The notes under the pieces: generated by a model
Database searches by the model: none
Told to the model about the DNA's origin: nothing
The model's input: the letters and a program-made list of their open reading frames with translations, nothing else
Part shown: in pieces, positions 1 to 64,000 of the stretch
Position numbering within the stretch: position 1 is the stretch's first letter
Layout of the letters: each line of letters begins with the position of its first letter
IMG/VR virus record: IMGVR_UViG_3300029305_003178
Location: 128,001-192,000 of that record
DNA length: 64,000 nucleotides
Direction: 5' to 3' (one strand)
Origin: a virus
Taxonomy: Duplodnaviria > Caudoviricetes
Program-made: the position numbers and the translations under genes

Positions 1-1
1 A

Positions 2-1276
2 TTAGAAAATGAGGCTAATCCTCAAATACAAGAATTCAAAGAAAATATCAATGATATCATACAAGAAGCTCATGAAATGTTTGATGAGTCTTATGGTATA
101 TTTGATTATAAAATATTCATGTATCGTGAAGAAGATGAATTAGAAATGATCATTGATATATTTAAGTTAATAAACACATTAAAAACGGATTTCCTTCTTG
201 TATGGAATGCTGGATTCGACTTACCATACTTTGTTGCACGTATTGAAAAGTTGGGTGGAGATCCAACTGAGATAATTTGTCATAAAGATTTTAAAAATAA
301 AGTATGTTACTATAAAAAAGATGAAAAGAATTTTAAAGTAGCTAATAAGAGTGACGCATTTATTTGTACATCATATACAAAATATGTAGACCAAATGATC
401 TTATATGCAGCAACTAGAAAAGGACAAAAAGAACTTAGAAGTAATTCTTTAAACTATACTGGCAGAGATGAGCTTGGTGATGAAAAAATTGACTATACAG
501 AAGATGCCAATATTAAAACTTTACCGTATGTAAACTATAAACTCTTCTATTTATATAACGTAAAGGATACTCTTCTGCAGTACGGTATTGAGAAAAAAGT
601 AAATGATATAGATAACTTATATCTTAGAACATATTCCAACTGTACAGGGTATGATCAAATCTTTAAACAAACAGTAATGTTAAAATCTAGAGCATATTAT
701 GAATTCTTATTACAAGGACTTATTTTAGGTAATAACATTAATGTACATATACAACATGGTGATTCTACATTTAGTGGTGCATTGGTAGGTGACCCTAGAT
801 TAAATGACTTTTGTGGCGTAATGTTATTTGGTAAACGAAGTATGTTTATCTTTAACGATGCTATCGATTTTGACTTTTCTAGTATGTATCCTCATATCAT
901 CATATCTTTCAATATTGAACGTAATACTCTCGTTGGTAAACTCATCATACTTGATGATGAATTTAATGTTGATAGATACATTCATGGATTCGATGGTATC
1001 GATGTGGATACAAATAAATGGAATTCTTCTGACGACGATGACGACGATGAAGAAAAAGAAGCTGATTTAAAATATGATGGTGGTGCAGATTTTATGGATA
1101 ACTATCTAACAGGAGATATTTTATCTATGGGTACTAAATGGTTTAAGCTTCCTACAATAAGTGAAATAGATTCTAAATTTAAAGAAGAAATGAATATTAG
1201 ACCGTATAAGAGATTTTCTTTAAAACGTATTGCTAATAAGATTATTGATAATTTTAGTATTAAATTAGGTGATTAA
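2..1276 (+). CDS. Family-B DNA polymerase fragment (3'-5' exonuclease plus palm motif A); 5' end lies outside the window
   Basis: Frame is open from base 2. ExoII-like WNAGFDLPY, ExoIII-like YNVKD and PolB motif A DFDFSSMYPHIIISFNI are present. Motifs B and C are not seen before the stop. Confidence 0.85.
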   Translation, partial: LENEANPQIQEFKENINDIIQEAHEMFDESYGIFDYKIFMYREEDELEMIIDIFKLINTLKTDFLLVWNAGFDLPYFVARIEKLGGDPTEIICHKDFKNKVCYYKKDEKNFKVANKSDAFICTSYTKYVDQMILYAATRKGQKELRSNSLNYTGRDELGDEKIDYTEDANIKTLPYVNYKLFYLYNVKDTLLQYGIEKKVNDIDNLYLRTYSNCTGYDQIFKQTVMLKSRAYYEFLLQGLILGNNINVHIQHGDSTFSGALVGDPRLNDFCGVMLFGKRSMFIFNDAIDFDFSSMYPHIIISFNIERNTLVGKLIILDDEFNVDRYIHGFDGIDVDTNKWNSSDDDDDDEEKEADLKYDGGADFMDNYLTGDILSMGTKWFKLPTISEIDSKFKEEMNIRPYKRFSLKRIANKIIDNFSIKLGD

Positions 1277-1277
1277 T

Positions 1278-1940
1278 ATGATCAAGATAGAATTAACTAA
1301 AAAATTTAAAAAGAAATTATATGATATAAATCAGGATATGAAAACATTATTTTTTAAATATAATATTTATCCTGATAATATTATTATATCTAATAATTTG
1401 GATATGCCTTCTTTTCATGGTGCTAAATTAATTGATAGAATTGATTTTCCAGATGAATTTGATAGCATTGTATTATCGTTACACTCTAGACAGATATATG
1501 ATGTTTATAGCGATCATAAATCTGAATTAGATTATATATTTTTGGTTAATGGATTTATTTATTTAGGTAATGATGAAACTAAATATGAGATAGGTTCTTA
1601 TTATAGTGAAGATGGGACGAATTCATTAAAATTTGTAGGACTTAAACAACACACTACAGAAATAATAAATGAATTTAATCCGACTATATCGCTCGATAGT
1701 GAAAAAATAGAGAAATTATATAAAGGGAGCCTTATTAAAATAGCACCAGAAAATAAAAAATATAAAACTAGATTAAGTAAAGGGGTAGTACCTGGGTTAA
1801 AAAAATCTAGTTTATTGGATATAGAATTTCACGACCATGAAGAGAATGATTTTCTATATTTTATAACACTAAGAAATACTAGAAACAAAGTATACACATA
1901 TCATGAAAGAATGTGTATAGTAATTAAAGCAAAGGATTAA
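1278..1940 (+). CDS. Hypothetical protein, translationally coupled to the DNA polymerase fragment
   Basis: About 220-aa ORF; AGGTGA RBS at ~1267 favours ATG 1278; followed by a terminator. Confidence 0.7.
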   Translation: MIKIELTKKFKKKLYDINQDMKTLFFKYNIYPDNIIISNNLDMPSFHGAKLIDRIDFPDEFDSIVLSLHSRQIYDVYSDHKSELDYIFLVNGFIYLGNDETKYEIGSYYSEDGTNSLKFVGLKQHTTEIINEFNPTISLDSEKIEKLYKGSLIKIAPENKKYKTRLSKGVVPGLKKSSLLDIEFHDHEENDFLYFITLRNTRNKVYTYHERMCIVIKAKD

Positions 1941-1955
1941 TTTCCTTTGCTTTTT
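1926..1955 (+). terminator. Intrinsic terminator
   Basis: AAAGCAAAGGA-ttaatt-TCCTTTGCTTT followed by a T run. Confidence 0.7.
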
Positions 1956-1991
1956 ATCCGTATTTTGAGAATTTTCGATTATATATTATTA
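1956..1991 (+). promoter_or_regulatory. Putative early phage promoter (CGTATTTT...TATATATTAT); 36-bp exact repeat of 9962-9997
   Basis: ATCCGTATTTTGAGAATTTTCGATTATATATTATTA is identical at both sites. Confidence 0.75.
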
Positions 1992-1992
1992 A

Positions 1993-2142
1993 TGTGATAT
2001 AAAGATAAGATTAAAATCTTTATATCATTTGTCATATACATATCTTCTACATATTGGAAAGGTAAGAATTGATGTGTAACATTTAAAAAACATATGTTTT
2101 TTAGTACAGGTGTATTTAGCGACTGCACCTGTATTTTTTTTT
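1993..2142 (+). ncRNA. Candidate early small structured RNA
   Basis: ORF-free unit between an early promoter motif and a terminator (TACAGGTG/CACCTGTA plus T9). Contains a 12-bp hairpin at 1995-2027, a second imperfect stem, and a 20-bp palindrome at 2084-2103. Confidence 0.5.
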
Positions 2143-2171
2143 ATCAATTTCTCATCTATTTTAACCCAAAG

Positions 2172-2183
2172 AACAACTTAGTA
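2172..2183 (+). promoter_or_regulatory. Putative late promoter AACA-N6-TA (portal)
   Basis: AACAacttagTA just upstream of the portal ORF. Confidence 0.65.
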
Positions 2184-2200
2184 AGTATAATAGTAAATTA

Positions 2201-4474
2201 TTGAAGGAAGTGATGAAATTGGCTAAGCAAAATACAAACACCAGAGGTGTTGAAAAAGAAATAATGGATTTAAATAAAACTAATGCTGATGTTATAGGTA
2301 AAATAAATCAGCAGGTTTATTATAAAGATACGGAACGACAAAAAGAATTAGAATATTTAGATTCTAAATTAGATAGAATTATCTCTAAAGAATTAAATAG
2401 CACCAAAAGTATTACATCGGATGAAATGTCTACTTTCATGGTTAAATTATTTAATGAAATGGATGATAATACTAATAAGAATATTAAATCCATTGAAGAT
2501 ATATTTAGCGGTGGCGAAAATCATTTAATGGAGTTTTTCCAGAATAGATATCAAAACTTTAATTTATTATATGAAGATCTCAAAATGGTCACACAACAGT
2601 TATCCGAATTAGAAGAAGCTGTTATGACCACTAGAGATGCTATTGTTACTACAGATGATATAAGTACTACAGTATCTAGAACTATTGAATTCTTACGGGA
2701 AAATAAAGATAATAGTGAGTATGGAACTTATATCAATACAGTAGAAGATTTAGAGGATAAACTAAAACTTCAGCAGAAATTAAAAAATATTATTATTCCA
2801 AATGTATTGACATATGGTAAATATTATACATATACAGTACCATATAAAAAACTTTTTGCTGATCATCATTATAGAAAAACTAAAGATTCTAAATATATGG
2901 ATAATTCAATTAAATCTAAAACCAAATCTTTATCAGAATCTATAAGTGATGATGCTGATTTTATTAAAGTTTTCAAAGAAGATCTTAAATCTATAGATTC
3001 TACAACAAATGTTAGTGAAAATACTATCAAGAAAACATTGACATCATATACGGAATCTATTCAAGTATCTAATGATGAAGTATCCATTCCTATATTAGAA
3101 GGATTAGATATCGATTCATTAATGGATTATGCAAAATTCAAATCATCTGTAGATAAAGCTACAAAAGATTTGAATAAAGAGATTAAAGCATCTCCAGATG
3201 GTCTTGCAGAAATGAAAGAATCTGAAAAGATGTTTGAAGATATTTCTGGTTGCTATATCAAATATATTGAACCAAAAAAATTAATTCCTATTGATTTATT
3301 AGATCATAGACTTGGCTATTATTATATGCATGATGTTGATTTTCAGGTAAATAAATCACCATTTGCAACTGCAATTACAGTATCTAATACAGCAGCAAAT
3401 CCTAAAATGCATGAAGATGTAGAAGCTATGTTTATGTCAAGAATTACAGATAAAATCGTTAAATCTTTTGATAAAAAATTCTTAGAAAATAATGCTAAGT
3501 TTAAAGATTTAATTCTTAATGCTCTTGTATATAATGATTTATATAAAAGAAATATTAGATTCCAATTTATTCCTGCAGAATATATTACAGAGTTTAAAGT
3601 TAATGAAGATGAAAATGGTGAAGGTAGATCCATTTTAATTAAATCTTTATTCTATGCTAAATTATATTTAGCATTATTAATTTTTAAAATGATCTCTATT
3701 ATTACTAGATCGAATGATACAAAAATTAACTATATTAAAAACTCTGGTATTGATTCCAATATTATTAACAGAACACAGGAAGTTGCTCGTGCCATAAAAG
3801 GACGTCAGATAAACTTCATGGATCTGTTAAACTACAACTCAATTATCTCTAAAATTGGTGCCTATAAAGAATTATTTATCCCTATGGGTAGAAATGGTGA
3901 TAGAGGTATTGAATTTGATATCTTATCTGGTCAGGATGTTCCTCTTAATACGGAATTAATGGAAATGTTAAGATCTAATATGATATCATCTACTGGTGTA
4001 CCATCTGTTATCATGAACTATGTAAATGAAGTAGATTTTGCTAAAACACTTGCAATGGCAAACTCTAAATTCGTAGGTCGTGTAATTTCTTTACAGATTG
4101 ACTGTAACGTGGGCACAACAGAATTTTATAAAAAAATTATGAAATTTTCTGATGTTAGTATACCTGATGATGTCATTGATAAATTCATATTTAAATTCAA
4201 TGCACCTAAGACATTGAATACTATGAATATGACAGATATGATCAATAATGCTGATCAGGTTGCATCTGCAGCAATTAAAGCTATTACAGGTGAAAATAGT
4301 GATCCTGATGGCGATGCAAATAAATTAAAAGATTTATTATACAATAAAATCATGAGAGATTTACTTCCTATGATGAATTGGGATTCTTTTGATAAAGCGT
4401 ATGAAGATGCTAAAATAGAATTAGCTAGATTAAAAGCGACACCTAAGAAAACAGAAGAATCTGACAGTTATTAA
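2201..4474 (+). CDS. Portal protein
   Basis: 757 aa with a T4 gp20-like C-terminal segment (LMEMLRSNMISSTGVPSVIMNY..EVDFAKTLAMANSKF); lies next to sheath/tube and has a late promoter. True start may be a few codons downstream. Confidence 0.7.
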   Translation: MKEVMKLAKQNTNTRGVEKEIMDLNKTNADVIGKINQQVYYKDTERQKELEYLDSKLDRIISKELNSTKSITSDEMSTFMVKLFNEMDDNTNKNIKSIEDIFSGGENHLMEFFQNRYQNFNLLYEDLKMVTQQLSELEEAVMTTRDAIVTTDDISTTVSRTIEFLRENKDNSEYGTYINTVEDLEDKLKLQQKLKNIIIPNVLTYGKYYTYTVPYKKLFADHHYRKTKDSKYMDNSIKSKTKSLSESISDDADFIKVFKEDLKSIDSTTNVSENTIKKTLTSYTESIQVSNDEVSIPILEGLDIDSLMDYAKFKSSVDKATKDLNKEIKASPDGLAEMKESEKMFEDISGCYIKYIEPKKLIPIDLLDHRLGYYYMHDVDFQVNKSPFATAITVSNTAANPKMHEDVEAMFMSRITDKIVKSFDKKFLENNAKFKDLILNALVYNDLYKRNIRFQFIPAEYITEFKVNEDENGEGRSILIKSLFYAKLYLALLIFKMISIITRSNDTKINYIKNSGIDSNIINRTQEVARAIKGRQINFMDLLNYNSIISKIGAYKELFIPMGRNGDRGIEFDILSGQDVPLNTELMEMLRSNMISSTGVPSVIMNYVNEVDFAKTLAMANSKFVGRVISLQIDCNVGTTEFYKKIMKFSDVSIPDDVIDKFIFKFNAPKTLNTMNMTDMINNADQVASAAIKAITGENSDPDGDANKLKDLLYNKIMRDLLPMMNWDSFDKAYEDAKIELARLKATPKKTEESDSY

Positions 4475-4487
4475 TAATTAGTAAATA

Positions 4488-4523
4488 AATAACCCCATAT
4501 GGATAATTCCATATGGGGTTATT
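4488..4523. terminator. Bidirectional terminator between convergent portal and tail tube genes
   Basis: AATAACCCCATATGGA-taat-TCCATATGGGGTTATT, perfect 16-bp stem. Confidence 0.8.
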
Positions 4524-4539
4524 ATTTTATTTATATTAA

Positions 4540-5385
4540 TTATTCATTAGTTAAGTCCTGGTTATATTTTGAAGGCCAGTTATTTACACGGTATTTAGGA
4601 TGTGAATCAACATCTTTCTGAGTATATTCAGAATTGAATTCCATGTAATTTTCCATAACTCTGAATTTATCAATCAGTGCTTTAGCAACTTCATTGATCT
4701 GAGGAGATTCATATTTGTTAACAGTAAATTCGATTTCTGTTTTAACAATCTGATGATCGCCTGCTTCGTAGTTAAAGTGGTCTTTCTTAACCTGTTTAGG
4801 AATCATGTTTGTCAGCAGACAAGCATATTCAATCCCGTCAGAACGACCTGTAGGATCTGTCATAATGTAGATAGCTTCTGCTACATGGTTATACTGAGCA
4901 TATTTAATACCCTGATCGATTGCACCATGGTAATGACCTAAGCCAGTGTGTGCATCAGAAATACCATTAATCCACATATCTGTATATTCTCTAACAGGAG
5001 AGCCAGCGAATTCATACAGACCAATTGTGATGGATGTTGTACCATCTTTTGCAACAGTACCAACTTCGAAGGATTTACCAGCATAACCACCTTCAATTGT
5101 AGCTGTTTCCAGTTCTACGTTACCGATACCCTGGATAGATGTGAAGCCATATTCCAGTAAGTGTCTAATACGTCTTGTTTCATTAGGCATAATTTCCTGC
5201 ATGAAAACTGGCATCTTGATAAAGAAGATACGAGCGTAACCAGTTTTTAAAGGATCGTACTGTTCCAGTGATTTCTGAGTTACGTTTAAGCCACCAAGGA
5301 AAATGGAATAATTAGTAATAAAGTCCTTATCATACTTTTTAATATTAGACTGTAATGTATTTACAGTTGTTTTAGTACCTGCCAT
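4540..5385 (-). CDS. Tail tube protein
   Basis: 281 aa, immediately downstream of the sheath; beta-rich pattern; codon usage of a highly expressed gene. Confidence 0.7.
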   Translation of the reverse strand: MAGTKTTVNTLQSNIKKYDKDFITNYSIFLGGLNVTQKSLEQYDPLKTGYARIFFIKMPVFMQEIMPNETRRIRHLLEYGFTSIQGIGNVELETATIEGGYAGKSFEVGTVAKDGTTSITIGLYEFAGSPVREYTDMWINGISDAHTGLGHYHGAIDQGIKYAQYNHVAEAIYIMTDPTGRSDGIEYACLLTNMIPKQVKKDHFNYEAGDHQIVKTEIEFTVNKYESPQINEVAKALIDKFRVMENYMEFNSEYTQKDVDSHPKYRVNNWPSKYNQDLTNE

Positions 5386-5408
5386 TATTCTTCACTCCTT
5401 TCCTTGGA

Positions 5409-7292
5409 TTATACTCTTTTATTAATATCGATTTCGATAATACCACGTTTAGCAAGAGTTTTGAATGTAACTGCTAAATAGCAATGCAGAATACTTCTTT
5501 CTTCTTCCCAAGGATTCATATCGAAATAAACACTAAAGTCTCTGAGTTTCTTATTTCTATAATCTGCAAACATTCTGTCAGCTGCTTCACCAAACAGAAC
5601 TCTGTCTTCGGCTTCTGCGAAGTTATACAGTTTAGAAGCTACGAATTCTTCCAGCTGTCTCTTCATATCCAGCATAACAGCAACGTTGTTTTCTTCAGAC
5701 AGGTCAGACCATACAGTCTGAGATGTACCCTGACAACCTCTAACGAATGTATTTTCTGCAATACATTCAACATAGTTGAATCTGGATGTATAAATTTCTT
5801 CTTTAACTTCCAGATCATCTGCATCGATTGCAGGGATAAGGGAATTTTTAACATGGTTATCAATCATTGCATAACCTTCACCTACAAAAGGAATCTGTTC
5901 ACCAAATGTTTTGTAGTGTGTAGGTAAATTACCTGCTAACCAATATGTGATTGTAACAGGAATGATTTTACCATTGAATGGATCTCTGATTTTATAGTGC
6001 TGCATTTCTTTAGAGATGATTCTATCATCAATTTCCTGCAGGTTATATTTCATTACTCTAAACTGATTCATGTTGTAAATGAAACCAGAGTCTAAAATAC
6101 CACGAGCATCATATCTATGCAGAATTAAACCAGCCAGAGCCAGTTTAACATCTAAACTATAACCAGCGTCCATGATCAGTTCACAAGGAACTCTACGTTT
6201 ACTCTTGATGGTTCTGTCGTAAGGTTCTTCACCATTAAATGCTTTAATAAATTCTGCATCCATAGCAGCATTTCTAACTTCAGCACTAACAGTAGAAGCA
6301 AATTCACCATCATCACCGCCCATTAAAGCGATACCATCTGTAGCATCAAAAGCAATACCAGATTCAATAACTAAACCGTTATTGGGTGCTAAAGCTTTTG
6401 TCATACCAAAGATGAAGTCAAATTTAGTAAAATCAACAATTTCAGGCAGTGGTGTACCAATAGGCTGACCACTAATATCTGTAACATGTTCTTTATACAT
6501 GTTGTAGATAATTTCAAAATTGGATCTGCTGATATAAGAAGCAATTTTAGAACTGCCTGCTTCAGCATCTTCTAAAACATCATCTAAGAACAGAGATTCA
6601 CCAAGGTAGATTGCAGCTTCATAAAGTGCACCACGGAAAAACTCTTTCTTTGTCAGACCGTCTGCACTATCTAAAACTTCAAATGTGTAGTTTTTGAAAT
6701 CATTTTCAGCATCTGTTAATACATCAGATGTGATTCTAAATCTCAGTGTGTTACCATACGCACCTCTACCTTTTGCGTAGATACCCATGATGGGAACTGT
6801 TAAGTAACCTTCATCATCAACTTCATTGGGATTGATTTCAACACCATCGATAGATGCTGCAATCATATCTTTATTTGTTAAGTTAGCGAAAGGTTCACTA
6901 ACGTATTTAACTTTGAAAATATTTTTACCTTCAGCGTTTACATCTTTTTTAACTTTAGCACTAATAATAGTGTTAGCATAAGATGCAGACTGAGGCATAA
7001 TTCTCATACAATATACTTTTGCATTACCAGACTTCAGTGCAGCATAAGCATTGTACTGAGGCTGACCATACAGAGCATAGTTGGGAGTACCATATTCTTC
7101 TAAGAATGATTTTGTTTCACTATAAGGTTTAATAACTGAGTCTTCACCTTTAGGAGACGCGAATACACATAACAATCTAACGCCATTGTCAGCTGCTGTT
7201 GCAGTTGTATCTGTAAAAATGCTATTATCATTGATATATGTCTGCACGTGAGGGTGAAGCCAGTTGGGAATGATTTGTCCCTGTCTAGGCAT
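5409..7292 (-). CDS. Contractile tail sheath protein
   Basis: Sheath hallmarks: HPHVQTYINDNS N-terminus, FLEEYGTP, GRGAYGN, LMGGDDG, and C-terminal LSEENNVAVMLDMKRQLE...IIEIDINKR. Confidence 0.85.
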   Translation of the reverse strand: MPRQGQIIPNWLHPHVQTYINDNSIFTDTTATAADNGVRLLCVFASPKGEDSVIKPYSETKSFLEEYGTPNYALYGQPQYNAYAALKSGNAKVYCMRIMPQSASYANTIISAKVKKDVNAEGKNIFKVKYVSEPFANLTNKDMIAASIDGVEINPNEVDDEGYLTVPIMGIYAKGRGAYGNTLRFRITSDVLTDAENDFKNYTFEVLDSADGLTKKEFFRGALYEAAIYLGESLFLDDVLEDAEAGSSKIASYISRSNFEIIYNMYKEHVTDISGQPIGTPLPEIVDFTKFDFIFGMTKALAPNNGLVIESGIAFDATDGIALMGGDDGEFASTVSAEVRNAAMDAEFIKAFNGEEPYDRTIKSKRRVPCELIMDAGYSLDVKLALAGLILHRYDARGILDSGFIYNMNQFRVMKYNLQEIDDRIISKEMQHYKIRDPFNGKIIPVTITYWLAGNLPTHYKTFGEQIPFVGEGYAMIDNHVKNSLIPAIDADDLEVKEEIYTSRFNYVECIAENTFVRGCQGTSQTVWSDLSEENNVAVMLDMKRQLEEFVASKLYNFAEAEDRVLFGEAADRMFADYRNKKLRDFSVYFDMNPWEEERSILHCYLAVTFKTLAKRGIIEIDINKRV

Positions 7293-7317
7293 GCGAATTA
7301 CCTCCTTTTTAATATTT

Positions 7318-7329
7318 TATAAAATTGTT
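7318..7329 (-). promoter_or_regulatory. Putative late promoter AACA-N6-TA (sheath-tube operon)
   Basis: Minus strand reads AACAattttaTA, 26 nt upstream of the start. Confidence 0.65.
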
Positions 7330-7349
7330 CATCATAGGTTTTCTAAAGC

Positions 7350-8099
7350 TTACATCTTGATTATCTTTTCTATAGGAGAATCAACCTGTTTTTTATTATA
7401 ATTTTTCATATTAAGTGATGCTGTTATCATTGCATCCATGTCTCTATAGGTGATGGCAGCAAATGTTGAGTTTCTCGCACATACTTCAGTAATATTAGCT
7501 GGAGTATATGCATATCTAGAAATATTCGGATTCTTTGCAACACTTTTAGAGAATTTATCACCATCTGGACCACGATTCATTTCTGCTAGAACGAATTCTA
7601 ATACTACAGGAGGTACATTTAAACTCAGACCATTAATATCCAAATTATTTAACCATACTGTAAGAAGATCATCATATGATACAGATTTAATAATTTTTTT
7701 ACTTAATACCATATTCAGAAAGTTAGATACGTTGCCAGCATTCTGTGAAATGTTTGATACCATTATTTTGTCACCTTTATAAAATTGAGCGACTTTATAT
7801 CGTTGTACTTCATCATACTGATTACCAAGCATATTAATATCTTTAGTTACAATATTAGATGGGAATAATGTAATATTAGTAGGAAGATTTAATACTTCAT
7901 CTACCAACATTTTTTCTTTTTCATCAAATACTCTAACATTTAATAGACCAATAGTATCAATATGTGTACCTATAAGTTGGGATAAATTAATTTCAAAATA
8001 ACTTTCTGGAATATATATTTCTATAAGATATGTATTGGATACGATATAACCTTTATCCTCTTTAATAAAAGATGATAACTTACCCATAACTATTTTCAC
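7350..8099 (-). CDS. Probable RNA polymerase beta-prime C-terminal fragment (virion RNAP subunit)
   Basis: VLEFVLAEMNR / NSTFAAITYRDMDAMITASL / SPIEKII parallel the beta-prime C-terminal motifs HIEVIVRQM / [20 protein letters not shown] / GLKENVI. Late promoter AACAtactgaTA at 8144-8155. Confidence 0.6.
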   Translation of the reverse strand: MKIVMGKLSSFIKEDKGYIVSNTYLIEIYIPESYFEINLSQLIGTHIDTIGLLNVRVFDEKEKMLVDEVLNLPTNITLFPSNIVTKDINMLGNQYDEVQRYKVAQFYKGDKIMVSNISQNAGNVSNFLNMVLSKKIIKSVSYDDLLTVWLNNLDINGLSLNVPPVVLEFVLAEMNRGPDGDKFSKSVAKNPNISRYAYTPANITEVCARNSTFAAITYRDMDAMITASLNMKNYNKKQVDSPIEKIIKM

Positions 8100-8179
8100 C
8101 CCCTTGAGACGGATAAAAACTGATAAAGGCAGAATTCTACCTTTATCAGTATGTTTTTGTTATTCATTTTGCATTGATA

Positions 8180-9109
8180 TTATCTTTCAATCATTGCTAC
8201 TACTTCTTTAATATTATTGATGAATTTTTCTTTTTTCTCGTTATTCATTTTACCATAGCACAGATCTTTTAAGTTAACCATGAACTGAGAAATGAATACA
8301 CCCTGAGTTTTATCATGCTCATCCTGTTTCATATCTGCCACAAAGGAGATGAAAATTACTGCAAAAATATTAGGTCTTTTTGTATATTCTTCAGGGAGGA
8401 AAGCTTTTTCAATATTACCATATTTAAGAATATTTTCACTAATACCAAAGTATTTAATATTCTTTTCATACTTATTAAATACTTTTCTAGTTTTAGCTTC
8501 AATACCATAAATAGAGTAAATAGATCTACGTTTAACCTCATTAGATAAATATTTTTTAATATTATCCAGTGAGAAAGCATTATCAACCTCAGTCATAATT
8601 TTTCTAATTTTAGTTTTTTCTTCTTCATCTTCAGATGTTTCCAATCTTTCAGTCAATCTATTCATAATTACATCTGACATAGTATCGAATTCGTTTGTGA
8701 GTTTTTCGAATTCCTCTCTACTTTCAGCAAGATCTTCATTAAGTTTTCTAGTTTCTTCGTCAATATATGCAAAAGTATCAATAGCTCTTTTTCTAAATAA
8801 TAAGAAGTCTCGTTTAATATCAATATCTCTATCTATTTCTCTATTAACAAGTTTAACTTCTTCATCACCAATACTAAAGATAGCATCAATATCATCATCA
8901 GACAAAGCTTTAATTTCATCTTCTGTCATGGAATTTAATTTAGCATCAATAGCGTCAGTAGCTTCTTCATCACCAAGCATAGCTCTAGACTGAGCTTTGA
9001 TCATTTCTTTTGCTTTAATACCCTCATCAAATTTATTTTTGATATTAATAAATTTAATCGCTTCTCTATCACTATCTGTCAAAATATCAAAATTTTTAAT
9101 TGGTTCCAT
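8180..9109 (-). CDS. Hypothetical protein (helical, acidic)
   Basis: 309-aa ORF coupled to the upstream gene; GAGGGAG RBS. Confidence 0.7.
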   Translation of the reverse strand: MEPIKNFDILTDSDREAIKFINIKNKFDEGIKAKEMIKAQSRAMLGDEEATDAIDAKLNSMTEDEIKALSDDDIDAIFSIGDEEVKLVNREIDRDIDIKRDFLLFRKRAIDTFAYIDEETRKLNEDLAESREEFEKLTNEFDTMSDVIMNRLTERLETSEDEEEKTKIRKIMTEVDNAFSLDNIKKYLSNEVKRRSIYSIYGIEAKTRKVFNKYEKNIKYFGISENILKYGNIEKAFLPEEYTKRPNIFAVIFISFVADMKQDEHDKTQGVFISQFMVNLKDLCYGKMNNEKKEKFINNIKEVVAMIER

Positions 9110-9882
9110 TATTCATCTTCTCCCTCTAATAAATTTTTATTAATATATTTTTGTCTTATTTTAATGAAAATATCATCAATTACGTAATCATATTCATCGG
9201 TACATAGATCAATATAAGTACGGACAAAATCACCATTTAGGATATCTTCATTAATAAGATCTTTTACAACACTAGCATTATAATTATTTTTACCAGCACT
9301 TAACTCGATAAATTCTTCATTTTCCATCTCTAATGATATTATATAATTAATGATAGATGATAAATTAGAAATAATAGTTAAATCATCTGGATTTTTAAAT
9401 TGTTTTTTATATACAAGAGTGGATACATCTTTCTTGTTTTTATCAGCATAATAATTAGTAAATTCTTTCTTATGTGTATTGATATACTTACTAATATATT
9501 TAGTAATATTTTTAGTATATCTTAAAATAAAATACTCGTATAAAGCTTGACCAATATCTACAATATCAGATCTATTTGCAATAGATGTCAAATCTAAATC
9601 CAGATTAAATCTATCGCTTAATTTAGATAAAATATTAATGAAGAAATCGTTCATCGCATTATCAATACCTTCTATGATTTCTTCATTATCTCCATATATA
9701 TCTCTAAATTCATCAGCTTTTTCTGTAATTGAATCGATATAATCCACATTAGTAGACAGTGGGTTATTAATCTGCTCATAAATACTTTCTCTTAATAAAT
9801 CAAATGGTAGCTCTGCTACTAAATTATCCAATTCAACAGATGTAATTGGTTCATATTCTTCTCTATTGTAAAAATGTCCCAA
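9109..9882 (-). CDS. Hypothetical late protein
   Basis: 257 aa; TTG start with AAGGA RBS; AACAtctaagTA at 9917-9928. Confidence 0.7.
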   Translation of the reverse strand: MGHFYNREEYEPITSVELDNLVAELPFDLLRESIYEQINNPLSTNVDYIDSITEKADEFRDIYGDNEEIIEGIDNAMNDFFINILSKLSDRFNLDLDLTSIANRSDIVDIGQALYEYFILRYTKNITKYISKYINTHKKEFTNYYADKNKKDVSTLVYKKQFKNPDDLTIISNLSSIINYIISLEMENEEFIELSAGKNNYNASVVKDLINEDILNGDFVRTYIDLCTDEYDYVIDDIFIKIRQKYINKNLLEGEDE

Positions 9883-9961
9883 TTAAGAACACCATCCTTT
9901 CATAGTATAATTAAATTACTTAGATGTTAGTATACAAATATAAATGTACTAAAATAGTATG

Positions 9962-9997
9962 ATCCGTATTTTGAGAATTTTCGATTATATATTATTA
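9962..9997 (+). promoter_or_regulatory. Putative early phage promoter driving a small-gene operon
   Basis: Exact copy of 1956-1991; TATATATTAT at 9986-9995. Confidence 0.75.
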
Positions 9998-10084
9998 CCA
10001 TGAAAGAATAAAATAATATCAATATTTTATAACTTTCTATGATCCTATACATAATATTTTATGCAACAAGAAGGAGGAATTATT

Positions 10085-10348
10085 ATGACAATGATGGTAG
10101 TAGAAGAAAGAAGAAATAGAAGAGGGAATCTTACATTCCGGAGATACTCCAATGGATATGAGGAATATTGGAAGTATACAACGGAAGGATTCCTCAAATC
10201 TCACACAGACAATCGTGGATATGAAATGAAATATCCTGATTGTGATGTGATGGATCCCTGGGATAAGGATGTTAAAGAAGACGTCTTATCTAGGGAATAT
10301 GAAAACGATCTCGATGCTAAATACGGCATCATTAGAGATTTTAACTAA
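10085..10348 (+). CDS. Early hypothetical protein with short beta-hairpin (YD-like) repeats
   Basis: AAGGAGGA RBS before ATG 10085; RGNLTFRRYSNGYEEYWKY..G pattern. Confidence 0.7.
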   Translation: MTMMVVEERRNRRGNLTFRRYSNGYEEYWKYTTEGFLKSHTDNRGYEMKYPDCDVMDPWDKDVKEDVLSREYENDLDAKYGIIRDFN

Positions 10349-10370
10349 TTTTTAAAAGGAGGTAATTAAT

Positions 10371-10586
10371 ATGTCACGAGCATACAATTATAACGTAAGA
10401 GAATTCCGGAGAATTCTCATCGATAATGGCTATGAGTTTAAACGACAAACTGGTAGCCATCAAATCTGGGTGCGTCCAGATGAACATGGGAATGATATGG
10501 ATGTAATCAACATTCCCGCAACAAGCATTAACGCAATGCTTGCAAGACGTGTTATTAAAGAGCACAAATTATATGTTTATAAATAA
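10371..10586 (+). CDS. hicA: HicA-family mRNA interferase-like protein
   Basis: 71 aa, REFRRILIDNGYEFKRQTGSHQIW...INIP; carries the HicA GSH motif; strong RBS. Confidence 0.8.
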   Translation: MSRAYNYNVREFRRILIDNGYEFKRQTGSHQIWVRPDEHGNDMDVINIPATSINAMLARRVIKEHKLYVYK

Positions 10587-10615
10587 TTTTTACATACATT
10601 AAGGAGGTAACTAAA

Positions 10616-10984
10616 ATGAAAATCACAGCAGATATGTATATGGTGAAAAATTTCTACGAAACAAAATTACGAGTGATGCGTGAAGAACTGGATAATGATA
10701 TGTATATCGATGACCATAATGGAGAATTGAAAAAACCTGCAGGACTTGCAGTTCTTATGACTGGAGATGTTTGCCCAATCTTCAATTCTCGTTATTTCAG
10801 TCTTAATCCACTGGTTGAGGGTAGAGATTTCAGAATCCATCTGTCTAGATGCAGCACAGGTGGAGTAGTACAGCCCATGTACTATAATAATGATATTGGT
10901 AAGGCGATCAGTGCTTATAACGCAGAAATGATGCGTTACCCCAGAAAGCAGATCGCCGCATATATTTTATTCGAGGAGGAATAA
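10616..10984 (+). CDS. Early hypothetical protein
   Basis: 122 aa; AAGGAGG RBS. Confidence 0.75.
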   Translation: MKITADMYMVKNFYETKLRVMREELDNDMYIDDHNGELKKPAGLAVLMTGDVCPIFNSRYFSLNPLVEGRDFRIHLSRCSTGGVVQPMYYNNDIGKAISAYNAEMMRYPRKQIAAYILFEEE

Positions 10985-10985
10985 T

Positions 10986-11264
10986 ATGTTTACTAGATAT
11001 AAATTTGGAGAACTAGAAATGCTTGAAATGCCTAACTATTTCGAGGGCTGTGTAACTAGAGAAGAAATCTCTAGAAGAGAAGTCGAAGTAAGTGCAGAGA
11101 TTGCTCGTAAGCATAAAGAGGATATGGATGCTATTGAAAAACGTCATATTGAAAGAATGACTATTATCGATACAATCGGTAAACGCATGGTAGAGTGCAA
11201 TAATTCCGAAGATCTTCAGAAAGAAATGGATGCAATGCTTAACGCACTGAAAGGTAAATGGTGA
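10986..11264 (+). CDS. Early hypothetical protein (coiled coil)
   Basis: 92 aa; GAGGAGG RBS. Confidence 0.75.
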   Translation: MFTRYKFGELEMLEMPNYFEGCVTREEISRREVEVSAEIARKHKEDMDAIEKRHIERMTIIDTIGKRMVECNNSEDLQKEMDAMLNALKGKW

Positions 11265-11277
11265 GGAGGATTTAGTT

Positions 11278-11427
11278 ATGAGTGACTTTAATGCATATGT
11301 TTATCTTGAAGAAATCAATAAAGATTTCGAAGAAAAACGTAAGAAATTAAAAGACAAAGAAGACTCCATCAAACATGAAATGGAAAATGATGGATTTGAT
11401 GAAATGTGCGCGGAACTTTTTAAATGA
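11278..11427 (+). CDS. 49-aa early protein missed by the ORF track
   Basis: GAGGAGGA RBS; MSDFNAYVYLEEINKDFEEKRKKLKDKEDSIKHEMENDGFDEMCAELFK; fills the operon gap. Confidence 0.75.
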   Translation: MSDFNAYVYLEEINKDFEEKRKKLKDKEDSIKHEMENDGFDEMCAELFK

Positions 11428-11440
11428 GGAGGATATAACT

Positions 11441-11671
11441 ATGAAGGAAAGAAAAGATTATGTATTCAACATGACACCAGTAGATTTTCTGTGCAATGTA
11501 TTTATCTGGACAGTTGGGGTAAAGGTTTGCTCTCAGTTCGTATGTGACACAATTGTAAAATTTGTCACATTATATAAACAGCATAAAAAAGCATATAAAA
11601 AATATAAAGATGGTATCTCTAAAGGTTTCGAAGAAGCCAAAAGAGATATCATCAAAAACGGTGTAGAATAA
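11441..11671 (+). CDS. Early hypothetical protein, possibly membrane-associated
   Basis: GAGGAGGA RBS supports ATG 11441 rather than 11375; hydrophobic stretch FLCNVFIWTVGV. Confidence 0.7.
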   Translation: MKERKDYVFNMTPVDFLCNVFIWTVGVKVCSQFVCDTIVKFVTLYKQHKKAYKKYKDGISKGFEEAKRDIIKNGVE

Positions 11672-11677
11672 ATAAGA

Positions 11678-11715
11678 AAGAAAGTAGAGATCACTCTCTA
11701 CTTTCTTTTTTTTTT
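11678..11715. terminator. Bidirectional terminator
   Basis: AAGAAAGTAGAGA-tcac-TCTCTACTTTCTT plus T run, between convergent genes. Confidence 0.8.
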
Positions 11716-11716
11716 G

Positions 11717-13915
11717 TTAACTATTCAAATCTGTAAAATCTACAAATACTTCATTATCCTCAAACTCATTATCCATATTTTCATACGAATTAATAAAGTT
11801 TGCACCTCTTAATCTTACTGCAGATTCTCGCTCTGCTTGCAACATTTCTCTATAAATTTTCTGTTGATATGGATCTAATTTTGGAGCTCCACTATTAACA
11901 GTTCGTTTCATAGTTCTCATACTAGAAATCATTTCATCTTCACTAATTAAACCACGCTTCTCTTCTATTAATGCTGCTATATTAAAATCATTTCCTGTAG
12001 ATTCCATTTTAGGAGCAGATTCAAAAAACTGTTTATCAGTTTCACTAAGCATATCAACCAATTGATCATATCCATAATCCATACCTTTATTCATTTCATC
12101 TTCACTTGGAAGAGAACCTCTAACGAATCCATATCTGGATAAGTTATTACCATAATAGTACAGATAGATACACATTAAGAAAGACATAATACTGTCATCG
12201 TGGGCCCCATTAGCGGCTTGGATTTTATTATTCTTTCTAACCAATTTCATAATATCATCTATGATATTTTCACATACAAATACATCTTTATTTTCTTTAA
12301 TTAACCCGCCAAGTAATTCAAACATTCTCTGACGTGATTTTGTACCAGTATAAATACCATAGAGTTTCCTTTTTTCTGCTTGTTTTTCTAAGAAACCTTT
12401 ACTATCAACTTTATCATCCAAGTCTTGCACAAGATCTTTAGAATTATCATAATAAATGTTAGCTCTAACAGAGCTATCTCTAAGATGTTCAAGTACAGCT
12501 TCACCATTGGCGTTTCGTTCAATTGCAAGTATAGATCTAGGGATATATTGTCTAACTAATACATATAATAAATTAATTAAATCTTTTACCCCGATATATG
12601 GAGATCTAAATTCAGCAACTGATTTAAATTCATATGGGTCAAAGATAGTGATCGCACTACTATCTTCATTATAACCATTAGCAACGTCGACACCAATAAA
12701 ATATATTTTATTTTTATCTAATTTAGAATAAATATCTAATTTAAAATATTTAATTATAAAAAGTTCTTCAATAATAGTACCTTTTTTATCAGTGATTGCT
12801 TGCAGATCCTCTGCATCATAAGGGCTAAGATTGGAACCTCTTAAACGCTGTAAAAGGAGTTCTCGTTTAATTTTTAATTTATCACCATTAAGGAAAGAAC
12901 ACATTCTATTGAACCAGTCTTCATCTTTACCAAGCTGTTTATAACTATATTCGATATAGACAATTCTATTTTTAGAGTTCATAAGAATAGTATTTTTAAC
13001 GTCTTCTATATCCATATCATAGAACTTTTCTGTCCATTTGTATGTATTATCCAAAATTGCAAGTGCCTCGATACCAGATTCAGAGTCGAGATCGCCAGGA
13101 GTTGATGTGATGCATCTACCATACATACCTTTATTTCTCTCAGCGTTGGCAGAGGCTGTACTGAATGCTGGACCAGCTGCAGCCATAATAGTACCAATTT
13201 TAGGAATAAATTCAAATTCATCGATAAACTGAATAGGCATAGTGGAACCACGTCCTATACGTTCAGCATCAGTTACAGATCTAGCCTGACCTTTTGTAAC
13301 AATTTTATTTTTAGTTGATTCATTTGCTAATGTTTTTACGTTATCTATAGCTTTAACTTCTTTACCTTCATCGTCTATATGAACTTTAAACTGAAGATAT
13401 TTTGGTAATAAGTCTCTTTGTGTTTTAAGACGGTTTAAGTTTTCAATTGATTTTGGTGCTTCCATATTAAGGAATAAGAACTCAGAGTTTGTTGTACCTA
13501 ATAAAAATGCCCAGTCTAATATCGAAATAACACTCTGTGTTTTACCTATCTGTCGAGGTATTACTAGATAAAAGTCAATACCATTAAGAAAACACCAAGT
13601 TGCAGCTAAATTTGCACGGTTTAATGAATAACTGATACCCTTTGGATTACCTTGGTCTTCGATTCTTGCAACCTCTCTTAAGAAATACCAAGGGTTAATA
13701 ACACATTCATTAATAATTCTAATTATATATTCTTCAGGAAGCATTGGATCGTGAGGATCAATACCTTGTAAACTAGTGTCATATAATTTTAAGAAAAACA
13801 TATGATCTCTGATACCTAATCTTTTTAAGTCCAATGCTGTTTGAATAAATGATATATTTGTTGTCTTCGTATCGTATATATATCTACGAGCCATACAAAT
13901 ATTCACTCCTTTCAT
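11717..13915 (-). CDS. terL: Terminase large subunit
   Basis: Walker A PRQIGKT, Walker B QFIDEFEF, coupling motif ITSTP, nuclease motifs FIGVDVANG and HDDSIMS. Confidence 0.92.
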   Translation of the reverse strand: MKGVNICMARRYIYDTKTTNISFIQTALDLKRLGIRDHMFFLKLYDTSLQGIDPHDPMLPEEYIIRIINECVINPWYFLREVARIEDQGNPKGISYSLNRANLAATWCFLNGIDFYLVIPRQIGKTQSVISILDWAFLLGTTNSEFLFLNMEAPKSIENLNRLKTQRDLLPKYLQFKVHIDDEGKEVKAIDNVKTLANESTKNKIVTKGQARSVTDAERIGRGSTMPIQFIDEFEFIPKIGTIMAAAGPAFSTASANAERNKGMYGRCITSTPGDLDSESGIEALAILDNTYKWTEKFYDMDIEDVKNTILMNSKNRIVYIEYSYKQLGKDEDWFNRMCSFLNGDKLKIKRELLLQRLRGSNLSPYDAEDLQAITDKKGTIIEELFIIKYFKLDIYSKLDKNKIYFIGVDVANGYNEDSSAITIFDPYEFKSVAEFRSPYIGVKDLINLLYVLVRQYIPRSILAIERNANGEAVLEHLRDSSVRANIYYDNSKDLVQDLDDKVDSKGFLEKQAEKRKLYGIYTGTKSRQRMFELLGGLIKENKDVFVCENIIDDIMKLVRKNNKIQAANGAHDDSIMSFLMCIYLYYYGNNLSRYGFVRGSLPSEDEMNKGMDYGYDQLVDMLSETDKQFFESAPKMESTGNDFNIAALIEEKRGLISEDEMISSMRTMKRTVNSGAPKLDPYQQKIYREMLQAERESAVRLRGANFINSYENMDNEFEDNEVFVDFTDLNS

Positions 13916-13966
13916 AAATTAAAGAGAATTACTTATGAATACATCATAAGTAATTCCCATTATATT

Positions 13967-15253
13967 TTATCCTTCAAAGTTTCTAGGTGATTTAACCCAT
14001 AACTGATAAGTTTTATCTAAAACTTTTGTATTCATAATATTAGAGCGAATTCTTTCAAGCTGTTCTTTTTTAGATAATAAAGTAGCTTTAGAATCCTGAA
14101 CTCTATTTGATTTGCCTTCATCAATTAATTCTAATGAATAATTGATTGTCTCCATCATATCATACAATTTATCTAACAGATAGATTTTATCATCATTTGT
14201 ATCAATTCTTTCACTTTCTACAAATAAGATGTCGATATCAGACTGCTGAATTTTTCTTACTTTACCGATAGAACTAAACATTCCTTTTTTAGCTTCAGTA
14301 AGAACTCTCATAACATGTTCATACAGATAAGCTTCTGCCTGTAATTCTGCATACAGGTCTTTAGATTCACCTGTAAACTGTTCAGATAACAGGACTCTAT
14401 ATCTGTCTGTTGTAGCACCAAAGAATTCAGAATAAATGTTCTGAATTATTGTTTTAGTGACTTTAGAAGGAGTCTTAAGCAATTCAACTTTCAGAGCTTT
14501 TTTAAGATCTTTCTTTCTAAATTCTAATTCTTTGATATTATTTATAGTCCAGTTAACAACAGCTTTAACATCTTTTTCCTGATCTGCTTCTGTTTTATTA
14601 ACTAAAGAGTTACCTTGAGAAGCAATTAACTTCTGAATAAAACTATTTAACTGATCACCATAGCCATATTTAACAACAAAAGAATCAGCAATAGTTTCTT
14701 TTTTTCTATCAGAAATTAATGAAAATGATGTTGTTGAGCACATTTCAAGAATACTAAGATTAAATAATTTTCTAATCTTTTCATTTGATGCCAGTGCTTT
14801 CAATCTAAAGTTTAATTTCATTACTGAATATCTTAAAATTCTATTAATCTTATCTGGAATAGACTGAGAATATACTACATGGCCAATTTCATGTAATAAT
14901 ACAGCTGTCATTTCAGAAGGATTAGCTTTAAGATTCATGTCATATAATAAAATACTATCAATTTCTATATACCATGTTTTATTATCATGCCATAAATCTA
15001 CTAATTCATCAGTAGAAGATTTTTTAGATAAAATATTTTCAACTAATTTATCCATAGTAGATTCATCTGGATAAACAGACATACCGAAGAATTCATTTGT
15101 AGTATTATTTACAATAATAACACTAAAATCCATATCAAACATTCTTTTCAGAATGATTTCAATTTTTCTAAGATTTTCGTCAATATTTTCTTTATTTTTA
15201 ATCTTAAAGAAACACTTATCTATTGACATTAAATCATTAGTAGCGATGTTCAT
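13967..15253 (-). CDS. Putative zinc metallopeptidase-like head-associated protein
   Basis: AVLLHEIGH (HExxH) and downstream ETIADSF (ExxAD); lies between capsid and terminase genes. Confidence 0.6.
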   Translation of the reverse strand: MNIATNDLMSIDKCFFKIKNKENIDENLRKIEIILKRMFDMDFSVIIVNNTTNEFFGMSVYPDESTMDKLVENILSKKSSTDELVDLWHDNKTWYIEIDSILLYDMNLKANPSEMTAVLLHEIGHVVYSQSIPDKINRILRYSVMKLNFRLKALASNEKIRKLFNLSILEMCSTTSFSLISDRKKETIADSFVVKYGYGDQLNSFIQKLIASQGNSLVNKTEADQEKDVKAVVNWTINNIKELEFRKKDLKKALKVELLKTPSKVTKTIIQNIYSEFFGATTDRYRVLLSEQFTGESKDLYAELQAEAYLYEHVMRVLTEAKKGMFSSIGKVRKIQQSDIDILFVESERIDTNDDKIYLLDKLYDMMETINYSLELIDEGKSNRVQDSKATLLSKKEQLERIRSNIMNTKVLDKTYQLWVKSPRNFEG

Positions 15254-15287
15254 TTTTTCATCACCCTTTCAAAATTTAATTAAAAAA

Positions 15288-15318
15288 TAGAGAACTCTTA
15301 TTAATTAAGAGTTCTCTA
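15288..15318 (-). terminator. Terminator after the major capsid gene
   Basis: TAGAGAACTCTTA-ttaat-TAAGAGTTCTCTA. Confidence 0.7.
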
Positions 15319-15338
15319 AATATATGTCAATTTAAATA

Positions 15339-17291
15339 TTAGTTAATTGTGTAATCAGCGGATACAACAGCACTGTTGATCATACCTACTTTATAAGCTA
15401 CTACTTTCAGTGTAGCACCTGCTGCAACAGTAATCATACCGTTGTACAGTGTAGATGTTGTATCAGGTGTGTTACCATCCAGTGTGTAGTAAATGTTTAC
15501 ACCAGGAGTTGCACAGCTAACTGTTACAGACTGTGTGCCTGTATATGTACCAGAAGCCAGGCTAATTACGGGAGCTGCAACCTGAGCTGTTACTGCAGCG
15601 TTAGGATCTTTCAGAGCGAACTGATTTTCCAGAATATGGAATTCACCCTGTACAGGCAGTACATGTGTTGTGATGTATCTGCTTGTACCCATGATGTTGG
15701 GTGTCAGAGGTGTCAGAGCGTTTCTGTAAGCGTTTTCGATGTTCAGGCTGTATTTGTAGTGTTTGAATGTGATCAGCTCTTTGGACAGAGGGTAAGCAAC
15801 TACACGCAGACCTCTATCTTTAGGGCATTTCAGTGTAGAAATTACATGAATTCTGTTTTTGTTAGCTGTCATAACACCAAATCTATAATCCAGCTGGATA
15901 CCACCGATCTTAGTATCTTCGTCGATTACCCATCTTACGTTATCCTGAATCAGTGTAACATTGTTGGGATGACCATATACTACAAACATAATATCCTGTT
16001 CTTTCAGCAGAACTTTCAGTTCATCAATAAATCTGTTCAGATCGTATTTCAGTTCTGTATCGATCCACTGAGAACGTGTAACGAATTTGTTTGCAGGAGG
16101 TTCACAGTTGAAGTAGCCCTGTTTTGTAAAACCACCTGTGTAACCGAAAGGCAGGTCTGTTCTTGTTTTCCAGTCATCATACTGCTGGTTCAGATAGCCC
16201 AGAATGTCGCTATCTTCTTTCTGTGTCAGAACTGTGGACATATCAGCAATGATTTCTGTTGTGATATCGAAATCAAACAGTGCTTTATAGTCTTTAATTT
16301 TTTCCAGTGTCAGACCTGTGTTGATTCTGTCACCATCAGGAATTTTCCATTCCATCAGTTCTCTTTCTCTATCCAGTTCGATTGTTCTCACGTTGTTTTC
16401 ATTGGACAGATGACCACCGAATGCAACCTGTTTAATCAGACCTTTTGTAGAAGCACAGGATACTGTACCCCAATAGAAGTCAAACTGACCTGTCAGGATA
16501 TCTTCAATTACAGTACCATCTTCTTTTCTATATTTAACACGAGAAGTGAAAGAACTGTCAGCAGCCATATTAGGTTCAATATGAACAGCGATAGTTTTCA
16601 TTTCACCGTCAACTTCCATTGTAACGGATTTTACATGAACGTCATAAGAGAATGTATCTCTACGAGAAACGCTACCACCATTAGCTTCCAGCAGGTTGAA
16701 ATCCTGGAAAGGCAGTGTGCCACCAACGGGATACAGGACATTAGAAATTTCTACACCTCTGCCTTTACCCATGATTTCTTTATAAGATTCATCATAGAAT
16801 ACGTCAGGAATGTAGTATTTTTTACCCTGTTCGTCTTTCAGGAAACGTCTTTCGAAAGCCGCTTTGATAATGGGTTTTGTAGGAATTTCTGTCATAACGA
16901 TATCTTTGCTATGACCTTCAATGTAAGATTTTTTCAGAACGGGCAGTGTAATACCAACGATAGGAGCCAGTGTAGCAACACCAGATTCTGTCAGCATTTC
17001 CAGTGAGGAGTTTTCAAACAGCTGTTCCATTTTCTGAGGCAGCATTGCATAGAAAGGATCATCTGCACCAACGGAATTTTCCATAACGTCTGCAAGCAGC
17101 ATATCTTTATATGCTTCTTTCAGTGTGTCAACACGGAGAATTTTTGTGATGTCAGTAATTGCATCCATACTATATGTGCTCTGGAAACCTTCGAACAGGT
17201 GTTTTACGTTATCTTTAAAATCTGCATTTTTATCATGTGAAAATGAACCGATAACCTTCAGACTACCGGGATTATCTAAATAATCATACAT
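15339..17291 (-). CDS. Major capsid protein with C-terminal Fn3-associated/chitobiase-C (Ig-like) domain
   Basis: 650 aa with the strongest host-adapted codon usage in the window; propeptide ending LTE|SG; T4 gp23-like central pattern (LEKIKDYKALFDFDITTEIIADMSTVL); C-terminal APVISLASGTY...IYYTLDGNTP. Late motif at 17320-17331. Confidence 0.8.
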   Translation of the reverse strand: MYDYLDNPGSLKVIGSFSHDKNADFKDNVKHLFEGFQSTYSMDAITDITKILRVDTLKEAYKDMLLADVMENSVGADDPFYAMLPQKMEQLFENSSLEMLTESGVATLAPIVGITLPVLKKSYIEGHSKDIVMTEIPTKPIIKAAFERRFLKDEQGKKYYIPDVFYDESYKEIMGKGRGVEISNVLYPVGGTLPFQDFNLLEANGGSVSRRDTFSYDVHVKSVTMEVDGEMKTIAVHIEPNMAADSSFTSRVKYRKEDGTVIEDILTGQFDFYWGTVSCASTKGLIKQVAFGGHLSNENNVRTIELDRERELMEWKIPDGDRINTGLTLEKIKDYKALFDFDITTEIIADMSTVLTQKEDSDILGYLNQQYDDWKTRTDLPFGYTGGFTKQGYFNCEPPANKFVTRSQWIDTELKYDLNRFIDELKVLLKEQDIMFVVYGHPNNVTLIQDNVRWVIDEDTKIGGIQLDYRFGVMTANKNRIHVISTLKCPKDRGLRVVAYPLSKELITFKHYKYSLNIENAYRNALTPLTPNIMGTSRYITTHVLPVQGEFHILENQFALKDPNAAVTAQVAAPVISLASGTYTGTQSVTVSCATPGVNIYYTLDGNTPDTTSTLYNGMITVAAGATLKVVAYKVGMINSAVVSADYTIN

Positions 17292-17307
17292 CTTTCAGCA
17301 CTTCCTT

Positions 17308-18009
17308 TCAATTATTTTTTATATATTTGTTTTGGGTATTTGTTGTAAAAACACTTATTTTTTTAAGCATTTCAATGTTAATTGCAAGGGATTGTGTAAA
17401 ATAGTTATATAAGTATAAATTTTTTACATACGTATTTAATGAATATGTTCTAATAATTAACGTGAATAGAGCATCCTGTATTACTGTAAGATTTTTCTTA
17501 ACTTGTATAACTACTTTATTTATAGTAATGTCTGTTTCTGTTAATGAATTTAATTTATCAATATTATTTTTAACAATGGTATGTAACATTATAAAATCAT
17601 CCAATAAAGCAGCTTTTTTATTAGCTTCTTCTGGATCTTCTTTAGTTTCTTCAGGTTGTTTTTCTTCTGGTGTTTCTTCTCCTACAGGACCATCTTCTGA
17701 TACTTCTTCTGTATCGACATCTTCAGTATAATCAGTAGATTCTTCATCTCCTGTAGTATCTTCTTCACCAGGATCATCTTCTGTATAATCGGTTGCTTCG
17801 CCCTCTTCACCTGTATCTTCTTCAGCAGTATCCTCATCAGTATTTACATCTTCTGAGTAGTCAGCAACCTCATCTTCATCTTCTGTGACATCTATCTCAA
17901 TAGCATCATCATCAGCTTCCATTACTGGACGAATATAACTATTAGATTTAGCCATAGATAATATCTGGAGCATATCCATTAAAACATCACTCCTCGTTGT
18001 TTTTTGCAT
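17308..18009 (-). CDS. Highly acidic head protein (scaffold-like)
   Basis: D/E-rich region with three DY(S/T)ED repeats after VME|A; directly upstream of the capsid gene. Confidence 0.5.
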   Translation of the reverse strand: MQKTTRSDVLMDMLQILSMAKSNSYIRPVMEADDDAIEIDVTEDEDEVADYSEDVNTDEDTAEEDTGEEGEATDYTEDDPGEEDTTGDEESTDYTEDVDTEEVSEDGPVGEETPEEKQPEETKEDPEEANKKAALLDDFIMLHTIVKNNIDKLNSLTETDITINKVVIQVKKNLTVIQDALFTLIIRTYSLNTYVKNLYLYNYFTQSLAINIEMLKKISVFTTNTQNKYIKNN

Positions 18010-18815
18010 TGTAGTTCTATAACACCATCATCCCAGTCACCTTCAATACTAACTTTACAATCTAATGACGAGATTCGTTTGTTAATATTACTCTCTAATT
18101 CCATTGCGGCTTTCCAGAAATATGTGTCAACAGTACTATCAGTTCTTGGATGAGTGGAATATTTATATAAATCCCAATCGAAAATCGGTGCCTCATTTTC
18201 CTCACCATTGTAAAAATCATTGAGTAAATCTTCATAATCTGATTTATCAATATTATGAATAGCACCATTTAATTTATATTTAGAATTAATTTTCTTTAAT
18301 TCTTCTTTAGATATATTAAGTACCTGCGTATATAATTTTTTACGAGAATTCGTATCTGTAGTATTATCATTGATCACAATATTAATACCATATGACTTAG
18401 CCATATCTAATAAAGATTTATTAGAAATTAATCTTGTTTTTACTATGTTGCTTATATTGACAGAATCTCCATACTTTCCAGGTTTACTTATTTTCATACA
18501 AGTCAATTCATATAGATAAACTTCTTTATTTAGCTTATCTTTATTTTTAGAATTTACCAGTATGGATCCTTGACCATCTATAATATTAGTCTGGTACTTA
18601 CCCATCCTCTCAGCCTTACCATTTGGTCCATCATACTTACTACCAACTTTAGATAAAACTGCATGTTTTGGATTGTTATATACAAAAACATAAGATTTTT
18701 TCTTATTTATATCAATCTTATTATAACTACAGGTATAAACTTTTACAGGAAATAAACCTTCTACTATTGGTGAAGTATTACTCTTACTATATGATATAAT
18801 ATCTATAATATTCAT
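17979..18815 (-). CDS. Hypothetical protein in the head operon
   Basis: 278-aa ORF; N-terminal IVE|G motif. Confidence 0.65.
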   Translation of the reverse strand: MNIIDIISYSKSNTSPIVEGLFPVKVYTCSYNKIDINKKKSYVFVYNNPKHAVLSKVGSKYDGPNGKAERMGKYQTNIIDGQGSILVNSKNKDKLNKEVYLYELTCMKISKPGKYGDSVNISNIVKTRLISNKSLLDMAKSYGINIVINDNTTDTNSRKKLYTQVLNISKEELKKINSKYKLNGAIHNIDKSDYEDLLNDFYNGEENEAPIFDWDLYKYSTHPRTDSTVDTYFWKAAMELESNINKRISSLDCKVSIEGDWDDGVIELQCKKQRGVMF

Positions 18816-18829
18816 AATATCACCACCAA

Positions 18830-21007
18830 TTAGTTATCAACACCATGTTTGATGCGTTCAATTTCTAATTCAAGTTTCTGCTTAGTACGCATCAACTGAT
18901 ATTTCTTTTCTTTATCATCGGAACCTCTAGCATCTTCAATCTTTTCATTAACGATTGTCAATTCAGATTCTAATTCATTAAGAATTTTTCTTCTTTCTTT
19001 AGCATCCAGACGTTTATCCTTAGCTATCATAGCATACATACCGATCAATGTCAGTAATGGAGCAATAATAGCAGCACCACCAAGTCCAGCTTTAATAAGA
19101 GTACCACCAGCAATAATAGCAATACCTCTAGTGATTAATCTAGAAATTTTTAATCTAAAACCACCAGTAATAATCTTTTCTCTTCTCTCATTTTTATCCA
19201 TTCGTTTAATATCATTAACAACTCTATTAACCATATTAAAGAAAGGCTGAGGAATTCTTTTAATAGCTGTAGTGGTACGTTTAATCTTAGAACCAGGTCT
19301 ACTAATACCATTAGTAGCTTTTCTAACAACTTTTTCAGCTCTAGCAGCTTTACCTGCAACAGTTTCTTCGACTATTTCAAAATGTGTATTGATATAATTT
19401 TCAAGTCTAGTTAATTTTTCGATATCTTCAAAATCTAAATCTCCTTCTTTGAAAATCATATCTGTAATCATTGTTTCAATATCGCTATAATCTGGATCAT
19501 AGTCATAAATTTCAGACGCAGGTCTATCTTCATGAATAATATCAGGTTGCATATCAGCAATACTTTCCATAGATTCAGATACACTATTTAAATATTTTCT
19601 AGCAGCGTTAATATTATCCATAGAAATATAATCTTTTGGCTTATATGATGGATTTTTGTCCATAACTATTCTAACCTGATTGTCTACAACATCTGTAAAA
19701 TATCTACAATTTAACTGAGATTTAGTCCCTGCTATATTTTTGGATGGTATATGATCATATGAGCACATTAAAAATACTAAATCATTATCAGTATAATTAG
19801 ACATTTTTTTAGGTATACTGTATTCAGTATTAAATCTGCTACAATCCAATACCATATACGAATTTGGAACCCTATTAAAGTTATTCATGAATATTTTATT
19901 TAACATATTGGCAACATCTTCAGATTCATCTTTTTCTATTAACCATGTTAAATACCAATTAGTATAAGCTTTTTTACAATCTGCAGCAGTTATTTTTGCT
20001 TTCGGTATATTTACGTTTTTTGAATTGGCTTTCTCTGCAGAATTTGCTTTACCTGTAAAGAAATTAATTAATTTTTTAGAAATTATTCCTTCCATTATCA
20101 TAGATGATTCGTTCACATATGCTTTAGTCATTCTAGAATTAGCTTCATTAATAGCAATATTGAATTTTCTCATATAGATTTTAACCAATCTATGTTTTGG
20201 ATATTCACCGCTAGCTAATGCTTTAGTTGCGTATCGCATTTCAATGTCAAGAACTTTTTTAAATGCTTTAAATTCATGTGGTTCACATTTATTATCAATC
20301 ATTTTATTAACCATAATAACAGGAAGATCTGTTATAAGATTAATAACATCCATTGGAGGATCATGTTTAAGTGCTTTTGCAAATTCTGTATTAGCTCTAA
20401 GTAAATCAGAATAATCTGAGAAATACTCTCTTTTATTATCCATTTTAACACGTCTAACTAACTCTTCATATTCAAAAATTGACTCTGGATCATGATTTAC
20501 ATTATAAATCAAAACATCCAATTCATCAGCGATATTAGACTCTGTGATGAATAATTTTTTCATATTGGATTTAGCAAACATGAAATGTGTTTCTTCTCTC
20601 AGATATTCTAATGATTCTTTATAACTTAACTGTTCGTTTACTGTAGTTAATAGTGATTCTAAATTAACTACATAGTCATTATCATCATCAATCATATTTT
20701 CAATTAATGATTTACAATCAGTTAATATATCTGCATCAAATCTATATGATTCCAACATGGATTTTGCATAGTCTGTTGTATCCATTGGAAGAGATATCAA
20801 CATATCAAAATTTTCAGCAATATAATTCCATGGTTGTGATTTAAATGTCTGCAAGAATTTAGCACACTCTATGGATGATGGATTATTAGTAATTTCAGTA
20901 TGCTTATTACTAAGAATAGTATCAACATCCATAGCAGCTTTTTTCTGTTTAGCTGCAAATATTCTATCTCTATTGATTTGCATTAAAATCACAGCTCCTT
21001 TCTTCAT
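18830..21007 (-). CDS. Putative inner-head (ejected) protein with C-terminal hydrophobic hairpin and coiled coil
   Basis: Many hydrophobic-x-E motifs; GIAIIAGG...IIAPLLTLIGMYAMI; late motif at 21016-21027. Real start is possibly ATG 20983. Confidence 0.55.
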   Translation of the reverse strand: MKKGAVILMQINRDRIFAAKQKKAAMDVDTILSNKHTEITNNPSSIECAKFLQTFKSQPWNYIAENFDMLISLPMDTTDYAKSMLESYRFDADILTDCKSLIENMIDDDNDYVVNLESLLTTVNEQLSYKESLEYLREETHFMFAKSNMKKLFITESNIADELDVLIYNVNHDPESIFEYEELVRRVKMDNKREYFSDYSDLLRANTEFAKALKHDPPMDVINLITDLPVIMVNKMIDNKCEPHEFKAFKKVLDIEMRYATKALASGEYPKHRLVKIYMRKFNIAINEANSRMTKAYVNESSMIMEGIISKKLINFFTGKANSAEKANSKNVNIPKAKITAADCKKAYTNWYLTWLIEKDESEDVANMLNKIFMNNFNRVPNSYMVLDCSRFNTEYSIPKKMSNYTDNDLVFLMCSYDHIPSKNIAGTKSQLNCRYFTDVVDNQVRIVMDKNPSYKPKDYISMDNINAARKYLNSVSESMESIADMQPDIIHEDRPASEIYDYDPDYSDIETMITDMIFKEGDLDFEDIEKLTRLENYINTHFEIVEETVAGKAARAEKVVRKATNGISRPGSKIKRTTTAIKRIPQPFFNMVNRVVNDIKRMDKNERREKIITGGFRLKISRLITRGIAIIAGGTLIKAGLGGAAIIAPLLTLIGMYAMIAKDKRLDAKERRKILNELESELTIVNEKIEDARGSDDKEKKYQLMRTKQKLELEIERIKHGVDN

Positions 21008-21095
21008 TATTATATTAAAATAATGTTTTTAATAGGAAAAATCACATTCAAATAAAAAGAGAATAGACTAAATTAATAGTCTATTCTCAATTATT

Positions 21096-23024
21096 TTATT
21101 TATTTTTAGACATATTGGCTTTGCATCTTGCAATATTTTTGTCTGTCTGTCGTATCAGTTTTCTAACGTCATTCTTAGCTGCTTCACGTGGTACATCTTT
21201 ACCAACTAATTTATTGCCAGTAATTTTTGAACTGATTTCAGCACCTGCAGGAATACCTCCAATATATGCTACAGCTACTGGAAGTCCTGCAGCTCCTGTA
21301 ATAAATGCTTGTGCCAGTCCTGCTACTATTAATGCATAATCTTTCCAGTTTTTATCAGGAATATTATTAGCATCTTTTAATAACTCATTAAGAATATCTC
21401 TAGCTTCTTCATATTTAATAATAGCTTCTTTATATCTACCTTTGCGTTCTAATGATACAGCTTGAGAATTAGCTTTTATAACTTTTGCTCTTTTTGTACT
21501 GAATACGTTTTTATTATATGCCATTAATGCAGATTTTGATTCCGTTACTTGCATTTTTTGCCTGGCACCTTTATTCAGTAAAGATTCTGTTAACTTCTTG
21601 ATGTTATTATAACTATAATTTTCTAATTTAATAGTATATAATGTTTCCATCAATGTATATTTAGCAACTGTTTCTGCAAATACTCTATCCATATCTAAAG
21701 ATAAAGATTCTTTAGAAGCATGACGACGATTATGTCTCATTGCTGCGTCTGCGGCAGTTCTATAATCAGTATATTTATCCCTGCTACTATCATGCATCAT
21801 TTTATGTGCGGAAGCTATCCCTTTATATTTATGATACATATCAGCACTATTCTTAGATGTACCTATATTATTTGGATTTCTTCTATCATCTCTTTCGCGG
21901 CTTGCATTATGACTATCTTTCGCCTCTTTAGCTTTTCTAGCTTTATAAGCATCAGCCTGCTCACCTTCTAAGATTTCATCATATTCTTCCTGCAAATATA
22001 ATTCATCATTAATTGTCTGATCATATTCTGCATCAGCAACATTAAAATCGTTATCATCGTCGTCATCGCATTCAGAATCAATAAGCTCATCTTCTGTGAA
22101 ATTAACATCATAAGACATATTAAATTCATCTTCTTTAGCCATTTCATCTTCATGTGTAGAACCGATAGCAACATTTTCCATTAAAAATTCTTCATAAGTA
22201 TCTCTCATTAAAGAATTAAATAATGTTGATTCCTCAATAGGAAGTTTATTTAAAACGATTCTAGCATATGCTTCATCTAATTTAGCATTATCTGTTACAT
22301 TTTCATCTTCGATCAGTTCAGACTCAATATCTTCAATTAATTCAGATTCTTTTGTCTGTCTTTCTTTTTCATCTCTAATAACTGTGATTACTTTATCTTT
22401 AACCAGTTCAGAAATTCTATCGATATCTAATTCTGTTTTCTTTTTATTAAAGATATCATAATCTTCATCAGATAACTCAAAATTTAAAGAAGATTTATCA
22501 TCACATTCTTTAAGCTTTTTGTTGCAAGCTTCTCTAGCAACGATGTCGCAGCAAGCTTTAACTTCTTTTAAGAATCTAGAATTAGTTTTTTCAATAGCTG
22601 ATTCTAACAGTTTATAACCACCATTAGCATCAATATATTCATCAACTGTTTTTCTGATATTATTTTCAACAGTAACTAAGAATTTTTTATCTAAAGGAAT
22701 AGCATTGTAATATGTTTCAAATACAATGTCTTTAAATAATTTAAGTTTCATATCAGCAAACCAATGATTTACACTAAGAGTTTTCTTAGTATCACATAAG
22801 GATGCCTCAACAACAGCCTGAGCTCTTCTCTGCTGCTGATAATGTTTTTCGAGCTGCTCTTCTTCCTGTGCTTCTAATTCAGCGCTTTCTTTAAGAGCAA
22901 TTTTATTTAATGCCTGATTTGCTAAAGTAGCATCTGACATAGCATCAATTACTCTATATTCTCTTTTAGAAAAAGAGTAAGATTCTACTCTACTTTCAGC
23001 ATTTCTAAATATATTCTCATTCAT
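21096..23024 (-). CDS. Putative inner-head virion protein
   Basis: 642 aa; LKES/VVEA/ILEG/VTES motifs; C-terminal hydrophobic segment; late motif at 23050-23061. Confidence 0.55.
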   Translation of the reverse strand: MNENIFRNAESRVESYSFSKREYRVIDAMSDATLANQALNKIALKESAELEAQEEEQLEKHYQQQRRAQAVVEASLCDTKKTLSVNHWFADMKLKLFKDIVFETYYNAIPLDKKFLVTVENNIRKTVDEYIDANGGYKLLESAIEKTNSRFLKEVKACCDIVAREACNKKLKECDDKSSLNFELSDEDYDIFNKKKTELDIDRISELVKDKVITVIRDEKERQTKESELIEDIESELIEDENVTDNAKLDEAYARIVLNKLPIEESTLFNSLMRDTYEEFLMENVAIGSTHEDEMAKEDEFNMSYDVNFTEDELIDSECDDDDDNDFNVADAEYDQTINDELYLQEEYDEILEGEQADAYKARKAKEAKDSHNASRERDDRRNPNNIGTSKNSADMYHKYKGIASAHKMMHDSSRDKYTDYRTAADAAMRHNRRHASKESLSLDMDRVFAETVAKYTLMETLYTIKLENYSYNNIKKLTESLLNKGARQKMQVTESKSALMAYNKNVFSTKRAKVIKANSQAVSLERKGRYKEAIIKYEEARDILNELLKDANNIPDKNWKDYALIVAGLAQAFITGAAGLPVAVAYIGGIPAGAEISSKITGNKLVGKDVPREAAKNDVRKLIRQTDKNIARCKANMSKNK

Positions 23025-23062
23025 TAGAATTGCCTCCTTTATTAGTTATTATCTTAATGTTT

Positions 23063-25774
23063 TTATATGCTATCAATGATAATATCGGATGTACCAATAG
23101 TTAAATACTCTGGTACATAATTTATTCTTTCTTCTTTTGTGAGAAGATCAAGATTTACAGTTCTATTATCAATTACCTGTATTGATGAGTCGTAGTCATT
23201 AATACTAATAAACTTCATATAACTTAAGTCTGCAAATTTATTTTCAAGTGCCTGAATAAGGTTAGAGATATAAATACTATTATTACCAGAACTCATATTA
23301 ACAGATTCAATATAATCTTTAATGAAGATTCTAATATCTCTAAATAAATCTTCTTCAATAGTACCATATACAGATTTAACCTGAATATGAAGCTTAACAT
23401 TTACCTTATCAAGTAACATTGCACCATCATCACCAATAGTAAAGTTTTTAGATCTGCCATAAGTATTAACAAACTTAAGATCCATTGAGAAGTTATTTGT
23501 TAATTTATGAATAATATCCTTTGCTTTAGTATACTGCTTTTTAAACATAGTATAGAATTCTTTAGTCAATTCTGGTGTCTCAACTATGTCTAATGCAATA
23601 AGAGGGTAGGATTGTACTTTAGTATAGTAATCATTATAAATTTCACCAGTTTCTTCATCAATTTCTAAATCACCTTTAGGAAGATAACAAGTAGTGCTTC
23701 TCATTAACTGTAAAGGTAAAATTAATGTAACTGGGAATGTTTTTGTACTGTATGTGTTAGTATGTGTGTAGTTTTCATTAGACTCATCATATCTATAATA
23801 AGTATAAATATTAAATACACATTCATCCATAGGAATAAGTTTAGATGGTAACTCTTCCCCAGTTTCAGTACTAATAAAGTTAGTAATTTTCATTTTACTA
23901 GCTCTAGTAATAGTATCGTCTGTATGAAGTTTACCTACAAATGTATATGTATTTTCATCCAAATTCCAAGAATCCAATGACAGCTCAATATATGCTGTAT
24001 CAGTTCCACCTTCTTCAACAGCAAGTCTAACTTTAAGATTATTATGTACAGTAATTGTAGTTTCTCCTGTTAAATCATCTGTGATTTCAGATACGATTGG
24101 TGTTTCTAATGTATCTATAGTTGGAGTAACAACAACTGTTACAGTATAATCATCTTCACCCATAATTGCATTTCTTTCAATATGAATTGTATTACAGATA
24201 AACTGCACCAATGACATCTCATTAACATAAGTATAGTCTAATACATATTTTTCATCTACCGTATTAAGATAGTATCCGATTATTGCAGGACTCTTAGAAA
24301 AATAAATTAAAAATGGATTCACATATTTAAATTCATCATCTAATGCCCTCGCCGTCTCTATCGTTTCATCACACAGCATAACAGCATTATCAAGAGAATC
24401 CCCATCATATGTATAAATATGACCAGGTTTTATAATATAAGTATTAGACTGTGTTAATTCAAGATCATAGTCATCTTTATCGTGATTTACGATTAATGTA
24501 TTTGTATGATAAATATCACCAAGACTATTTTTACATAAGAAAAATAATGTAAATAATCGTTCAAATATATCATCACGTTTTTTAATTACAATAATATTAC
24601 AATCACTATTAGGTGAATTAATATATGTAAAATACTGCTGTAAGTCATTTTCGATTGTAAATGAATCCACAGTTGAAAAATTCTTAATAATTATCTGCTG
24701 TAATTCAGATAATGATAATTCATTGGCACCATTAGAAGATCCACTAACTGGGAAACCAATAATAGTGATACTTGTATTGTATTCATAAGTTTCTGAAGTT
24801 GTTGTAATAACAACATCATTACCTGTATACTCTGGGAAGTTACCAGCATCACCAGTTGTTGTATAATATTCTATTCTAATATCTGAATTGTACTTTGGCT
24901 GGAAATAATTATCTCTTGTACTAAATGAGATAATTAATCTTTTGTCATCAGTTCTCTTATAATAGTAAAATGGTATTTTTAATGGTGATGTACCCGACAT
25001 TCTAGCTTCCATCTGTGTATAATTTATATCACCAGGGGCTTTATAGAATACATTGATACCTGCTAACTTATCATCAAATTCAATCTCAAATGTAGAAGCA
25101 TTGATACTATCATTAGTAATAATAGTTTCTTCTAAATAAAATTTAGTAACCTGATGACATTTAACTCTAAGTATTAAATATTTTATACCTTCATATACAA
25201 TTCTTTTAGTTACTATATAAGGATTAATAATATCACTAATAGAATTTTTATATACTGAACCCAATCTGTTAGTGCTAAATCTAGCTGTAAAGATATAATC
25301 ATCTTTATAAGGTCTATAATTGATTTTGATATCATAGTCTGGCATAAACTGCTTATCTTCTACATTTATAATAGTTTCAGAGTCTACGATAAATTCATAC
25401 AGATTATCAGAAATTGTAGATGCTGTATTAACTTCTTTTACTCTAGTACCATACTTAATAATTTCATCTTCCGGAATAAGTATAGCCATTTCACAGTCTG
25501 CAGCTGTACCAAATGATGTATTTAACTGAAATAATGAGCCCCAGTTATAGATAGTCTCTGGCAATACTGCAAGATGTGGAAACATTTCATTTATGTAGGT
25601 TGTTGTTGTATTAAAAGAGTCTTCGATTGTATTACCGATTAACTCTGTTGTATACCCCAATAAACCTATATCTAAATCATTAACTTCATCTTTATTAAAG
25701 TATTTTGGAGCTAATTCATTTATAGCAAAATCCTTTATACTATATAAGCTAGTATAATTTCTTGTTATAGCCAT
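23063..25774 (-). CDS. Baseplate wedge protein (T4 gp6-like)
   Basis: 903 aa; LLGYTTELIG..AVLPETIYN and IEYYTTTGDAGNF...SSNGANELSLSELQ patterns typical of gp6/baseplate-J-like wedges. Confidence 0.65.
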   Translation of the reverse strand: MAITRNYTSLYSIKDFAINELAPKYFNKDEVNDLDIGLLGYTTELIGNTIEDSFNTTTTYINEMFPHLAVLPETIYNWGSLFQLNTSFGTAADCEMAILIPEDEIIKYGTRVKEVNTASTISDNLYEFIVDSETIINVEDKQFMPDYDIKINYRPYKDDYIFTARFSTNRLGSVYKNSISDIINPYIVTKRIVYEGIKYLILRVKCHQVTKFYLEETIITNDSINASTFEIEFDDKLAGINVFYKAPGDINYTQMEARMSGTSPLKIPFYYYKRTDDKRLIISFSTRDNYFQPKYNSDIRIEYYTTTGDAGNFPEYTGNDVVITTTSETYEYNTSITIIGFPVSGSSNGANELSLSELQQIIIKNFSTVDSFTIENDLQQYFTYINSPNSDCNIIVIKKRDDIFERLFTLFFLCKNSLGDIYHTNTLIVNHDKDDYDLELTQSNTYIIKPGHIYTYDGDSLDNAVMLCDETIETARALDDEFKYVNPFLIYFSKSPAIIGYYLNTVDEKYVLDYTYVNEMSLVQFICNTIHIERNAIMGEDDYTVTVVVTPTIDTLETPIVSEITDDLTGETTITVHNNLKVRLAVEEGGTDTAYIELSLDSWNLDENTYTFVGKLHTDDTITRASKMKITNFISTETGEELPSKLIPMDECVFNIYTYYRYDESNENYTHTNTYSTKTFPVTLILPLQLMRSTTCYLPKGDLEIDEETGEIYNDYYTKVQSYPLIALDIVETPELTKEFYTMFKKQYTKAKDIIHKLTNNFSMDLKFVNTYGRSKNFTIGDDGAMLLDKVNVKLHIQVKSVYGTIEEDLFRDIRIFIKDYIESVNMSSGNNSIYISNLIQALENKFADLSYMKFISINDYDSSIQVIDNRTVNLDLLTKEERINYVPEYLTIGTSDIIIDSI

Positions 25775-25792
25775 TTAATTTACCCCCTAAAT

Positions 25793-27235
25793 TTATTTTC
25801 TATATCGTAATTTAAAAACATATGATCCAGAAGAATCTACAACAGTTTCAACAAATGGTGCATTTGTAAACGTTCTGCCAGTTGAAACTAGTTCTGGGTC
25901 ATATGTCTTAACATATGTTTTAGATTTTGAACTACCTGAATTCATATTAAATTCAGCTAATGTAACTGGATTGAAATCTTCTTTATAACCATATGCATAA
26001 GTTATATCTAAATCTGGCATTTTTAATACATCACCAGATGTCCAAGATGATGCAGAAGAAGGAGTATTTACTGGAAATACACCTGTATATTTAGACCAGA
26101 ATAATATGGTCTCACCATCTTCAGCACACAAGAAATAGTATACCGAACAAGCGTAGTCCAATATTCTTTCTCTGACATATATATTCTTTGGAGATATAAT
26201 ACCCCTATACACTTTTGAAATATAATCTATCCATGCTTTATGAATCTTATATACTCTATATTCATTATCATCAATATATCGTACAGAAAATTCACCTGCT
26301 GTCATAGATTCAATATTACTCATACCATATTTTAATTTATGACCAGTTAATGACTGAACTGTTTCATCGGTTTTTAATTCTTCATCTTTTAATTGGAATG
26401 ATCTAGCCATATTTGATAAAAATGGGTTTAAATCATGATTTCCACTAAATCCACTAGTGAGAGATTTTAATAACTGTGGATTATCATTATGAAGATAATA
26501 ATAAACAGGGTCATTAGATACTGCAGAAGATAATTTATAATGCCCTGACCCACCTGTATCATAAAGATTTAAATCTGGTCTTGTAAAAAATACATGTGCA
26601 AAAGATTTAGATAATTGAATGTCTGGAAATGCTATTTTAAATCTATTAAATTTATTAACCATATCAGATTTAATATCATTTAATTTACTAGCGGTTGTAA
26701 CTATATTTAAGTTACTCTCAATTATCTTCATATCATTTAATATGTCATTACCATAATTATTATAATAATCAGTTCTTTTATATGTGGTATATTTACCAGA
26801 TATTTTTTCTGCAGTATTAACCCCTCTAGCATTTTTTATAGCACTAGAACTAACTGCATTTGTGAATGTTATATTAGAACCTGGATCACTTGTATCGGGT
26901 ATAGTGATATAAACAGGTCCTTTACTAACTTCTTCTACATTATTAGGAACCTTGGCTTCTTCCTCTTCTATTAATTTTACTGATGTGAAGCAATTTAAAC
27001 TTTTACTTATACAAACGTACCCACTAGGAACACCATATAGCTGAGGATCCAATAATCTATAGTAACTGTTTGTACCACCATCACTAGCATCACAATAGAA
27101 GGTTTTACCATCTGGGCAATTTCTCATATATAAAACACCTAATATAGGTGCAGTACTTGACATCCCACTTCTAACAAATGAACCTGTATTATCACCATTT
27201 ACACGTTTAAATACACATTCATATTTCTTAGCCAT
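25793..27235 (-). CDS. Baseplate / tail-tube initiator-like protein, possible N-terminal SH3-like domain
   Basis: HVFFTRPDLN...SKYTGVFP tube-like pattern; N-terminal VRSGMSSTAPILGVL; late motif at 27275-27286. Confidence 0.5.
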   Translation of the reverse strand: MAKKYECVFKRVNGDNTGSFVRSGMSSTAPILGVLYMRNCPDGKTFYCDASDGGTNSYYRLLDPQLYGVPSGYVCISKSLNCFTSVKLIEEEEAKVPNNVEEVSKGPVYITIPDTSDPGSNITFTNAVSSSAIKNARGVNTAEKISGKYTTYKRTDYYNNYGNDILNDMKIIESNLNIVTTASKLNDIKSDMVNKFNRFKIAFPDIQLSKSFAHVFFTRPDLNLYDTGGSGHYKLSSAVSNDPVYYYLHNDNPQLLKSLTSGFSGNHDLNPFLSNMARSFQLKDEELKTDETVQSLTGHKLKYGMSNIESMTAGEFSVRYIDDNEYRVYKIHKAWIDYISKVYRGIISPKNIYVRERILDYACSVYYFLCAEDGETILFWSKYTGVFPVNTPSSASSWTSGDVLKMPDLDITYAYGYKEDFNPVTLAEFNMNSGSSKSKTYVKTYDPELVSTGRTFTNAPFVETVVDSSGSYVFKLRYRK

Positions 27236-27315
27236 GCGATCACACCCCTTTCTTATTTATTGGGTTTTTGTAGTTATATATTTGTTTCTGAGGGTATTTT
27301 ATAAAGAAAAATAAA

Positions 27316-27325
27316 TATATATTAT
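27316..27325 (+). promoter_or_regulatory. Putative early promoter
   Basis: TATATATTAT with an upstream GGTATTTT box. Confidence 0.55.
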
Positions 27326-27505
27326 ATATTCGAAATGTCGTTAGAATAAAAATGATATTTCATCTGAGAATTCATGACTGTCCCAATACTTTATTACTAT
27401 GAATATATTAAATAGAAGAAGTCTCCCGCAATTTGTTGTTATCCAGAAAACAGAATTTTAACTAAGCAGCTTTGTGGATTATACATTGATAAGGAGTGAC
27501 TTCTT

Positions 27506-27679
27506 ATGGTTGATAGTGTAATTAATTTTATAGATAATACATTGGACGGAATGTCTTTTGTTGCAAATATACTTTGTGATATTGAACAGTATGAGCAAAA
27601 TAATATAGGTGTTAGTCTTACAGATAGAGTTGTAGACTTATCCTTAGTAGCAATGTCGATAGGTAAAAAGAGTCGATAG
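27506..27679 (+). CDS. 57-aa protein missed by the ORF track
   Basis: AAGGAGTGA RBS; MVDSVINFIDNTLDGMSFVANILCDIEQYEQNNIGVSLTDRVVDLSLVAMSIGKKSR. Confidence 0.55.
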   Translation: MVDSVINFIDNTLDGMSFVANILCDIEQYEQNNIGVSLTDRVVDLSLVAMSIGKKSR

Positions 27680-27765
27680 TGTTGAATTTCTCGGATGTAA
27701 TATTTTTTTTCTCTGTTAAACATATTAATAAGTATTTGAAAATTAAATAGAAAGGTGATGATTTT

Positions 27766-29634
27766 ATGGGCTTCTATTCAGAAGTAAAAGATTTCATTAA
27801 AGATGTTAATGAAGATGAAGTGTTAACATCTGTATTAAAATCTAACCCCAGAAAAAATAATATTTCTAGAAAAGCCAGAGAAGGCACATTGCAGTTCCCT
27901 GTATTAGTGTCTAGAGCTTTAGATATAGATACAATGTCAATCGTCAACAAAGCCCTGGAAAGAAATTTTTCATCTTTTGTACAGATTGCGTTTTCTTTGG
28001 ATAGTCAGTTCCAGATTAAAGGTAAAAATAGTGCAGTAGATTATTTGAAACAGTTTCATTCAAATCACTATGTTGGTGATTTAGGATATATGGATTTTAT
28101 CTCAGAAAGTTTTGAAGATGTGTTTGAAAAACATGAAGCATACTTTGAAAACTTATCTGATATTAGATCTATTAAAGAGCTTGATATATTAAAAGAATCA
28201 GTTAATGAACTTATTGGTTCTATTTCTGAACCTGTTGATACATTTGCTGTTAGAAAGATTATTACAGAAGCATCTCATGCTTGCAATACTCTTAGAACAG
28301 AAAAATTTACAGATGATGAAAGTAGAATTTCCATTACTGAATCTATGAAATGGTTAAAAAATGAAGCAATGGGTATGTTAGATGAACGTACTGAAATTGT
28401 TAAAGCTCTTAAGGAATCTATGGGTGATTTGGCTAGTGAATACGTTACTGAAAATTTAGGTAATGGTATTATTGTATCTTTCAGTGTTTATGATAAAGCA
28501 GTTACTAACGTAATTCTTGAAAATAAACAACAGTTAGTTGATTTGTTAGAAGATATGAGACATGATGTTCTTAATGATAAATATAAACCTTCTACAGAAA
28601 CAGTTTATAACTTTAAGAATAAATATCTGTCTTCTAAATATAATAAACATACTGTTACTGAAGCAAAGCAATATAATCAAAGACAGATGAACCGTCATAG
28701 AGTTAAACAGGATCATGTCAATTATGAATTAAATAAAGATCAATTTGAATTTAATAAAGATAAATATGATAACGATAAACAGTATCGTGAAAAAATTGAT
28801 AAAGAACGAATGGATTTTGAAAAACAAAAATTTGATAAAACCATCGGATTAAATCAAGATAAAGTTAAATTAGATAAAGAACGAGCAGATTTTGAACGAA
28901 GCAAACATGCTTATAGTAAACAGAAAGACGCTATTGACAGACATGATAAGTACAATACTATCGAACTTAATAAAAATATGCTTACAGACAATGATGCTAA
29001 AAAGGCTAATGAATTAGTTCCTACTATGCTTCATGTTCGTATTCATACTTTGGATAAAAATAATGCTAGTGTTGGTATTGTTGACTTCAATGTAGGTATT
29101 AAAGCTATTTTACATCCAATCAACTCTGATGAAATGATTGCTAATGTAGTATCTGCTTGTAAACAGGGTGGTAATATCTTTAATTTCATTCGTTGGACAA
29201 CAGGTGAAATTAAATTTATTAAAGACTTCTTATTAGATATTGAAACAGTAAAACTGGATGTATATAATAAAAGTCATGGTGCATCCCCTTGGTGGACAGC
29301 ACTTAAAAGAAGAAAAAGATTATCTAAAGCAAATATCATTAGATCCAATAAATTATTACCTAATGCAACATTAGTTATTTCAGCTGAAGAGGCTGAATTA
29401 ATTAAATCAACATATGGGTTTGATTTATTTAATGCTACATTTGTAGATAAATTGATAGATACATACTTCTTACTCGGATTTGTTATTGTTGACAATGCTT
29501 CTCAGGTTGCACATTTTAGATTTGACAACGGTAGTAAAGTATTTGAAACAGTTCCTTTCTCATCTCTTGAAAGAGAAAATACAAACTCTGAAAGAAAGTT
29601 TAAAGATATGCTCAAAGTATTATCTAGAAACTAA
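27766..29634 (+). CDS. Virion structural / inner-head protein
   Basis: 622 aa; dense ISES/LKES/ITEA/ITES/VTEA motifs; late motif AACAtattaaTA at 27719-27730. Confidence 0.6.
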   Translation: MGFYSEVKDFIKDVNEDEVLTSVLKSNPRKNNISRKAREGTLQFPVLVSRALDIDTMSIVNKALERNFSSFVQIAFSLDSQFQIKGKNSAVDYLKQFHSNHYVGDLGYMDFISESFEDVFEKHEAYFENLSDIRSIKELDILKESVNELIGSISEPVDTFAVRKIITEASHACNTLRTEKFTDDESRISITESMKWLKNEAMGMLDERTEIVKALKESMGDLASEYVTENLGNGIIVSFSVYDKAVTNVILENKQQLVDLLEDMRHDVLNDKYKPSTETVYNFKNKYLSSKYNKHTVTEAKQYNQRQMNRHRVKQDHVNYELNKDQFEFNKDKYDNDKQYREKIDKERMDFEKQKFDKTIGLNQDKVKLDKERADFERSKHAYSKQKDAIDRHDKYNTIELNKNMLTDNDAKKANELVPTMLHVRIHTLDKNNASVGIVDFNVGIKAILHPINSDEMIANVVSACKQGGNIFNFIRWTTGEIKFIKDFLLDIETVKLDVYNKSHGASPWWTALKRRKRLSKANIIRSNKLLPNATLVISAEEAELIKSTYGFDLFNATFVDKLIDTYFLLGFVIVDNASQVAHFRFDNGSKVFETVPFSSLERENTNSERKFKDMLKVLSRN

Positions 29635-29655
29635 TATAGGAGGTGAAAAGTAGAC

Positions 29656-30654
29656 ATGGTTACATATGAGAATGTAGTTAAAACAATTCTGTTAGAGAAT
29701 GCATCTACATTTGCTGAACGTAGAGAAATTCTCGCATTAACAGAGTCTGAACAGAATGCTATCAATAACAATATGATAGCAAAGTTATATAAGTCTACAG
29801 TAGACAAAGCTTATGTAAATTTTGATACTATTCCTGAATCTAAAGGCGATATTACAAAATATATAGGTTATAAACCAATGGTAGAAGCTTTGAGTCTGCT
29901 TAAGAATATTGCTAGTACAAGTTCTGTTAAAATTAGTGAAATAGACACAATCGAAAAAGCTATTAACAATATTATTGCTAATAGAGATTCTTTCGAACGC
30001 GGTTTTAAATTAAATAAAGATTTCATTATTATGCAGTACAATGTATTAGTATGTGCTTGTGTTGAAGCAACACAGATTACAATTTCTTCTTACTTAGATT
30101 ATGTGAGAAAAGTTGATAAAATTGAATTTGTTATTATTAATAAATCTTCTAATGCTGGCGATATTGCTATCAAAAACTTAGAAAGATTTAATAACATTTG
30201 TAAAAATGGTGATTATAGTAAAATTATGAATGCTATTATTAAAGATAATAAAAATAATTTTACTGGTGCAACAGCTGCATATATCGTTGGTGGTACAGTT
30301 TTAGGTTTAATTGGTGCTGTACAGATTCTTAGAGAATTAGTATACTTATTCTATTCTTATAGAAGTAGTATTTCTGAAAGAATGATGGTTCAGGCACATT
30401 TATTAGAACTGAATAAACTTAATCTTGAAGCTAACGGTCACAATATTCCTGCAGCTAAGAAAAAAGAAATTATTCGTAAACAGGAAAAGATTATTAATAA
30501 TCTTAAAGCTAAATCAGACAAAATTAAAGTAGAAGCTAGTTTTGCTGAAAAAGAAGCAACAAAATCTTTAAAGAAAGATAGTGCTGCTTGGAAATTGGAT
30601 GATGTGAAACCATCTGTAACAACAATTGATAGTGATGGTTTAACATTATTATAA
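29656..30654 (+). CDS. Virion protein with one predicted transmembrane helix
   Basis: 332 aa; ATAAYIVGGTVLGLIGAVQIL; LTE|S motif. Confidence 0.6.
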   Translation: MVTYENVVKTILLENASTFAERREILALTESEQNAINNNMIAKLYKSTVDKAYVNFDTIPESKGDITKYIGYKPMVEALSLLKNIASTSSVKISEIDTIEKAINNIIANRDSFERGFKLNKDFIIMQYNVLVCACVEATQITISSYLDYVRKVDKIEFVIINKSSNAGDIAIKNLERFNNICKNGDYSKIMNAIIKDNKNNFTGATAAYIVGGTVLGLIGAVQILRELVYLFYSYRSSISERMMVQAHLLELNKLNLEANGHNIPAAKKKEIIRKQEKIINNLKAKSDKIKVEASFAEKEATKSLKKDSAAWKLDDVKPSVTTIDSDGLTLL

Positions 30655-30778
30655 TATTTTTCATAGAAATATGTGAAATTATATATCAATACTACGTTAA
30701 AATCCAAACATAATTGTAAAAAATAAAATATTTATTTTTTAAAAAATAAATGTAAAAAATTAGAAGGAGTGATATTTT

Positions 30779-31828
30779 ATGTCATTATTATTTGATAATT
30801 TTGATTTCATGGGCGTAAGCGAAAATTTAGATAGCGTTGAAATCCCCGTTGAAGAACATATGTCTTCCGTAGGTTTAGACGACAACCCTTACATTGTTTG
30901 TGAATTCGCTGAAAGAATGTACAAAGCTGAAGCTGCTTTCTATATGGTAGATGCTATGCTGGAACACAGAGTACTGGCTGGTGAAGATGTATCTGCACTG
31001 GTTGAAAATGCAGTTACAGACCGTATTGAAAAAGCAATCAAATGGATCAAAGAATTCGCTGGTAAAGTTCTGGCATGGTTCAAAAAACAGATCGAACAGA
31101 TTGCTATGCTGGCTTCTAGTGGTGCTACACTGCATTCCAAATATGGTTCCAAACTGAAAGAAAAAGCTAAAAAAGTAGCTAAAGATTTCGAATATGACAT
31201 TCCTGACTACAACTTCGATGAACTGCTGAGCATGGAAAAATCTCGCACATACAAAACTCAGTTAGCTGCATCTAGAGAAAGAATCAACACATTAAAAAAA
31301 TGTGTAGATAGTGCTAAAAAAGCTGACAAAGATAGCAAAGATTTAGTATCTGCTGTAAGTTCTGCAGATGAAGTTGATACAGTTAAAATCCGTGAAGAAA
31401 TCATTGATTCTGCTAAAAATGGTTCTAAACGTATTGGCGGTTCCGGTGAAATCGCTAACAAAGTTGGTGACTATCTGAAATATGTTGGTTACTACAAAGA
31501 AGCTCTGGCTAGTGTTAAAAAAGCAGAAAAAGAATTCGAAAAGAATGCTAAATCTGTAATTAAAGAAATGGAAAAACTGGAAAAAGGCATGGACAAAGAA
31601 AACAATGCTAAATATGTAAATTACTGTGTATCTATGTCTAGAAATGTTCTGACAACACAGAATGCTACATATAGTGCCCTGATCAATGTTTCCAAAGAAG
31701 CATATAGAGATGTATTCGGTGTACTGAGAAAACTGATTACATTCAAAGAACCTAAAAAAGGTACTAAAGAATCCTTCGATAATGAAGAATCCTTATTCGA
31801 AGCTGCTTACAATGCAATCGGCTTCTAA
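30779..31828 (+). CDS. Abundant inner-head protein (helical)
   Basis: 349 aa; capsid-like CTG/TTC/ATC codon bias; acidic propeptide ending LVE|N then IEKAIKWIKEF..KVLAWFKK; late motif at 30707-30718. Confidence 0.6.
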   Translation: MSLLFDNFDFMGVSENLDSVEIPVEEHMSSVGLDDNPYIVCEFAERMYKAEAAFYMVDAMLEHRVLAGEDVSALVENAVTDRIEKAIKWIKEFAGKVLAWFKKQIEQIAMLASSGATLHSKYGSKLKEKAKKVAKDFEYDIPDYNFDELLSMEKSRTYKTQLAASRERINTLKKCVDSAKKADKDSKDLVSAVSSADEVDTVKIREEIIDSAKNGSKRIGGSGEIANKVGDYLKYVGYYKEALASVKKAEKEFEKNAKSVIKEMEKLEKGMDKENNAKYVNYCVSMSRNVLTTQNATYSALINVSKEAYRDVFGVLRKLITFKEPKKGTKESFDNEESLFEAAYNAIGF

Positions 31829-31905
31829 TTCATAAAATCATTATATCTTATACCGTAATACCAATTACGGTATAAGATATTTTTTAATAAAGAGGTGATA
31901 GAAAA

Positions 31906-34128
31906 ATGATTCTCAATGAACATGTTGAATACAATGAGGGTATTAAGAAAGAAGCTACAATTAATACAGAAAACTCATTATTAGAATTTTTCAATAACCA
32001 AGATAAAGCATTATTTGAAACTATGGTATCATTAAAACGTCTTGAAAATATGCTTTTTACAGAAAGTAACTTAGAGATTATTCAGGAAGGTCTTAATGAT
32101 TATAATACATATATCAATACATTCATTATGAGTAGTAAAAAATTTATGTCTACATATAATGGCATTTTCTTTAAAAATGTTAAGACAAACTATTTCGATA
32201 AGATTGATAAAATCTTAGATGATAATAGAATGTATTTTAAAAATTATGACGATAGTATTAGAATTATCAAACATTCTTTTACATTTGGTGATATCCCAAA
32301 AACTAAACCATTAACAGATATTATAGATAGTTACAATAAAAAAGTAAATACTCTTGGTTCCATAACAGAATTAGATGTATCCGAAGAAAGAACTAAATTC
32401 TTTGCACCTAATAATATAAATGCCATTAGAGGTAGAGTATTAGGTATTAAAAAATCCATAAGTGATGAAGAATGGGTAAATGCAGTTAGAAAAGAATTTA
32501 GAGGCTTAACTAACGATACAGTCTATTTAGATGTGACAAAATCAAATATCAAAGAATTCATTGATGAGTATAGTTTATACAGAAAAATTTATAATTCTAT
32601 GTATAAAGACTATAATGATATTCTTAGTTTATTAGATAGTATCGCATTATTCTTCAATAAAGGATTTAAAACTAATTCTGTGTATCTTAAAAAAATGTCT
32701 CACTCTGGTAGTACTACAGATATCATTAAAATAGACTCTGATATTCTTGATAGAAGTGCTGTAGAATCTTATTTTGCTTTACTATTTAATGAAACTAATA
32801 AAGTATATAATATGATTGTAACAGTATTCTATGAAAAAATGATGGCATTTATTGACTGCATTAAAGATTATACAAGATGTTTACAACACTTATTACCAAA
32901 TGAAGTTAATGAAAGTATGGATTTTGAAGAAAGCAATTACGAAAACATCGTATTATTCGAATATATTCAGTTAAATAGAGATTACTATAATACAGTACTT
33001 GAGCAAATCAATAATGAAAGTGAATTACTTAAATACTGTTATGAAAATGCTTTAATCGATGAAGAGAGATTTGCTGTAGTTACAGAGGGTCTTAAAGATA
33101 CATTAAATAATTTTATTGAAAAAATTATTGAGATTATCGATAAGATTAAGGTTAAATATTCATCAACAAGTGAAAACTTAATTAAGTCTAATGAAAAATG
33201 GTTAAATTCCAATAAAGAAAAATTGCAGAAATTTAACTATGATAATATTTCTGCTATTCATATCATACCATACTGGGATGTACCAACAAACGATATTCTT
33301 AATACACTTAAACGATTTGAAAATGAATTAAGTAATCCTCCAAAGGGTCCAGAATTAGAAAAAATAATAGTTGATGAAATGGTAAATAATCCTCCATATA
33401 AAGAATTTACTGACATGGGAGCAGATTTTAAAACTGGTCTTAGAAATAAATTCACAATGAATTCAAAAATTATTAAATCTGAAACTCTCACTGGAGCTGC
33501 AATTAAAGATAGAATAATAAAAGAAATAATTCCATTTATTGAAAATTATGGAAATGTGGTTAATCCGATGAAAACAAGATTAACATCATTGCAAACACTT
33601 ATTAGAAATATGAATAGACGTCTTCCTAATGTCAATAAAGTTGAAGAATCATATTCTATTCTTGAAGAAACTATGTTTATTAATAGTAGTTTAAGACATT
33701 GCTTAAACTTTGAATATGTGTTTGAAGCAGAAGAACCTGCTAAAAAAACAGATCAATCTTCAGAAGAAGTTAATAAAGAAAAAGAAGTAAGGGTTGAAGC
33801 TAAACCCAATAATGATAAAAATGGTGAAGAGGGTTCATCTGCACCTAAAACAGATGCCCAACAAGAGTTAGCTTGGTTAAAAGAAACAGCCAGACTTAAT
33901 CAACTCGCAGTAACTACAGCAATGTCTGTATTAGAGGAAAGATATAGAAAATATGTAAAAGTATGTAAAGATATTATTACTGCAGGCAATGCTGGTTCTG
34001 GTGAAACAACTACAGATAAAGCCAAAGATACTGCTAAAAATGTTAAAGATAAAGCAACTGGAACAGGTAAAAAAATTGTTGATAAAGTTAAAAATATAGG
34101 TAAAAAGAAAGAAACTGAATCTAATTAA
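31906..34128 (+). CDS. Inner-head protein, probably two tandem helical units related to the upstream protein
   Basis: 740 aa; IQE|GL and VTE|GLKDTLNNFIEKIIEII unit starts. Confidence 0.5.
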   Translation: MILNEHVEYNEGIKKEATINTENSLLEFFNNQDKALFETMVSLKRLENMLFTESNLEIIQEGLNDYNTYINTFIMSSKKFMSTYNGIFFKNVKTNYFDKIDKILDDNRMYFKNYDDSIRIIKHSFTFGDIPKTKPLTDIIDSYNKKVNTLGSITELDVSEERTKFFAPNNINAIRGRVLGIKKSISDEEWVNAVRKEFRGLTNDTVYLDVTKSNIKEFIDEYSLYRKIYNSMYKDYNDILSLLDSIALFFNKGFKTNSVYLKKMSHSGSTTDIIKIDSDILDRSAVESYFALLFNETNKVYNMIVTVFYEKMMAFIDCIKDYTRCLQHLLPNEVNESMDFEESNYENIVLFEYIQLNRDYYNTVLEQINNESELLKYCYENALIDEERFAVVTEGLKDTLNNFIEKIIEIIDKIKVKYSSTSENLIKSNEKWLNSNKEKLQKFNYDNISAIHIIPYWDVPTNDILNTLKRFENELSNPPKGPELEKIIVDEMVNNPPYKEFTDMGADFKTGLRNKFTMNSKIIKSETLTGAAIKDRIIKEIIPFIENYGNVVNPMKTRLTSLQTLIRNMNRRLPNVNKVEESYSILEETMFINSSLRHCLNFEYVFEAEEPAKKTDQSSEEVNKEKEVRVEAKPNNDKNGEEGSSAPKTDAQQELAWLKETARLNQLAVTTAMSVLEERYRKYVKVCKDIITAGNAGSGETTTDKAKDTAKNVKDKATGTGKKIVDKVKNIGKKKETESN

Positions 34129-34170
34129 ATAATAATGACGAATATACTTTAATAGTATATTCGTCATATT

Positions 34171-35436
34171 TTATTCACTCTTTACAAAAGTTGCACCACC
34201 ATTTACATTAAATACTTCACCAATTCGTTTAAATGTAAATGCCATGTGTGATAATCTATAATATCCACCTCTAATACCATTAATTTTAGAATTTTCAAAT
34301 AATAAAATAAATTTTTTATTTGGTGTTAGACATGTAATATCAACATCACTTAGACCTACATTAATGATAAAACTTTCTTCTATCTTTCTATGTTTCGCTG
34401 CTTCTGATGTAAATCTATTACTATAATCATCCAATACAACTCGTTCGGTACCAGAACCTAATTGATTAACATTAGGATTAATACTGTTAACACTATTCTT
34501 CTTAGTATCTATTACTAAAAGTTTATTACCAATAGTTTGATCATTGATTGTTGACAATGTATTCATTCTAATATTATTTTCGGATACTTGTATAGTATAA
34601 TTTTTTTCTTCATCATTTTTATAACTACCAGATGAGATAGAATTAGAATTAATAGTATCAAAAATATTAATTTTAACTGATGTATATTCCATCGTCTGAT
34701 ATGCTGTAGCTTCCGCTCTTTTATCTATTAAAAAAGTTTTATCAAAATCAAAAAATAATAAACTACCATAGTTATAAAAACCATATTGCTCTTCCAAATA
34801 TTTAATATTTTGAATAAGTGGAACTGGATAAATTATGACTTCTTTATAAGTAGATTTATTATTAAATGGTGTCATTAATACCTTAGATGCACCAGAACTA
34901 GCTAAGCAATAAGTTACAATATTTTGCATATTATCACTAGTCACAACATCATTAATAATCTTTTTAGATATATTAAGATCTTTCTCTTTAAAGAAGTACA
35001 TTTCATATACCCTAGAATAAAATTCCATATCATTTTCATTACCAACAGTTTCTACTGTCTGTTTATGGAGTTCTTCACTAATATCTTCAGTTTCATCATT
35101 AGTAATGAGACAGAATAAATCATTAAATAACATAATAGGTGTAGAAGTTTCACCTGTGATTGGATCAAATACTTCTACGTCTATTCTTATTCTAAATTTA
35201 GCAGTATTTTTATTTTTAATTATTTTAAAATATTTTGTAGGAGTTAATCTTAATCCGAAATATAAAATAGGAAAATAATCTGTATCAAATGCTTTCTCTA
35301 TAGCAAATCCTTCGATTTCAGCAGTTGGAATTTGTATTGGATCTTCTTCTGGAATAAGTAAATCCATAGTAACCACTCTATATCTATATATAGTGGATTC
35401 AGTTGACAATAAATTTGCCATATTACCACCTCTCAA
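34171..35436 (-). CDS. Late tail/baseplate hub-like protein
   Basis: About 416 aa from ATG 35421 (GAGGTGG RBS); hub-like C-terminus LTPNKKF...GYYRLSH; late motif at 35445-35456. Confidence 0.5.
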   Translation of the reverse strand: MRGGNMANLLSTESTIYRYRVVTMDLLIPEEDPIQIPTAEIEGFAIEKAFDTDYFPILYFGLRLTPTKYFKIIKNKNTAKFRIRIDVEVFDPITGETSTPIMLFNDLFCLITNDETEDISEELHKQTVETVGNENDMEFYSRVYEMYFFKEKDLNISKKIINDVVTSDNMQNIVTYCLASSGASKVLMTPFNNKSTYKEVIIYPVPLIQNIKYLEEQYGFYNYGSLLFFDFDKTFLIDKRAEATAYQTMEYTSVKINIFDTINSNSISSGSYKNDEEKNYTIQVSENNIRMNTLSTINDQTIGNKLLVIDTKKNSVNSINPNVNQLGSGTERVVLDDYSNRFTSEAAKHRKIEESFIINVGLSDVDITCLTPNKKFILLFENSKINGIRGGYYRLSHMAFTFKRIGEVFNVNGGATFVKSE

Positions 35437-35486
35437 TCTAATATTAATTATCTGTTTAAAACGTCAATATTTACCATATTTTAAAA

Positions 35487-35521
35487 ATCCGTATTTTAGA
35501 GTTATTTAAGTATATATTATT
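35487..35521 (+). promoter_or_regulatory. Putative early promoter
   Basis: ATCCGTATTTT-N13-TATATATTATT, same spacing as the 1956 and 9962 copies. Confidence 0.7.
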
Positions 35522-35565
35522 ATCGTGATAATATAAAATAATAACCATTTTAAGGAGGATTTATT

Positions 35566-35718
35566 ATGGAAAACATTTTTGACACACTGCCCACATTGGA
35601 TACACTGAACATCTCTAACGCAATGACTCCTAGTGAGGATGTTGCATTTGGAATTATCGGCGCTGGTGCCCTGATTGCTGGAGCAATTGTTACAGCTTCC
35701 ATCATCGCTGGTAAATAA
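35566..35718 (+). CDS. 50-aa single-pass membrane peptide missed by the ORF track
   Basis: AAGGAGGA RBS; MENIFDTLPTLDTLNISNAMTPSEDVAFGIIGAGALIAGAIVTASIIAGK; has its own promoter and terminator. Confidence 0.8.
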   Translation: MENIFDTLPTLDTLNISNAMTPSEDVAFGIIGAGALIAGAIVTASIIAGK

Positions 35719-35801
35719 TTTAAAGAAAGAATCCCTCCCCCTCTGTAGGGATTCTTTTTTTTCATAAAAAAAAATGAGTATGGTAAAAACCATACTCATT
35801 A

Positions 35802-36875
35802 TTAGAATTCTATTTTTTTCTTTTCTTTGATTGGAAGAGATGTTATCTCTACCAAGTATAAAGGATATTTTATGAAATATGTATCATTTAATATTTTAAG
35901 AGATTCATTATCAAACTTATCGACTATTTGACTATTAATATAAAATAAATCTTTTTCATTGAGTTGATTATATTGGTAATCTACACTACAACAAGAATAA
36001 TTAGATTTAATAAATAGCTGATACTTTGGATCTATTATATCTACATACATTGATATACTCTTTGTATTTTCAGTTATCATATTTTCTTCAATAGCTTTAG
36101 TTAATAATTTTAATGTCTTTGCAATACCTACACCTTTAATATTTTCTATGTTCCGATTTTGATCCCCGACCATCGATAATATAAATGGTAATGCATGATG
36201 ACTAACATTAACATCAGATTTTATATTATTTGCATCTATGATATGAGTCATAATATTATCCTTTGTTAATATTTTAGAATTATCTCCTTTTGGATATATG
36301 ATATTTGTATTTTTAGACACATATTGAAAATCATAAAACATCGTTGTTACTATGTAATTTTGTTTATTGGAATTACTCATTATTATTTTTGGTATAACAG
36401 AAGATTCTATCTCTCCTGCTTGAATTATATGAACTCCTTCTATATATTCAAATATAATCTTTAAGAATTTCATAGATTCATTAATAACATATTCCAATGC
36501 GTGCTTATTTGTGTTTAATGCTATTTTATAGTCATACACACTTCTATAATTTTTTATAATACTTTTATTTTTATATTCGGATTTAAAAGGATACTGTAAG
36601 TACAGGTATATATTAGATTTAACACCATTTTTTGTAAAATATAATCTGTAGTGTGCGGCAATGTTTACCACATTAGAAATAAATCTGAATATACTATCAG
36701 AACTATCAACGCTTAACTCATTGACTGATTTCTCATTAGTCATTCTTAAAATAATATTTTCAAGATTAATAAAAACATTAACGTCGTCCTTTAATGTAAT
36801 ATCATTTACTGAAAATAGTGTATCTAAGATAGTATACTTAACTTTATTCATATTGAAATAGATATCCATTATCAA
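35802..36875 (-). CDS. 5'-3' exonuclease / flap endonuclease (T4 RNase H-like)
   Basis: Helix-3-turn-helix signature LSMVGDQNRNIENIKGVGIAKTLKLL; acidic active-site residues look divergent. Confidence 0.55.
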   Translation of the reverse strand: MIMDIYFNMNKVKYTILDTLFSVNDITLKDDVNVFINLENIILRMTNEKSVNELSVDSSDSIFRFISNVVNIAAHYRLYFTKNGVKSNIYLYLQYPFKSEYKNKSIIKNYRSVYDYKIALNTNKHALEYVINESMKFLKIIFEYIEGVHIIQAGEIESSVIPKIIMSNSNKQNYIVTTMFYDFQYVSKNTNIIYPKGDNSKILTKDNIMTHIIDANNIKSDVNVSHHALPFILSMVGDQNRNIENIKGVGIAKTLKLLTKAIEENMITENTKSISMYVDIIDPKYQLFIKSNYSCCSVDYQYNQLNEKDLFYINSQIVDKFDNESLKILNDTYFIKYPLYLVEITSLPIKEKKKIEF

Positions 36876-37253
36876 TCACGCCCTAAATTCTATATCGATG
36901 ATATATTTATATTCATCATCGTCTTCATCATTATCCTCAATGGGTGTAAACAAAGATTTTCTTCGTTTTACTGCTTCTTCCAATTCATCTAAAGAACCAA
37001 AGTCATTTTGTAAGAGAATATCAACCATATTATCGACTTCTTCATTACTTAATGAAATACCTTTACCCATTCGTTTGTTACCCAAGTTACATTTTCTAAT
37101 ATCTACAGTTGATGGATTATCATACCAAGATACTCTTAGTAATGCGGTAATCCAATCGTGTTTATCACTCTCTTTTAATGTCCCATAGATGTGATCAATA
37201 TTATAAACGATCTCACCAGGTTCATATTTACCTTTTTTAGCCATACTTATCAC
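36876..37253 (-). CDS. PC4/YdbC-family ssDNA-binding protein
   Basis: GTLKES..WITALLRVSWYDNPSTVDIR...RMGKGISLSNEE; acidic tail. Confidence 0.8.
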   Translation of the reverse strand: MISMAKKGKYEPGEIVYNIDHIYGTLKESDKHDWITALLRVSWYDNPSTVDIRKCNLGNKRMGKGISLSNEEVDNMVDILLQNDFGSLDELEEAVKRRKSLFTPIEDNDEDDDEYKYIIDIEFRA

Positions 37254-37261
37254 CCTATTAT

Positions 37262-37624
37262 TTAAACTTTATAAATATCATCCTCATTAAGATTATTATT
37301 ATAAACTGTTTTTATGAATGCTTCATAATTTGGTTCATATGTGGATGGTGTCCATTTATAGAATTTGTAACCATCAACATATGTATTTTCAGAATGATAT
37401 AATGATCCTTCAGATAATTTTTTAGTAAGTTGATCATATATTAAACCAAATGATGTATTTGTTATTAGTCCAATACGTATTGCAACTTCTCGCAAACTTT
37501 GGTTCAAATCATCATTAATATGCATCAGAATCATTACATCGGATACAGGATCTTCTCTTAATTTTCTTTTACTAAGTTTTCTTACATAACTTGTTATGTC
37601 AGATTGTCTGTATAAATGTATCAA
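37262..37624 (-). CDS. Hypothetical protein
   Basis: 120 aa; AGGTGGTG RBS. Confidence 0.65.
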   Translation of the reverse strand: MIHLYRQSDITSYVRKLSKRKLREDPVSDVMILMHINDDLNQSLREVAIRIGLITNTSFGLIYDQLTKKLSEGSLYHSENTYVDGYKFYKWTPSTYEPNYEAFIKTVYNNNLNEDDIYKV

Positions 37625-37737
37625 GTGAATTCACCACCTAATAAAAAAAATTTAATAATATGGATGATGAGAAATACATTCTCATCATCCATACTACCCT
37701 AGTATTTATTGTGTATCGAGGGGAATTTTATAAATAA

Positions 37738-38349
37738 TTATCTACGGCTACTGATTTCATATGCCATAGATTCAAATTTATCTCTACCGGGTGTTGTATT
37801 AGTGTTATATTCTCTATATGCTTTAGCAGCTCTTACTGTACCATTGCTCTTACCAAATCTTCTAGCAGAGATTACATATACAGCATGTTCTGCAGGAATT
37901 ACACCCAGCATCAGAGCAATTACTCTCAGTGGATCAAGTGTGATGTAGTATGCATTTTTATATTTAACCATTTTAATTTCATCTCTATCATCATTTTTAT
38001 CTCTTTTAGAGATGCACATAGGTGCCAGAATTTCTTTAAATTCATTGGAAATTACTGTAGGCATATCCAGTTTGTTTTTCAGTACAGGCAGGATATTATT
38101 TGCTACAGATGTAGAGATCATATTAGAATTAGGATCCATAAATACATAAATCTGAATATCGATATTTGTGGAACCTTCTCTAATAATCTGTGCTACTACT
38201 CTAGAAACGCCATCTACATTTCTAGATTTCAGATATTTTTCTACATAGTCTTCGATTTCATTCAGTGTAAAATCAAAGAACAGACCACTGGGTTCTTTTT
38301 CAACAGTGGTTCTCATAAGTTTTGCAGTGTTTGTTGTAACTTCTTTCAT
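37738..38349 (-). CDS. Hypothetical protein
   Basis: 203 aa; AGGAGG RBS; preceded by both an early motif (38480-38489) and a late motif (38381-38392). Confidence 0.75.
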   Translation of the reverse strand: MKEVTTNTAKLMRTTVEKEPSGLFFDFTLNEIEDYVEKYLKSRNVDGVSRVVAQIIREGSTNIDIQIYVFMDPNSNMISTSVANNILPVLKNKLDMPTVISNEFKEILAPMCISKRDKNDDRDEIKMVKYKNAYYITLDPLRVIALMLGVIPAEHAVYVISARRFGKSNGTVRAAKAYREYNTNTTPGRDKFESMAYEISSRR

Positions 38350-38510
38350 GCTAAAAACCTCCTAAAATAAATTAAATTTTTATAATTTTGTTTAACGCCT
38401 CATAATATACTACAACAAGTATATCATTTATAAAATAGTTTTATTATATATGAAATATAATTCAACCACTTTCGCATATATAATATATATTTATAATTCA
38501 AATTGAATTA

Positions 38511-39260
38511 TTACATACTTTTTGTTTCATATGCTGAATCTATTCTACTCATAAGATTCATAACATTACTAGACCACCCAGCACTATTTGGTGGGCAATA
38601 TATTGTAGATATTTCATTAACTGTTGTTAAACCATTATCAATATACTTATTAAACATTATTTCTCCAAAATGGTTTACACAATCAGATTTAGTGTCATAC
38701 GAATATGCATTCTCATATGCAGTTAATGTAGATGTTGGATAGGCGTGTAATCCACCTATATTATTCTTATTAGTAGATAATCCTGACTTACCATATCCAG
38801 ATTCAAGACAGAATACTGCTAACTGGAATGATGGTTTAATTCCATGTTTATGGTAATTGTTAAGAATTGCTTTGGATATACCAGATAATTCCGGAGAAAT
38901 CTCAGAAATAACTTCTTCGAAAATCATATGATCTATGTACTCAGTACCTATAATACTATTGTGTGGAAATGACATACTAGCAGCTTCGATAGGTTCTTCA
39001 TCAGGCTTATCAACAGGTTCTGGTTCTGTTTCTATATCATCAAAAGGCTCTTCAGCCTCATCATCTTCCTCTTCATAAATATCTATTCCTAAAACAGCTT
39101 TAGTGTTATTATAAATATATTCATCATAATTATAATCCAATATACCAACTACTGGTTCAGTTTTTTCACAGCTAGCTAGTCCAAATCCAATAATAGTAAG
39201 TATTAAAATAATAATAAATCTTGCTACCGCTTTAATAATTGTGTTATTCATAGTAATCAT
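38511..39260 (-). CDS. Membrane/lipid-anchored glucosaminidase (GH73-like peptidoglycan hydrolase)
   Basis: Signal peptide with lipobox LASC; acidic linker; LESGYGKS...KNNIGGL and YCPP...W motifs. Confidence 0.75.
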   Translation of the reverse strand: MITMNNTIIKAVARFIIILILTIIGFGLASCEKTEPVVGILDYNYDEYIYNNTKAVLGIDIYEEEDDEAEEPFDDIETEPEPVDKPDEEPIEAASMSFPHNSIIGTEYIDHMIFEEVISEISPELSGISKAILNNYHKHGIKPSFQLAVFCLESGYGKSGLSTNKNNIGGLHAYPTSTLTAYENAYSYDTKSDCVNHFGEIMFNKYIDNGLTTVNEISTIYCPPNSAGWSSNVMNLMSRIDSAYETKSM

Positions 39261-39330
39261 CCTTTCACATTAAAATACTTTAAAATTACGGATTAGCTCT
39301 CGATTGAACTAATCCGCATTGTAATAAGTA

Positions 39331-40953
39331 TTATACTAATATAGTTTTCAGTAATTGTTTTACTCCCACTATAGTAGATTTTGGAATATCGATAATTTTT
39401 TTATCAAATTTATTTTTAACATAGTAATCAGTAAAGTCAAAATCTTTTTCTACTGATTGTAATTTTTTGAGATATGTCTTAAAATCATTCATGGCGAAGG
39501 CCCTTGCTTTAATAACCTCAGGATCCTTTTCCTTAAACCTCTTATCTCTTTCAATCACTCCTATTAATGTAAATGCAAATGCGAGATTAGTCTTCACTCC
39601 TTCATAGTTTTTATTTTTCCAATTTTCTACAAGAAGTTTATGATTTTGACTATATTCGTCCATATATGATTGTTTCGGAGAGATTGAAATTTTAACATTA
39701 CCATCCTCATCTACAGAAAATCCTTCTTTAATAGATCTAATAGTATCTGTTAATAAATTATTTGTAATACTCTTAGCGTTAAATGTAATAGTTTTAATAT
39801 CAAACTTAGTATCAGATAAAATACCAGAGAAATAATCTTCCAATGATTCATCTATTTTAACAAGTTTGACATTACTTTCTGTAACACCAAGTAAATATGT
39901 AGAACCATCTTTTCTATCGGTTGCAATATAAACGGATTGTCCATTTATATCATTTGCTTCTCTAACACTTTCTATAGAATTAATATTCTCAAATTTAAAA
40001 ATATCTGTTTTATTTAAATTTGTGAAATTAATATTATTTTTATTTGTCCATGATTCTAATCTAGACAAATCTATTACAGGTACACCTCCATTTCTATTGT
40101 TATGTGTATCTATAATATATATTTCATTTTCAATTCGATCTTTTGCTGTTTGTTTTGTATATTCCATAAAAGATTCTAATTTATATTTATCAGCAACTTT
40201 TAAATATGATTCTAAAGTATTAGTAGCTATATGTCTATCCATAATATAATCAGGTCTATTTGATTTATATTTTCTATTAATAGTGCTTTCTAATAAGCTA
40301 TCATGGTTAAGCTCTTCTAATATTTTAGAACCTTCAAAAGAATCATAAGATTCTACTATGGAATCTGTAAATGCTAATAATATATCAAATTCATATGATG
40401 ACTCATTTAAAGTATTATTTTCATAATCTTTATAATATCCATATGATCTAATTTGTGCATCGGTAATATTATTAATATAGTCTATAGCCATATCACGTTC
40501 AGCACAATCACATTTAAGCAATTGCTGTATTGCTTTATGACATTCCATCTGAAGTTTATTGATTGGATCAACATTATCAAAATTCTTATCTATAAATACT
40601 ATCTTTCTAACATTTCTAACATTTTCACTAATAACAGATCTACATTCAGGGCAATATATAGATAAATCCGTACGAATAATAGATTCCTTAACTGTAGACT
40701 TATTAACGTATTTATAGAATGGGTTATCTTCAGATACATTAACAGTCATATCAAATTCTTTTATTTTTTTATTTATATTATTTGCCAATTCAGCTCTATC
40801 TTTTTGAGGACAGAACTTAAAAAACTGAATGGCTTTTCTAACATGCTCTTCATCATTTAAAGGATATTTTTTCTGTGATGGTAAACCAAATTTTACATCA
40901 CTCATATTTCTACGATCCTTGGCAGAAAGTTTCTTTTCAAATATAATATCCAT
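39331..40953 (-). CDS. Late virion-associated protein with N-terminal DUF6582-like domain
   Basis: KLSAKDRRNMSDVKFGLPSQKKYPLNDEEHVRKAIQFF; many xxES motifs; late motif at 40984-40995. Confidence 0.55.
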   Translation of the reverse strand: MDIIFEKKLSAKDRRNMSDVKFGLPSQKKYPLNDEEHVRKAIQFFKFCPQKDRAELANNINKKIKEFDMTVNVSEDNPFYKYVNKSTVKESIIRTDLSIYCPECRSVISENVRNVRKIVFIDKNFDNVDPINKLQMECHKAIQQLLKCDCAERDMAIDYINNITDAQIRSYGYYKDYENNTLNESSYEFDILLAFTDSIVESYDSFEGSKILEELNHDSLLESTINRKYKSNRPDYIMDRHIATNTLESYLKVADKYKLESFMEYTKQTAKDRIENEIYIIDTHNNRNGGVPVIDLSRLESWTNKNNINFTNLNKTDIFKFENINSIESVREANDINGQSVYIATDRKDGSTYLLGVTESNVKLVKIDESLEDYFSGILSDTKFDIKTITFNAKSITNNLLTDTIRSIKEGFSVDEDGNVKISISPKQSYMDEYSQNHKLLVENWKNKNYEGVKTNLAFAFTLIGVIERDKRFKEKDPEVIKARAFAMNDFKTYLKKLQSVEKDFDFTDYYVKNKFDKKIIDIPKSTIVGVKQLLKTILV

Positions 40954-41052
40954 TAACCTTCACACCTTTCTATACTTATTGATTACCTAAATGTTGAATA
41001 TAGGATTTAATATAAAAAGTATTAATAACTAATTTTACACAAACAACTATTT

Positions 41053-41270
41053 AAGAAAATTAATACCTAATATTGGATATTACGGAAATACTTCTTTCAG
41101 CATTGCGCGCCTCAATAGCTATTTATTATGTTGATTTTCATACTAAATGCCAACAACCTGTAGCTGAATTCTACACCTCCAATAATTTACAGTTGATATA
41201 AAATATCCAGTGTGGACATATTAGGTATTTTTTCTTATATAATCCCTATGCCTATTTTGGCATAGGGATT
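41053..41270 (+). ncRNA. Candidate late structured RNA (rod-like, ~170-220 nt)
   Basis: Late motif AACAactattTA at 41042-41053; no ORF; nested stems 41062-73/41218-29, 41074-81/41202-09, 41096-101/41163-68, 41129-33/41151-55; terminator hairpin at 41241-41270. Confidence 0.55.
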
Positions 41271-41272
41271 TT

Positions 41273-41304
41273 CGTTTTTTAAATATTTTTCAATTATATA
41301 TTAT
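41273..41304 (+). promoter_or_regulatory. Putative early promoter
   Basis: CGTTTTTT...TATATATTAT (41295-41304). Confidence 0.6.
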
Positions 41305-41355
41305 TATTGTGTAATTAACATATAATATATCTTAACATCAAGGAGGGAAATTACA

Positions 41356-42588
41356 ATGAGTAGAAGACGTGATGAAATTATTAACAAGATCGATAGACGT
41401 AAAAGACTACGTTATATCAAGTATGCTGACGGGTATGAAGTATTGATTAAATATGACACTGAATTTAATAAACTTGAGTCTATTAATAGCAAAGGTCAGC
41501 TTCGTTTATTTCAAAATGATTATATACCCACATTATCAATGGATGACCTTATCAAAGGTAGGGAACTGAATGGTAGACCTATTGATAATACTAAAGAAGA
41601 ATGCAAATATGACCACAATGGTAATATCATTTATTTCTCCAATGGTGAGGGGTTTTGGTATAAATCTATCTACGATGATAATAAAAATGAGATTATGTAT
41701 GAAGATAGTAATGATAAATTAGTAATTCGCACATTCGATTCTAATAATAATTTAATTGAAGAGATTGCTGCATCTAGTAAAGATGTTAGTAAAATTTTTG
41801 ATCTATATATTAGTAAATTAACAAATGCTATCAATAAACTTCATCTCATGACTGATAATGTAGCAGATTATTTGATTAGTAAGTATGTCGATGAGGCAGA
41901 TATTAAAAAAGAGATCGTTAGTGGCCGTATGAGTATCGAAGATGTTATGAATACAAAATTCACCATTGAAGTTACAGAATATATCGGTGATATAAATAAT
42001 AATAATGAATATGATAGAGCATTAAGAAAAATTACTGTTAATCACTCAAATATTGAAAAAGAGATTAAAAGTTTATATATTGAAGAAATCAATGAGGCAG
42101 TAAAAATTTATTGTAAAGCAAATCATGAAAATAGAAATAATATTAGTGATTTAGCTTGTTCAATTGAAATCGCATTAGCTTTAATTAATCGCGATTTGAT
42201 TGACTATCTTATCGCACGTGGGTATTGCAAACAAAACTCCCATATTTATAAAAATTTGAATATTGATGAGGTATATAATTTTATAAGTCATAATGAAAAT
42301 TTAGATACTGATTTCATGTATATGTCTATTCTCAGAAATATGGTCGCATGTGCTATAAACTGGCACATTACCAACGACAATATCAATAATATCTATTCTA
42401 AACGTGGTGTCGTACAAACAATGCTACACACATTAAACTTCGCAGCATGTGAAATTCGTTCATTCACAATAGTGGATAAAGAGTTAAGAGAAAGATTTGA
42501 ATCTGGTAACGATGATGTAGATACAGACATGAATAATACGTCTATCAATTATCCATTCGACTACAATCCTTTTGATATAAACAAATAA
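41356..42588 (+). CDS. Early hypothetical protein with N-terminal YD-like repeats
   Basis: KYDHNGNIIYFSNGEGFW / YDDNKNEIMYEDSN / FDSNNNLIEE; AGGAGG RBS. Confidence 0.7.
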   Translation: MSRRRDEIINKIDRRKRLRYIKYADGYEVLIKYDTEFNKLESINSKGQLRLFQNDYIPTLSMDDLIKGRELNGRPIDNTKEECKYDHNGNIIYFSNGEGFWYKSIYDDNKNEIMYEDSNDKLVIRTFDSNNNLIEEIAASSKDVSKIFDLYISKLTNAINKLHLMTDNVADYLISKYVDEADIKKEIVSGRMSIEDVMNTKFTIEVTEYIGDINNNNEYDRALRKITVNHSNIEKEIKSLYIEEINEAVKIYCKANHENRNNISDLACSIEIALALINRDLIDYLIARGYCKQNSHIYKNLNIDEVYNFISHNENLDTDFMYMSILRNMVACAINWHITNDNINNIYSKRGVVQTMLHTLNFAACEIRSFTIVDKELRERFESGNDDVDTDMNNTSINYPFDYNPFDINK

Positions 42589-42683
42589 AAGTATAAGAAA
42601 AGATGCCTCATTGAGGCATCTTTTTTTTCTTATAATTTTATATAAGACAATATTATAAATTATAAGAAATGAGGTGAATTGTT

Positions 42684-43676
42684 TTGAAATCTGATGTAAA
42701 TAGATTTGAACGAGGTCAAATCTGGGTATATGACGATCATAAAGACAAGAAAGATAAAAAAACATGTATGGCTGAAAAGGGTATTCTTATAGGACATAGA
42801 CCAGTATTAATAATGTCTGTCCGAGATAAATATATTACAGTCATTAAAGGTAGTCGTCGTAGAAAAATCGAAAAAGCACAGGTAGAATATAATGATGGTA
42901 CAGGAATTGGTATTTTTGATACTCTCCAGATGGAAGTATTAAATACTGAAACAGCTGATTTAACATATACGGCTAAAATTGAAAATTCCATACTTAAAGA
43001 AATCAATAATACAATTAATACTTGGCTATTCGACTATATAGATGATTACACTTCTAGAGGAACTTCAACCTATTTAAAAAGACAAGTTTGGGAATTCAAT
43101 GATAATGGATTTACAAAAACTGCAATTATTGTACATAGATTCAAAAGATCTGTAATATTAATTCCATTATCTAAAAATCAACATTTAGAAACTGATTATA
43201 AATTTGAATTACATACGGATACGATATATACTGATATATCATCTATACGTACAGTATCGACAGATCAACTGCATAGATATTGCTTTACAATATCTGAGGA
43301 GATATATTCATCTATATTAAATGAAACCAATGCTTATCTCCATGGTGAATCTAAACATATTCCATCTAAAGAACCAGAAAAACCAGTTCATAAAAAACGT
43401 GGTGGTAAAAAACATAGAGGTGGAGCGAAACATAGACACAAAAAGAAAAATTTAAATCATATTGATATTCCAGAGGTTGATGTACCTAGTGTAGAAGTAG
43501 ATGCAAAAAATATTAAAACTTACTGCCCAAAGGCATTTAAACATCTATCATTTAGTGATTTAGTAGATGAGTTTAAAACACACACATCAAAAGAATTAAG
43601 TACAAAATACAAAGTTTCTGGTTCAACGATCCGTCGTACAAAAGCGTATATAAAAGAAATGAATGAGAGTAAATAA
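42684..43676 (+). CDS. Tandem PemK/MazF-like domains plus basic linker and C-terminal HTH
   Basis: Domain 1 FERGQIW...GHRPVLIMS; domain 2 KRQVWEF..TAIIV..VILIPLS...DISSIRTVSTDQL; HTH TSKELSTKYKVSGSTIRR. Confidence 0.65.
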   Translation: MKSDVNRFERGQIWVYDDHKDKKDKKTCMAEKGILIGHRPVLIMSVRDKYITVIKGSRRRKIEKAQVEYNDGTGIGIFDTLQMEVLNTETADLTYTAKIENSILKEINNTINTWLFDYIDDYTSRGTSTYLKRQVWEFNDNGFTKTAIIVHRFKRSVILIPLSKNQHLETDYKFELHTDTIYTDISSIRTVSTDQLHRYCFTISEEIYSSILNETNAYLHGESKHIPSKEPEKPVHKKRGGKKHRGGAKHRHKKKNLNHIDIPEVDVPSVEVDAKNIKTYCPKAFKHLSFSDLVDEFKTHTSKELSTKYKVSGSTIRRTKAYIKEMNESK

Positions 43677-43714
43677 AAGAAAGGAATAGCCATTAGGCTA
43701 TTCCTTATTTTTTT

Positions 43715-45610
43715 TTATCTATTCTTAATTAATCTAATATTTCTTTCGACTTTTCTATAATCATATTCATAGAAGTCTTCACCTTCATCAACTTTTTCAA
43801 CATCATCAAAATCATTAAAATCTTGTGGTCTATACATAGAAGGTAATCTATCTAGTTTTTTACCAGCATTAATAATATCTGCTACAAATCTACTACAGAA
43901 ATATTTTCTTTCATTTTCTGACTGTAACCCAAAGAAATTTCTTATTAATGCAACTATGTCATATTTTAATTCTTCATCATGCTGTATAAAGAATTTTAAT
44001 CTGTCCTGCATTTTCTTCAATGATATCCTATCAACAAACATAACATATACTGCATACTTGGCTTTAAATTTAGTAAAGAAAGAACTCTTTGGTGAGTTAG
44101 CTACAAATCCTGTTTGTTTCATATCTAAATCTTTTCTACCAAATGAGTATAATGGTGTTAATTTAGTATTAAATGAAATACATGCATGAGAAAACTCATC
44201 ACCAGTAACTTTTTTAATAGCATTTGCAAGTAATGTACCAGAATGCATTAATACTATAAAAATAGGGAATTTATGTAATTTATCATAATTTGCTTCTTCA
44301 GTTACAATGTCCTCTGGTTCGATATAGTTTTCATTTAAGAAATCTATTAATGGTTTATAATCCATTAAAGACTCATATACATCAGTGTCATATTTTTCAA
44401 TCCATTTATAATTCCATCCATATAATTCTGCTGTATTATTACCGTATGTATATTTGTGTCCAGGTTTACCATCATCTCCAGTACATAATATTTTACCAAT
44501 ACATTTTAATTTAACTGGTTCCTTAACCCATACTTCCCCAGTAATTTTACAGTCTGGAACCTCTTTAACCGTAGGAGTATAAATATTTTTTGGGGTTTTT
44601 TCTGGTATATGAACATAAAATGTCTTACCTTTACAATTTTGAGATAGGGCCATAAGAGATTGATTTATAGATTTAGTAAAACATACTCTTTTTGTATTAT
44701 TATCTTCAAAGTTATTATTTATTAAAAAATTATTTGGTATTTTTGGTATTAATATTTTTTTATCCATATTACTTTGTGATATATGAATAAGTCTACCGAT
44801 GTCAGAATTACTTGATGATTCGTATAATGTTTCACATAACGATTCATTTAATGGTTTAAATTGTGATTTAATAATATCCTCTTTTCTATTAAGTAAGTAA
44901 TTAAAGAAATTATCATAATTTTTATCAACTATTTTAATATAATCAACATTTTTCTGTCGATTCATTACATTATCCTTTAACTGTTCTTTTTTTCTATCTC
45001 GTTCCATATGTTGATGTGTATTGGGATTAGTCCCACCATCTTTTACTTCAATCTCTAAATTTAATGAGGGAATATAAAAATCTGGTATATAGAATTTATC
45101 TTCTCCTTCAAATTTATAGTGATATGTATGTGGAGATGGAGACATAATATCATCAGCATCAAATCCCATAAATCTATCAAGCATTTTTAAGAAATCCAAT
45201 TCATATGATCCTGTATATGTTTTTTTACTCTTACCATCTGACCACTCATATATACCAGAGATTTTTCTATTGGCAAGCATTTTTCTCTGCTGGTCTGGAT
45301 CGTCTAATAATGTAGCTTTACCATATTTATTAACCATACGAGATTTAAACATTTCTCGATATTTTTCTTTACATTTAGGATTATTGCAAAATCTTTTATA
45401 TTTATTAGTACCACTATTCCATTCAGTATCTTTTTTACATATTACACAAGAACCATGTTCTCTACCAGTTCTTAAGAAGTAATAATATCTAGCGGCACTA
45501 TAACCTTCAGGAATTTCTTCCTCATGATCTTCTAATATATGATCATAAAGTCCTTCTAAAGAAGTTAATTTTTCTTTACAAATAGGACATGAAACTTTTT
45601 TATCAGTCAT
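43715..45610 (-). CDS. Late multidomain protein: Zn fingers plus TnsA-like PD-(D/E)xK nuclease, a middle ART-like domain, and a permuted papain-like (YiiX/C92) amidase
   Basis: CPIC..H...H and CVIC..C....C; YIPDFY...EIEVK; IHIS..RVCFT..GEVW; FSHACISF...YFCSRFVA; late motif at 45641-45652. Confidence 0.65.
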   Translation of the reverse strand: MTDKKVSCPICKEKLTSLEGLYDHILEDHEEEIPEGYSAARYYYFLRTGREHGSCVICKKDTEWNSGTNKYKRFCNNPKCKEKYREMFKSRMVNKYGKATLLDDPDQQRKMLANRKISGIYEWSDGKSKKTYTGSYELDFLKMLDRFMGFDADDIMSPSPHTYHYKFEGEDKFYIPDFYIPSLNLEIEVKDGGTNPNTHQHMERDRKKEQLKDNVMNRQKNVDYIKIVDKNYDNFFNYLLNRKEDIIKSQFKPLNESLCETLYESSSNSDIGRLIHISQSNMDKKILIPKIPNNFLINNNFEDNNTKRVCFTKSINQSLMALSQNCKGKTFYVHIPEKTPKNIYTPTVKEVPDCKITGEVWVKEPVKLKCIGKILCTGDDGKPGHKYTYGNNTAELYGWNYKWIEKYDTDVYESLMDYKPLIDFLNENYIEPEDIVTEEANYDKLHKFPIFIVLMHSGTLLANAIKKVTGDEFSHACISFNTKLTPLYSFGRKDLDMKQTGFVANSPKSSFFTKFKAKYAVYVMFVDRISLKKMQDRLKFFIQHDEELKYDIVALIRNFFGLQSENERKYFCSRFVADIINAGKKLDRLPSMYRPQDFNDFDDVEKVDEGEDFYEYDYRKVERNIRLIKNR

Positions 45611-45754
45611 TTTGAATTCCTCCTTTATGACTTTATCTATTAGTAGATTGTTTTTGTGGGATAAATAAATGATATTTTAAATATATATTATTTATATGAG
45701 TTCAAGTTACACAACACCCATCATATTTTATTTATTTAAGAGAGGAGATTTATT

Positions 45755-46378
45755 ATGAGCTTACTTAAAGAAACCACTTTTATTGATGAAGAACTTGGAG
45801 AAGTTGTCTATAACAACGACCCAAATAACACAAAAGGGAAAAAATTTTATTTTGATGAAACCGATACAATTAAAGATGATGTTGAAAATGAAACTTTATA
45901 CAGAATTATTGCCTGTAAAAAATTTAAAACTGCAAGTGGTCGCGAAATAACTCCTGGAACAAAAGGAGGATATATGTCTATTACATGCACATTAGGTCAC
46001 AATAAAAAATGTTGGATTGGGGATGAAGCAAGAGTATCCGGTCAATCTAAAATTAAAGGAAATGCAGAAATTTTCGGAAATGCTAAAGTAATCAGCGGCT
46101 GTACAATAAAAGATGATGTTAAAGTTTATGGAAATGCCGTAGTATTTTCTGGATGTGTATTGTCTGAAACCGTTAAAGTATATGGTAATGCTGAAGTATA
46201 TGACGATTCTGTTATCAGCGGAAATGTAGAAATTTATGATGATGCTAAAATATGTGAATGTCATATTTCTGGAAATATTGATATTAGTGACAGAATTAAA
46301 CTGATAGAATGTACGGTTAGTGGATATGGTGAATTACCAGGAGAAATTGTATTGGGTGATCCTGATTTTATCGACTAA
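45755..46378 (+). CDS. Early hexapeptide-repeat (left-handed beta-helix) protein
   Basis: LYRIIA..GTKGG..CWIGDEARVSG followed by VYGNAxV repeats; early motif at 45682-45691; terminator at 46390-46420. Confidence 0.75.
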   Translation: MSLLKETTFIDEELGEVVYNNDPNNTKGKKFYFDETDTIKDDVENETLYRIIACKKFKTASGREITPGTKGGYMSITCTLGHNKKCWIGDEARVSGQSKIKGNAEIFGNAKVISGCTIKDDVKVYGNAVVFSGCVLSETVKVYGNAEVYDDSVISGNVEIYDDAKICECHISGNIDISDRIKLIECTVSGYGELPGEIVLGDPDFID

Positions 46379-46534
46379 AAAAAAAATATAATGGTAGCAA
46401 AAATGCTACCATTTTTTTTTTGCGTTTTTCTAACTATCTCATGTATATATTATAACTACAGTATATTCGAAATAAGCTTATTATGGAGGTATTATGTTAT
46501 GAACATTATTATGGAATAATTTAAGCAATAACAA

Positions 46535-46774
46535 TTGAGTTGGGGGAAGTCATCGATGACATTCGAAAAAATATTGATAGCTGCAGAACCTGAATTGGGC
46601 GAATATGTTAAATATGAACCATTAGCAGATGAGCAAATCAACATTGATAATATTCGTAAAGAATTTGCAAATATTTATACGGCTATTGGTATAAGTATAA
46701 GTTTAGGTAGATCATATACACACTACAATGAAAGATTAATAAAATTAAAAGAAATGATGGTGCATATTGCATGA
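46535..46774 (+). CDS. Hypothetical protein (start probably ATG 46556)
   Basis: Downstream of early motif at 46444-46453; ATGA overlap with the next ORF. Confidence 0.55.
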   Translation: MSWGKSSMTFEKILIAAEPELGEYVKYEPLADEQINIDNIRKEFANIYTAIGISISLGRSYTHYNERLIKLKEMMVHIA

Positions 46775-47079
46775 ATCTTATTGAAAAAGGTTACTTATAT
46801 AAAATAAAATACAAAATTGATGAATTCATAGAATTACATCATAATAGTAAAGATATGACAGCAATTTTATATACAGCATTTTTAATTGAAAAGCTGTATA
46901 GAGAAAATCCTATGGATGACAGCTGTTGTACTAATGACACTATATTCAAAGCATCATTGTCTCTTAAAATATATAAAGTAGTACGAGAAACAGAAATAAA
47001 AATAACTGAAATATTCGGTGAGAATAAGCTAATAGAAACTTTATTAGCTAGTATATTTGAAGTAATTGATTTTGAATAA
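46771..47079 (+). CDS. Hypothetical protein
   Basis: 102 aa; followed by a bidirectional hairpin at ~47089-47126. Confidence 0.6.
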   Translation: MNLIEKGYLYKIKYKIDEFIELHHNSKDMTAILYTAFLIEKLYRENPMDDSCCTNDTIFKASLSLKIYKVVRETEIKITEIFGENKLIETLLASIFEVIDFE

Positions 47080-47130
47080 TGATAAAATTTAGAGGTAAGT
47101 AGATATCAATAATCTACTTACCTCTAATAA

Positions 47131-47478
47131 TTATTTTTTTCGCTCAATATTAAATACATTACTATTATTCCCTTTGATCATTGTGATTTTACAAATATGA
47201 TTATACATATCTAAATATTCACCATAAAAATGTAATTTCACAAAATCACTAATATCTGTTAAAGATACATTAGTATCTAACTCAACAGAGATATCATATG
47301 CTGTTACAGATACTTTATCTGTTCCGTATCGTGTATATAAATCGTTTATAATTTCGGAAAAAATTTCATTGACAATCGTTTCATTATTCTTACAAAAATT
47401 ATTTTTTTTCTTAATACTAGAAATTACTGTATTATCATTAATAATAGTAGCCATTGATACCATGCTCATCACCACCAA
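47131..47478 (-). CDS. Hypothetical protein
   Basis: About 110-aa ORF with a GACA-N6-TA variant motif upstream. Confidence 0.55.
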   Translation of the reverse strand: MVVMSMVSMATIINDNTVISSIKKKNNFCKNNETIVNEIFSEIINDLYTRYGTDKVSVTAYDISVELDTNVSLTDISDFVKLHFYGEYLDMYNHICKITMIKGNNSNVFNIERKK

Positions 47479-47525
47479 TCTTGTTATAAGTCTATATAAA
47501 TATATGTCTGCATAATAGTAATATT

Positions 47526-48149
47526 TTACATATTATTCCACTTCTCTACTTTTTTTCTATTATAATTAGAATCATATTCTGAAAAAAATTCTATACTTAT
47601 TTCCACTCTTGGTTTAGATGAATACTTTTTAATAGTTCTACCATCATATATTAATGAGTCATCTAATATAAAATGTTTTTGAACCATATCACTATATGTT
47701 TTACCAAGATTATCCCAATCTGGTTTACTTATATATGGAATTAGTTCTAATTCAGATAGAACCTTTTCAACTTTACTCATATTATTTGGAATAGGTGAAA
47801 AAGTTCTACATATAAATTTACAAGGAGTTACTATCTTAAAATCTATATCAGTACATTCTTCTATAAATATTCTAAATAACTCACCATAATCTATATTCTT
47901 TTTAACATAGAAAACTTTAGTGAATCTATTACTTCTAGCTCTAGGAGTAGCTTGAGGTAAAAAATAAAAGACAAAATCGATTTTATATGTTTTTATGCCT
48001 CGTATACGCTTAATACCTAGACGTATATTATCTAAATCTTTAGAATTTATTTTTAATTCCCTCATCAATGATAATATCCTAGTAGTGTACTCTTCTGGAA
48101 TACTACCATATAATGCTTCATATTCTTCAACTTTTTTATTTTTCTTCAT
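47526..48149 (-). CDS. rusA: RusA-family Holliday junction resolvase
   Basis: PQATPRAR, KPDWDNLGKTYSD, DDSLI, KKYSSKPRVEISI. Confidence 0.85.
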   Translation of the reverse strand: MKKNKKVEEYEALYGSIPEEYTTRILSLMRELKINSKDLDNIRLGIKRIRGIKTYKIDFVFYFLPQATPRARSNRFTKVFYVKKNIDYGELFRIFIEECTDIDFKIVTPCKFICRTFSPIPNNMSKVEKVLSELELIPYISKPDWDNLGKTYSDMVQKHFILDDSLIYDGRTIKKYSSKPRVEISIEFFSEYDSNYNRKKVEKWNNM

Positions 48150-48159
48150 AATATCACCA

Positions 48160-49641
48160 TTACAATCGAACCCATCTCATAATTGAGTTCCTTACACCTT
48201 CAATAATAGTACCATGTATATATTGGTTAGCCATGTCATAAGGTGCACTAGTCACTGTAGAATAAATAGTTTTAAGTTTCAACCATAAATGAGGTTCTAA
48301 AATATCAACTGCACAAGTTGTTGCTAAGAATGTTATTAAACCATCATTCTGTAAAAATTTTAATGGCTGAACAGCACTTGTCATCATTAAATTATCATAC
48401 AAATCAGATATTTCTAACGATACTTTACATTTATTAGGTAAACTATTTACGTTCCATGTTCCATCACCACCAATATCAACATTGATGCTACTAACAATAC
48501 CAAGGTCAATACCCATTCTACCTTTCATACTACACTGAACTAAGAATGGTGTTGTGAACGAGTTTGCACTAACTTGTCTAGGTAATCCTAATGCCAAAAT
48601 ATGCATTAGTGGCATTAATATATTCAAAAATACTGATTCCGGATCACCATATGGGGAATCTAATTCTATAGTAAAACTATAACTATTTCTATGAGATGAG
48701 TCACCCCATATTTCTGGAAACATGATGTTACTACCTTGCACTACTTGTTGTGTCAGACCAATAATTTTAGATAAGTTATTAGTGCCATCACCTTTCAATG
48801 CATTACTAGCGGTACCAGTCATACTACCAAGTGTTGTACCGAGAGTATTAGCCATATCACCAACAAACGATCCACCACCGATTAAATTGATTTCTTTCCA
48901 TAATGCTTCGGCAGTATCAAATAACCCAGCTACTTTAGATTCAGATGTTGTATTACTAAAACTTTTATTAACAGATTCTGCACCATTAACATAGAATTTA
49001 ATAATTTTAGCATCACCAATCAGATTATCAGAAATGGCTGATGCCATTGAACTCATACTATCGGAAATAGCATCCCACATACCATATTTAGAATCTTTAC
49101 TACGATTTGTTTTATTTGTTAAAATATTTTTATAGTTAGCCCAATTAAATTTACCATAAGTACTATTTGTCCCTGGAACCGTATTGCGATCTATACCTAA
49201 GTACATTGCAGATACTCTACAAAGCATATTAACATATGACATATACCATGTGTATGTTGGAGTTAATGTATAATATCTACCCTCTATATCTGCAACATCT
49301 TTTAATGTTGCTGCAGTTTGCTGATTACCTGCCATTGCAGCATCGATATATGCAGCTAATGAACCTTTCTGATCTTCCGTTAATGCATTAAAATAATTAC
49401 TAACACCAGGAATAACAGACAATATTGGAGCTTCAGCAATCATATTCTCAAGAAATAGTCTACCAGCACGTATATCATTGTATGGTCTAATATCTGTTGT
49501 ATCCAAATATTGAAAAGGTAAACCTATAATTCTATTTGATGTTGCAACAGCACTTTTACTACGTTCCGATGACTGCTGCATTAATATTATTTTATTTAGT
49601 TTCTCATCTTCGAGATCTGCAGTATTTAAATATTCCGCCAT
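48160..49641 (-). CDS. Late tail/baseplate structural protein
   Basis: 493 aa next to the tape measure; FPEIWGDS..YSFTIELDSPYGD..PFLV pattern; late motif at 49662-49673. Confidence 0.55.
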   Translation of the reverse strand: MAEYLNTADLEDEKLNKIILMQQSSERSKSAVATSNRIIGLPFQYLDTTDIRPYNDIRAGRLFLENMIAEAPILSVIPGVSNYFNALTEDQKGSLAAYIDAAMAGNQQTAATLKDVADIEGRYYTLTPTYTWYMSYVNMLCRVSAMYLGIDRNTVPGTNSTYGKFNWANYKNILTNKTNRSKDSKYGMWDAISDSMSSMASAISDNLIGDAKIIKFYVNGAESVNKSFSNTTSESKVAGLFDTAEALWKEINLIGGGSFVGDMANTLGTTLGSMTGTASNALKGDGTNNLSKIIGLTQQVVQGSNIMFPEIWGDSSHRNSYSFTIELDSPYGDPESVFLNILMPLMHILALGLPRQVSANSFTTPFLVQCSMKGRMGIDLGIVSSINVDIGGDGTWNVNSLPNKCKVSLEISDLYDNLMMTSAVQPLKFLQNDGLITFLATTCAVDILEPHLWLKLKTIYSTVTSAPYDMANQYIHGTIIEGVRNSIMRWVRL

Positions 49642-49739
49642 ATATAAACACTTCCTTTCATTACATATTTGTTTTTCAGCATTTCTTATATAAAAATAGA
49701 GATACTTAAGATATGATAATCTTAAGTATCTCTTATTAA

Positions 49740-52700
49740 TTAATGTATTCCTTGTGCCACAGCTTTTGCTATAGCATATTTAGATTTAGTTTGTTCTTCC
49801 CTTCTTTGTTTAGCTATATCAAACATAGGATTCGAAGATACATTATTCGTATTAGCTACAACTGCAGTAGGAGCATTTTCTTTACTAGCAATTTTAGCTG
49901 TATTATCTGTTGTATTTCGTGTATTTGTAGCAATTTCTGTTAAAAGTGTTACAATCTTAACGATATTATCAACTACTGTAGTATCTGTACCAGATGTTTT
50001 TGCTGTAGCAGCTACAGTTTCAATAACATCACCTATACCACCAATACCATTATTAGCAAATTTATCTTTAAATAAGTCTTTAGGAGCAGTCATTACAAAT
50101 TTAGAATCTGGAATTCTACTTCCCACTTTAACCATTTGACCATCTAAGCCGCCTTGATTATGTGAAGCTTTTCTAGAATCATTATCATAAATTGTTCCAG
50201 TCTTAGAATATTTCTGATAATATCCTCTAGCGGCTTCAAGTCGTCTATCCATATGAGGTTTACCAGCTCGCTCAAAAGCACCTTCAAACTGTCTAGTGGC
50301 CATATCAACATCTGTAGAGCGTTTCCATTCAGCATATGTTGTAGGGACAGCACCAGCATTTGTAAGTGTTGAACCTGCTATATTTCCACCATATTTTATA
50401 TCATTTTTAAAATAGTAATCTAATGAACCTAATTCATTATGAATAAATTCTAACTGAGAACCAAGGTCTGTCCAATCTTTACCTTTCTTCTTAGCATAAT
50501 TACTCATATTTAACCATCTGCCAGCTTTATTTTTATAGCTTTCCCATTGTGCTATACCTGCGGCATGACCAGACCCATGTTGAATTGCAGCAGGGTTCAT
50601 ACCAGATTCAGCATAAAGGTTGCCCATAATACCAGCAGTAGCCTCTTTTGAATAACCATTCTGTGTGAAGAATTGCCATACCTTATCAGGTGTTTCCCCA
50701 TCAGGGAGATTTGTATTAATTGCTGTACTAACACCATCTGCTGATATAGATGTAGCATCTGCAGTAGTAGGTGCCGCTAAACCAGCCTGCGCTAGTACAT
50801 TATTCAATGTACTAGACATTACGTCTATAACAGTACTCATTCCAGTATCTACGCCTGTTGATGGATTAACTGTTGCAAATTCATCATCAGTATTTTCAGC
50901 TAATGCTAAATCAGGATTACCACTATCAAATCCTTCAATATATTTATTAGGATCTACATAATTACCATATTTTGATCCCATTACACTATAGTGTAAATGT
51001 GATCCAGTCGATCTACCGGTACTACCTTCTCTACCGATAGTATCACCTAATTCTACAGTATCTCCCTCTTTAACATCTATGCTATTCATATGAGCATAAA
51101 GATGGAGTTTACCATATTTATCTTTAACTATAACATTATTACCATAACCTCTACCTTTACCGCTAGGGGCATCATTTGTTGCTGGATCAATATGATTTGC
51201 TGCGATTACAGTTCCTGGAACAAATGCAGCAATTCTAGAACCTAATCCTCTAGCCATATCTACACCTTCATGACCACTAGGTTTGCCAGTAAAGGGGTCA
51301 TTACGGAAACCAAAATCAGATGTTAAGTGTTTTCTATAATTTTGATATTGAGATAATACTGCACCGCCTTGATGTTTTTTAGCAAATTTATTATATTCAG
51401 AATCAAAATCATCTAAGCTTATATCTTCTCTACCACCAAAATTAAATTTACTAGTAACCCAGTTCCAAACTTTAGAACCTGTTTTTTTAGCACCATCTAT
51501 AAAACCTGAAAAAGAGTCACCAATTTTTTCTACACCACCATTGAATTTTTCACCAATTCCAGTAAATAAATCAACTATAGGATCCCAGAAATCAGCAATT
51601 TTCTTTTCAACGTTAGTTTTAAATGTTTCCCATTTAGTTTGTATTTCTACAAATTTGTCATCTAAAGATTTAAATGCATTAGTAATAAAATCACCAGCAG
51701 TACCAGTAATATCAGAGAACCATTTACCTACAGAACCTAATGCTCTACCAACAACACTTGTAGTTTCAGTATTCTGTGTAATTGAATCATCCGCTCTACG
51801 AAGTACATCCATAAATCCAGGATCATTTCTAAGACTTTCATCTTCAACAAGCATTTGTTCTAACATAGCTTTTGTAGATTTAGCCTGAGCAAGTTTTTCT
51901 TCATCACCTTTACCACCAAATAACCATTTCTTAGCTTTAGATGCACCATCAACAACTTTTCCAAAGAATCCTTTGTTTTGCATATCATTGAATGCATCTT
52001 TACTATAATTACTTTGTGATGTAAGTGATGATATATCTGTATTAAGTTCATTCATAAACTCAGCATTATCTTTCAAACTAGGATCAGCTTTAAGCTGAGC
52101 TTGTTTTTCCCTAACTCTAGCAAAAGTAGCTCTATCTTCATCCGTACCAGATGCTGCAACTTGCACCATCACATCATCTTGATATTTAGAATTAAATTTC
52201 TGTTGAGCTACACTTATTGAAGGGTCATCTTCATCTGCTAAGCCAGAATATAACAATTCAGCAATAGTCTTAATAAAATCAAAACCGATTAAAGATTTAG
52301 TAATTTCATTAATCAATGCCACTAAACTACCCCATGATGAAGATGTGATACCTTTAACAATAGCAGAAACTGCTCTCATTTTCATTGTAACATCTTCCTG
52401 AGATACTTCAAATAAATTAGCTGCTTCAGATTTTGTTATACCTGTTGCAACACCATACGCCATAAATGCTATATCACCATAGATCATTAAGAATTTAGCT
52501 GAAGTTGCAGCTATTTTACCACTAAATTTAGCAAGTTTAACAGGATTCATAATACTAAGAATCTTACTAACTATAGATTTAAGTGTACTAAGGTGTTTAC
52601 CTTTAATATATTTACTCAAATATTTCTCTATAGATTTCATTACACTCTTAGCTGCATTAATGAATTTTGTTATAGTTGTTTCTTTAGCACCGGCTGTACC

Positions 52701-55700
52701 AGTAACTGCATTCTTAATACTATCTATTTTACCAACTACAGCATTTTTAATTTTCTGAGTTAATGGAACTCTTGTTGCGGCAGTTACACCTTCATCAGCT
52801 ACACTAACTGCAGATTGTCTAGCTTCACTAAGTATCTGTCTATCAGCTTTAAATCTAGTGAAAGCTTTATATTTATCACCAGCAATTCTAGCAGCATTTG
52901 TGACACCAGCAACGCCAGTTGCCTCCATAGCATCATAGTTTACTGATGTTGTGCCAGTTGCATCAGTTCTATCACCATCGTCGTCTTTAAGACCAAAAAT
53001 TTCTTTAATCTTACCAGACATCATATTTACAAGATTAGTAACAGCATCTCCAACTACCACACTTATATTAGTTATAGGATCTTTAAAGAATTTAAGTAAG
53101 AATGGAATAGCTAAAATGAGACCAGTTGTAATTAAACCTTTCTTACCAAAGATAGAAGCCCAGTTAAATTTATGCTCTTTACCATCATCCCTGATATCTT
53201 TAACGAAATTCTTCATTGTATTAAAGAATCCTGTACGTTCTTTTCTATCAGCTAACTCTGATGATATCTGTCTGTTATTAGCTAAATTCTGACTTCTTGC
53301 TTTAGCAATACTTTCAGCCATTTGCTGTTCTTTCTTAGCTTTAGCTTCTTCTTTTTTCTTTTTCTCAGCTTCTTCTTTATCATCATTTGTATCAAATACT
53401 TCTTGACCTTTAGTAACAGCTTTAGCTAATGTATCTACAGGAGCTTCAAGATCAGAAGAAATATCTTTCTTAGAATCAGATCTAACCAACTCTATTAATT
53501 TATCGAGTCTCTGATGTATACCATCATCATGTGTAAAAATAGAGCCTTTTTCACTACCAAGATCAGCTAAAGTTTTAACAGATTTTCTTGTTTCTTCAGC
53601 TATTTCCACATCATTTTCTAACATTGCTGTCACATCTGATGTTTTTTGAGATATAGTATCGAGATTTTCATGATTGTCTCTATCCATCTTAACTCTACTT
53701 TTTTCTATAGAATCTGCATTTGTATATGCTTTACCATATTCATTTTTAAGAGCTTTTTCTTCTTCTTTTCGTTTAGCTCTTTCCAATTTTCTCTGTTCTT
53801 TAGAACTTAATTCTGATGTAACATCTTTATTATATTTATTTTTCTTAGCTTCTGCTTGTTTATTTCTAAGATTTTCTTCATCTTGATCAAGGAATGCATT
53901 TCTAACATCACTACGATATTCCGAATCTGATATAAGTTTATTCTTTTTATCGAGCATTTCTTTAGCATATCCTGCACCTTCAGGTGAATACTGCATGCTT
54001 CGTCTAGTTGCACCAGGTAAGTAAGATGCAGCAAGCATTTTAAGAAGTTCACCACTAGATTCATACTCACCGTCTCTTATTCTATCAAGAATATTTTCAT
54101 CGGCACCTTTTCTAGCAGCTCTATCTCTTAAAGAACCTCTAGCCATACCCATTAACTGGAATGGTAATGCGATTGCTTTAAATGGTGTTGTTATTGCAGC
54201 TGATACCATTTTAAGTGTTAATTTACCAAAGCCCATCATTGCTTTACCAAGCAATCCAAATGTACCTTGAATCAGTTTCTTAGTAAACCCAAATAAATCA
54301 GATACGCCATTTCTAATAAATGTGAATGCTGGTTTAACTACACCTTGTACAATAGGATTATCGACTAATCTTCGCTTAATTTCATCTTTAATTAATCCTC
54401 TATAATGTGTCAAACCTTCTTTAATATGTCTTTGATATAATCTTTCAGAAACAGAAGATAATATTTTTACAGGGAATTCAAGTACTTTACCAAATACACT
54501 AGCAGTTTTTTCTATCATGAACTTACTAACAGATTTGAATAAAGGAATTGGATTAAGTTTTTTAACAAAATCTTTTAATACTTGCAAACCTGGAAGATTA
54601 GCAATAGTATCTTTAACAGTTTCACCAAGCTCTTTAAGTCTAATACCTATTCTAGAAAATTCTTCTTTAATAGGTACCATTGCAATACTAAATGGTGTAG
54701 CAATTTTCTCATCAAACCAGTTCTGTATATTGGTAGTCCATTTAGACATAGTAAATTTAAATGGTTCTAAAACTTCCATTTGTAAATAGTTGCCAAATCT
54801 ACCAAATATACCACCATCTTTAGTCACATTACCATTAGCATCAAACTCAGCTTTACCGAATAAGAAATCTTTCCATTTATCCGATGTTAATAAAATACCA
54901 GTTGCAGCACCAGTGATTGCAAGAGCCATTGGATTAATAGCTAAGCTACCTAATAAACCAAATGAACCCAATCCTTTACCGAGAATCATACCACCAATGC
55001 CACCAACAGCACCAGCACCAAATTTAAGTTTATGGGCTGTCATGAATGATTTACCAAGTTCTGCACCTGCTTTAACTATACCTGCATTACCAACAGTTTC
55101 TTTAGCACCAAAGAGCATATTTTTAAATGACTCTGATCTAAGAAGTAATGCTGTAGCAATACCTGTTAATGCACCTGTGATTGGTCCACCTAAAATAAAT
55201 GAAGGTAAAATACCAAAGCCTAAACCACCAGAAATAGCACCAATAGTACCACCACCGATAATATTAACTTTGTTAGCTGCCAAGAAGTCTTGTGCACCTT
55301 TACTAATAAATCCACCTATTCTAGCATTAGTTTTAGCATCCATTGGACCAAATAACCAATCTTTGAATCTTTCAGACTGTGATAAGAAACCACCTGTGAT
55401 ACCCAATACTGCACCAGACATAGGGCCTAAGAACATGGAACCTAAAATACCAAATCCACCAGCACTAGCTAGTAAACCAGCACCACCAGCAAGTAAACCT
55501 ACTGCCAATGCTTTAGGTAATGCGTTCTTAACTTTTTCAGTAAAGTCACCGACATTAAACGCAGATACTTTTTCTCCAGCTTTATCTTTCATACCAAATA
55601 TAGCATCTAACCATACTTGGCCACCTTCATATAAAGTATCTTTAATATTTCCTAAAAATCCTTTACCTTTATCTTTAAGACCTTCTTTATCATTAGTGCC

Positions 55701-58361
55701 GAAAATATATTCTGCCATAGTATCTTTAAAACTTATAAGATGTTTTTTAAAGATACCAAAAACACTATTTTCTTTATCACCCTTAATTTCATTACCATCT
55801 TTATCTTTAAAATCTTTACCAGTGAAGTAACTTATAAAACGATTACCCATTTCTTTCATATTATTAAATACGTCGGAGAATAAGCCACCTTCTCTATAAC
55901 CTCCCTCACCTTCACCTTTTTTACCAAAAGTAAAATCGAATCCTTTACCAAAGATTTCTTTAAATTTTTCCCATTGTTTACTATTCTGAATTTTAGTAAT
56001 CAGGCCCTCTTCACCAAAGAGTTTTTCATCAGCTTTAGTTAAGAAAGAATCTAATTTGCCTCTAATCCAATCCATACCATCACCGAATTTATCACCAATG
56101 AACTCAAATATGGATTTAGGATCTTTATCAGTTCTAGTTTTACTAGGGAAAATAATATTAAATAAACCTTCATCAAGCTTATCAATAAATTTTTCAGCTA
56201 TTTTTGCAGGAGCTTGTAACAGTCCATGAATATGTTGAAAAATGCTTTTTTTCTCAATAACATCTTTTTTAGAATTAATAAATCCTTCCACAGACTTATC
56301 ATCTGTTGGAGTAAAGTTTATTGTTTTCTTCTCATATTCAGCGATTCTTTCACGAAGTTCATCTTCATCCATATTATAAAGATCATCAAGACTTTCAACA
56401 GATGTAATACCTCGTTCTTCGTTAGTTTTTTTAGCAAGTTCACGATCTTTTTTAAGTTGCTCCTGCCAATCTCTATATTTCTTTTTCTCATCATCTGTCA
56501 TATCTGCATACTCTTTTGTTTTCCATGTATCTAATGACGATGATAAAGAATATCCAGAACTAGATCTATCTTTATAAAGTTCATTATGAACCATAGATCC
56601 ATCATTATTAATTTGAGCATCTCTAAAGAAATCTGTTCTAGCCTCTCTAGCCTCAAATTTATCTCTACCAAACAGATTCATCAGTTCATTACGTTTTAAT
56701 AAACTTAAAGTAGTTCTAAATAACTTCTGTTCATCATCTGTCAAGTCATCGAATACTTCAGCAAGAGAGTTTTTAGTATCAGGATCATCTGGATCAAAAT
56801 CTCTAGGATTTATAAACATATCAGAATTAGTATATCTTAAAAATCCCTTTCTGATTTTATCCTTTAATGGATCTAATGCATTATCATTACCTTCAACCTT
56901 ACCAAAATTCAGTAAATCAAATACTTTATCTAATCCTTCATAAGACGATAAAATAGTTCTTTTACGATCTTCTTCAAATCTTTCTGTTAATGCATCTACT
57001 GTAGTAAATACGCCACGATTATAATCAAATGTTAATCGTTCAGTATCACCATTTAAAGCACTTAAGATTTTACTTAAATAACCAGGAATTACTTCAACGA
57101 TAGATTTTCTTGTTATACCGTCAAAATCAACTTTCCCTCTTTCGAAATCTGCCGTATTTACCATGGTTTTAATCTCTTGATTATACCCAAAGATTTCACC
57201 AAGAGTTTGTAATAAAATATTTGAACTTCCTTTAAGTCCATCAACCTTACCAAGCAATGCAGGGAAGAATGCACCTAAAGTTTTATCAAATGCTCCTGCA
57301 GTACTACGCAAATTTTTAGGAAGAATTGATGACATCAACATTCTCGGAATAAATGCTAATGGATTAGCAGCCAGCTGCTCAAAACCACCACTTTCCTTAA
57401 ACATGCTTAAACTACTTAACAGGAAGTTATTACTTGTCCATCGTTTAGTATTTCGTCGTACCATATCGGCGTAACCCTTAATATTAATAGCACCTGTGCT
57501 ATAATCATAAGGATCATCGTACATTGGTCCATCATCAATATCTTCTTTTTCAGCATTAAATTTACGTAATTCTTCTAATACATCACGTTTTAAAGTTAAT
57601 GCTTCTTCATAATATGCTAATGATGCAGAAGTAAACTTAGAAATAGTATCACCATTGAATTCAAGTAATCTACCTAAGTTTTCATTAATTACACCTAAAT
57701 GCTCACCAATACCATAAATCATTTTCTGATTTATAGCCAATGACGCACCATGTAATTTAATATCTCTATTAGCAGTATCTTTTGCTATATTAACCATTAA
57801 GTCAGTCTGTGAAGAAACAGCTCTGACCATTGGATTATCACCATTAATATTACTAGATAAACTAATTTTTGGAGTAACACTTACATTAACTTCAGGTCTT
57901 TCAGAATCATCATCATAACCAGAAGATTCGATATCTTCATCAATATCAAAATCATCCATAGACCAATTATCGTCATTATCAAGGTCATCCATATTAAAAT
58001 CGTCCATACCCATGCTTTTAGCCATAATAGCATCAGCACGTTCTTTATTATAAAATTTACCTGATTTTAGGTCTTCTTTAATATTAGCTTTTGCTGCAGA
58101 TCCATAGATCAGATAGTCATCTATACTATCACCGACCATTTTACGTAAAACTGCATTCATATTTCTTTGTTTAGAAACTGCTTTAATATCAGCTATAGTT
58201 TCTTTAACATAAGATGCATTACTTTTAAAAGTATCTGTTGTTGCAGGCATTACGTCATGCATAACATCGGCTGCTGCATATCCTAGTGACTTAGCCACAT
58301 TAGCAAACCATCTATTATCAGATAATGTTTTTTTATTAACCTTTGATGGAGTCTTAGCCAT
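49740..58361 (-). CDS. Tape measure protein with C-terminal M23 peptidase and phage tail lysozyme domains
   Basis: 2873 aa, helical with Gly-rich hydrophobic blocks; M23 HEGVD..YAHM..STGSHLHY; lysozyme GYSKEATAGIMGNLYAESG..GIAQW..FERAG; late motif at 58390-58401. Confidence 0.85.
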   Translation of the reverse strand: MAKTPSKVNKKTLSDNRWFANVAKSLGYAAADVMHDVMPATTDTFKSNASYVKETIADIKAVSKQRNMNAVLRKMVGDSIDDYLIYGSAAKANIKEDLKSGKFYNKERADAIMAKSMGMDDFNMDDLDNDDNWSMDDFDIDEDIESSGYDDDSERPEVNVSVTPKISLSSNINGDNPMVRAVSSQTDLMVNIAKDTANRDIKLHGASLAINQKMIYGIGEHLGVINENLGRLLEFNGDTISKFTSASLAYYEEALTLKRDVLEELRKFNAEKEDIDDGPMYDDPYDYSTGAINIKGYADMVRRNTKRWTSNNFLLSSLSMFKESGGFEQLAANPLAFIPRMLMSSILPKNLRSTAGAFDKTLGAFFPALLGKVDGLKGSSNILLQTLGEIFGYNQEIKTMVNTADFERGKVDFDGITRKSIVEVIPGYLSKILSALNGDTERLTFDYNRGVFTTVDALTERFEEDRKRTILSSYEGLDKVFDLLNFGKVEGNDNALDPLKDKIRKGFLRYTNSDMFINPRDFDPDDPDTKNSLAEVFDDLTDDEQKLFRTTLSLLKRNELMNLFGRDKFEAREARTDFFRDAQINNDGSMVHNELYKDRSSSGYSLSSSLDTWKTKEYADMTDDEKKKYRDWQEQLKKDRELAKKTNEERGITSVESLDDLYNMDEDELRERIAEYEKKTINFTPTDDKSVEGFINSKKDVIEKKSIFQHIHGLLQAPAKIAEKFIDKLDEGLFNIIFPSKTRTDKDPKSIFEFIGDKFGDGMDWIRGKLDSFLTKADEKLFGEEGLITKIQNSKQWEKFKEIFGKGFDFTFGKKGEGEGGYREGGLFSDVFNNMKEMGNRFISYFTGKDFKDKDGNEIKGDKENSVFGIFKKHLISFKDTMAEYIFGTNDKEGLKDKGKGFLGNIKDTLYEGGQVWLDAIFGMKDKAGEKVSAFNVGDFTEKVKNALPKALAVGLLAGGAGLLASAGGFGILGSMFLGPMSGAVLGITGGFLSQSERFKDWLFGPMDAKTNARIGGFISKGAQDFLAANKVNIIGGGTIGAISGGLGFGILPSFILGGPITGALTGIATALLLRSESFKNMLFGAKETVGNAGIVKAGAELGKSFMTAHKLKFGAGAVGGIGGMILGKGLGSFGLLGSLAINPMALAITGAATGILLTSDKWKDFLFGKAEFDANGNVTKDGGIFGRFGNYLQMEVLEPFKFTMSKWTTNIQNWFDEKIATPFSIAMVPIKEEFSRIGIRLKELGETVKDTIANLPGLQVLKDFVKKLNPIPLFKSVSKFMIEKTASVFGKVLEFPVKILSSVSERLYQRHIKEGLTHYRGLIKDEIKRRLVDNPIVQGVVKPAFTFIRNGVSDLFGFTKKLIQGTFGLLGKAMMGFGKLTLKMVSAAITTPFKAIALPFQLMGMARGSLRDRAARKGADENILDRIRDGEYESSGELLKMLAASYLPGATRRSMQYSPEGAGYAKEMLDKKNKLISDSEYRSDVRNAFLDQDEENLRNKQAEAKKNKYNKDVTSELSSKEQRKLERAKRKEEEKALKNEYGKAYTNADSIEKSRVKMDRDNHENLDTISQKTSDVTAMLENDVEIAEETRKSVKTLADLGSEKGSIFTHDDGIHQRLDKLIELVRSDSKKDISSDLEAPVDTLAKAVTKGQEVFDTNDDKEEAEKKKKEEAKAKKEQQMAESIAKARSQNLANNRQISSELADRKERTGFFNTMKNFVKDIRDDGKEHKFNWASIFGKKGLITTGLILAIPFLLKFFKDPITNISVVVGDAVTNLVNMMSGKIKEIFGLKDDDGDRTDATGTTSVNYDAMEATGVAGVTNAARIAGDKYKAFTRFKADRQILSEARQSAVSVADEGVTAATRVPLTQKIKNAVVGKIDSIKNAVTGTAGAKETTITKFINAAKSVMKSIEKYLSKYIKGKHLSTLKSIVSKILSIMNPVKLAKFSGKIAATSAKFLMIYGDIAFMAYGVATGITKSEAANLFEVSQEDVTMKMRAVSAIVKGITSSSWGSLVALINEITKSLIGFDFIKTIAELLYSGLADEDDPSISVAQQKFNSKYQDDVMVQVAASGTDEDRATFARVREKQAQLKADPSLKDNAEFMNELNTDISSLTSQSNYSKDAFNDMQNKGFFGKVVDGASKAKKWLFGGKGDEEKLAQAKSTKAMLEQMLVEDESLRNDPGFMDVLRRADDSITQNTETTSVVGRALGSVGKWFSDITGTAGDFITNAFKSLDDKFVEIQTKWETFKTNVEKKIADFWDPIVDLFTGIGEKFNGGVEKIGDSFSGFIDGAKKTGSKVWNWVTSKFNFGGREDISLDDFDSEYNKFAKKHQGGAVLSQYQNYRKHLTSDFGFRNDPFTGKPSGHEGVDMARGLGSRIAAFVPGTVIAANHIDPATNDAPSGKGRGYGNNVIVKDKYGKLHLYAHMNSIDVKEGDTVELGDTIGREGSTGRSTGSHLHYSVMGSKYGNYVDPNKYIEGFDSGNPDLALAENTDDEFATVNPSTGVDTGMSTVIDVMSSTLNNVLAQAGLAAPTTADATSISADGVSTAINTNLPDGETPDKVWQFFTQNGYSKEATAGIMGNLYAESGMNPAAIQHGSGHAAGIAQWESYKNKAGRWLNMSNYAKKKGKDWTDLGSQLEFIHNELGSLDYYFKNDIKYGGNIAGSTLTNAGAVPTTYAEWKRSTDVDMATRQFEGAFERAGKPHMDRRLEAARGYYQKYSKTGTIYDNDSRKASHNQGGLDGQMVKVGSRIPDSKFVMTAPKDLFKDKFANNGIGGIGDVIETVAATAKTSGTDTTVVDNIVKIVTLLTEIATNTRNTTDNTAKIASKENAPTAVVANTNNVSSNPMFDIAKQRREEQTKSKYAIAKAVAQGIH

Positions 58362-58488
58362 ATCGATTAACTCCTTTCTTCAATAGTATTAAAGTAATGT
58401 TTTCATTAACCAATTTCAATGGATTTACTAAAAAGACAAAAAAAAAGACGTATAGGAAATTAATCCTATACGTCTAAAAATAATTCAA

Positions 58489-59046
58489 TTATTTATTTTT
58501 TACTTTTTCTTTACACCATTTAGGTGCTTTACCTTTGCATTCCAGTTTTTTGTGTTTCTTTGTTTTAACTGTGGATTCTGTCTGAGGTGTTGTATCACCG
58601 GGTTTACGAATAGATTTGTAAACTTTTTCAGAAGGACCAATATCAGCCAGTGTCAGAGAACCAACGAAATCAGGTCTAGGAACAAAGTCGAATTTCTTAT
58701 CGGCTTCGATATATTTATAAATGATTTCGGAAGCGATTTCATACATACCGCTAACATCTTTAATAGATACTGTCATGAATTTTTCAGCATCCTGAGCATC
58801 CATACCAACTGCAATAGCCAGTTTCTTCAGGCTTTCTCTGTACAGTTCAACAGGTTTAATTGTCTTTTCAACCATTACACCATTTTTGATAGATGCTGTT
58901 GTCATTTCATATTCTGTTTCATTCAGCAGTGCTTTCAGCATATCGTCAAAATCGGATCTGCTAAATGTTTTTTTCTTTTTACCATTAGGTGTTGTTTTCA
59001 CACCTTCTTTAATTTCATTCCATACTTCTGCAAATGTTTTACTCAT
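58489..59046 (-). CDS. Highly expressed basic protein, possibly DNA-binding
   Basis: 185 aa; Lys-rich termini; CTG-biased codons; AGGAGG RBS. Confidence 0.6.
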   Translation of the reverse strand: MSKTFAEVWNEIKEGVKTTPNGKKKKTFSRSDFDDMLKALLNETEYEMTTASIKNGVMVEKTIKPVELYRESLKKLAIAVGMDAQDAEKFMTVSIKDVSGMYEIASEIIYKYIEADKKFDFVPRPDFVGSLTLADIGPSEKVYKSIRKPGDTTPQTESTVKTKKHKKLECKGKAPKWCKEKVKNK

Positions 59047-59140
59047 TTTACTTACCTCCTATGATGTCTTATTAAATTATGTGTGTTAATAATTTACTTA
59101 ATAGTTTTCCCTATAATATTTTATTACACGGAAATTCCTA

Positions 59141-59410
59141 TTAGATAGAAATTGTGAATCCCATTGGTGCAGGAATCGTTGTTCCTGGAATGACTTTAAT
59201 AACATCTTCCTGATTACCAGAACCAATGATTTCAGTTGCATCAACATAATTATCATCGAAAAATGTTTCAAATGCATCAGAAGTTTCTTTCTTCTTGGAT
59301 TCTTTCTTTTTCATTTTCTTCTCATACTTTTCAATTTTCTTATCGATATGCTTAAATACTTTATCGATATTAAAATTATTTGGGTTAATATCCATATTAC
59401 TCACCTCCAA
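59141..59410 (-). CDS. Small hypothetical protein (start probably ATG 59395)
   Basis: GGAGGTGA RBS at ~59401-59408. Confidence 0.65.
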   Translation of the reverse strand: MEVSNMDINPNNFNIDKVFKHIDKKIEKYEKKMKKKESKKKETSDAFETFFDDNYVDATEIIGSGNQEDVIKVIPGTTIPAPMGFTISI

Positions 59411-59461
59411 TATTAATATGTATTATACCTATTACTCTCATTGTTAGAGCTTATTTAAAAA

Positions 59462-59496
59462 GTGAATATGAATAATACGAGATTATTCATATTCAC
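59462..59496 (-). terminator. Terminator downstream of the RNAP beta gene
   Basis: GTGAATATGAATAAT-acgag-ATTATTCATATTCAC, 15-bp stem with T5 on the minus strand. Confidence 0.65.
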
Positions 59497-59521
59497 AATT
59501 CATCATAATAATATATATTTA

Positions 59522-62500
59522 TTATTCGTTATAAATTTCTTCTAAATGACGTTTTAATTCAATAAGAACTTTATTTGCAAACATCGTATAGATGATTGAT
59601 GGAGTCATACGAGCTAATACGGCATTTGGACTTAGGAATGCAGATACTTCTTCATTTGGTCTATATTCGGAATAGGGCTCATAACCTTCTGGAACTACTT
59701 CACCAATGATAGATTTTAAGGCACTAAAGAAAGTTATTTTGTCACCTACAGTAAGGACATCTCGATATTTAATATAGAATTCGATTAATACACCATCAAA
59801 TAACTCTCTACCTTTAATCTTACCATTTGTACCTGGTTCTAATTTCTTAGTACTTTCTGTAATCATCATACCTGCTTTAACAATACTATCTGTTTTATCA
59901 TATTTATTAAGCAGATTCTTTTTCTTATTGATTTTGCCATAATATTGTGTTACTAATCTTCTAAGACTAGGAGATAGTTCATCTAATTCAACTGAAGTAT
60001 AGATTTTAATATCTTCAATAACACCAGCATATTTAGTTTTAATAGGATATTTACCTAAAGACTTAATCTCATCAATAGCTAAATCATCACCAATGTCTGC
60101 TAAGAATTTATTGTATACATCATTATCAAATGATGTTTCATATTCAATGAGGACATCGTCAACTTTAACAACATCACCAATATTTACCATATTAGAGATA
60201 TTAGCATTTTTACCTATAACAACATCTTTCATCATAATAATATCAGATGCCATTTCCTCAGACATTTTCTTAGTAACATATGTAGAGTCTTCATATGTAA
60301 TATAAGAAGACATGATAGCAATTTTCTGCATAGAACCGATGTTAAAACGATTACCATGAAGAGTTTCATTACTAAAGAATTTATTTTCATATGCTACAAT
60401 ATCATTAGCTTTTACCTTATCTCCAACCTTTAAATCACATTGTAATTGATTGGATAAATAAAAACCTGAGTCAGAGTTTTTAACAATTCTTGGTTTAATG
60501 TCAATTGCTTTATGGGTACCATCATTATAAGCAATAACAGCAATACCAACATCTTCATTTATTTCTACAATTTTACCATCCTTTTCAGCTCTTACAATAA
60601 AGTCATCGGACAGATATTGTTGGATTACCTGCTCAGCACCATTGGAAATAAGTACTGGAGAAGATTTTGCAACTGGAACTGTGTGCTTTGACTGCTTCGC
60701 TGCCATTGCTGTACGTGATGAGTCATCGTGTGTAATACCCATAGTAGTCAGAAGCTCGGAAGGAGAAAATAAATTAACATCGGACAGTTCATTGATTTTA
60801 TCATCATTAATATCAATAAAACCTCTCGCATTTTTAACATTAGGTTCCATTGTAAGGAATCTAGAAACACCTACATTACCATCAGGTGATGTATTGATTG
60901 CTAAGATACCGGCCATAGTTTTATCATAAGTTCTCTTATCGAGAGTATATGCTTCAGACACGTTTAAACCATTATAGCCCTTATAGGTAATAGCTCTCGT
61001 CTTTTCCAATTCATATATTGGATTTAATGTAGAAATTGATTCTACTGTCTGTAAAGCCATTAATTCTTTAATAACAGCATTTCTAGGCATAGAAATTTTA
61101 ATTGGATTTTTATTATATGCTGTTGCTTTGTATTTACCATAAGCATTAGCTAATTCTTTATAGAACAGAGCATTTACAACTTCATTCGATCTAATTCTAT
61201 AAAGATTCATATTGTTTTCTCTAATATATTTATTATCACCGAGCAATACATTTGCACATAATACAACACTAACGAAATCAGTAGGATAGTCTAATTCTTC
61301 TAATACTTCTTTAGTAATTGGATCTATCATAAAATCGTAGAATGTATCAAATGCGTTTGCTAAGTTTCTAGCACTATATAAAATATCAAATAATTCCACA
61401 TATGTATTTTTATCATCGAAGTCAGCATAATTATAAGATTTTGTGGGTAAATATAATAATGCATTTAATAATAAAGAATTTTCAATGGGATATCTATCGA
61501 ATACGAGATAACCATCAGCAAATTCAACATATGTTTCATTATCGGATACTTTTGGTCTAGTATCTGAGAAATAATGTCTAACATTACCTTTTTTCAATAC
61601 AGTAGATAAGCCCTCACAATAACCAACTAACAGGACTATAGGAACCTTCTTACCCATTACTGTTGCTCTACTATACATAAATTTCTTTGTAGTAACATCA
61701 GTTTCTTCATAAGTTTTCTGGAAAGATGGATCCATAATAGATACAATATAATCAATCATATCCAATTCACCAATCTTTTCAGTTTTTTTATCTAATAAAA
61801 TAGGTTTTTCACCTTTAAGAAAACCTATACAAATTTTATCATCTGGAATCTTAGTTGATCCTAATCTATCATGGATATCTTTCTGGTTAAAAATAATTTC
61901 GTTACCATTAGATTTAATACTATTGATAGATTGAGAAATATCATCATATTCTAAAGTTGTATTATAATTGAAGTTGATCTCGGATGCATCACCCATCAGT
62001 ACTTTAACTTTAGGATTAGTCGCAGATAAAGCTTTTTTAAATCTCTCTGCTTTAGGAGTTAATTTTGCACCAATTCTATAAATAAAGATTTTATTATAGT
62101 TAGTACAAATCTGAACTTCATCTGGACCAGTTTTACAAATTGGTTTCATAAACAGCTGTTTATTAATAATTTTTCTATTACCATCAATATATAAGAATTT
62201 ATCATCAACGAACTTAGGAATATCTACAACTACTGTATGTCTAACTCTATTAGCATCTTCGAGTTTAATTGTATATGTATCCATATAATTCAATTCATCA
62301 GAACTATCTTTAATATCGATATCTAATACATAAACTGGAATAGATTTATCATTTAAAGCCGTGATAGAGTTGACGAAGTCCTGCTTCATTAATTTGTCAT
62401 TATATTCTTTCTCAAACTTATTAAATCTAATTTTTGTAGCATTAGGATTAGTGGTAGTTACCTTAGATGAAATGTCTGTAACTGGAAGTGGTTTACTATT

Positions 62501-63649
62501 ATCCATCTTCTTAATATCACCTAAAGTTTTACCTTCTAATTTAATCTTTTGCTGTTTTTTCTTTAGCTCTTCATCACGTTTAAGAGATGCTGTTGTCTTA
62601 CCAGTAGATTTAACTTGTTGAATATTGTATATATCTGATAATAACTCATTATCAACTTCAATCTCATCATCATCGATATCCAATTCTTTCTTAAGTTCTT
62701 CTTTCTCATTTTTAAGAACTTCAGTTTTATCTATATTCTTCTCAGCTATTTTACTAGCAATTTTCTCTTCTTTTGGTACTTCTTTTAATGTATCTGGTGT
62801 TATAGCTATAACATCATTTTCATCAGATTTTTTATTTTTTTCATCTGATTTTGTACCAGTAAAATTATACTCTGGAGCAATAGTTGTGACTATTTTATCC
62901 TTTAACTCAGATTTAGTTAATTCTTTTTCAAAAGTTTCTTCATCATCTAAATTAATATGTTTGAGTATAGTATTTAGTCTCTGCTTAAAAATAGGAAAAT
63001 CTTTTTCTTCACATTTAGATGGATTGAATCTAAATATGCTATCTGTTGTATATAAAAAGATTTCTTTATCCCCAAGCTTTTTAAATGTATCAAAATATTT
63101 TTTATATGCTGTAAAAATATAAATAATTGGATTATCAATTTTATTAAACTTCATCCAACTATCAATATTAATAAAAATAAATTTATTATTATATGATGAT
63201 ACAATCTGATTAGACATGATTTTATTAAAATAATTAATATACTCTTCAATCTTTCTTTTCATTGAAGGTACCTTAATATATTTAAAGAAAATCTGATTAT
63301 ATACAGAAATATCATAATATAAATTCTTATGATTAATTACATCAAATCTCATAGGAGTCTGTAATCCATATTTTGTTGAAATCTGTTTATATAATACTTT
63401 TCTACTATCTTTATAATCAAGTCTAACTTGCTTATTTACAATCTTTTCAAAGTATTTTGCATCAATATAATAATTTCTATAATATCTTCTAGGGTTTATT
63501 AATTTATTTCCGATAAGTAATGAAATATCCTTAGTATCATTATTATTTAAGATAATAAGATTATCTTTATTACTATCATCGGAGGCATCAGGCATCCATA
63601 CACCTAATTTATATACCTTCAAATAAGGTATTTCGTTAATATATAACAT
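59522..63649 (-). CDS. Multisubunit RNA polymerase beta-like subunit (probably virion RNAP; lacks the beta C-terminus)
   Basis: FLYIDGNRKIINKQL, TSPDGNVG, DDSSRTAMAAKQSKHTVPV, TYEDS, VGDKIT..LKSIIG, VLARMT; late motif at 63678-63689. Confidence 0.9.
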   Translation of the reverse strand: MLYINEIPYLKVYKLGVWMPDASDDSNKDNLIILNNNDTKDISLLIGNKLINPRRYYRNYYIDAKYFEKIVNKQVRLDYKDSRKVLYKQISTKYGLQTPMRFDVINHKNLYYDISVYNQIFFKYIKVPSMKRKIEEYINYFNKIMSNQIVSSYNNKFIFINIDSWMKFNKIDNPIIYIFTAYKKYFDTFKKLGDKEIFLYTTDSIFRFNPSKCEEKDFPIFKQRLNTILKHINLDDEETFEKELTKSELKDKIVTTIAPEYNFTGTKSDEKNKKSDENDVIAITPDTLKEVPKEEKIASKIAEKNIDKTEVLKNEKEELKKELDIDDDEIEVDNELLSDIYNIQQVKSTGKTTASLKRDEELKKKQQKIKLEGKTLGDIKKMDNSKPLPVTDISSKVTTTNPNATKIRFNKFEKEYNDKLMKQDFVNSITALNDKSIPVYVLDIDIKDSSDELNYMDTYTIKLEDANRVRHTVVVDIPKFVDDKFLYIDGNRKIINKQLFMKPICKTGPDEVQICTNYNKIFIYRIGAKLTPKAERFKKALSATNPKVKVLMGDASEINFNYNTTLEYDDISQSINSIKSNGNEIIFNQKDIHDRLGSTKIPDDKICIGFLKGEKPILLDKKTEKIGELDMIDYIVSIMDPSFQKTYEETDVTTKKFMYSRATVMGKKVPIVLLVGYCEGLSTVLKKGNVRHYFSDTRPKVSDNETYVEFADGYLVFDRYPIENSLLLNALLYLPTKSYNYADFDDKNTYVELFDILYSARNLANAFDTFYDFMIDPITKEVLEELDYPTDFVSVVLCANVLLGDNKYIRENNMNLYRIRSNEVVNALFYKELANAYGKYKATAYNKNPIKISMPRNAVIKELMALQTVESISTLNPIYELEKTRAITYKGYNGLNVSEAYTLDKRTYDKTMAGILAINTSPDGNVGVSRFLTMEPNVKNARGFIDINDDKINELSDVNLFSPSELLTTMGITHDDSSRTAMAAKQSKHTVPVAKSSPVLISNGAEQVIQQYLSDDFIVRAEKDGKIVEINEDVGIAVIAYNDGTHKAIDIKPRIVKNSDSGFYLSNQLQCDLKVGDKVKANDIVAYENKFFSNETLHGNRFNIGSMQKIAIMSSYITYEDSTYVTKKMSEEMASDIIMMKDVVIGKNANISNMVNIGDVVKVDDVLIEYETSFDNDVYNKFLADIGDDLAIDEIKSLGKYPIKTKYAGVIEDIKIYTSVELDELSPSLRRLVTQYYGKINKKKNLLNKYDKTDSIVKAGMMITESTKKLEPGTNGKIKGRELFDGVLIEFYIKYRDVLTVGDKITFFSALKSIIGEVVPEGYEPYSEYRPNEEVSAFLSPNAVLARMTPSIIYTMFANKVLIELKRHLEEIYNE

Positions 63650-64000
63650 TATTTTACCCCCTTCTTTGATTTTGTATTAACTAAATGTTTTTCACATAGG
63701 AATCGACATAAAAATACAAAGACGAACCCCAAGTACACTCTTCATGTAATAGAATGCACTTGGGGAACTGTATATAAAACTAGAATTCTAGCATTTTAAA
63801 TTTTAAGTACTTATAACTAATAAATGCAAAGCATTATTGAACTCCTGCGGAACCATTTAACCGATTTAGCCGACCGGCGAGGCTAACTTTCGTTATCCAG
63901 TATTATGATAGAAATTCCTCATCTTAGTAAATTTTGTAGTTTACCGAATCGGAACATAGTAAATTTCAGTAATAAAAAATATAGAGCCTTGTCTTGCAAG

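What the first reader, a model, noticed from the sequence alone, without database searches (positions are those of the whole stretch)
1956..2142. Early promoter driving a protein-free, multi-hairpin ~150-nt unit
Seen: an exact 36-bp copy of the promoter that drives the HicA operon sits just after a terminator, but no gene follows it. Instead there is a perfect 12-bp hairpin (1995-2027), an imperfect stem (TACATATC/GATGTGTA), a 20-bp palindrome TAAAAAACATATGTTTTTTA (2084-2103) and a terminator with T9. The portal gene beyond it has its own late promoter. Inference: an early small RNA, for example an anti-defence decoy, an RNA antitoxin, or a replication primer next to the DNA polymerase gene.
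Basis: partly seen in the sequence, partly recalled or inferred. Interest (0 to 1): 0.75.

Follow-up and report, generated by a model that had tools for sequence, protein, structure and literature searches.

The report
ORF-less early RNA unit, jumbo phage
A giant gut phage related to Bacillus phage AR9 carries, just before its portal gene, a complete promoter-to-terminator unit that should make a roughly 147-base non-coding RNA early in infection, but only this one phage lineage has it and nothing yet shows that the RNA does anything.

Summary
Positions 1956-1991 are an exact 36-nt copy of the promoter of the HicA operon (9962-9997). The 5' hairpin, the 20-bp palindrome, the T9 terminator and the absence of any credible ORF are all real. 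Only the imperfect middle stem is at chance level.

The window lies in a 227-kb, 29% GC phage that encodes its own split RNA polymerase. Its promoters follow the published AR9 rules. The early core TATATATTAT-N6-G puts the start at G1996. AACA-N6-TA (2172-2183) is the late promoter of the portal gene.

The predicted RNA runs from G1996 to the U-tract at 2135-2142, about 147 nt. It begins with a hairpin exactly at +1, as 11 of this phage's 34 early leaders do.

The unit is a young, lineage-specific insertion. A 76%-identical relative, about 45 further relatives and four near-complete relative genomes lack it. The only sequenced copy outside this record is 100% identical, so no covariation test is possible.

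No Rfam family, related sequence, TIGR spacer match or RNA target was found. Its leader aligns collinearly with the HicA-operon leader at 66% identity, down to a degenerate ribosome site and an ATG.

It is therefore either a young accessory small RNA or a neutral leftover of a duplicated early cassette. Interest is modest. The scan had also noted this same stretch from another window.

The parts
1926..1955 (+). Intrinsic terminator of the early DNA polymerase/g223 operon. It overlaps the g223 stop codon and only five T follow the GC core.
   Evidence: -14.4 kcal/mol, z -6.1. Homologous terminators sit at the same place in relatives.
1956..1995 (+). Early promoter, presumed to be read by the virion RNA polymerase. 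Upstream element CCGTATTTT at 1958-1966, core TATATATTAT at 1980-1989, then 6 nt to the start.
   Evidence: Exact 36-nt copy at 9962-9997. There are 14 class members in the genome and 34 exact cores followed by G. The AR9 early consensus is AAATATATATTAT-(6N)-G+1 (PMC5312081).
1996..2026 (+). Predicted transcription start G1996 and a 5'-terminal hairpin (11 bp, 9-nt loop).
   Evidence: -8.7 kcal/mol, z -3.9. Eleven of 34 early leaders start with such a hairpin, against 1.0 +/- 1.1 in shuffles.
2027..2083 (+). AU-rich middle section. It holds the chance-level stem 2037-2044/2071-2078, the degenerate SD-like GGAAAGG (2056-2062) and a 4-codon frame (ATG 2072 to TAA 2084-2086).
   Evidence: z -0.8. 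Collinear with the HicA-operon leader, with the ATG aligned to the ATG of that operon's first ORF.
2084..2103 (+). Perfect 20-bp palindrome TAAAAAACATATGTTTTTTA. As RNA it is a weak 8-bp A-U hairpin directly in front of the terminator.
   Evidence: -3.4 kcal/mol, z -3.0.
2104..2142 (+). Intrinsic terminator: stem 2104-2114/2124-2134, 9-nt loop, T-run 2134-2142. Predicted 3' end of the RNA.
   Evidence: -13.7 kcal/mol, z -4.3. AR9 RNA-seq shows strong termination at predicted terminators (PMC5312081).
2172..2183 (+). Late promoter AACA-N6-TA of the portal gene, with predicted start A2183.
   Evidence: Matches the AR9 late consensus. Present within 120 nt upstream of the portal gene in 43 of 45 distinct loci from other lineages.
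2213..4474 (+). Portal gene (753 aa). It is context only, not part of the unit.
   Evidence: PHROG 3004 virion structural protein. A family profile matches PHIKZ129, chain 9xpe_M with 12 chains in the entry, at E 7e-6.
9962..10087 (+). Paralogous promoter (36/36 identical) and leader of the HicA operon. This is the probable source of the unit's 5' part.
   Evidence: HicA_toxin Pfam hit for 10371-10583.

Best explanation
The stretch is a complete, ORF-less early transcription unit of an AR9-like jumbo phage.

How it is made (inferred from AR9):
- The virion RNA polymerase enters the cell with the DNA and recognises CCGTATTTT-N13-TATATATTAT-N6.
- It starts at G1996 and stops at the hairpin plus U-tract at 2104-2142.
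- The product is an RNA of about 147 nt.
- The first 31 nt fold into a hairpin that begins exactly at +1. A third of this phage's early transcripts share this design. In Gram-positive hosts a 5' hairpin is known to protect RNA from 5'-end-dependent decay, so the RNA should be stable and abundant from the first minutes.

Where it came from:
- The unit is a recent insertion into the T-run between the DNA polymerase operon's terminator and the portal gene's late promoter.
- Its 5' part derives from the HicA-operon promoter, and probably from that operon's leader too.

What it most likely does:
- It is a young accessory non-coding RNA derived from a duplicated 5' untranslated region, co-expressed with the HicA operon.
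- As a side effect its terminator backs up the now weakened upstream terminator, which keeps the portal gene strictly late.

Shown here: promoter class membership, the terminator, the absence of an ORF, the insertion status and the paralogy of the promoter.
Inferred only: actual transcription, RNA stability and any function in trans.
For: The phage and its promoter rules:
- The genome is a 227,229-bp virus record that encodes split RNAP beta and beta' homologues.
- The core and the G at +1 match the AR9 early consensus, and the late motif matches AACA-(6N)-TA/G.

The promoter class is functional:
- Of the 34 exact cores, about 28 have a Shine-Dalgarno-led ORF starting 16-83 nt downstream.
- The identical copy heads the HicA operon.

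This unit specifically:
- It is the only early core with a terminator before any gene, apart from one core that sits directly on the 1375-aa gene's own terminator.
- Structure is z -4.5 overall, with a strong 5' hairpin and terminator.
- 5' hairpins at +1 are a class feature: 11 of 34 leaders against 1.0 in shuffles.
- The same phage uses the same promoter subclass for other non-coding products: TIGR array 2 at genome 114,467(-) and the roughly 340-nt RNA at 55,392(+).

Insertion status.

A contig from a further metagenome sample, for which no DNA could be fetched, has a gap of the same 272-nt length with no gene called in it.
Against: - No expression data exist.
- The unit is missing from every relative examined, so there is no conservation and no covariation. 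The one sequenced copy outside this record (L002) is 100% identical from 1738 to about 3490, so it says nothing about selection.
- No Rfam family was found. The 27-bit L20_leader hit rests only on the terminator and the AT-rich run before it.
- No target stands out. The best duplex with phage translation-start regions equals the shuffle level (-26.8 against -26.7 +/- 2.4).
- The middle stem is at chance level.
- The three bases before the core are GAT, not AR9's AAA. AR9's polymerase is reported to be sensitive to single changes, although 5 of the 14 class members here have GAT.
- Collinearity with a protein-coding leader, including an SD-like site and an ATG, fits a decayed gene start just as well.
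Confidence: 0.5

Rival explanations
1. The unit is a neutral relic. Illegitimate recombination or a duplication copied the promoter, leader and start codon of the HicA operon (or of another early accessory-gene cassette) into this intergenic hot-spot, and the ORF was lost or never came along. It may be transcribed, but the RNA has no selected function.
For: - The promoter is a 36/36 copy of the HicA-operon promoter.
- The leaders are collinear: 59 of 90 alignment columns are identical, and the pair ranks 2nd of 561 leader pairs (z 2.7).
- The SD-like GGAAAGG and ATG 2072 align with the SD and ATG of the operon's first ORF. The frame stops after 4 codons.
- The unit is absent from all relatives, so it is dispensable.
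- The same junction holds two inserted small genes in L030, which marks it as an insertion hot-spot.
Against: - The leader similarity is only moderate, and part of it is a class-wide initial transcribed sequence (GA[A/T]ATAAAGA).
- The 3' half (palindrome and terminator) matches nothing in the genome, so no source cassette can be named.
- All three strong stems are perfect, whereas the SD-like site is already degenerate.
- The phage demonstrably uses early promoters for non-coding RNAs.
Confidence: 0.35
2. The unit acts in cis at the DNA or transcription level. It could be a second terminator or insulator that keeps early transcription out of the late portal gene. The palindromes at +1 and at 2084-2103 could also be operator sites for a dimeric DNA-binding protein that shuts the early promoter off.
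For: - The insertion left the upstream terminator with only five T, against eight in L073, and the unit supplies a T9 terminator just before the late promoter.
- The perfect 12-bp inverted repeat overlaps the transcription start.
- About 0.7 perfect 20-bp palindromes are expected by chance in the whole genome.
Against: - Relatives manage with a single terminator and no promoter here.
- An insulator does not need its own strong early promoter.
- Hairpins at +1 occur in 11 early leaders with different sequences, which argues for an RNA-level role rather than a shared operator.
Confidence: 0.1
3. The unit is a transcription-primed replication origin, built like the T4 or T7 origins (a promoter followed by an AT-rich unwinding element), next to the DNA polymerase gene.
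For: - Promoter followed by 27% GC DNA with A6/T6 tracts.
- It lies 680 bp downstream of the DNA polymerase gene.
Against: - It is absent at the syntenic site and anywhere else in four near-complete relative genomes, which must also replicate.
- The cumulative GC skew peaks at about 114 kb and shows no inflection at 130 kb.
- A strong terminator ends the transcript.
Confidence: 0.03

Closest known systems
Early (virion RNA polymerase) transcription units of Bacillus phage AR9 (Lavysh et al. 2017, PMC5312081)
   Same: - The core TATATATTAT-N6-G(+1) is the same.
- The genome has the same two-class grammar, with late AACA-N6-TA promoters.
- The phage encodes its own split multisubunit RNA polymerase.
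- Operons end at intrinsic terminators.
   Different: - An extra upstream element, CCGTATTTT, marks 14 of the promoters here.
- The three bases before the core are GAT rather than AAA.
- This unit carries no ORF.
- The word search of the AR9 paper found no mention of small or non-coding RNAs.
Other ORF-less early units of the same phage: TIGR guide array 2 (genome about 112.9-114.5 kb, minus strand) and the roughly 340-nt early RNA at genome 55,392 (plus strand)
   Same: - The same CCGT[A/T]TTT-type early promoter.
- No credible ORF.
- An own terminator.
- The 55,392 RNA also begins with a hairpin at +1.
   Different: - There are no TIGR repeats in this unit, and no in-register spacer of arrays 1 and 2 matches it.
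- It has no C-rich or anti-SD loop.
- Earlier notes of this scan report that relatives keep a counterpart of the 55-kb RNA. This unit has none.
Small RNAs reported or predicted in virulent phages (phiKZ dRNA-seq, PMC8244752; PA5oct, PMC7318152)
   Same: Short non-coding transcripts defined by their own start and terminator in large lytic phages, with function unknown.
   Different: Those cases rest on RNA-seq. In phiKZ the one predicted 75-nt sRNA was not confirmed by Northern blot. The unit here is predicted from sequence alone, and there is no sequence similarity to any of them.
5'-terminal stabiliser hairpins of Gram-positive mRNAs
   Same: A stable stem that begins at or within a few nucleotides of +1.
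   Different: Here it heads an RNA with nothing to translate. The host's RNases are unknown because the host is unknown.
Type III toxin-antitoxin RNA antitoxins (ToxI-like)
   Same: A phage-associated structured non-coding RNA with its own promoter. An orphan toxin-like gene (HicA) is driven by the identical promoter 8 kb away.
   Different: - The unit has no tandem repeats.
- No toxin gene lies directly downstream.
- HicA belongs to type II systems, which have protein antitoxins.

Membership tests
AR9-type early (virion RNAP) promoter | Core ATATATATTAT-like element with a G start 6 nt downstream | tested here: met
   TATATATTAT at 1980-1989, N6 at 1990-1995, G1996. Consensus taken from PMC5312081.
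AR9-type early (virion RNAP) promoter | AAA immediately upstream of the core | tested here: not met
   GAT at 1977-1979. Five of the 14 members of the CCGTATTTT subclass share GAT, including the copies before the HicA operon and the 149-aa and 348-aa ORFs, so the local rule seems to differ.
AR9-type early (virion RNAP) promoter | The phage encodes its own multisubunit RNA polymerase | tested here: met
   RNA_pol_Rpb2_6 hit (E 8e-25) and RNA_pol_Rpb1_2 hit (E 1e-9) in the same record.
AR9-type early (virion RNAP) promoter | Transcription at 5 min that is independent of protein synthesis | not testable with these tools
   This is an uncultured metagenomic phage with no RNA data.
Independent small non-coding RNA gene | Own promoter and own intrinsic terminator with no ORF between them | tested here: met
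   The only SD-like start opens a 4-codon frame.
Independent small non-coding RNA gene | Conservation or covariation of the structure in relatives | tested here: not met
   The unit is absent from L073, from about 45 distinct related loci and from four whole relative genomes. The only other sequenced copy is 100% identical.
Independent small non-coding RNA gene | A detectable discrete transcript | not testable with these tools
   No transcriptome is available.
Rfam RF00558 L20_leader | Score at or above the gathering threshold, with the L20-binding helix present | tested here: not met
   27.1 bits against 58.7. Forty-four model positions that hold the binding domain are deleted, and only the terminator and the AT-rich run align.
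Type III antitoxin RNA (ToxI-like) | Tandem direct repeats processed by an adjacent toxin | tested here: not met
   No direct or tandem repeat lies inside 1996-2142. The next gene is the portal gene.
TIGR guide RNA or a target of the phage's TIGR arrays | Paired 9-nt repeats at 18-nt spacing, or an in-register spacer match | tested here: not met
   No repeat A or repeat B pair in the unit, and no in-register spacer of arrays 1 and 2 matches 1940-2212. The third array was not parsed.
Promoter-primed phage replication origin (T4 oriF or T7 primary-origin type) | Presence at the syntenic site in related phages, or a skew or replication signal | tested here: not met
   Absent in relatives. There is no skew inflection at 130 kb, although skew is a weak test in phages.

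The most novel reading that the evidence does not exclude
The RNA could be a mimic of the HicA-operon 5' untranslated region. It has the same promoter, the same +1 hairpin design and a collinear leader, so it would be made in step with the operon mRNA. It could then soak up whatever binds or cuts that leader: a host RNase, a defence sensor, or the phage's own orphan HicA RNase. In effect it would be an RNA buffer or antitoxin for a HicA that has no recognisable HicB. Both the HicA gene and the unit are missing from four related genomes, which is compatible with joint gain, but that amounts to a single evolutionary event.
Probability: 0.08. Interest if true: 0.7.

Novelty: new member of a known kind. 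Interest (0 to 1): 0.3.

Why it matters
Small RNAs of virulent and jumbo phages are barely charted. An early RNA made by the injected virion polymerase would act before any phage protein exists. This phage now has at least three ORF-less early units: a TIGR guide array, a roughly 340-nt RNA and this one. AR9-like gut phages may therefore use their first wave of transcription for RNA products as well as proteins.

Two by-products are useful for annotating the hundreds of related gut jumbo phages:
- the CCGTATTTT promoter subclass;
- the strong enrichment of hairpins beginning exactly at +1.

The unit itself is a singleton with no evidence of function, so its own weight is small.

Tried and rejected
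- Rfam: nothing at gathering scores over the whole window. Permissive scans gave only a terminator-driven partial L20_leader match and a weaker PyrR match. ARAGORN found no tRNA or tmRNA.
- Related sequences: blastn against 50,697 phage records gave only chance-level short hits. The best fell on promoter-like AT-rich DNA of phiR1-37 and a Bacillus jumbo phage. blastn-short and nhmmer against the whole genome and all loci found only the unit itself and L002.
- Exact-pattern scans: two patterns against IMG/VR found nothing. The hairpin pattern against JGI metagenomes gave four unrelated chance hits, and against 185,579 species genomes gave none. The hairpin is therefore not a copy of a bacterial repeat or CRISPR repeat at that stringency.
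- TIGR link: 9-mer matches in my '198-kb array' turned out to lie in coding DNA, a false parse. In-register spacers of arrays 1 and 2 do not match the unit.
- Target search: duplex energies of the whole unit against 299 phage start regions are dominated by long loopy pairings. The single-stranded core against 211 start regions gave a best value equal to the shuffles. The 18-of-20 complementarity to portal mRNA at 3417-3436 has a BLAST E-value of 7.
- Replication origin: cumulative GC and AT skew follow gene orientation, with the maximum at 114 kb.
- Promoter remnant in L073: its 35-nt spacer is not significantly similar to the promoter (p 0.54). The only match is to the flank just after the terminator.
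- Analogous ORF-less early units near the portal gene of relatives: none among 18 exact early cores in about 800 kb of loci.
- Minus-strand ORFs 1979-2128 and 2025-2147: no SD and no promoter, so I dismissed them from reading the sequence. They were not searched for homologues.

Full report
**What the window is.** The window is bases 128,001-192,000 of a single 227,229-bp virus record with 29% GC. CheckV estimates it at 92% complete. The record encodes homologues of RNA polymerase beta (E 8e-25) and beta' (E 1e-9). It also encodes a family B DNA polymerase, a tail sheath and a tail tube. The gene after the finding (2213-4474) belongs to a large family from jumbo-phage contigs of about 200-260 kb. 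A profile of that family matches PHIKZ129, a chain present 12 times in entry 9xpe, at E 7e-6. Calling it the portal gene is therefore reasonable. Genes use strong AAGGAGG ribosome sites, and one family member is filed under Romboutsia ilealis. That suggests a host among the Bacillota, but the host is not established.

**The observation.**
- The 36-nt identity 1956-1991 = 9962-9997 is exact, with 0 matches expected by chance.
- The copy sits 2 nt after the terminator of the DNA polymerase/g223 operon (1926-1953, -14.4 kcal/mol).
- The hairpin at 1995-2027 has a perfect 12-bp stem. The genome holds 68 perfect stems of 12 bp or more, against 0-2 in Markov shuffles. Most of the others are terminators.
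- Folded one at a time, the 5' hairpin (z -3.9), the palindrome (z -3.0) and the terminator (z -4.3) beat shuffles. The imperfect stem TACATATC/GATGTGTA does not (z -0.8).
- The whole unit folds at -38.9 kcal/mol, z -4.5.
- No credible ORF exists. The only SD-like site (GGAAAGG, 2056-2062) precedes ATG 2072 and a stop four codons later. The 36-aa frame from 2094 has no SD and runs through the terminator and the late promoter.

**The promoter grammar.**
- A genome-wide search found 14 copies of CGTATTTT-N13-TATATATTAT.
- It also found 34 exact TATATATTAT-N6-G cores. About 28 of these have an SD-led ORF starting 16-83 nt downstream.
- The AR9 transcriptome paper defines early promoters as AAATATATATTAT-(6N)-G(+1), read by the injected virion polymerase. 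It defines late promoters as AACA-(6N)-TA/G, and it reports strong termination at predicted terminators (PMC5312081).
- The core here fits the early rule and puts the start at G1996.
- AACA (2172-2175), six bases, then TA (2182-2183) fits the late rule.
- The late motif lies within 120 nt upstream of the portal gene in 43 of 45 distinct loci from other lineages, where about 0.1 per locus is expected by chance.
- The unit is therefore an early promoter and a terminator wedged in front of a conserved late gene.

**The predicted RNA.** It runs from G1996 to the U-tract at 2135-2142, about 147 nt. Its first 31 nt form an 11-bp hairpin that starts at +1. This is not special to the unit. Eleven of 34 early leaders, including the HicA-operon leader, begin with a hairpin at +1 (dG of -5 or lower), against 1.0 +/- 1.1 in shuffles with a maximum of 5. 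I read it as a generic 5' stabiliser of this phage's early transcripts. That reading is an inference from what is known about 5'-end-dependent RNA decay in Gram-positive bacteria.

**Evolution.**
- Contig L002 carries the unit, but it is 100% identical from 1738 to about 3490. It then drops to 55-80% identity inside the portal gene, which marks a recombination mosaic. It therefore says nothing about selection.
- A contig from a further sample, for which no DNA could be fetched, has a gap of the same 272-nt length with no gene called in it.
- The next relative, L073 (76% portal identity), has the same g223 terminator and the same late-promoter region. Only 35 unrelated bases lie between them.
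- Relatives at 61% identity and below have a terminator followed directly by the late promoter.
- Four near-complete relative genomes contain the unit nowhere. The positive control on the own genome was found.
- The unit is therefore an insertion of about 180 bp into the T-run. It leaves five T behind the old terminator and nine T behind the new one.
- L030 has two small genes inserted at the same junction, so this is an insertion hot-spot.

**Origin of the inserted DNA.**
- The promoter is a copy of the HicA-operon promoter.
- Downstream of it the two leaders stay collinear. Fifty-nine of 90 alignment columns are identical, and the pair ranks second of 561 early-leader pairs (z 2.7).
- The unit's SD-like site and ATG align with the SD and ATG of the operon's first ORF.
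- Part of the similarity is a class-wide initial transcribed sequence, which also matches early leaders of relatives.
- The 3' half has no counterpart anywhere.
- The contrast between a 36/36 promoter and a 66% leader points two ways. Either the promoter was recently homogenised by recombination among the 14 promoter repeats, or the promoter was fused recently to older or unrelated sequence.

**Function.**
- Nothing identifies a function. There is no Rfam family, no related sequence and no TIGR repeat or spacer match.
- No target stands out above shuffles, and there is no replication signal.
- In favour of an RNA product: the same promoter subclass drives two other ORF-less early units in this genome. 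These are TIGR array 2 and the roughly 340-nt RNA at 55,392 (earlier notes seen).
- In favour of a relic: the collinearity with a coding leader and the complete absence from relatives.
- HicA is also absent from the four relative genomes. HicA and the unit are thus both lineage-specific accessories, but that is one event, not a correlation.

**Verdict.**
- The general reading, an early protein-free RNA unit, is supported by the promoter and terminator grammar.
- My estimate is about 0.75 that a discrete early RNA is made. That splits into roughly 0.4 that the RNA has a selected function and 0.35 that it is a neutral by-product of a duplicated early cassette start.
- It is a new, singleton member of a known kind (phage small-RNA candidates) and is of modest interest.

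Noticed in passing
Whole genome. In the window: 1958-1966, 9964-9972, 35489-35497 and 41273-41280: An upstream element CCGTATTTT (variants CGTTTTTT, CGTATTTA), 13 nt before the TATATATTAT core, marks a subclass of 14 early promoters. The subclass includes those of the HicA operon, TIGR array 2 and the 55-kb early RNA. The AR9 consensus has no such element.
   Followed up: partly
Genome-wide early leaders. In the window: TSS 1996, 10002 and 27332: Eleven of 34 predicted early transcripts start with a hairpin exactly at +1, against about 1 in shuffles. This looks like a built-in 5' stabiliser, or a signal linked to the virion polymerase.
   Followed up: partly
window 59462-59517 (minus strand): An exact early core TATATATTAT-N6-G sits right after the stop of the 1375-aa gene. 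It is followed at once by that gene's 15-bp terminator hairpin and TTTTT. It is either a spurious core or a transcript of about 45 nt that is only a hairpin.
   Followed up: no
window about 3490, inside the portal gene: There is a sharp mosaic breakpoint. Contig L002 is 100% identical to the window from 1738 to about 3490 and only 55-80% identical beyond it, so recombination has occurred inside the portal gene.
   Followed up: partly
L030:4132-5001: A relative carries two small SD-led genes, plus a long non-coding stretch, inserted at the same junction between g223 and the portal gene.
   Followed up: no
window 10371-10586, compared with relative genomes G001-G004: The HicA homologue has no counterpart in four near-complete related jumbo-phage genomes. 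The positive control on the own genome worked.
   Followed up: partly
G000:C1:55392-55740 (outside the window; locus L080): An early promoter is followed by a GC-richer RNA of about 340 nt with a terminator and no credible ORF (-81.9 kcal/mol, z -2.8). It has no Rfam match. Other agents of this scan have already followed it up.
   Followed up: partly
window 49740-58361 (minus strand) and 59522-63649 (minus strand): Two very long ORFs of 2873 and 1375 aa. I did not examine them.
   Followed up: no

Follow-up and report, generated by a model that had tools for sequence, protein, structure and literature searches.

What reads the short motif AACA-N6-TA that stands before so many genes of an uncultured 227-kb gut phage, and does the motif mean that the phage's DNA contains uracil? 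The motif equals the published late consensus of phage AR9, AACA-(6N)-TA/G, the last base of which is the transcription start site (PMC5312081). A preliminary description of a 64-kb stretch of the genome (64,000 nt, here called the window) made this match, proposed an AR9-like non-virion RNA polymerase (nvRNAP), and suggested that deoxyuridine (dU) may replace thymidine. The match and the polymerase hold up well; the uracil does not. Overall, we think it likely that the phage runs an AR9-type late promoter programme in thymine DNA.

Distribution of the motif

All 18 sites listed in the preliminary description are exact copies of AACA-N6-TA on the strand given for them. For 17 of these, a ribosome-binding site and start codon lie downstream; the exception, at 41042, leads into non-coding sequence. 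The window holds 62 copies on its two strands, against a shuffle mean of 87. Since the raw count is below the shuffle mean, the motif has no overall enrichment, and the signal is positional. The intergenic DNA of the window (5.5 kb) holds 18 of the 62 copies. A sense copy lies 28–75 nt upstream of the start of 16 of the 49 called genes, or 17 after correction of the start at 9882, compared with 2.0 ± 1.4 genes (maximum 8) in 1000 shuffles, and no antisense copy falls in that interval. Genome-wide, 41 genes have a sense motif 28–60 nt upstream, compared with 6.3 ± 2.4 in shuffles (maximum 14) and an antisense count of 1. Other spacers between N3 and N9 yield only 8–22 genes. Thus, the enrichment is positional, strand-specific and spacer-specific, both in the window and in the genome. 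The test consisted of exhaustive counting of gapped 4+2-letter words plus shuffles; among the top words with an N6 gap, AACA-N6-TA is the only one that includes a C or a G. As a control, the identical test on AR9 recovers its known late promoters, with 60 sites at N6. The base following TA is A in 88% of sites, such that the local late consensus is AACA-N6-TAA. Five related metagenomic phages are similar in this respect (83%–94%), whereas A follows TA in 35% of AR9 sites.

Which genes follow the motif? On the plus strand, the predicted late promoter at 2172..2183 (AACAACTTAGTA) lies 41 nt before the portal gene (2213-4474, homolog of AR9 gp128). The site at 27719..27730 precedes homologs of the AR9 minor virion protein gp214 (27766-29634) and of gp215 (29656-30654), and the site at 30707..30718 lies 72 nt before 30779-31828. 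The minus-strand sites begin with 7318..7329, before the tail sheath gene (5409-7292, gp126 homolog), and 8144..8155, which overlaps a second copy at 8150-8161 and precedes a virion protein gene (7350-8099, gp125 homolog). Further sites precede 9109-9882 and 8180-9109 (9917..9928), the major capsid protein gene 15339-17291, a gp117 homolog (17320..17331), and two further genes, 18830-21007 (725 aa; site 21016..21027) and 21096-23024 (642 aa; site 23050..23061). The site at 27275..27286 precedes homologs of the AR9 virion protein gp213 (25793-27235) and of gp212 (23063-25774); 35445..35456 precedes a gp218 homolog (34171-35436); 38381..38392 precedes 37738-38349; and 40984..40995 precedes 39331-40953 (540 aa). 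The remaining minus-strand sites lie before an endonuclease-domain gene (43715-45610, gp233 homolog with 47% identity; site 45641..45652), a homolog of the AR9 virion protein gp205 (48160-49641; site 49662..49673), a 2873-aa tape-measure-like gene (49740-58361, gp204 homolog; site 58390..58401) and a virion RNAP beta subunit gene (59522-63649; site 63678..63689). The location directly upstream of virion and late genes is that seen in AR9 and PBS1. The claim that nearly every structural transcription unit carries the motif was a mild overstatement, as roughly two in three late-type units of the window have the exact motif. It is absent from 8 window genes with an upstream gap of at least 50 nt, and a hairpin followed by a T run directly precedes 4 of these 8.

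The plus-strand site at 41042..41053 points into ~230 nt of non-coding sequence (41053-41285), which has a fold z of −5.3 and terminates in a hairpin and a T run. This stretch is a candidate late non-coding RNA; Rfam and tRNA scans of the whole window, including this stretch, returned no match.

The polymerases and the early promoters

In AR9 and PBS1, late promoters are read by an nvRNAP holoenzyme composed of gp270, gp154, gp105, gp089 and gp226 (PMC5312081, PMC5449584, PMC9209446). The same five-subunit set is encoded here: tblastn against AR9 identified homologs of gp089, gp105, gp154 and gp270, accounting for all four split beta/beta' subunits, together with a homolog of the sigma-like specificity subunit gp226. 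These five genes lie at genome positions 81738-83984, 88102-89748, 96398-98416, 220407-221861 and 105413-106894. All virion RNAP (vRNAP) subunits are represented as well, by homologs of gp078, gp145, gp189 and gp264. The AR9-type specificity subunit, for which the preliminary description had advised a search, was recovered by sequence and by fold. PDB sequence matches are 7S01_A for the gp226 homolog (E 3e-20) and 7S00_c (E 1e-66), and the AF2 model of the gp226 homolog (pLDDT 79.5) has AR9 gp226 (7S01_A, E 7e-18) as its top PDB fold match. With the predicted model, phiKZ gp68 ranks second. The phiKZ nvRNAP likewise has split beta and beta' subunits and a fifth, sigma-like one, but its late promoter is TATG, it reads thymine-containing double-stranded DNA, and the sequence similarity is far weaker. 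The phage is also distant from AR9, with protein identities of only 24–38%, and a megablast search with 12 kb of window sequence found no match among phage records; relatives are visible only at the protein level.

AR9 early promoters, AAATATATATTAT-N6-G, are read by the virion RNAP, and their core is also reported in Staphylococcus phage MarsHill (bioRxiv 10.1101/2020.12.14.422802). The phage studied here has the TATATATTAT core, the G six bases downstream, and the virion RNAP subunits. There are 52 copies of TATATATTAT in the genome, of which 36 are intergenic and <150 nt upstream of a gene, and 28 of those 36 have G at N6+1. As in AR9, the copies lie upstream of replication, nvRNAP and small early genes. 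They differ from AR9 in their upstream flank, where tttt(c/t)aa(a/t) stands in place of AAA, and in the T that precedes the G (TGA) in most copies.

Within the window, predicted early promoters on the plus strand are located at 1980..1989 (with G at N6+1), at 9986..9995 before a cluster of small genes (10085-11671), at 41295..41304 before 41356-42588, at 45682..45691 before 45804-46378, and at 46444..46453 before 46556-47079. Two more plus-strand copies have no evident target: the one at 27316..27325 is followed by 450 nt with no plus-strand ORF, and the core at 35511..35520 has no nearby plus-strand gene and is antisense to late genes. On the minus strand, 59508..59517 precedes 59141-59410, and 38480..38489 lies 140 nt before 37738-38349. 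The latter gene carries both promoter classes because the early promoter at 38480 sits upstream of the late one at 38381.

The two motifs partition by gene class. For homologs of virion genes, the nearest upstream promoter is late in 20 of 22 cases and early in none, fitting the AR9 pattern; replication and nvRNAP homologs divide into 9 early, 3 both and 3 late. As in AR9 and PBS1, nvRNAP beta-C and the gp226 homolog are encoded behind early promoters, and virion RNAP genes are behind late ones. Could the motif instead be some other upstream signal, such as a signal for RNA processing or a leader element that the host machinery reads? The phage is uncultured and its start sites are taken from AR9, which leaves this idea a sliver of probability, but it has the same sequence as the promoters mapped by experiment in AR9, the genome encodes the polymerase and specificity subunit that go with it, the motif often opens a transcription unit where the coding strand changes, and it separates genes by class. 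AACA-N6-TA is therefore, judging from sequence, very probably the late promoter of an AR9-type nvRNAP. The earlier proposal of an AR9-like nvRNAP is backed by the consensus, the full set of nvRNAP and gp226 homologs, the AR9-type early promoter and the gene-class split.

From these comparisons we infer the start sites, the timing, the polymerase that reads the motif, its reading of the template strand and the base composition of the DNA. A virion-packaged multisubunit RNAP would transcribe early genes from TATATATTAT-N6-G promoters. Its beta-like subunit (59522..63649, minus strand, gp189 homolog) is encoded behind a late promoter, so a late-gene product should read the early promoters. The early genes would include the split beta/beta' subunits of the nvRNAP and the sigma-like gp226 homolog. 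The nvRNAP holoenzyme would then bind AACA at −11 to −8 and TA at −1/+1, and transcription would start at the A of TA, ~17–50 nt before the start codon. Late transcription would drive the capsid, portal, sheath, tape-measure, virion RNAP and other late genes.

Uracil or thymine DNA?

The preliminary description had named a UDG inhibitor, a dCTP/dCMP deaminase, and the absence of dUTPase and ThyA as signs of dU to look for in the rest of the genome. The genome has genes for both enzymes. With 153 bits, the dUTPase clears its NCBIfam cut-off of 103, and all five motifs are intact; scored as a dCTP deaminase it reaches 38 bits, below the cut-off of 93. For ThyA, the score is 184 where TIGR03284 requires 108. 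The best PDB match of ThyA is to thymidylate synthase chains 1B02/1BKO (E 2e-70), in an alignment that spans almost the full protein; the catalytic Cys is retained, and the C terminus is PVAI, as in E. coli ThyA. The genome also encodes a Tmk-like kinase and NrdD, and the dUTPase, ThyA and Tmk-like kinase genes sit inside the phage's own gene blocks. No dCMP deaminase was found in the genome, either as a PF00383 match or as a homolog of AR9 gp221. Nor was a homolog of AR9 Ugi, the inhibitor family screened, or an AR9 gp151-type deoxyribonucleotidase, and searches for ThyX and UDG gave no match. AR9, by contrast, has dCMP deaminase, Ugi and NrdEF where this phage has dUTPase, ThyA, Tmk and NrdD, and neither ThyA nor dUTPase has a match in AR9, BpSp, LPJP1, S6 or phiR1-37, all five of which are known or presumed dU relatives.

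Because the phage encodes dUTPase, ThyA, a Tmk-like kinase and NrdD, thymine DNA is likely. From its gene content, the DNA is probably ordinary thymine DNA, and uracil DNA is unlikely; we hold with reasonable confidence that dU is not the base used. The three nucleotide enzymes contradict the proposal that dU replaces dT, and so do the unconserved Val206 discussed below and the failure to find the deaminase, an AR9 Ugi homolog or the nucleotidase.

How much can be said for a dU-substituted genome like those of AR9 and PBS1, in which the nvRNAP depends on deoxyuridines at positions −11 and −10 of the template strand? The core consensus is that of AR9, Ile207 and Trp208 of gp226 and Arg363 of beta-N are conserved in the homologs, threonine has the same shape as the valine it replaces at position 206, and the cultured relatives are all known or presumed dU phages. 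In addition, the phage has another dUTPase-like gene, a degenerate one (genome coordinates 123429-123782), whose product could conceivably hamper the dUTPase; such an inactive paralog might serve as a dUTPase poison. Against this stand a dUTPase that is predicted to be active, the ThyA and Tmk-like kinase, the absence of ThyA and dUTPase from five dU relatives, the lack of any detected deaminase, Ugi homolog or gp151-type nucleotidase, and an “absolutely conserved” valine that is lost here and freely variable in the clade. We regard a dU genome as improbable. A different base in place of thymine, such as 5-hydroxymethyl-dU or one derived from it, is less probable still. In that case, the dUTPase would supply dUMP, the ThyA-family enzyme would hydroxymethylate it, and the Tmk-like enzyme would serve as the matching kinase. 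SPO1-type phages need a dUTPase, a ThyA-family enzyme and a dNMP kinase, so the trio found here also fits such phages, and pyrimidine hydroxymethylases are distant members of PF00303. However, the enzyme passes the thymidylate synthase equivalog cut-off, has 1B02/1BKO as its best PDB match and has the PVAI end, and its identity to an annotated “pyrimidine hmase” is only ~27%. A Pfam scan of ten early-region proteins revealed no base-modification enzymes, and no others were seen among the 20 proteins scanned against Pfam.

Residue 206 of the specificity subunit

In AR9, T at −10 abolishes promoter recognition, and Val206 in helix 2.1bis of gp226 discriminates in favor of U and is described as absolutely conserved among dU phages (PMC9209446). 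In this phage, the corresponding residue, number 226 in its own protein, is Thr in two independent alignments, with Ile207 and Trp208 kept; thus, it lacks the valine of dU phages. Because Thr is isosteric with Val, the substitution alone does not predict thymine tolerance. In beta-N, the phage retains Arg363, the residue that in AR9 stacks on the −10 U, and has Asn in place of Tyr362. Two AR9 promoter contacts in beta-N, Lys375 and Asn382, were rejected as dU markers, as they vary among dU phages (Asn and Gly in S6).

Related loci were found using a clade-only gp226 alignment, a broad alignment having no sufficiently conserved block. Position 206 is Val in 7 isolates, and in 11 IMG/VR relatives it is L, L, L, Q, T, V, V, P, P, A and G. 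The IMG/VR relatives with a varied residue 206 keep the N6-specific AACA-N6-TA; the Ala206 relative (G002, 44% GC) has weak motif enrichment, with 7 sites, and none of the nucleotide genes were found in it, which makes it uninformative here. Genes of the dUTPase family with the glycine-rich motif 5 occur in 1 of 7 Val genomes vs 4 of 5 non-Val genomes, a small sample that is not phylogenetically independent.

We lean, by a little, towards the view that AR9 template-strand recognition exists naturally in a thymine-reading version, in this phage as in its gut and metagenomic relatives, and that the lineage has switched between U and T genomes with one promoter code throughout. In thymine DNA, the enzyme would read 3'-TTGT-5' where that of AR9 reads 3'-UUGU-5'. 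Residue 206 would then track nucleotide metabolism across the group: genomes with Val206 would lack dUTPase and ThyA or would have a dCTP-deaminase-like gene, and those with Thr, Gly, Leu or Pro206 would have a dUTPase, sometimes with ThyA. The Gly206 relative would match the laboratory V206G mutant, which accepts thymine.

Implications

To our knowledge, the AR9 nvRNAP is the only polymerase known to recognize its promoter on the template strand. Its deoxyuridine dependence has been presented as belonging to that mechanism and also as a means of passing over host DNA. A relative with the same promoter, polymerase and sigma-like subunit, but with its own dTTP, would, if confirmed, mean that the promoter code is separable from uracil. 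The natural variants at position 206 (Thr, Gly, Ala, Pro, Leu and Gln) would be material for tests of U/T discrimination. Uracil DNA should not be inferred from AACA-N6-TA alone. Together, the two promoter motifs permit temporal annotation of uncultured AR9-like jumbo phages.

Placement of the proposed late promoter motif

The preliminary description placed AACA-N6-TA (a 6-nt spacer between AACA and TA) ahead of nearly every structural transcription unit. Every site that it listed is an exact match on the correct strand, followed by a ribosome-binding site (RBS) and a start codon except at 41042. The window contains 62 copies against a shuffle mean of 87, so there is no general enrichment. Enrichment by position, in contrast, is clear against shuffled sequences. 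Sense copies lie 28–75 nt upstream of 16 of the 49 window genes (our own heuristic ORF calls; shuffles, 2.0 ± 1.4), and the same zone upstream of window genes holds no antisense copies. Genome-wide, 41 genes have a copy 28–60 nt upstream (shuffles, 6.3 ± 2.4). Intergenic DNA carries 2.9 copies per kb, and coding DNA 0.74. Spacing also matters: 41 sites are found at N6, and the remaining spacers of N3–N9 yield 8–22. The signal collapses when any fixed letter is altered, the exception being pure A/T words. Applied to AR9, the identical script recovers the experimentally defined late promoters, with 60 sites at N6 versus 3–27 at other spacers. Among aligned sites, an A precedes AACA in 66% and follows TA in 88%. 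“Nearly every” unit was slightly too broad a description: about one-third of the late-type units in the window have no exact copy, and half of the genes in those units come directly after a hairpin and T run. In AR9, 24 of 118 late start sites depart from the consensus (PMC5312081).

Polymerases and promoter classes

The late consensus of AR9 is AACA-(6N)-TA/G, with the start site at the last base (PMC5312081). A five-subunit non-virion RNA polymerase (nvRNAP) reads this element, with its gp226 subunit recognising 3'-UUGU-5' in the template strand (PMC9209446). A tblastn comparison of all predicted proteins with the full AR9 genome identified homologs of all four nvRNAP core subunits (genome 81738–83984, 88102–89748, 96398–98416 and 220407–221861) and of gp226, the subunit for promoter specificity (genome 105413–106894). 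The full AR9 set of virion RNAP (vRNAP) subunits also has homologs, including one at window 59522–63649. Searched by sequence against the PDB, the gp226 homolog matched only AR9 gp226 (7S01_A, E 3e-20); its AlphaFold model (pLDDT 79.5) is structurally closest to 7S01_A, then to phiKZ gp68. The beta-N homolog matches 7S00_c (E 1e-66).

The AR9 early promoter is present as well. Its core, TATATATTAT, occurs 52 times in the genome; 36 copies lie in intergenic DNA less than 150 nt upstream of a gene, and 28 of these 36 have a G six bases downstream. Of 22 homologs of AR9 virion proteins or vRNAP subunits, 20 have the late motif as their nearest upstream promoter and none has the early one. Replication and nvRNAP homologs have early promoters in nine cases, both in three and late in three. 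The same split by gene class is seen in AR9. Given the AR9-like consensus, the full nvRNAP with its gp226 homolog, the early promoter and this split, AACA-N6-TA is very probably the late promoter of an AR9-like nvRNAP, as originally proposed. We infer this assignment, along with start sites, template-strand reading and base composition. The programme predicted for this phage is the two-polymerase, two-promoter system of AR9.

Two early-promoter cores in the window, at 27316–27325 (+) and 35511–35520 (+), have no plus-strand gene downstream (for 450 nt and >5 kb, respectively) and may give rise to early non-coding or antisense transcripts that run across late genes. Neither of the ORFs called there on the minus strand (27439–27723 and 35506–35799) has an RBS, and they may not be genes. 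A candidate late non-coding RNA lies at window 41053–41285 (+), ~230 nt without an ORF, bounded by a late promoter and a 12-bp hairpin with a T run. It folds at −57.8 kcal/mol (z = −5.3), far better than shuffles, contains ACACCUCC, and had no match in an Rfam search.

Genome and relatives

The source contig is 227,229 bp, 29% GC and 92% complete by CheckV, and the window spans bases 128001–192000. Within it lie the core structural genes of a jumbo myovirus, namely those for portal, sheath, large terminase and major capsid, a tape-measure-like gene of 2873 aa and an RNA polymerase beta-like gene of 1375 aa. At DNA level, a megablast with 12 kb of the window against phage records gave no matches. 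By protein, the nearest phages are AR9/PBS1, vB_BpuM-BpSp, the Staphylococcus S6 group, Listeria LPJP1 and Yersinia phiR1-37, with identities of only 23%–27% for the capsid and 32%–36% for the RNAP beta subunit.

The large terminase gene (window 11717–13915, −) is one uninterrupted ORF; the AR9 annotation assembles its counterpart from five pieces. The gene in this phage lacks its own exact late motif, and the closest copy is upstream of the capsid gene. The two best-conserved proteins in common with AR9 are an endonuclease (window 43715–45610, 47%) and a homolog of gp174, annotated as an AAA/P-loop ATPase (genome 19779–20870, +; 46% identity over the N-terminal 157 aa). The gp174 homolog is fused to ~200 additional residues, with no Pfam or NCBIfam matches. 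The vRNAP beta'-C gene (AR9 gp264 homolog; genome 217910–220240, +) is in two pieces of 278 aa and 88 aa, and because an ORF resembling the AR9 HNH homing endonuclease gp271 parts them, the arrangement suggests an intron or split gene.

Thymine or uracil DNA

Does the phage carry dU in place of dT, as was suggested from its promoter? Its gene content argues otherwise. A dUTPase (genome 195428–195973) reaches 153 bits, where the NCBIfam equivalog cut-off is 103, and all five motifs of trimeric dUTPases are retained, among them the Asp of motif 3 and the Gly-rich motif 5. Next come a thymidylate-kinase-family gene and NrdD, an anaerobic ribonucleotide reductase (genome 197407–200004, +) in place of the NrdEF of AR9; NrdD is in keeping with an anaerobic host of low GC content and GGAGG-type RBSs. 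ThyA (genome 202971–203813; 184 bits, TIGR03284 cut-off 108) keeps the catalytic Cys and ends in PVAI, as does E. coli ThyA, whose C-terminus closes the active site. These genes are flanked by AR9-homologous genes and lie among the phage's own promoters, ruling out an assembly chimera as their source.

Substitution of DNA with dU is therefore unlikely. The same Pfam searches found neither ThyA nor dUTPase in AR9, BpSp, LPJP1, S6 or phiR1-37. In the present genome, searches for a PF00383 deaminase, ThyX and UDG gave no hits, and those with the AR9 Ugi (UDG inhibitor), dCMP deaminase, gp151 nucleotidase and NrdE yielded no homologs. Replacement of thymine by a derivative such as 5-hydroxymethyl-dU is more improbable still, as the best PDB matches of ThyA are thymidylate synthase chains (1B02/1BKO, E 2e-70, nearly full-length alignment) and proteins annotated as pyrimidine hydroxymethylases are much less similar. 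Destroying dUTP and making dTMP, as these genes predict, would be a strategy opposite to that of PBS2/AR9.

A second, degenerate dUTPase-like ORF (117 aa; genome 123429–123782, −) lies directly before the window, following DNA polymerase and RNase H genes. It has lost the catalytic motifs, and motif 5 is absent; the metagenomic relative G006 has a similar copy.

Residue 206 of gp226

In AR9 gp226, Val206 lies 3.9 Å from C5 of the −10 uracil, the V206G enzyme accepts thymine, and Val206 is reported to be invariant among dU-phage homologs (PMC9209446). Two independent alignments place Thr at this position in our phage, next to conserved Ile207 and Trp208; in the model, Thr is within a short helix (residues 225–232) that aligns with AR9 helix 2.1bis (residues 205–214) in the same alignments. 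Thr is isosteric with Val, so the replacement alone gives no prediction of thymine tolerance. In 11 IMG/VR relatives, position 206 is L, L, L, Q, T, V, V, P, P, A and G; hence, the Val constraint of dU isolates is absent in this clade. N6-specific enrichment is kept in six large relatives (14–36 sites; 7 in the GC-rich G002), and the additional A after TA is common to all five relatives examined (G003–G007). The beta-N homolog retains Arg363 and is alone in having Asn for Tyr362; Lys375 and Asn382 differ even between dU phages.

Nucleotide genes differ among these relatives. G007 (Gly at 206) encodes ThyA and a full-motif dUTPase. G005 (Val at 206; locus L077, G005:C1:68143–68703) has no ThyA and, in place of dUTPase, a dCTP-deaminase-like gene (GWVDPGFKG motif) adjoining its gp226 homolog; it is a candidate for a genuine uracil-DNA member of the metagenomic group. 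A dUTPase-family gene with the glycine-rich motif 5 occurs in one of seven Val genomes and four of five non-Val genomes, a small sample that is not phylogenetically independent, and the apparent association between Val206 and dUTPase content is suggestive.

Relative to AR9, then, this phage has an added +2 A, a non-conserved Val206 and a dTTP-synthesis gene set. In the literature searched, gp226 orthologs are described only from phages whose uracil DNA is demonstrated or presumed (PMC9209446), and uracil or modified DNA is the only context in which a 2026 review mentions AR9-like phages. A member with thymine DNA would therefore be a new variant of the AR9-type system.

Follow-up and report, generated by a model that had tools for sequence, protein, structure and literature searches.

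To our knowledge, phage-encoded small RNAs that regulate translation have barely been explored, and we know of no function for any noncoding RNA of an AR9-type phage. 6S RNA binds the holoenzyme form of RNA polymerase and serves as a template for product RNAs. The C-rich-seed small RNAs of the RsaE/RoxS type in the Bacillota (and also RNAIII, SprD and LhrC) are described as being 100 to 250 nt long, as having their own promoter and intrinsic terminator, and as pairing through a C-rich segment with the G-rich Shine-Dalgarno (SD) regions of their targets (see PMC6158497, PMC5419742, PMC8216469). AR9-type phages transcribe their genes with two polymerases of their own and with specific early and late motifs; the AR9 late-promoter consensus is AACA-(6N)-TA/G, where the last A/G is the transcription start site (TSS) (PMC5312081). 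Here we describe a locus in an uncultured AR9-like giant (jumbo) phage of about 227 kb which, judged from its sequence, probably encodes a lineage-specific late small RNA, the mechanism of which we infer.

The source is an IMG/VR virus record of 227,229 bp, with a G+C content of 29%. Its bases 128001 to 192000 make up the window (the whole 64,000-nt stretch of DNA that was analysed), and positions at the locus are given in window coordinates. Among cultured phages, AR9 and PBS1 (Bacillus phages) were nearest by capsid protein, at 27% identity. The locus is an intergenic gap between two divergent genes, with the following layout:

39331-40953, minus strand: 540-aa DUF6582 gene, left flank of the 402-nt gap
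40954-41355: 402-nt intergenic gap between the divergent 540-aa and 410-aa genes
40984-40995, minus strand: late promoter of the 540-aa DUF6582 gene, AACATTTAGGTA, 42 nt 5' of its ATG, PWM score 16.8
41042-41053, plus strand: putative AR9-type late promoter motif AACA-N6-TA, AACAACTATTTA, with the predicted TSS at its final A, 41053
41053-41280, plus strand: predicted noncoding transcript of about 225 nt (rod and terminator), from the late motif to the terminator
41241-41280, plus strand: intrinsic terminator, a 12-bp stem (41241-41270, 6 G-C pairs) with a 6-nt loop, then TTCGTTTTTT
41274-41318, plus strand: early promoter serving the orphan 410-aa gene, with its core ATATATTAT at 41296-41304, right boundary of the RNA unit
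41356-42588, plus strand: 410-aa gene, right flank of the 402-nt gap, an orphan with an early promoter

A search of 5.8 billion proteins returned no homologue of the 410-aa protein, and a protein search returned no homologue of the 540-aa protein above 37% full-length identity outside contigs that encode the identical protein. Two short JGI contigs (samples 3300032167 and 3300029705) were the only others that encode identical flanking proteins, and both keep the 402-nt gap. The closest relatives by capsid protein (74 to 80% identity) carry a homologue of the 540-aa protein at 36 to 46% identity. In one relative, G001, gene order is kept leftward of the gap (an endolysin-like gene and the 540-aa gene) and stops at the gap. 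The genes to the right of the gap are orphans. A MazF-like gene lies two genes from the RNA unit.

Next, we looked into the promoters around the gap. Across the genome, AACA-N6-T(A/T) was concentrated sharply 40 to 43 nt 5' of start codons, and the late core motif occurred at 1.27 per kb per strand. AACAACTATTTA at 41042-41053 was the sole plus-strand late motif in the 402-nt gap. Its PWM score was 10.2 bits, compared with a median of 14.7 for gene-proximal late promoters, and fell within the top 5% of 533 core-motif occurrences that were not promoter-positioned. This motif is thus a plausible, though not an outstanding, late promoter. It stands back-to-back with the late promoter of the 540-aa gene, and the two predicted transcripts do not overlap. 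Early promoters in this genome consist of a T-rich stretch followed by ATATATTAT, a motif resembling the AR9 early promoter sequence (PMC5312081). The early promoter of the 410-aa gene had a PWM score of 30.7 with the site held out of training, which placed it inside the group of true promoters. A candidate leftward early promoter, with its ATATATTAT core at 41330 on the minus strand, scored at chance level (-13.6) and was rejected.

A sequence-only reading of this stretch had proposed a dedicated phage RNA, on the grounds that a late motif points into an interval with neither an open reading frame (ORF) nor a ribosome-binding site (RBS), which ends in a 12-bp hairpin and a T run. The motif and the hairpin with its T run are both present as described. 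Nor does the interval, about 190 nt long, hold a credible ORF or RBS: in the roughly 290 nt 5' of the terminator, no ORF exceeded 45 codons from stop to stop, and none had an SD sequence. Furthermore, the proteins that flank this gap in relatives left no trace in the 402 nt, and a pseudogene reading was rejected on this ground. The proposal of a dedicated RNA is thus supported by the lack of coding potential, by the plausible late promoter and by a strong terminator without a counterpart at the other divergent-gap early promoters.

We evaluated this terminator by folding positions -75 to -5 upstream of the genome's 39 best early promoters. A strong upstream hairpin (-13 to -24 kcal/mol) was present at 15 of the 22 early promoters preceded by a co-directional gene, whereas 16 of the 17 early promoters in divergent gaps had none (-2 to -11.5 kcal/mol; Fisher test, P value = 8 × 10−5). 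The strong hairpins after co-directional genes are the terminators of those genes. The sole exception among the divergent gaps was this locus, and its hairpin was the strongest of all (-24.2 kcal/mol). Because it is the only terminator in a divergent gap, and because its T run exists on the plus strand only, the hairpin at 41241-41280 behaves as the end of a plus-strand gene; since no SD-led ORF or trace of a gene lies upstream of it, a noncoding RNA gene is the simplest reading. This plus-strand terminator, unique among the 17 divergent-gap early promoters, is the best evidence for a plus-strand RNA gene. The locus carries both parts of what would be an AR9-type late unit, an AACA-N6-TA/G motif at 41042-41053 and a plus-strand intrinsic terminator. 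We consider it probable, with good confidence, that a discrete noncoding RNA is made from about 41053 to about 41278. We also infer that it is transcribed late in infection and that its exact 5' end lies at the last base of the late motif.

We then examined the secondary structure predicted for this RNA; the pair probabilities below are predictions. Its elements are as follows:

41053-41073, plus strand: 5' arm of the predicted closing helix, made up of AAGAAAA (41053-41059), a 2-nt bulge and AATACCTAATAT (41062-41073), pairing with 41218-41236
41218-41236, plus strand: 3' arm of the predicted closing helix, ATATTAGGTATT followed by TTTTCTT
41062-41073 and 41218-41229, plus strand: predicted 12-bp helix AATACCTAATAT / ATATTAGGTATT, pair probability mostly above 0.8
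41053-41059 and 41230-41236, plus strand: additional predicted 7-bp helix that extends the closing stem, pair probability 0.8 to 1.0
41074-41081 and 41202-41209, plus strand: 8-bp stem TGGATATT / AATATCCA (in RNA, UGGAUAUU / AAUAUCCA), pair probability 0.22
41096-41101 and 41163-41168, plus strand: predicted UUCAGC / GCUGAA stem closing the inner domain 41096-41168, pair probability 0.8 to 0.92
41129-41133 and 41151-41155, plus strand: UGUUG / CAACA, pair probability 0.04
41174-41180, plus strand: CACCUCC, which copies the anti-SD core of the 16S rRNA 3' tail, part of ACACCTCC at 41173-41180
41241-41270, plus strand: terminator stem, pair probability about 1.0

The closing helix begins at the predicted start itself, 41053. 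The sequence-only reading had described four nested stems. The sequences of all four are where it had placed them, and the 12-bp helix and TTCAGC/GCTGAA are well predicted, whereas the 8-bp stem and TGTTG/CAACA form in only a minor part of the ensemble; the 7-bp helix had been missed. Both the minimum free energy (MFE) and the centroid structures consist of a terminal clamp around two or three branches, with ACACC in an asymmetric junction near the 3' arm. UGGAUAUU (41074-41081) has two alternative partners, AAUAUCCA at 41202-41209 (probability of about 0.22) or UCCA at 41178-41181 (0.45 to 0.48), and the 8-bp stem is weak because its UGGA pairs more often with the UCCA at the end of the anti-SD. 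This UGGA-UCCA pairing leaves ACACC (41173-41177) open in the predicted ensemble (more than 90% unpaired) and UCC mostly paired (11 to 28% unpaired), so that an anti-SD motif described earlier as exposed appears to be so in its first part and not in its second. The anti-SD was half paired in 45 to 75% of the predicted ensemble, and opening the entire 8-mer cost 1.8 kcal/mol in a forced-open fold.

The expectation that the interval would fold better than shuffled controls was borne out for the fold with the terminator (z = -5.61), for which the terminator itself was mostly responsible, and less so for the rod alone (z = -2.67, with 2 of 200 shuffles folding equally well). The minus strand of the rod folded better than the plus strand (z = -3.43), and 18% of GC-matched 190-nt windows on the plus strand of the first 96 kb of the genome folded equally well. 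With this z value and this background, the structure seems to be real and only mildly unusual, and folding energy by itself would not carry the case for the RNA. The genome holds 20 perfect long-range inverted repeats of at least 12 bp, compared with about 14 for shuffled genomes. Noncoding DNA, which makes up 11% of the genome, wholly contains five of them: the one described here, a pair in a rod at 76.5 kb, and single repeats at 65.6 kb and 40.1 kb. The clamp and the branched core appear from the models to be the best-supported structural feature.

To the fold is added a short motif. The CACCTCC at 41174-41180 is not the RBS of any minus-strand ORF, and the genome has only two noncoding, non-RBS copies of this 7-mer, both of them in the form TACACCTCC, here and in the rod at 76446-76647. 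At the rate given by permutation controls, about 0.2% of RNAs this long would carry such a motif. We assessed its context in five genomes (G000, which is this genome, G001, G003, G005 and G006), using 41 permutations of the 7-mer as controls and a design defined by three features: a non-RBS, noncoding CACCUCC; a late motif on the same strand 10 to 180 nt upstream; and a perfect enclosing stem of at least 10 bp. The motif itself was in no clear excess (5 copies versus a control mean of 3.0 over the five genomes), and the 5-mer CCTCC was not enriched in noncoding DNA (63 copies versus 49 to 61 for its permutations). Its context differed: a late motif lay at this distance in all five CACCTCC cases versus 24 of 124 controls, and four of the five (in G000, G001 and G006) had both the late motif and the enclosing stem versus 2 of 124 controls (P value = 7 × 10−6). 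The element described here has all three features. When the two discovery cases were left out, the comparison was 2 of 3 versus 2 of 124 (P value = 0.002).

In the more distant relatives G007, G008 and G009, both features were found together in none of five instances, and the seven relatives pooled gave 2 of 8 versus 9 of 244 (P value = 0.04). Given the enrichment in the closer relatives and the failure in the distant ones, a class of such elements is suggestive within the closer clade and not established more widely. Stem-enclosed CACCUCC behind a late motif is a design that this genome has more than once and shares with two closer relatives. A forward test on orphan units running from a late motif to a terminator was underpowered, with only about 14 units, of which 3 had CCTCC, one of these being a tRNA.

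Two of these cases can be compared directly with the element in the gap. The rod at 76446-76647 in the same genome (the 76.6-kb rod) likewise has a late motif, and both units begin with AACAAC; a long clamp is common to the two, a perfect 18 bp in that rod. Its match to the 16S tail spans 12 nt (CACCUCCUUUCU), that of the element in the gap 7. This rod was not seen after a tiny gene in the relatives G001, G003, G004/G005 or G006. The G001 element (about 95446-95640) has, like the one described here, a late motif, a clamp (18 to 21 bp) and CACCUCC in a loop, with a strong terminator after a spacer of 4 nt; its leader after the late motif is 13 nt, and AGUCACCUCCUUAUAG is in its loop. As judged from the flanking genes, it occupies another locus. 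Both the 76.6-kb rod and the G001 element present (U)ACACCUCC or UCACCUCC unpaired in their 3' or apical part, as the element in the gap does for the first part of its motif, and both differ from it in locus and inner fold and are without detectable homology to it.

Searches for homologues returned none. The window had no Rfam match at the gathering threshold, and cmscan of 40800-41500 at E ≤ 10, the comparison that the sequence-only reading had called for, identified no family: it gave 8 weak matches, none of them to 6S RNA, and no small RNA family came near its gathering score. The absence of an Rfam match at this E value indicates that the element is not 6S RNA, and its branched fold likewise departs from the 6S-like rod with a bubble that had been suggested; a packaging role, also suggested, found no support. 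A type III toxin-antitoxin RNA (ToxI-like) was rejected: the unit has no tandem repeats, and a separate early promoter serves the next gene. No DNA match to the gap or to the surrounding 4-kb stretch was found in 50,697 phage records, and a blastn comparison with the complete records of the two closest relatives yielded chance words only. Exact 18-mer and 20-mer searches of IMG/VR gave five matches, all by chance, in unrelated coding DNA. A covariance model built on the single rod sequence found no second match in its own genome (the 76.6-kb rod included) or in five relatives. The syntenic gap in seven relatives is 13 to 122 nt long or holds other genes, and the element is absent from all of them. 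Within the collections searched, the element belongs to no described family, and by the genomes compared it is lineage-specific and sits at a synteny breakpoint.

Taken together, the anatomy of the element and its terminated plus-strand unit are supported by the sequence, and the following action can be proposed. The phage non-virion RNA polymerase would start at about 41053, at the AR9-type late promoter, and transcription would stop at the intrinsic terminator at about 41278, giving a stand-alone plus-strand RNA of about 225 nt with its ends clamped by a 19-bp interrupted helix. In its 3' half, CACCUCC would alternate between a free and a half-paired state and, when exposed, would pair in trans with the GGAGG(UG) SD sequences of phage early or host mRNAs, which would lower the translation of SD-bearing messages late in infection. 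More speculatively, a switch of the UGGA segment between its two UCCA partners could gate the exposure of the motif. Targeting of RBSs is plausible because CACCUCC is expected by chance in so few RNAs of this length and because the same design recurs. The full reading, a late trans-acting base-pairing RNA of about 225 nt that uses CACCUCC, is one that we put forward tentatively, as a possibility that falls somewhat short of even. That the RNA works through its anti-SD motif is, taken by itself, doubtful.

The search for targets bears on this point. The best initiation region was that of an 84-aa gene starting at window position 59394 (UAUUGGAGGUG, 11 contiguous pairs, -18.4 kcal/mol), a match that was no better than chance among SD-bearing sites. 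Neither a genome-wide duplex scan nor a scan of all initiation regions gave a standout target, and in the latter scan the genes with early promoters were not better matched than the late genes. We also considered a wider reading, in which AR9-like gut jumbo phages repeatedly evolve, de novo and at different loci, late clamped CACCUCC RNAs as ribosome-docking mimics that would mask strong SD sites and shift translation off early or host messages; the element in the gap would be a young, breakpoint-born member, with UGGA gating its motif. We hold this wider reading to be speculative and on the unlikely side.

Several other explanations were weighed against a base-pairing RNA. The evidence for a transcription unit applies equally to a real late RNA that acts by its shape or through a protein partner, be it as a decoy or sponge that titrates an RNA-binding protein or a nuclease, as an RNase III substrate or, least likely, as a 6S-like decoy of the polymerase. 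The clamp and branched core, which are the best-supported structure, would suit such an RNA, as would an anti-SD that is half-sequestered and for which no specific target emerges. The recurrence of CACCUCC in late stem-enclosed units argues, however, that the motif matters; no Rfam family, 6S included, was matched, the fold is branched, and no partner protein is indicated, the adjacent orphan early gene having a promoter of its own. We therefore judge an RNA of this kind unlikely, and we are slightly more reserved about a functionless recombination scar, a leftover terminator with chance motifs at a breakpoint, which would at most shield the early orphan gene against stray transcription coming from the left. 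Conserved synteny stops exactly here, the right-hand genes are orphans and every relative lacks the element, all of which would be consistent with a scar, as would the density of the late core motif, a folding energy that is ordinary for the genome and the number of perfect 12-bp long-range repeats that arise in shuffled genomes. A scar would nonetheless have to bring together, within 240 nt, a late motif in the top 5%, a clamp that begins at +1, a motif expected in 0.2% of RNAs and the only terminator in a divergent gap. In addition, perfect long-range repeats are over-represented in noncoding DNA, and no gene remnant was found.

The remaining explanations are improbable to differing degrees. 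The unit ends just 75 nt upstream of the start of the 410-aa gene, so that it might serve as a cis-acting leader, with late read-through into that gene tuned by the structured RNA and with a second, late mode of expression like that of the "continuously expressed" genes of AR9. We consider this improbable: the 12-bp terminator is very strong (pair probability of about 1.0), inspection showed competing pairing with the terminator arms of at most 5 bp and pairing of the anti-SD with the SD region of the 410-aa gene by only 5 bp, and a leader of about 300 nt would be unlike the 40- to 43-nt leaders of the other late genes. Highly improbable is an element that acts as double-stranded or cruciform DNA, for instance a miniature transposon, a site for recombination, one resembling an origin, or an inverted repeat bound by a protein. 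The two strands fold to a similar degree, as inverted repeats should, and the element is lineage-specific and at a breakpoint; this explanation leaves the strand-specific T run and the late motif unaccounted for, and there is no flanking direct repeat and no second copy in the genome or in the viral collections. We give the least credence of all to an antisense RNA of about 325 nt made by the host polymerase from a sigma-70-like promoter, TTGGCA-17-TATAAT at 40919-40947, which would extend across the RBS and 5' leader of the late 540-aa gene and use the same terminator. This promoter points into the gap and matches at 11 of 12 positions, a match found at just 19 sites on both strands of the 227-kb genome; most of the 19, however, are intragenic and look like chance, AR9-type phages use their own polymerases (PMC5312081), and both of their motif classes are in use here.

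If late anti-SD RNAs do mask RBSs, they would amount to an RNA-based switch, from early to late expression or toward host shut-off, at the level of translation, and such a switch would act beside the two-polymerase switch at the level of transcription. The locus would be a clean test case for this, with one promoter, one RNA, one terminator and no overlapping gene. What limits its value is that only a single, uncultured phage has it.

Compared with the known systems, the predicted RNA resembles the RsaE/RoxS-type small RNAs in its size, in having its own promoter and intrinsic terminator, and in carrying a C-rich segment that would pair with SD regions. It has no homology to them in sequence or structure and no Rfam family match at E ≤ 10; it is phage-encoded and would be made from the late motif of a phage polymerase, whereas they have a sigma-A promoter; and it has one CACCUCC within a long terminal clamp, whereas they have several UCCC loops. 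With 6S RNA (RF00013 and related families) it has in common a similar length and paired ends, and it differs in matching no 6S model and in having a branched core without a large central bubble of the open-promoter-like kind. A third comparison is with AR9 itself, for which Table S3 gives an abundant, experimentally mapped late start on the minus strand, at 75478, and lists it only as antisense to g090, with no function shown (PMC5312081). In the AR9 sequence this start is made from AACATATTAATA, and the intergenic RNA begins with AAUGUCCUCCUG, beyond which come a 15-bp hairpin and a U-rich tail. It is much shorter than the RNA predicted here, its CCUCC is at the 5' end and unclamped, and this CCUCC could simply be complementary to the RBS of a tiny ORF on the plus strand. 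Like the element in the gap, it is an intergenic, CCUCC-bearing RNA with a late start and a hairpin, and it shows that units of this sort are transcribed in an AR9-type phage.

Outside the window, a divergent gap of the whole genome (G000:C1:65614-65810) holds a third unit of the kind in which a clamped RNA is joined to a strong terminator. Its parts are as follows.

Closing stem of at least 15 bp, GTAAACTTATAATAC / GTATTATAAGTTTAT
About 105 nt inside the closing stem, including UUCUCCCCUU and GUUCUCCAAG
Terminator of 17 bp plus T run, 3' of the clamp

Upstream of this unit there was no clean late or early motif; AACATCGTAGAT was considered as one and was rejected on its spacing, which is wrong.

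Further features were recorded in the relatives. The closest of these, G001, carries a late-motif unit (95446-95640, + strand) with an 18- to 21-bp clamp, the loop sequence UCACCUCCUUAUAG (+ strand), and a strong terminator, and the unit lies antisense amid a succession of minus-strand genes. The gene that adjoins it is syntenic with a G000 locus at 225570-225625, where the gene at 225645 has, directly 5' of its ATG, a palindromic hairpin (TACCTCCTTTACA...TGTAAAGGAGGTA), a Shine-Dalgarno-sequestering stem in its leader. The relative G006 has a 15-bp hairpin on the minus strand (200640-200740) with the loop ACACCUCCUUACGAAUAUAUAAUAUAU; on the opposite strand this hairpin carries GGAGGUGU. An AACA-N6-TT motif lies 35 nt before it, and the two genes that flank it are on the strand opposite to its own. 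Farther away, in G008, CACCTCC is set in a G+C-richer, structured-looking noncoding stretch (gggctcaagtgagtgggtgaaaatccc..., 228330-228460, + strand) that may represent either an intron or a further RNA gene. A further motif, CCTCC(C)ATTTCCAC, is repeated in the noncoding DNA of two relatives (G001 at 55466; G003 at 84155, 113248, and 147939) and may represent either a box with a regulatory role or a repeated leader.

Within the window, several other features were recorded.

40919-40947 (+), near-consensus sigma-70-type promoter, TTGGCA-17-TATAAT
42684-43676 (+), 330-aa protein, two genes downstream of the studied element
59141-59394 (-), 84-aa gene lacking annotation, situated between the 1375-aa gene and the one that follows

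The promoter sits in the initial codons of the 540-aa gene, directed into the gap; its RNA, were it active, would be antisense to the leader of that gene. The 330-aa protein looks like two MazF/PemK-like growth-inhibitor domains (copy 1, RGQIWVYDD...GHRPVLIMS; copy 2, around residue 140), after which come a basic linker and, at the C-terminal end, an HTH. Its PHROG MazF-like match was weak (E = 5e-4), and no antitoxin for it was evident. The 84-aa gene has the initiation region UAUUGGAGGUGAGUAAUAUG (- strand); on its upstream side are the core of an early-type promoter and, at 59462-59496, a hairpin of 15 bp.

In the phage AR9, the gap between g090 and g091 (KU878088.1, 75401-75538) has a plus strand that reads GGAGGACATTATTAATATG, where an unannotated 21-codon ORF opens; the abundant late antisense RNA of AR9 starts opposite this ORF.
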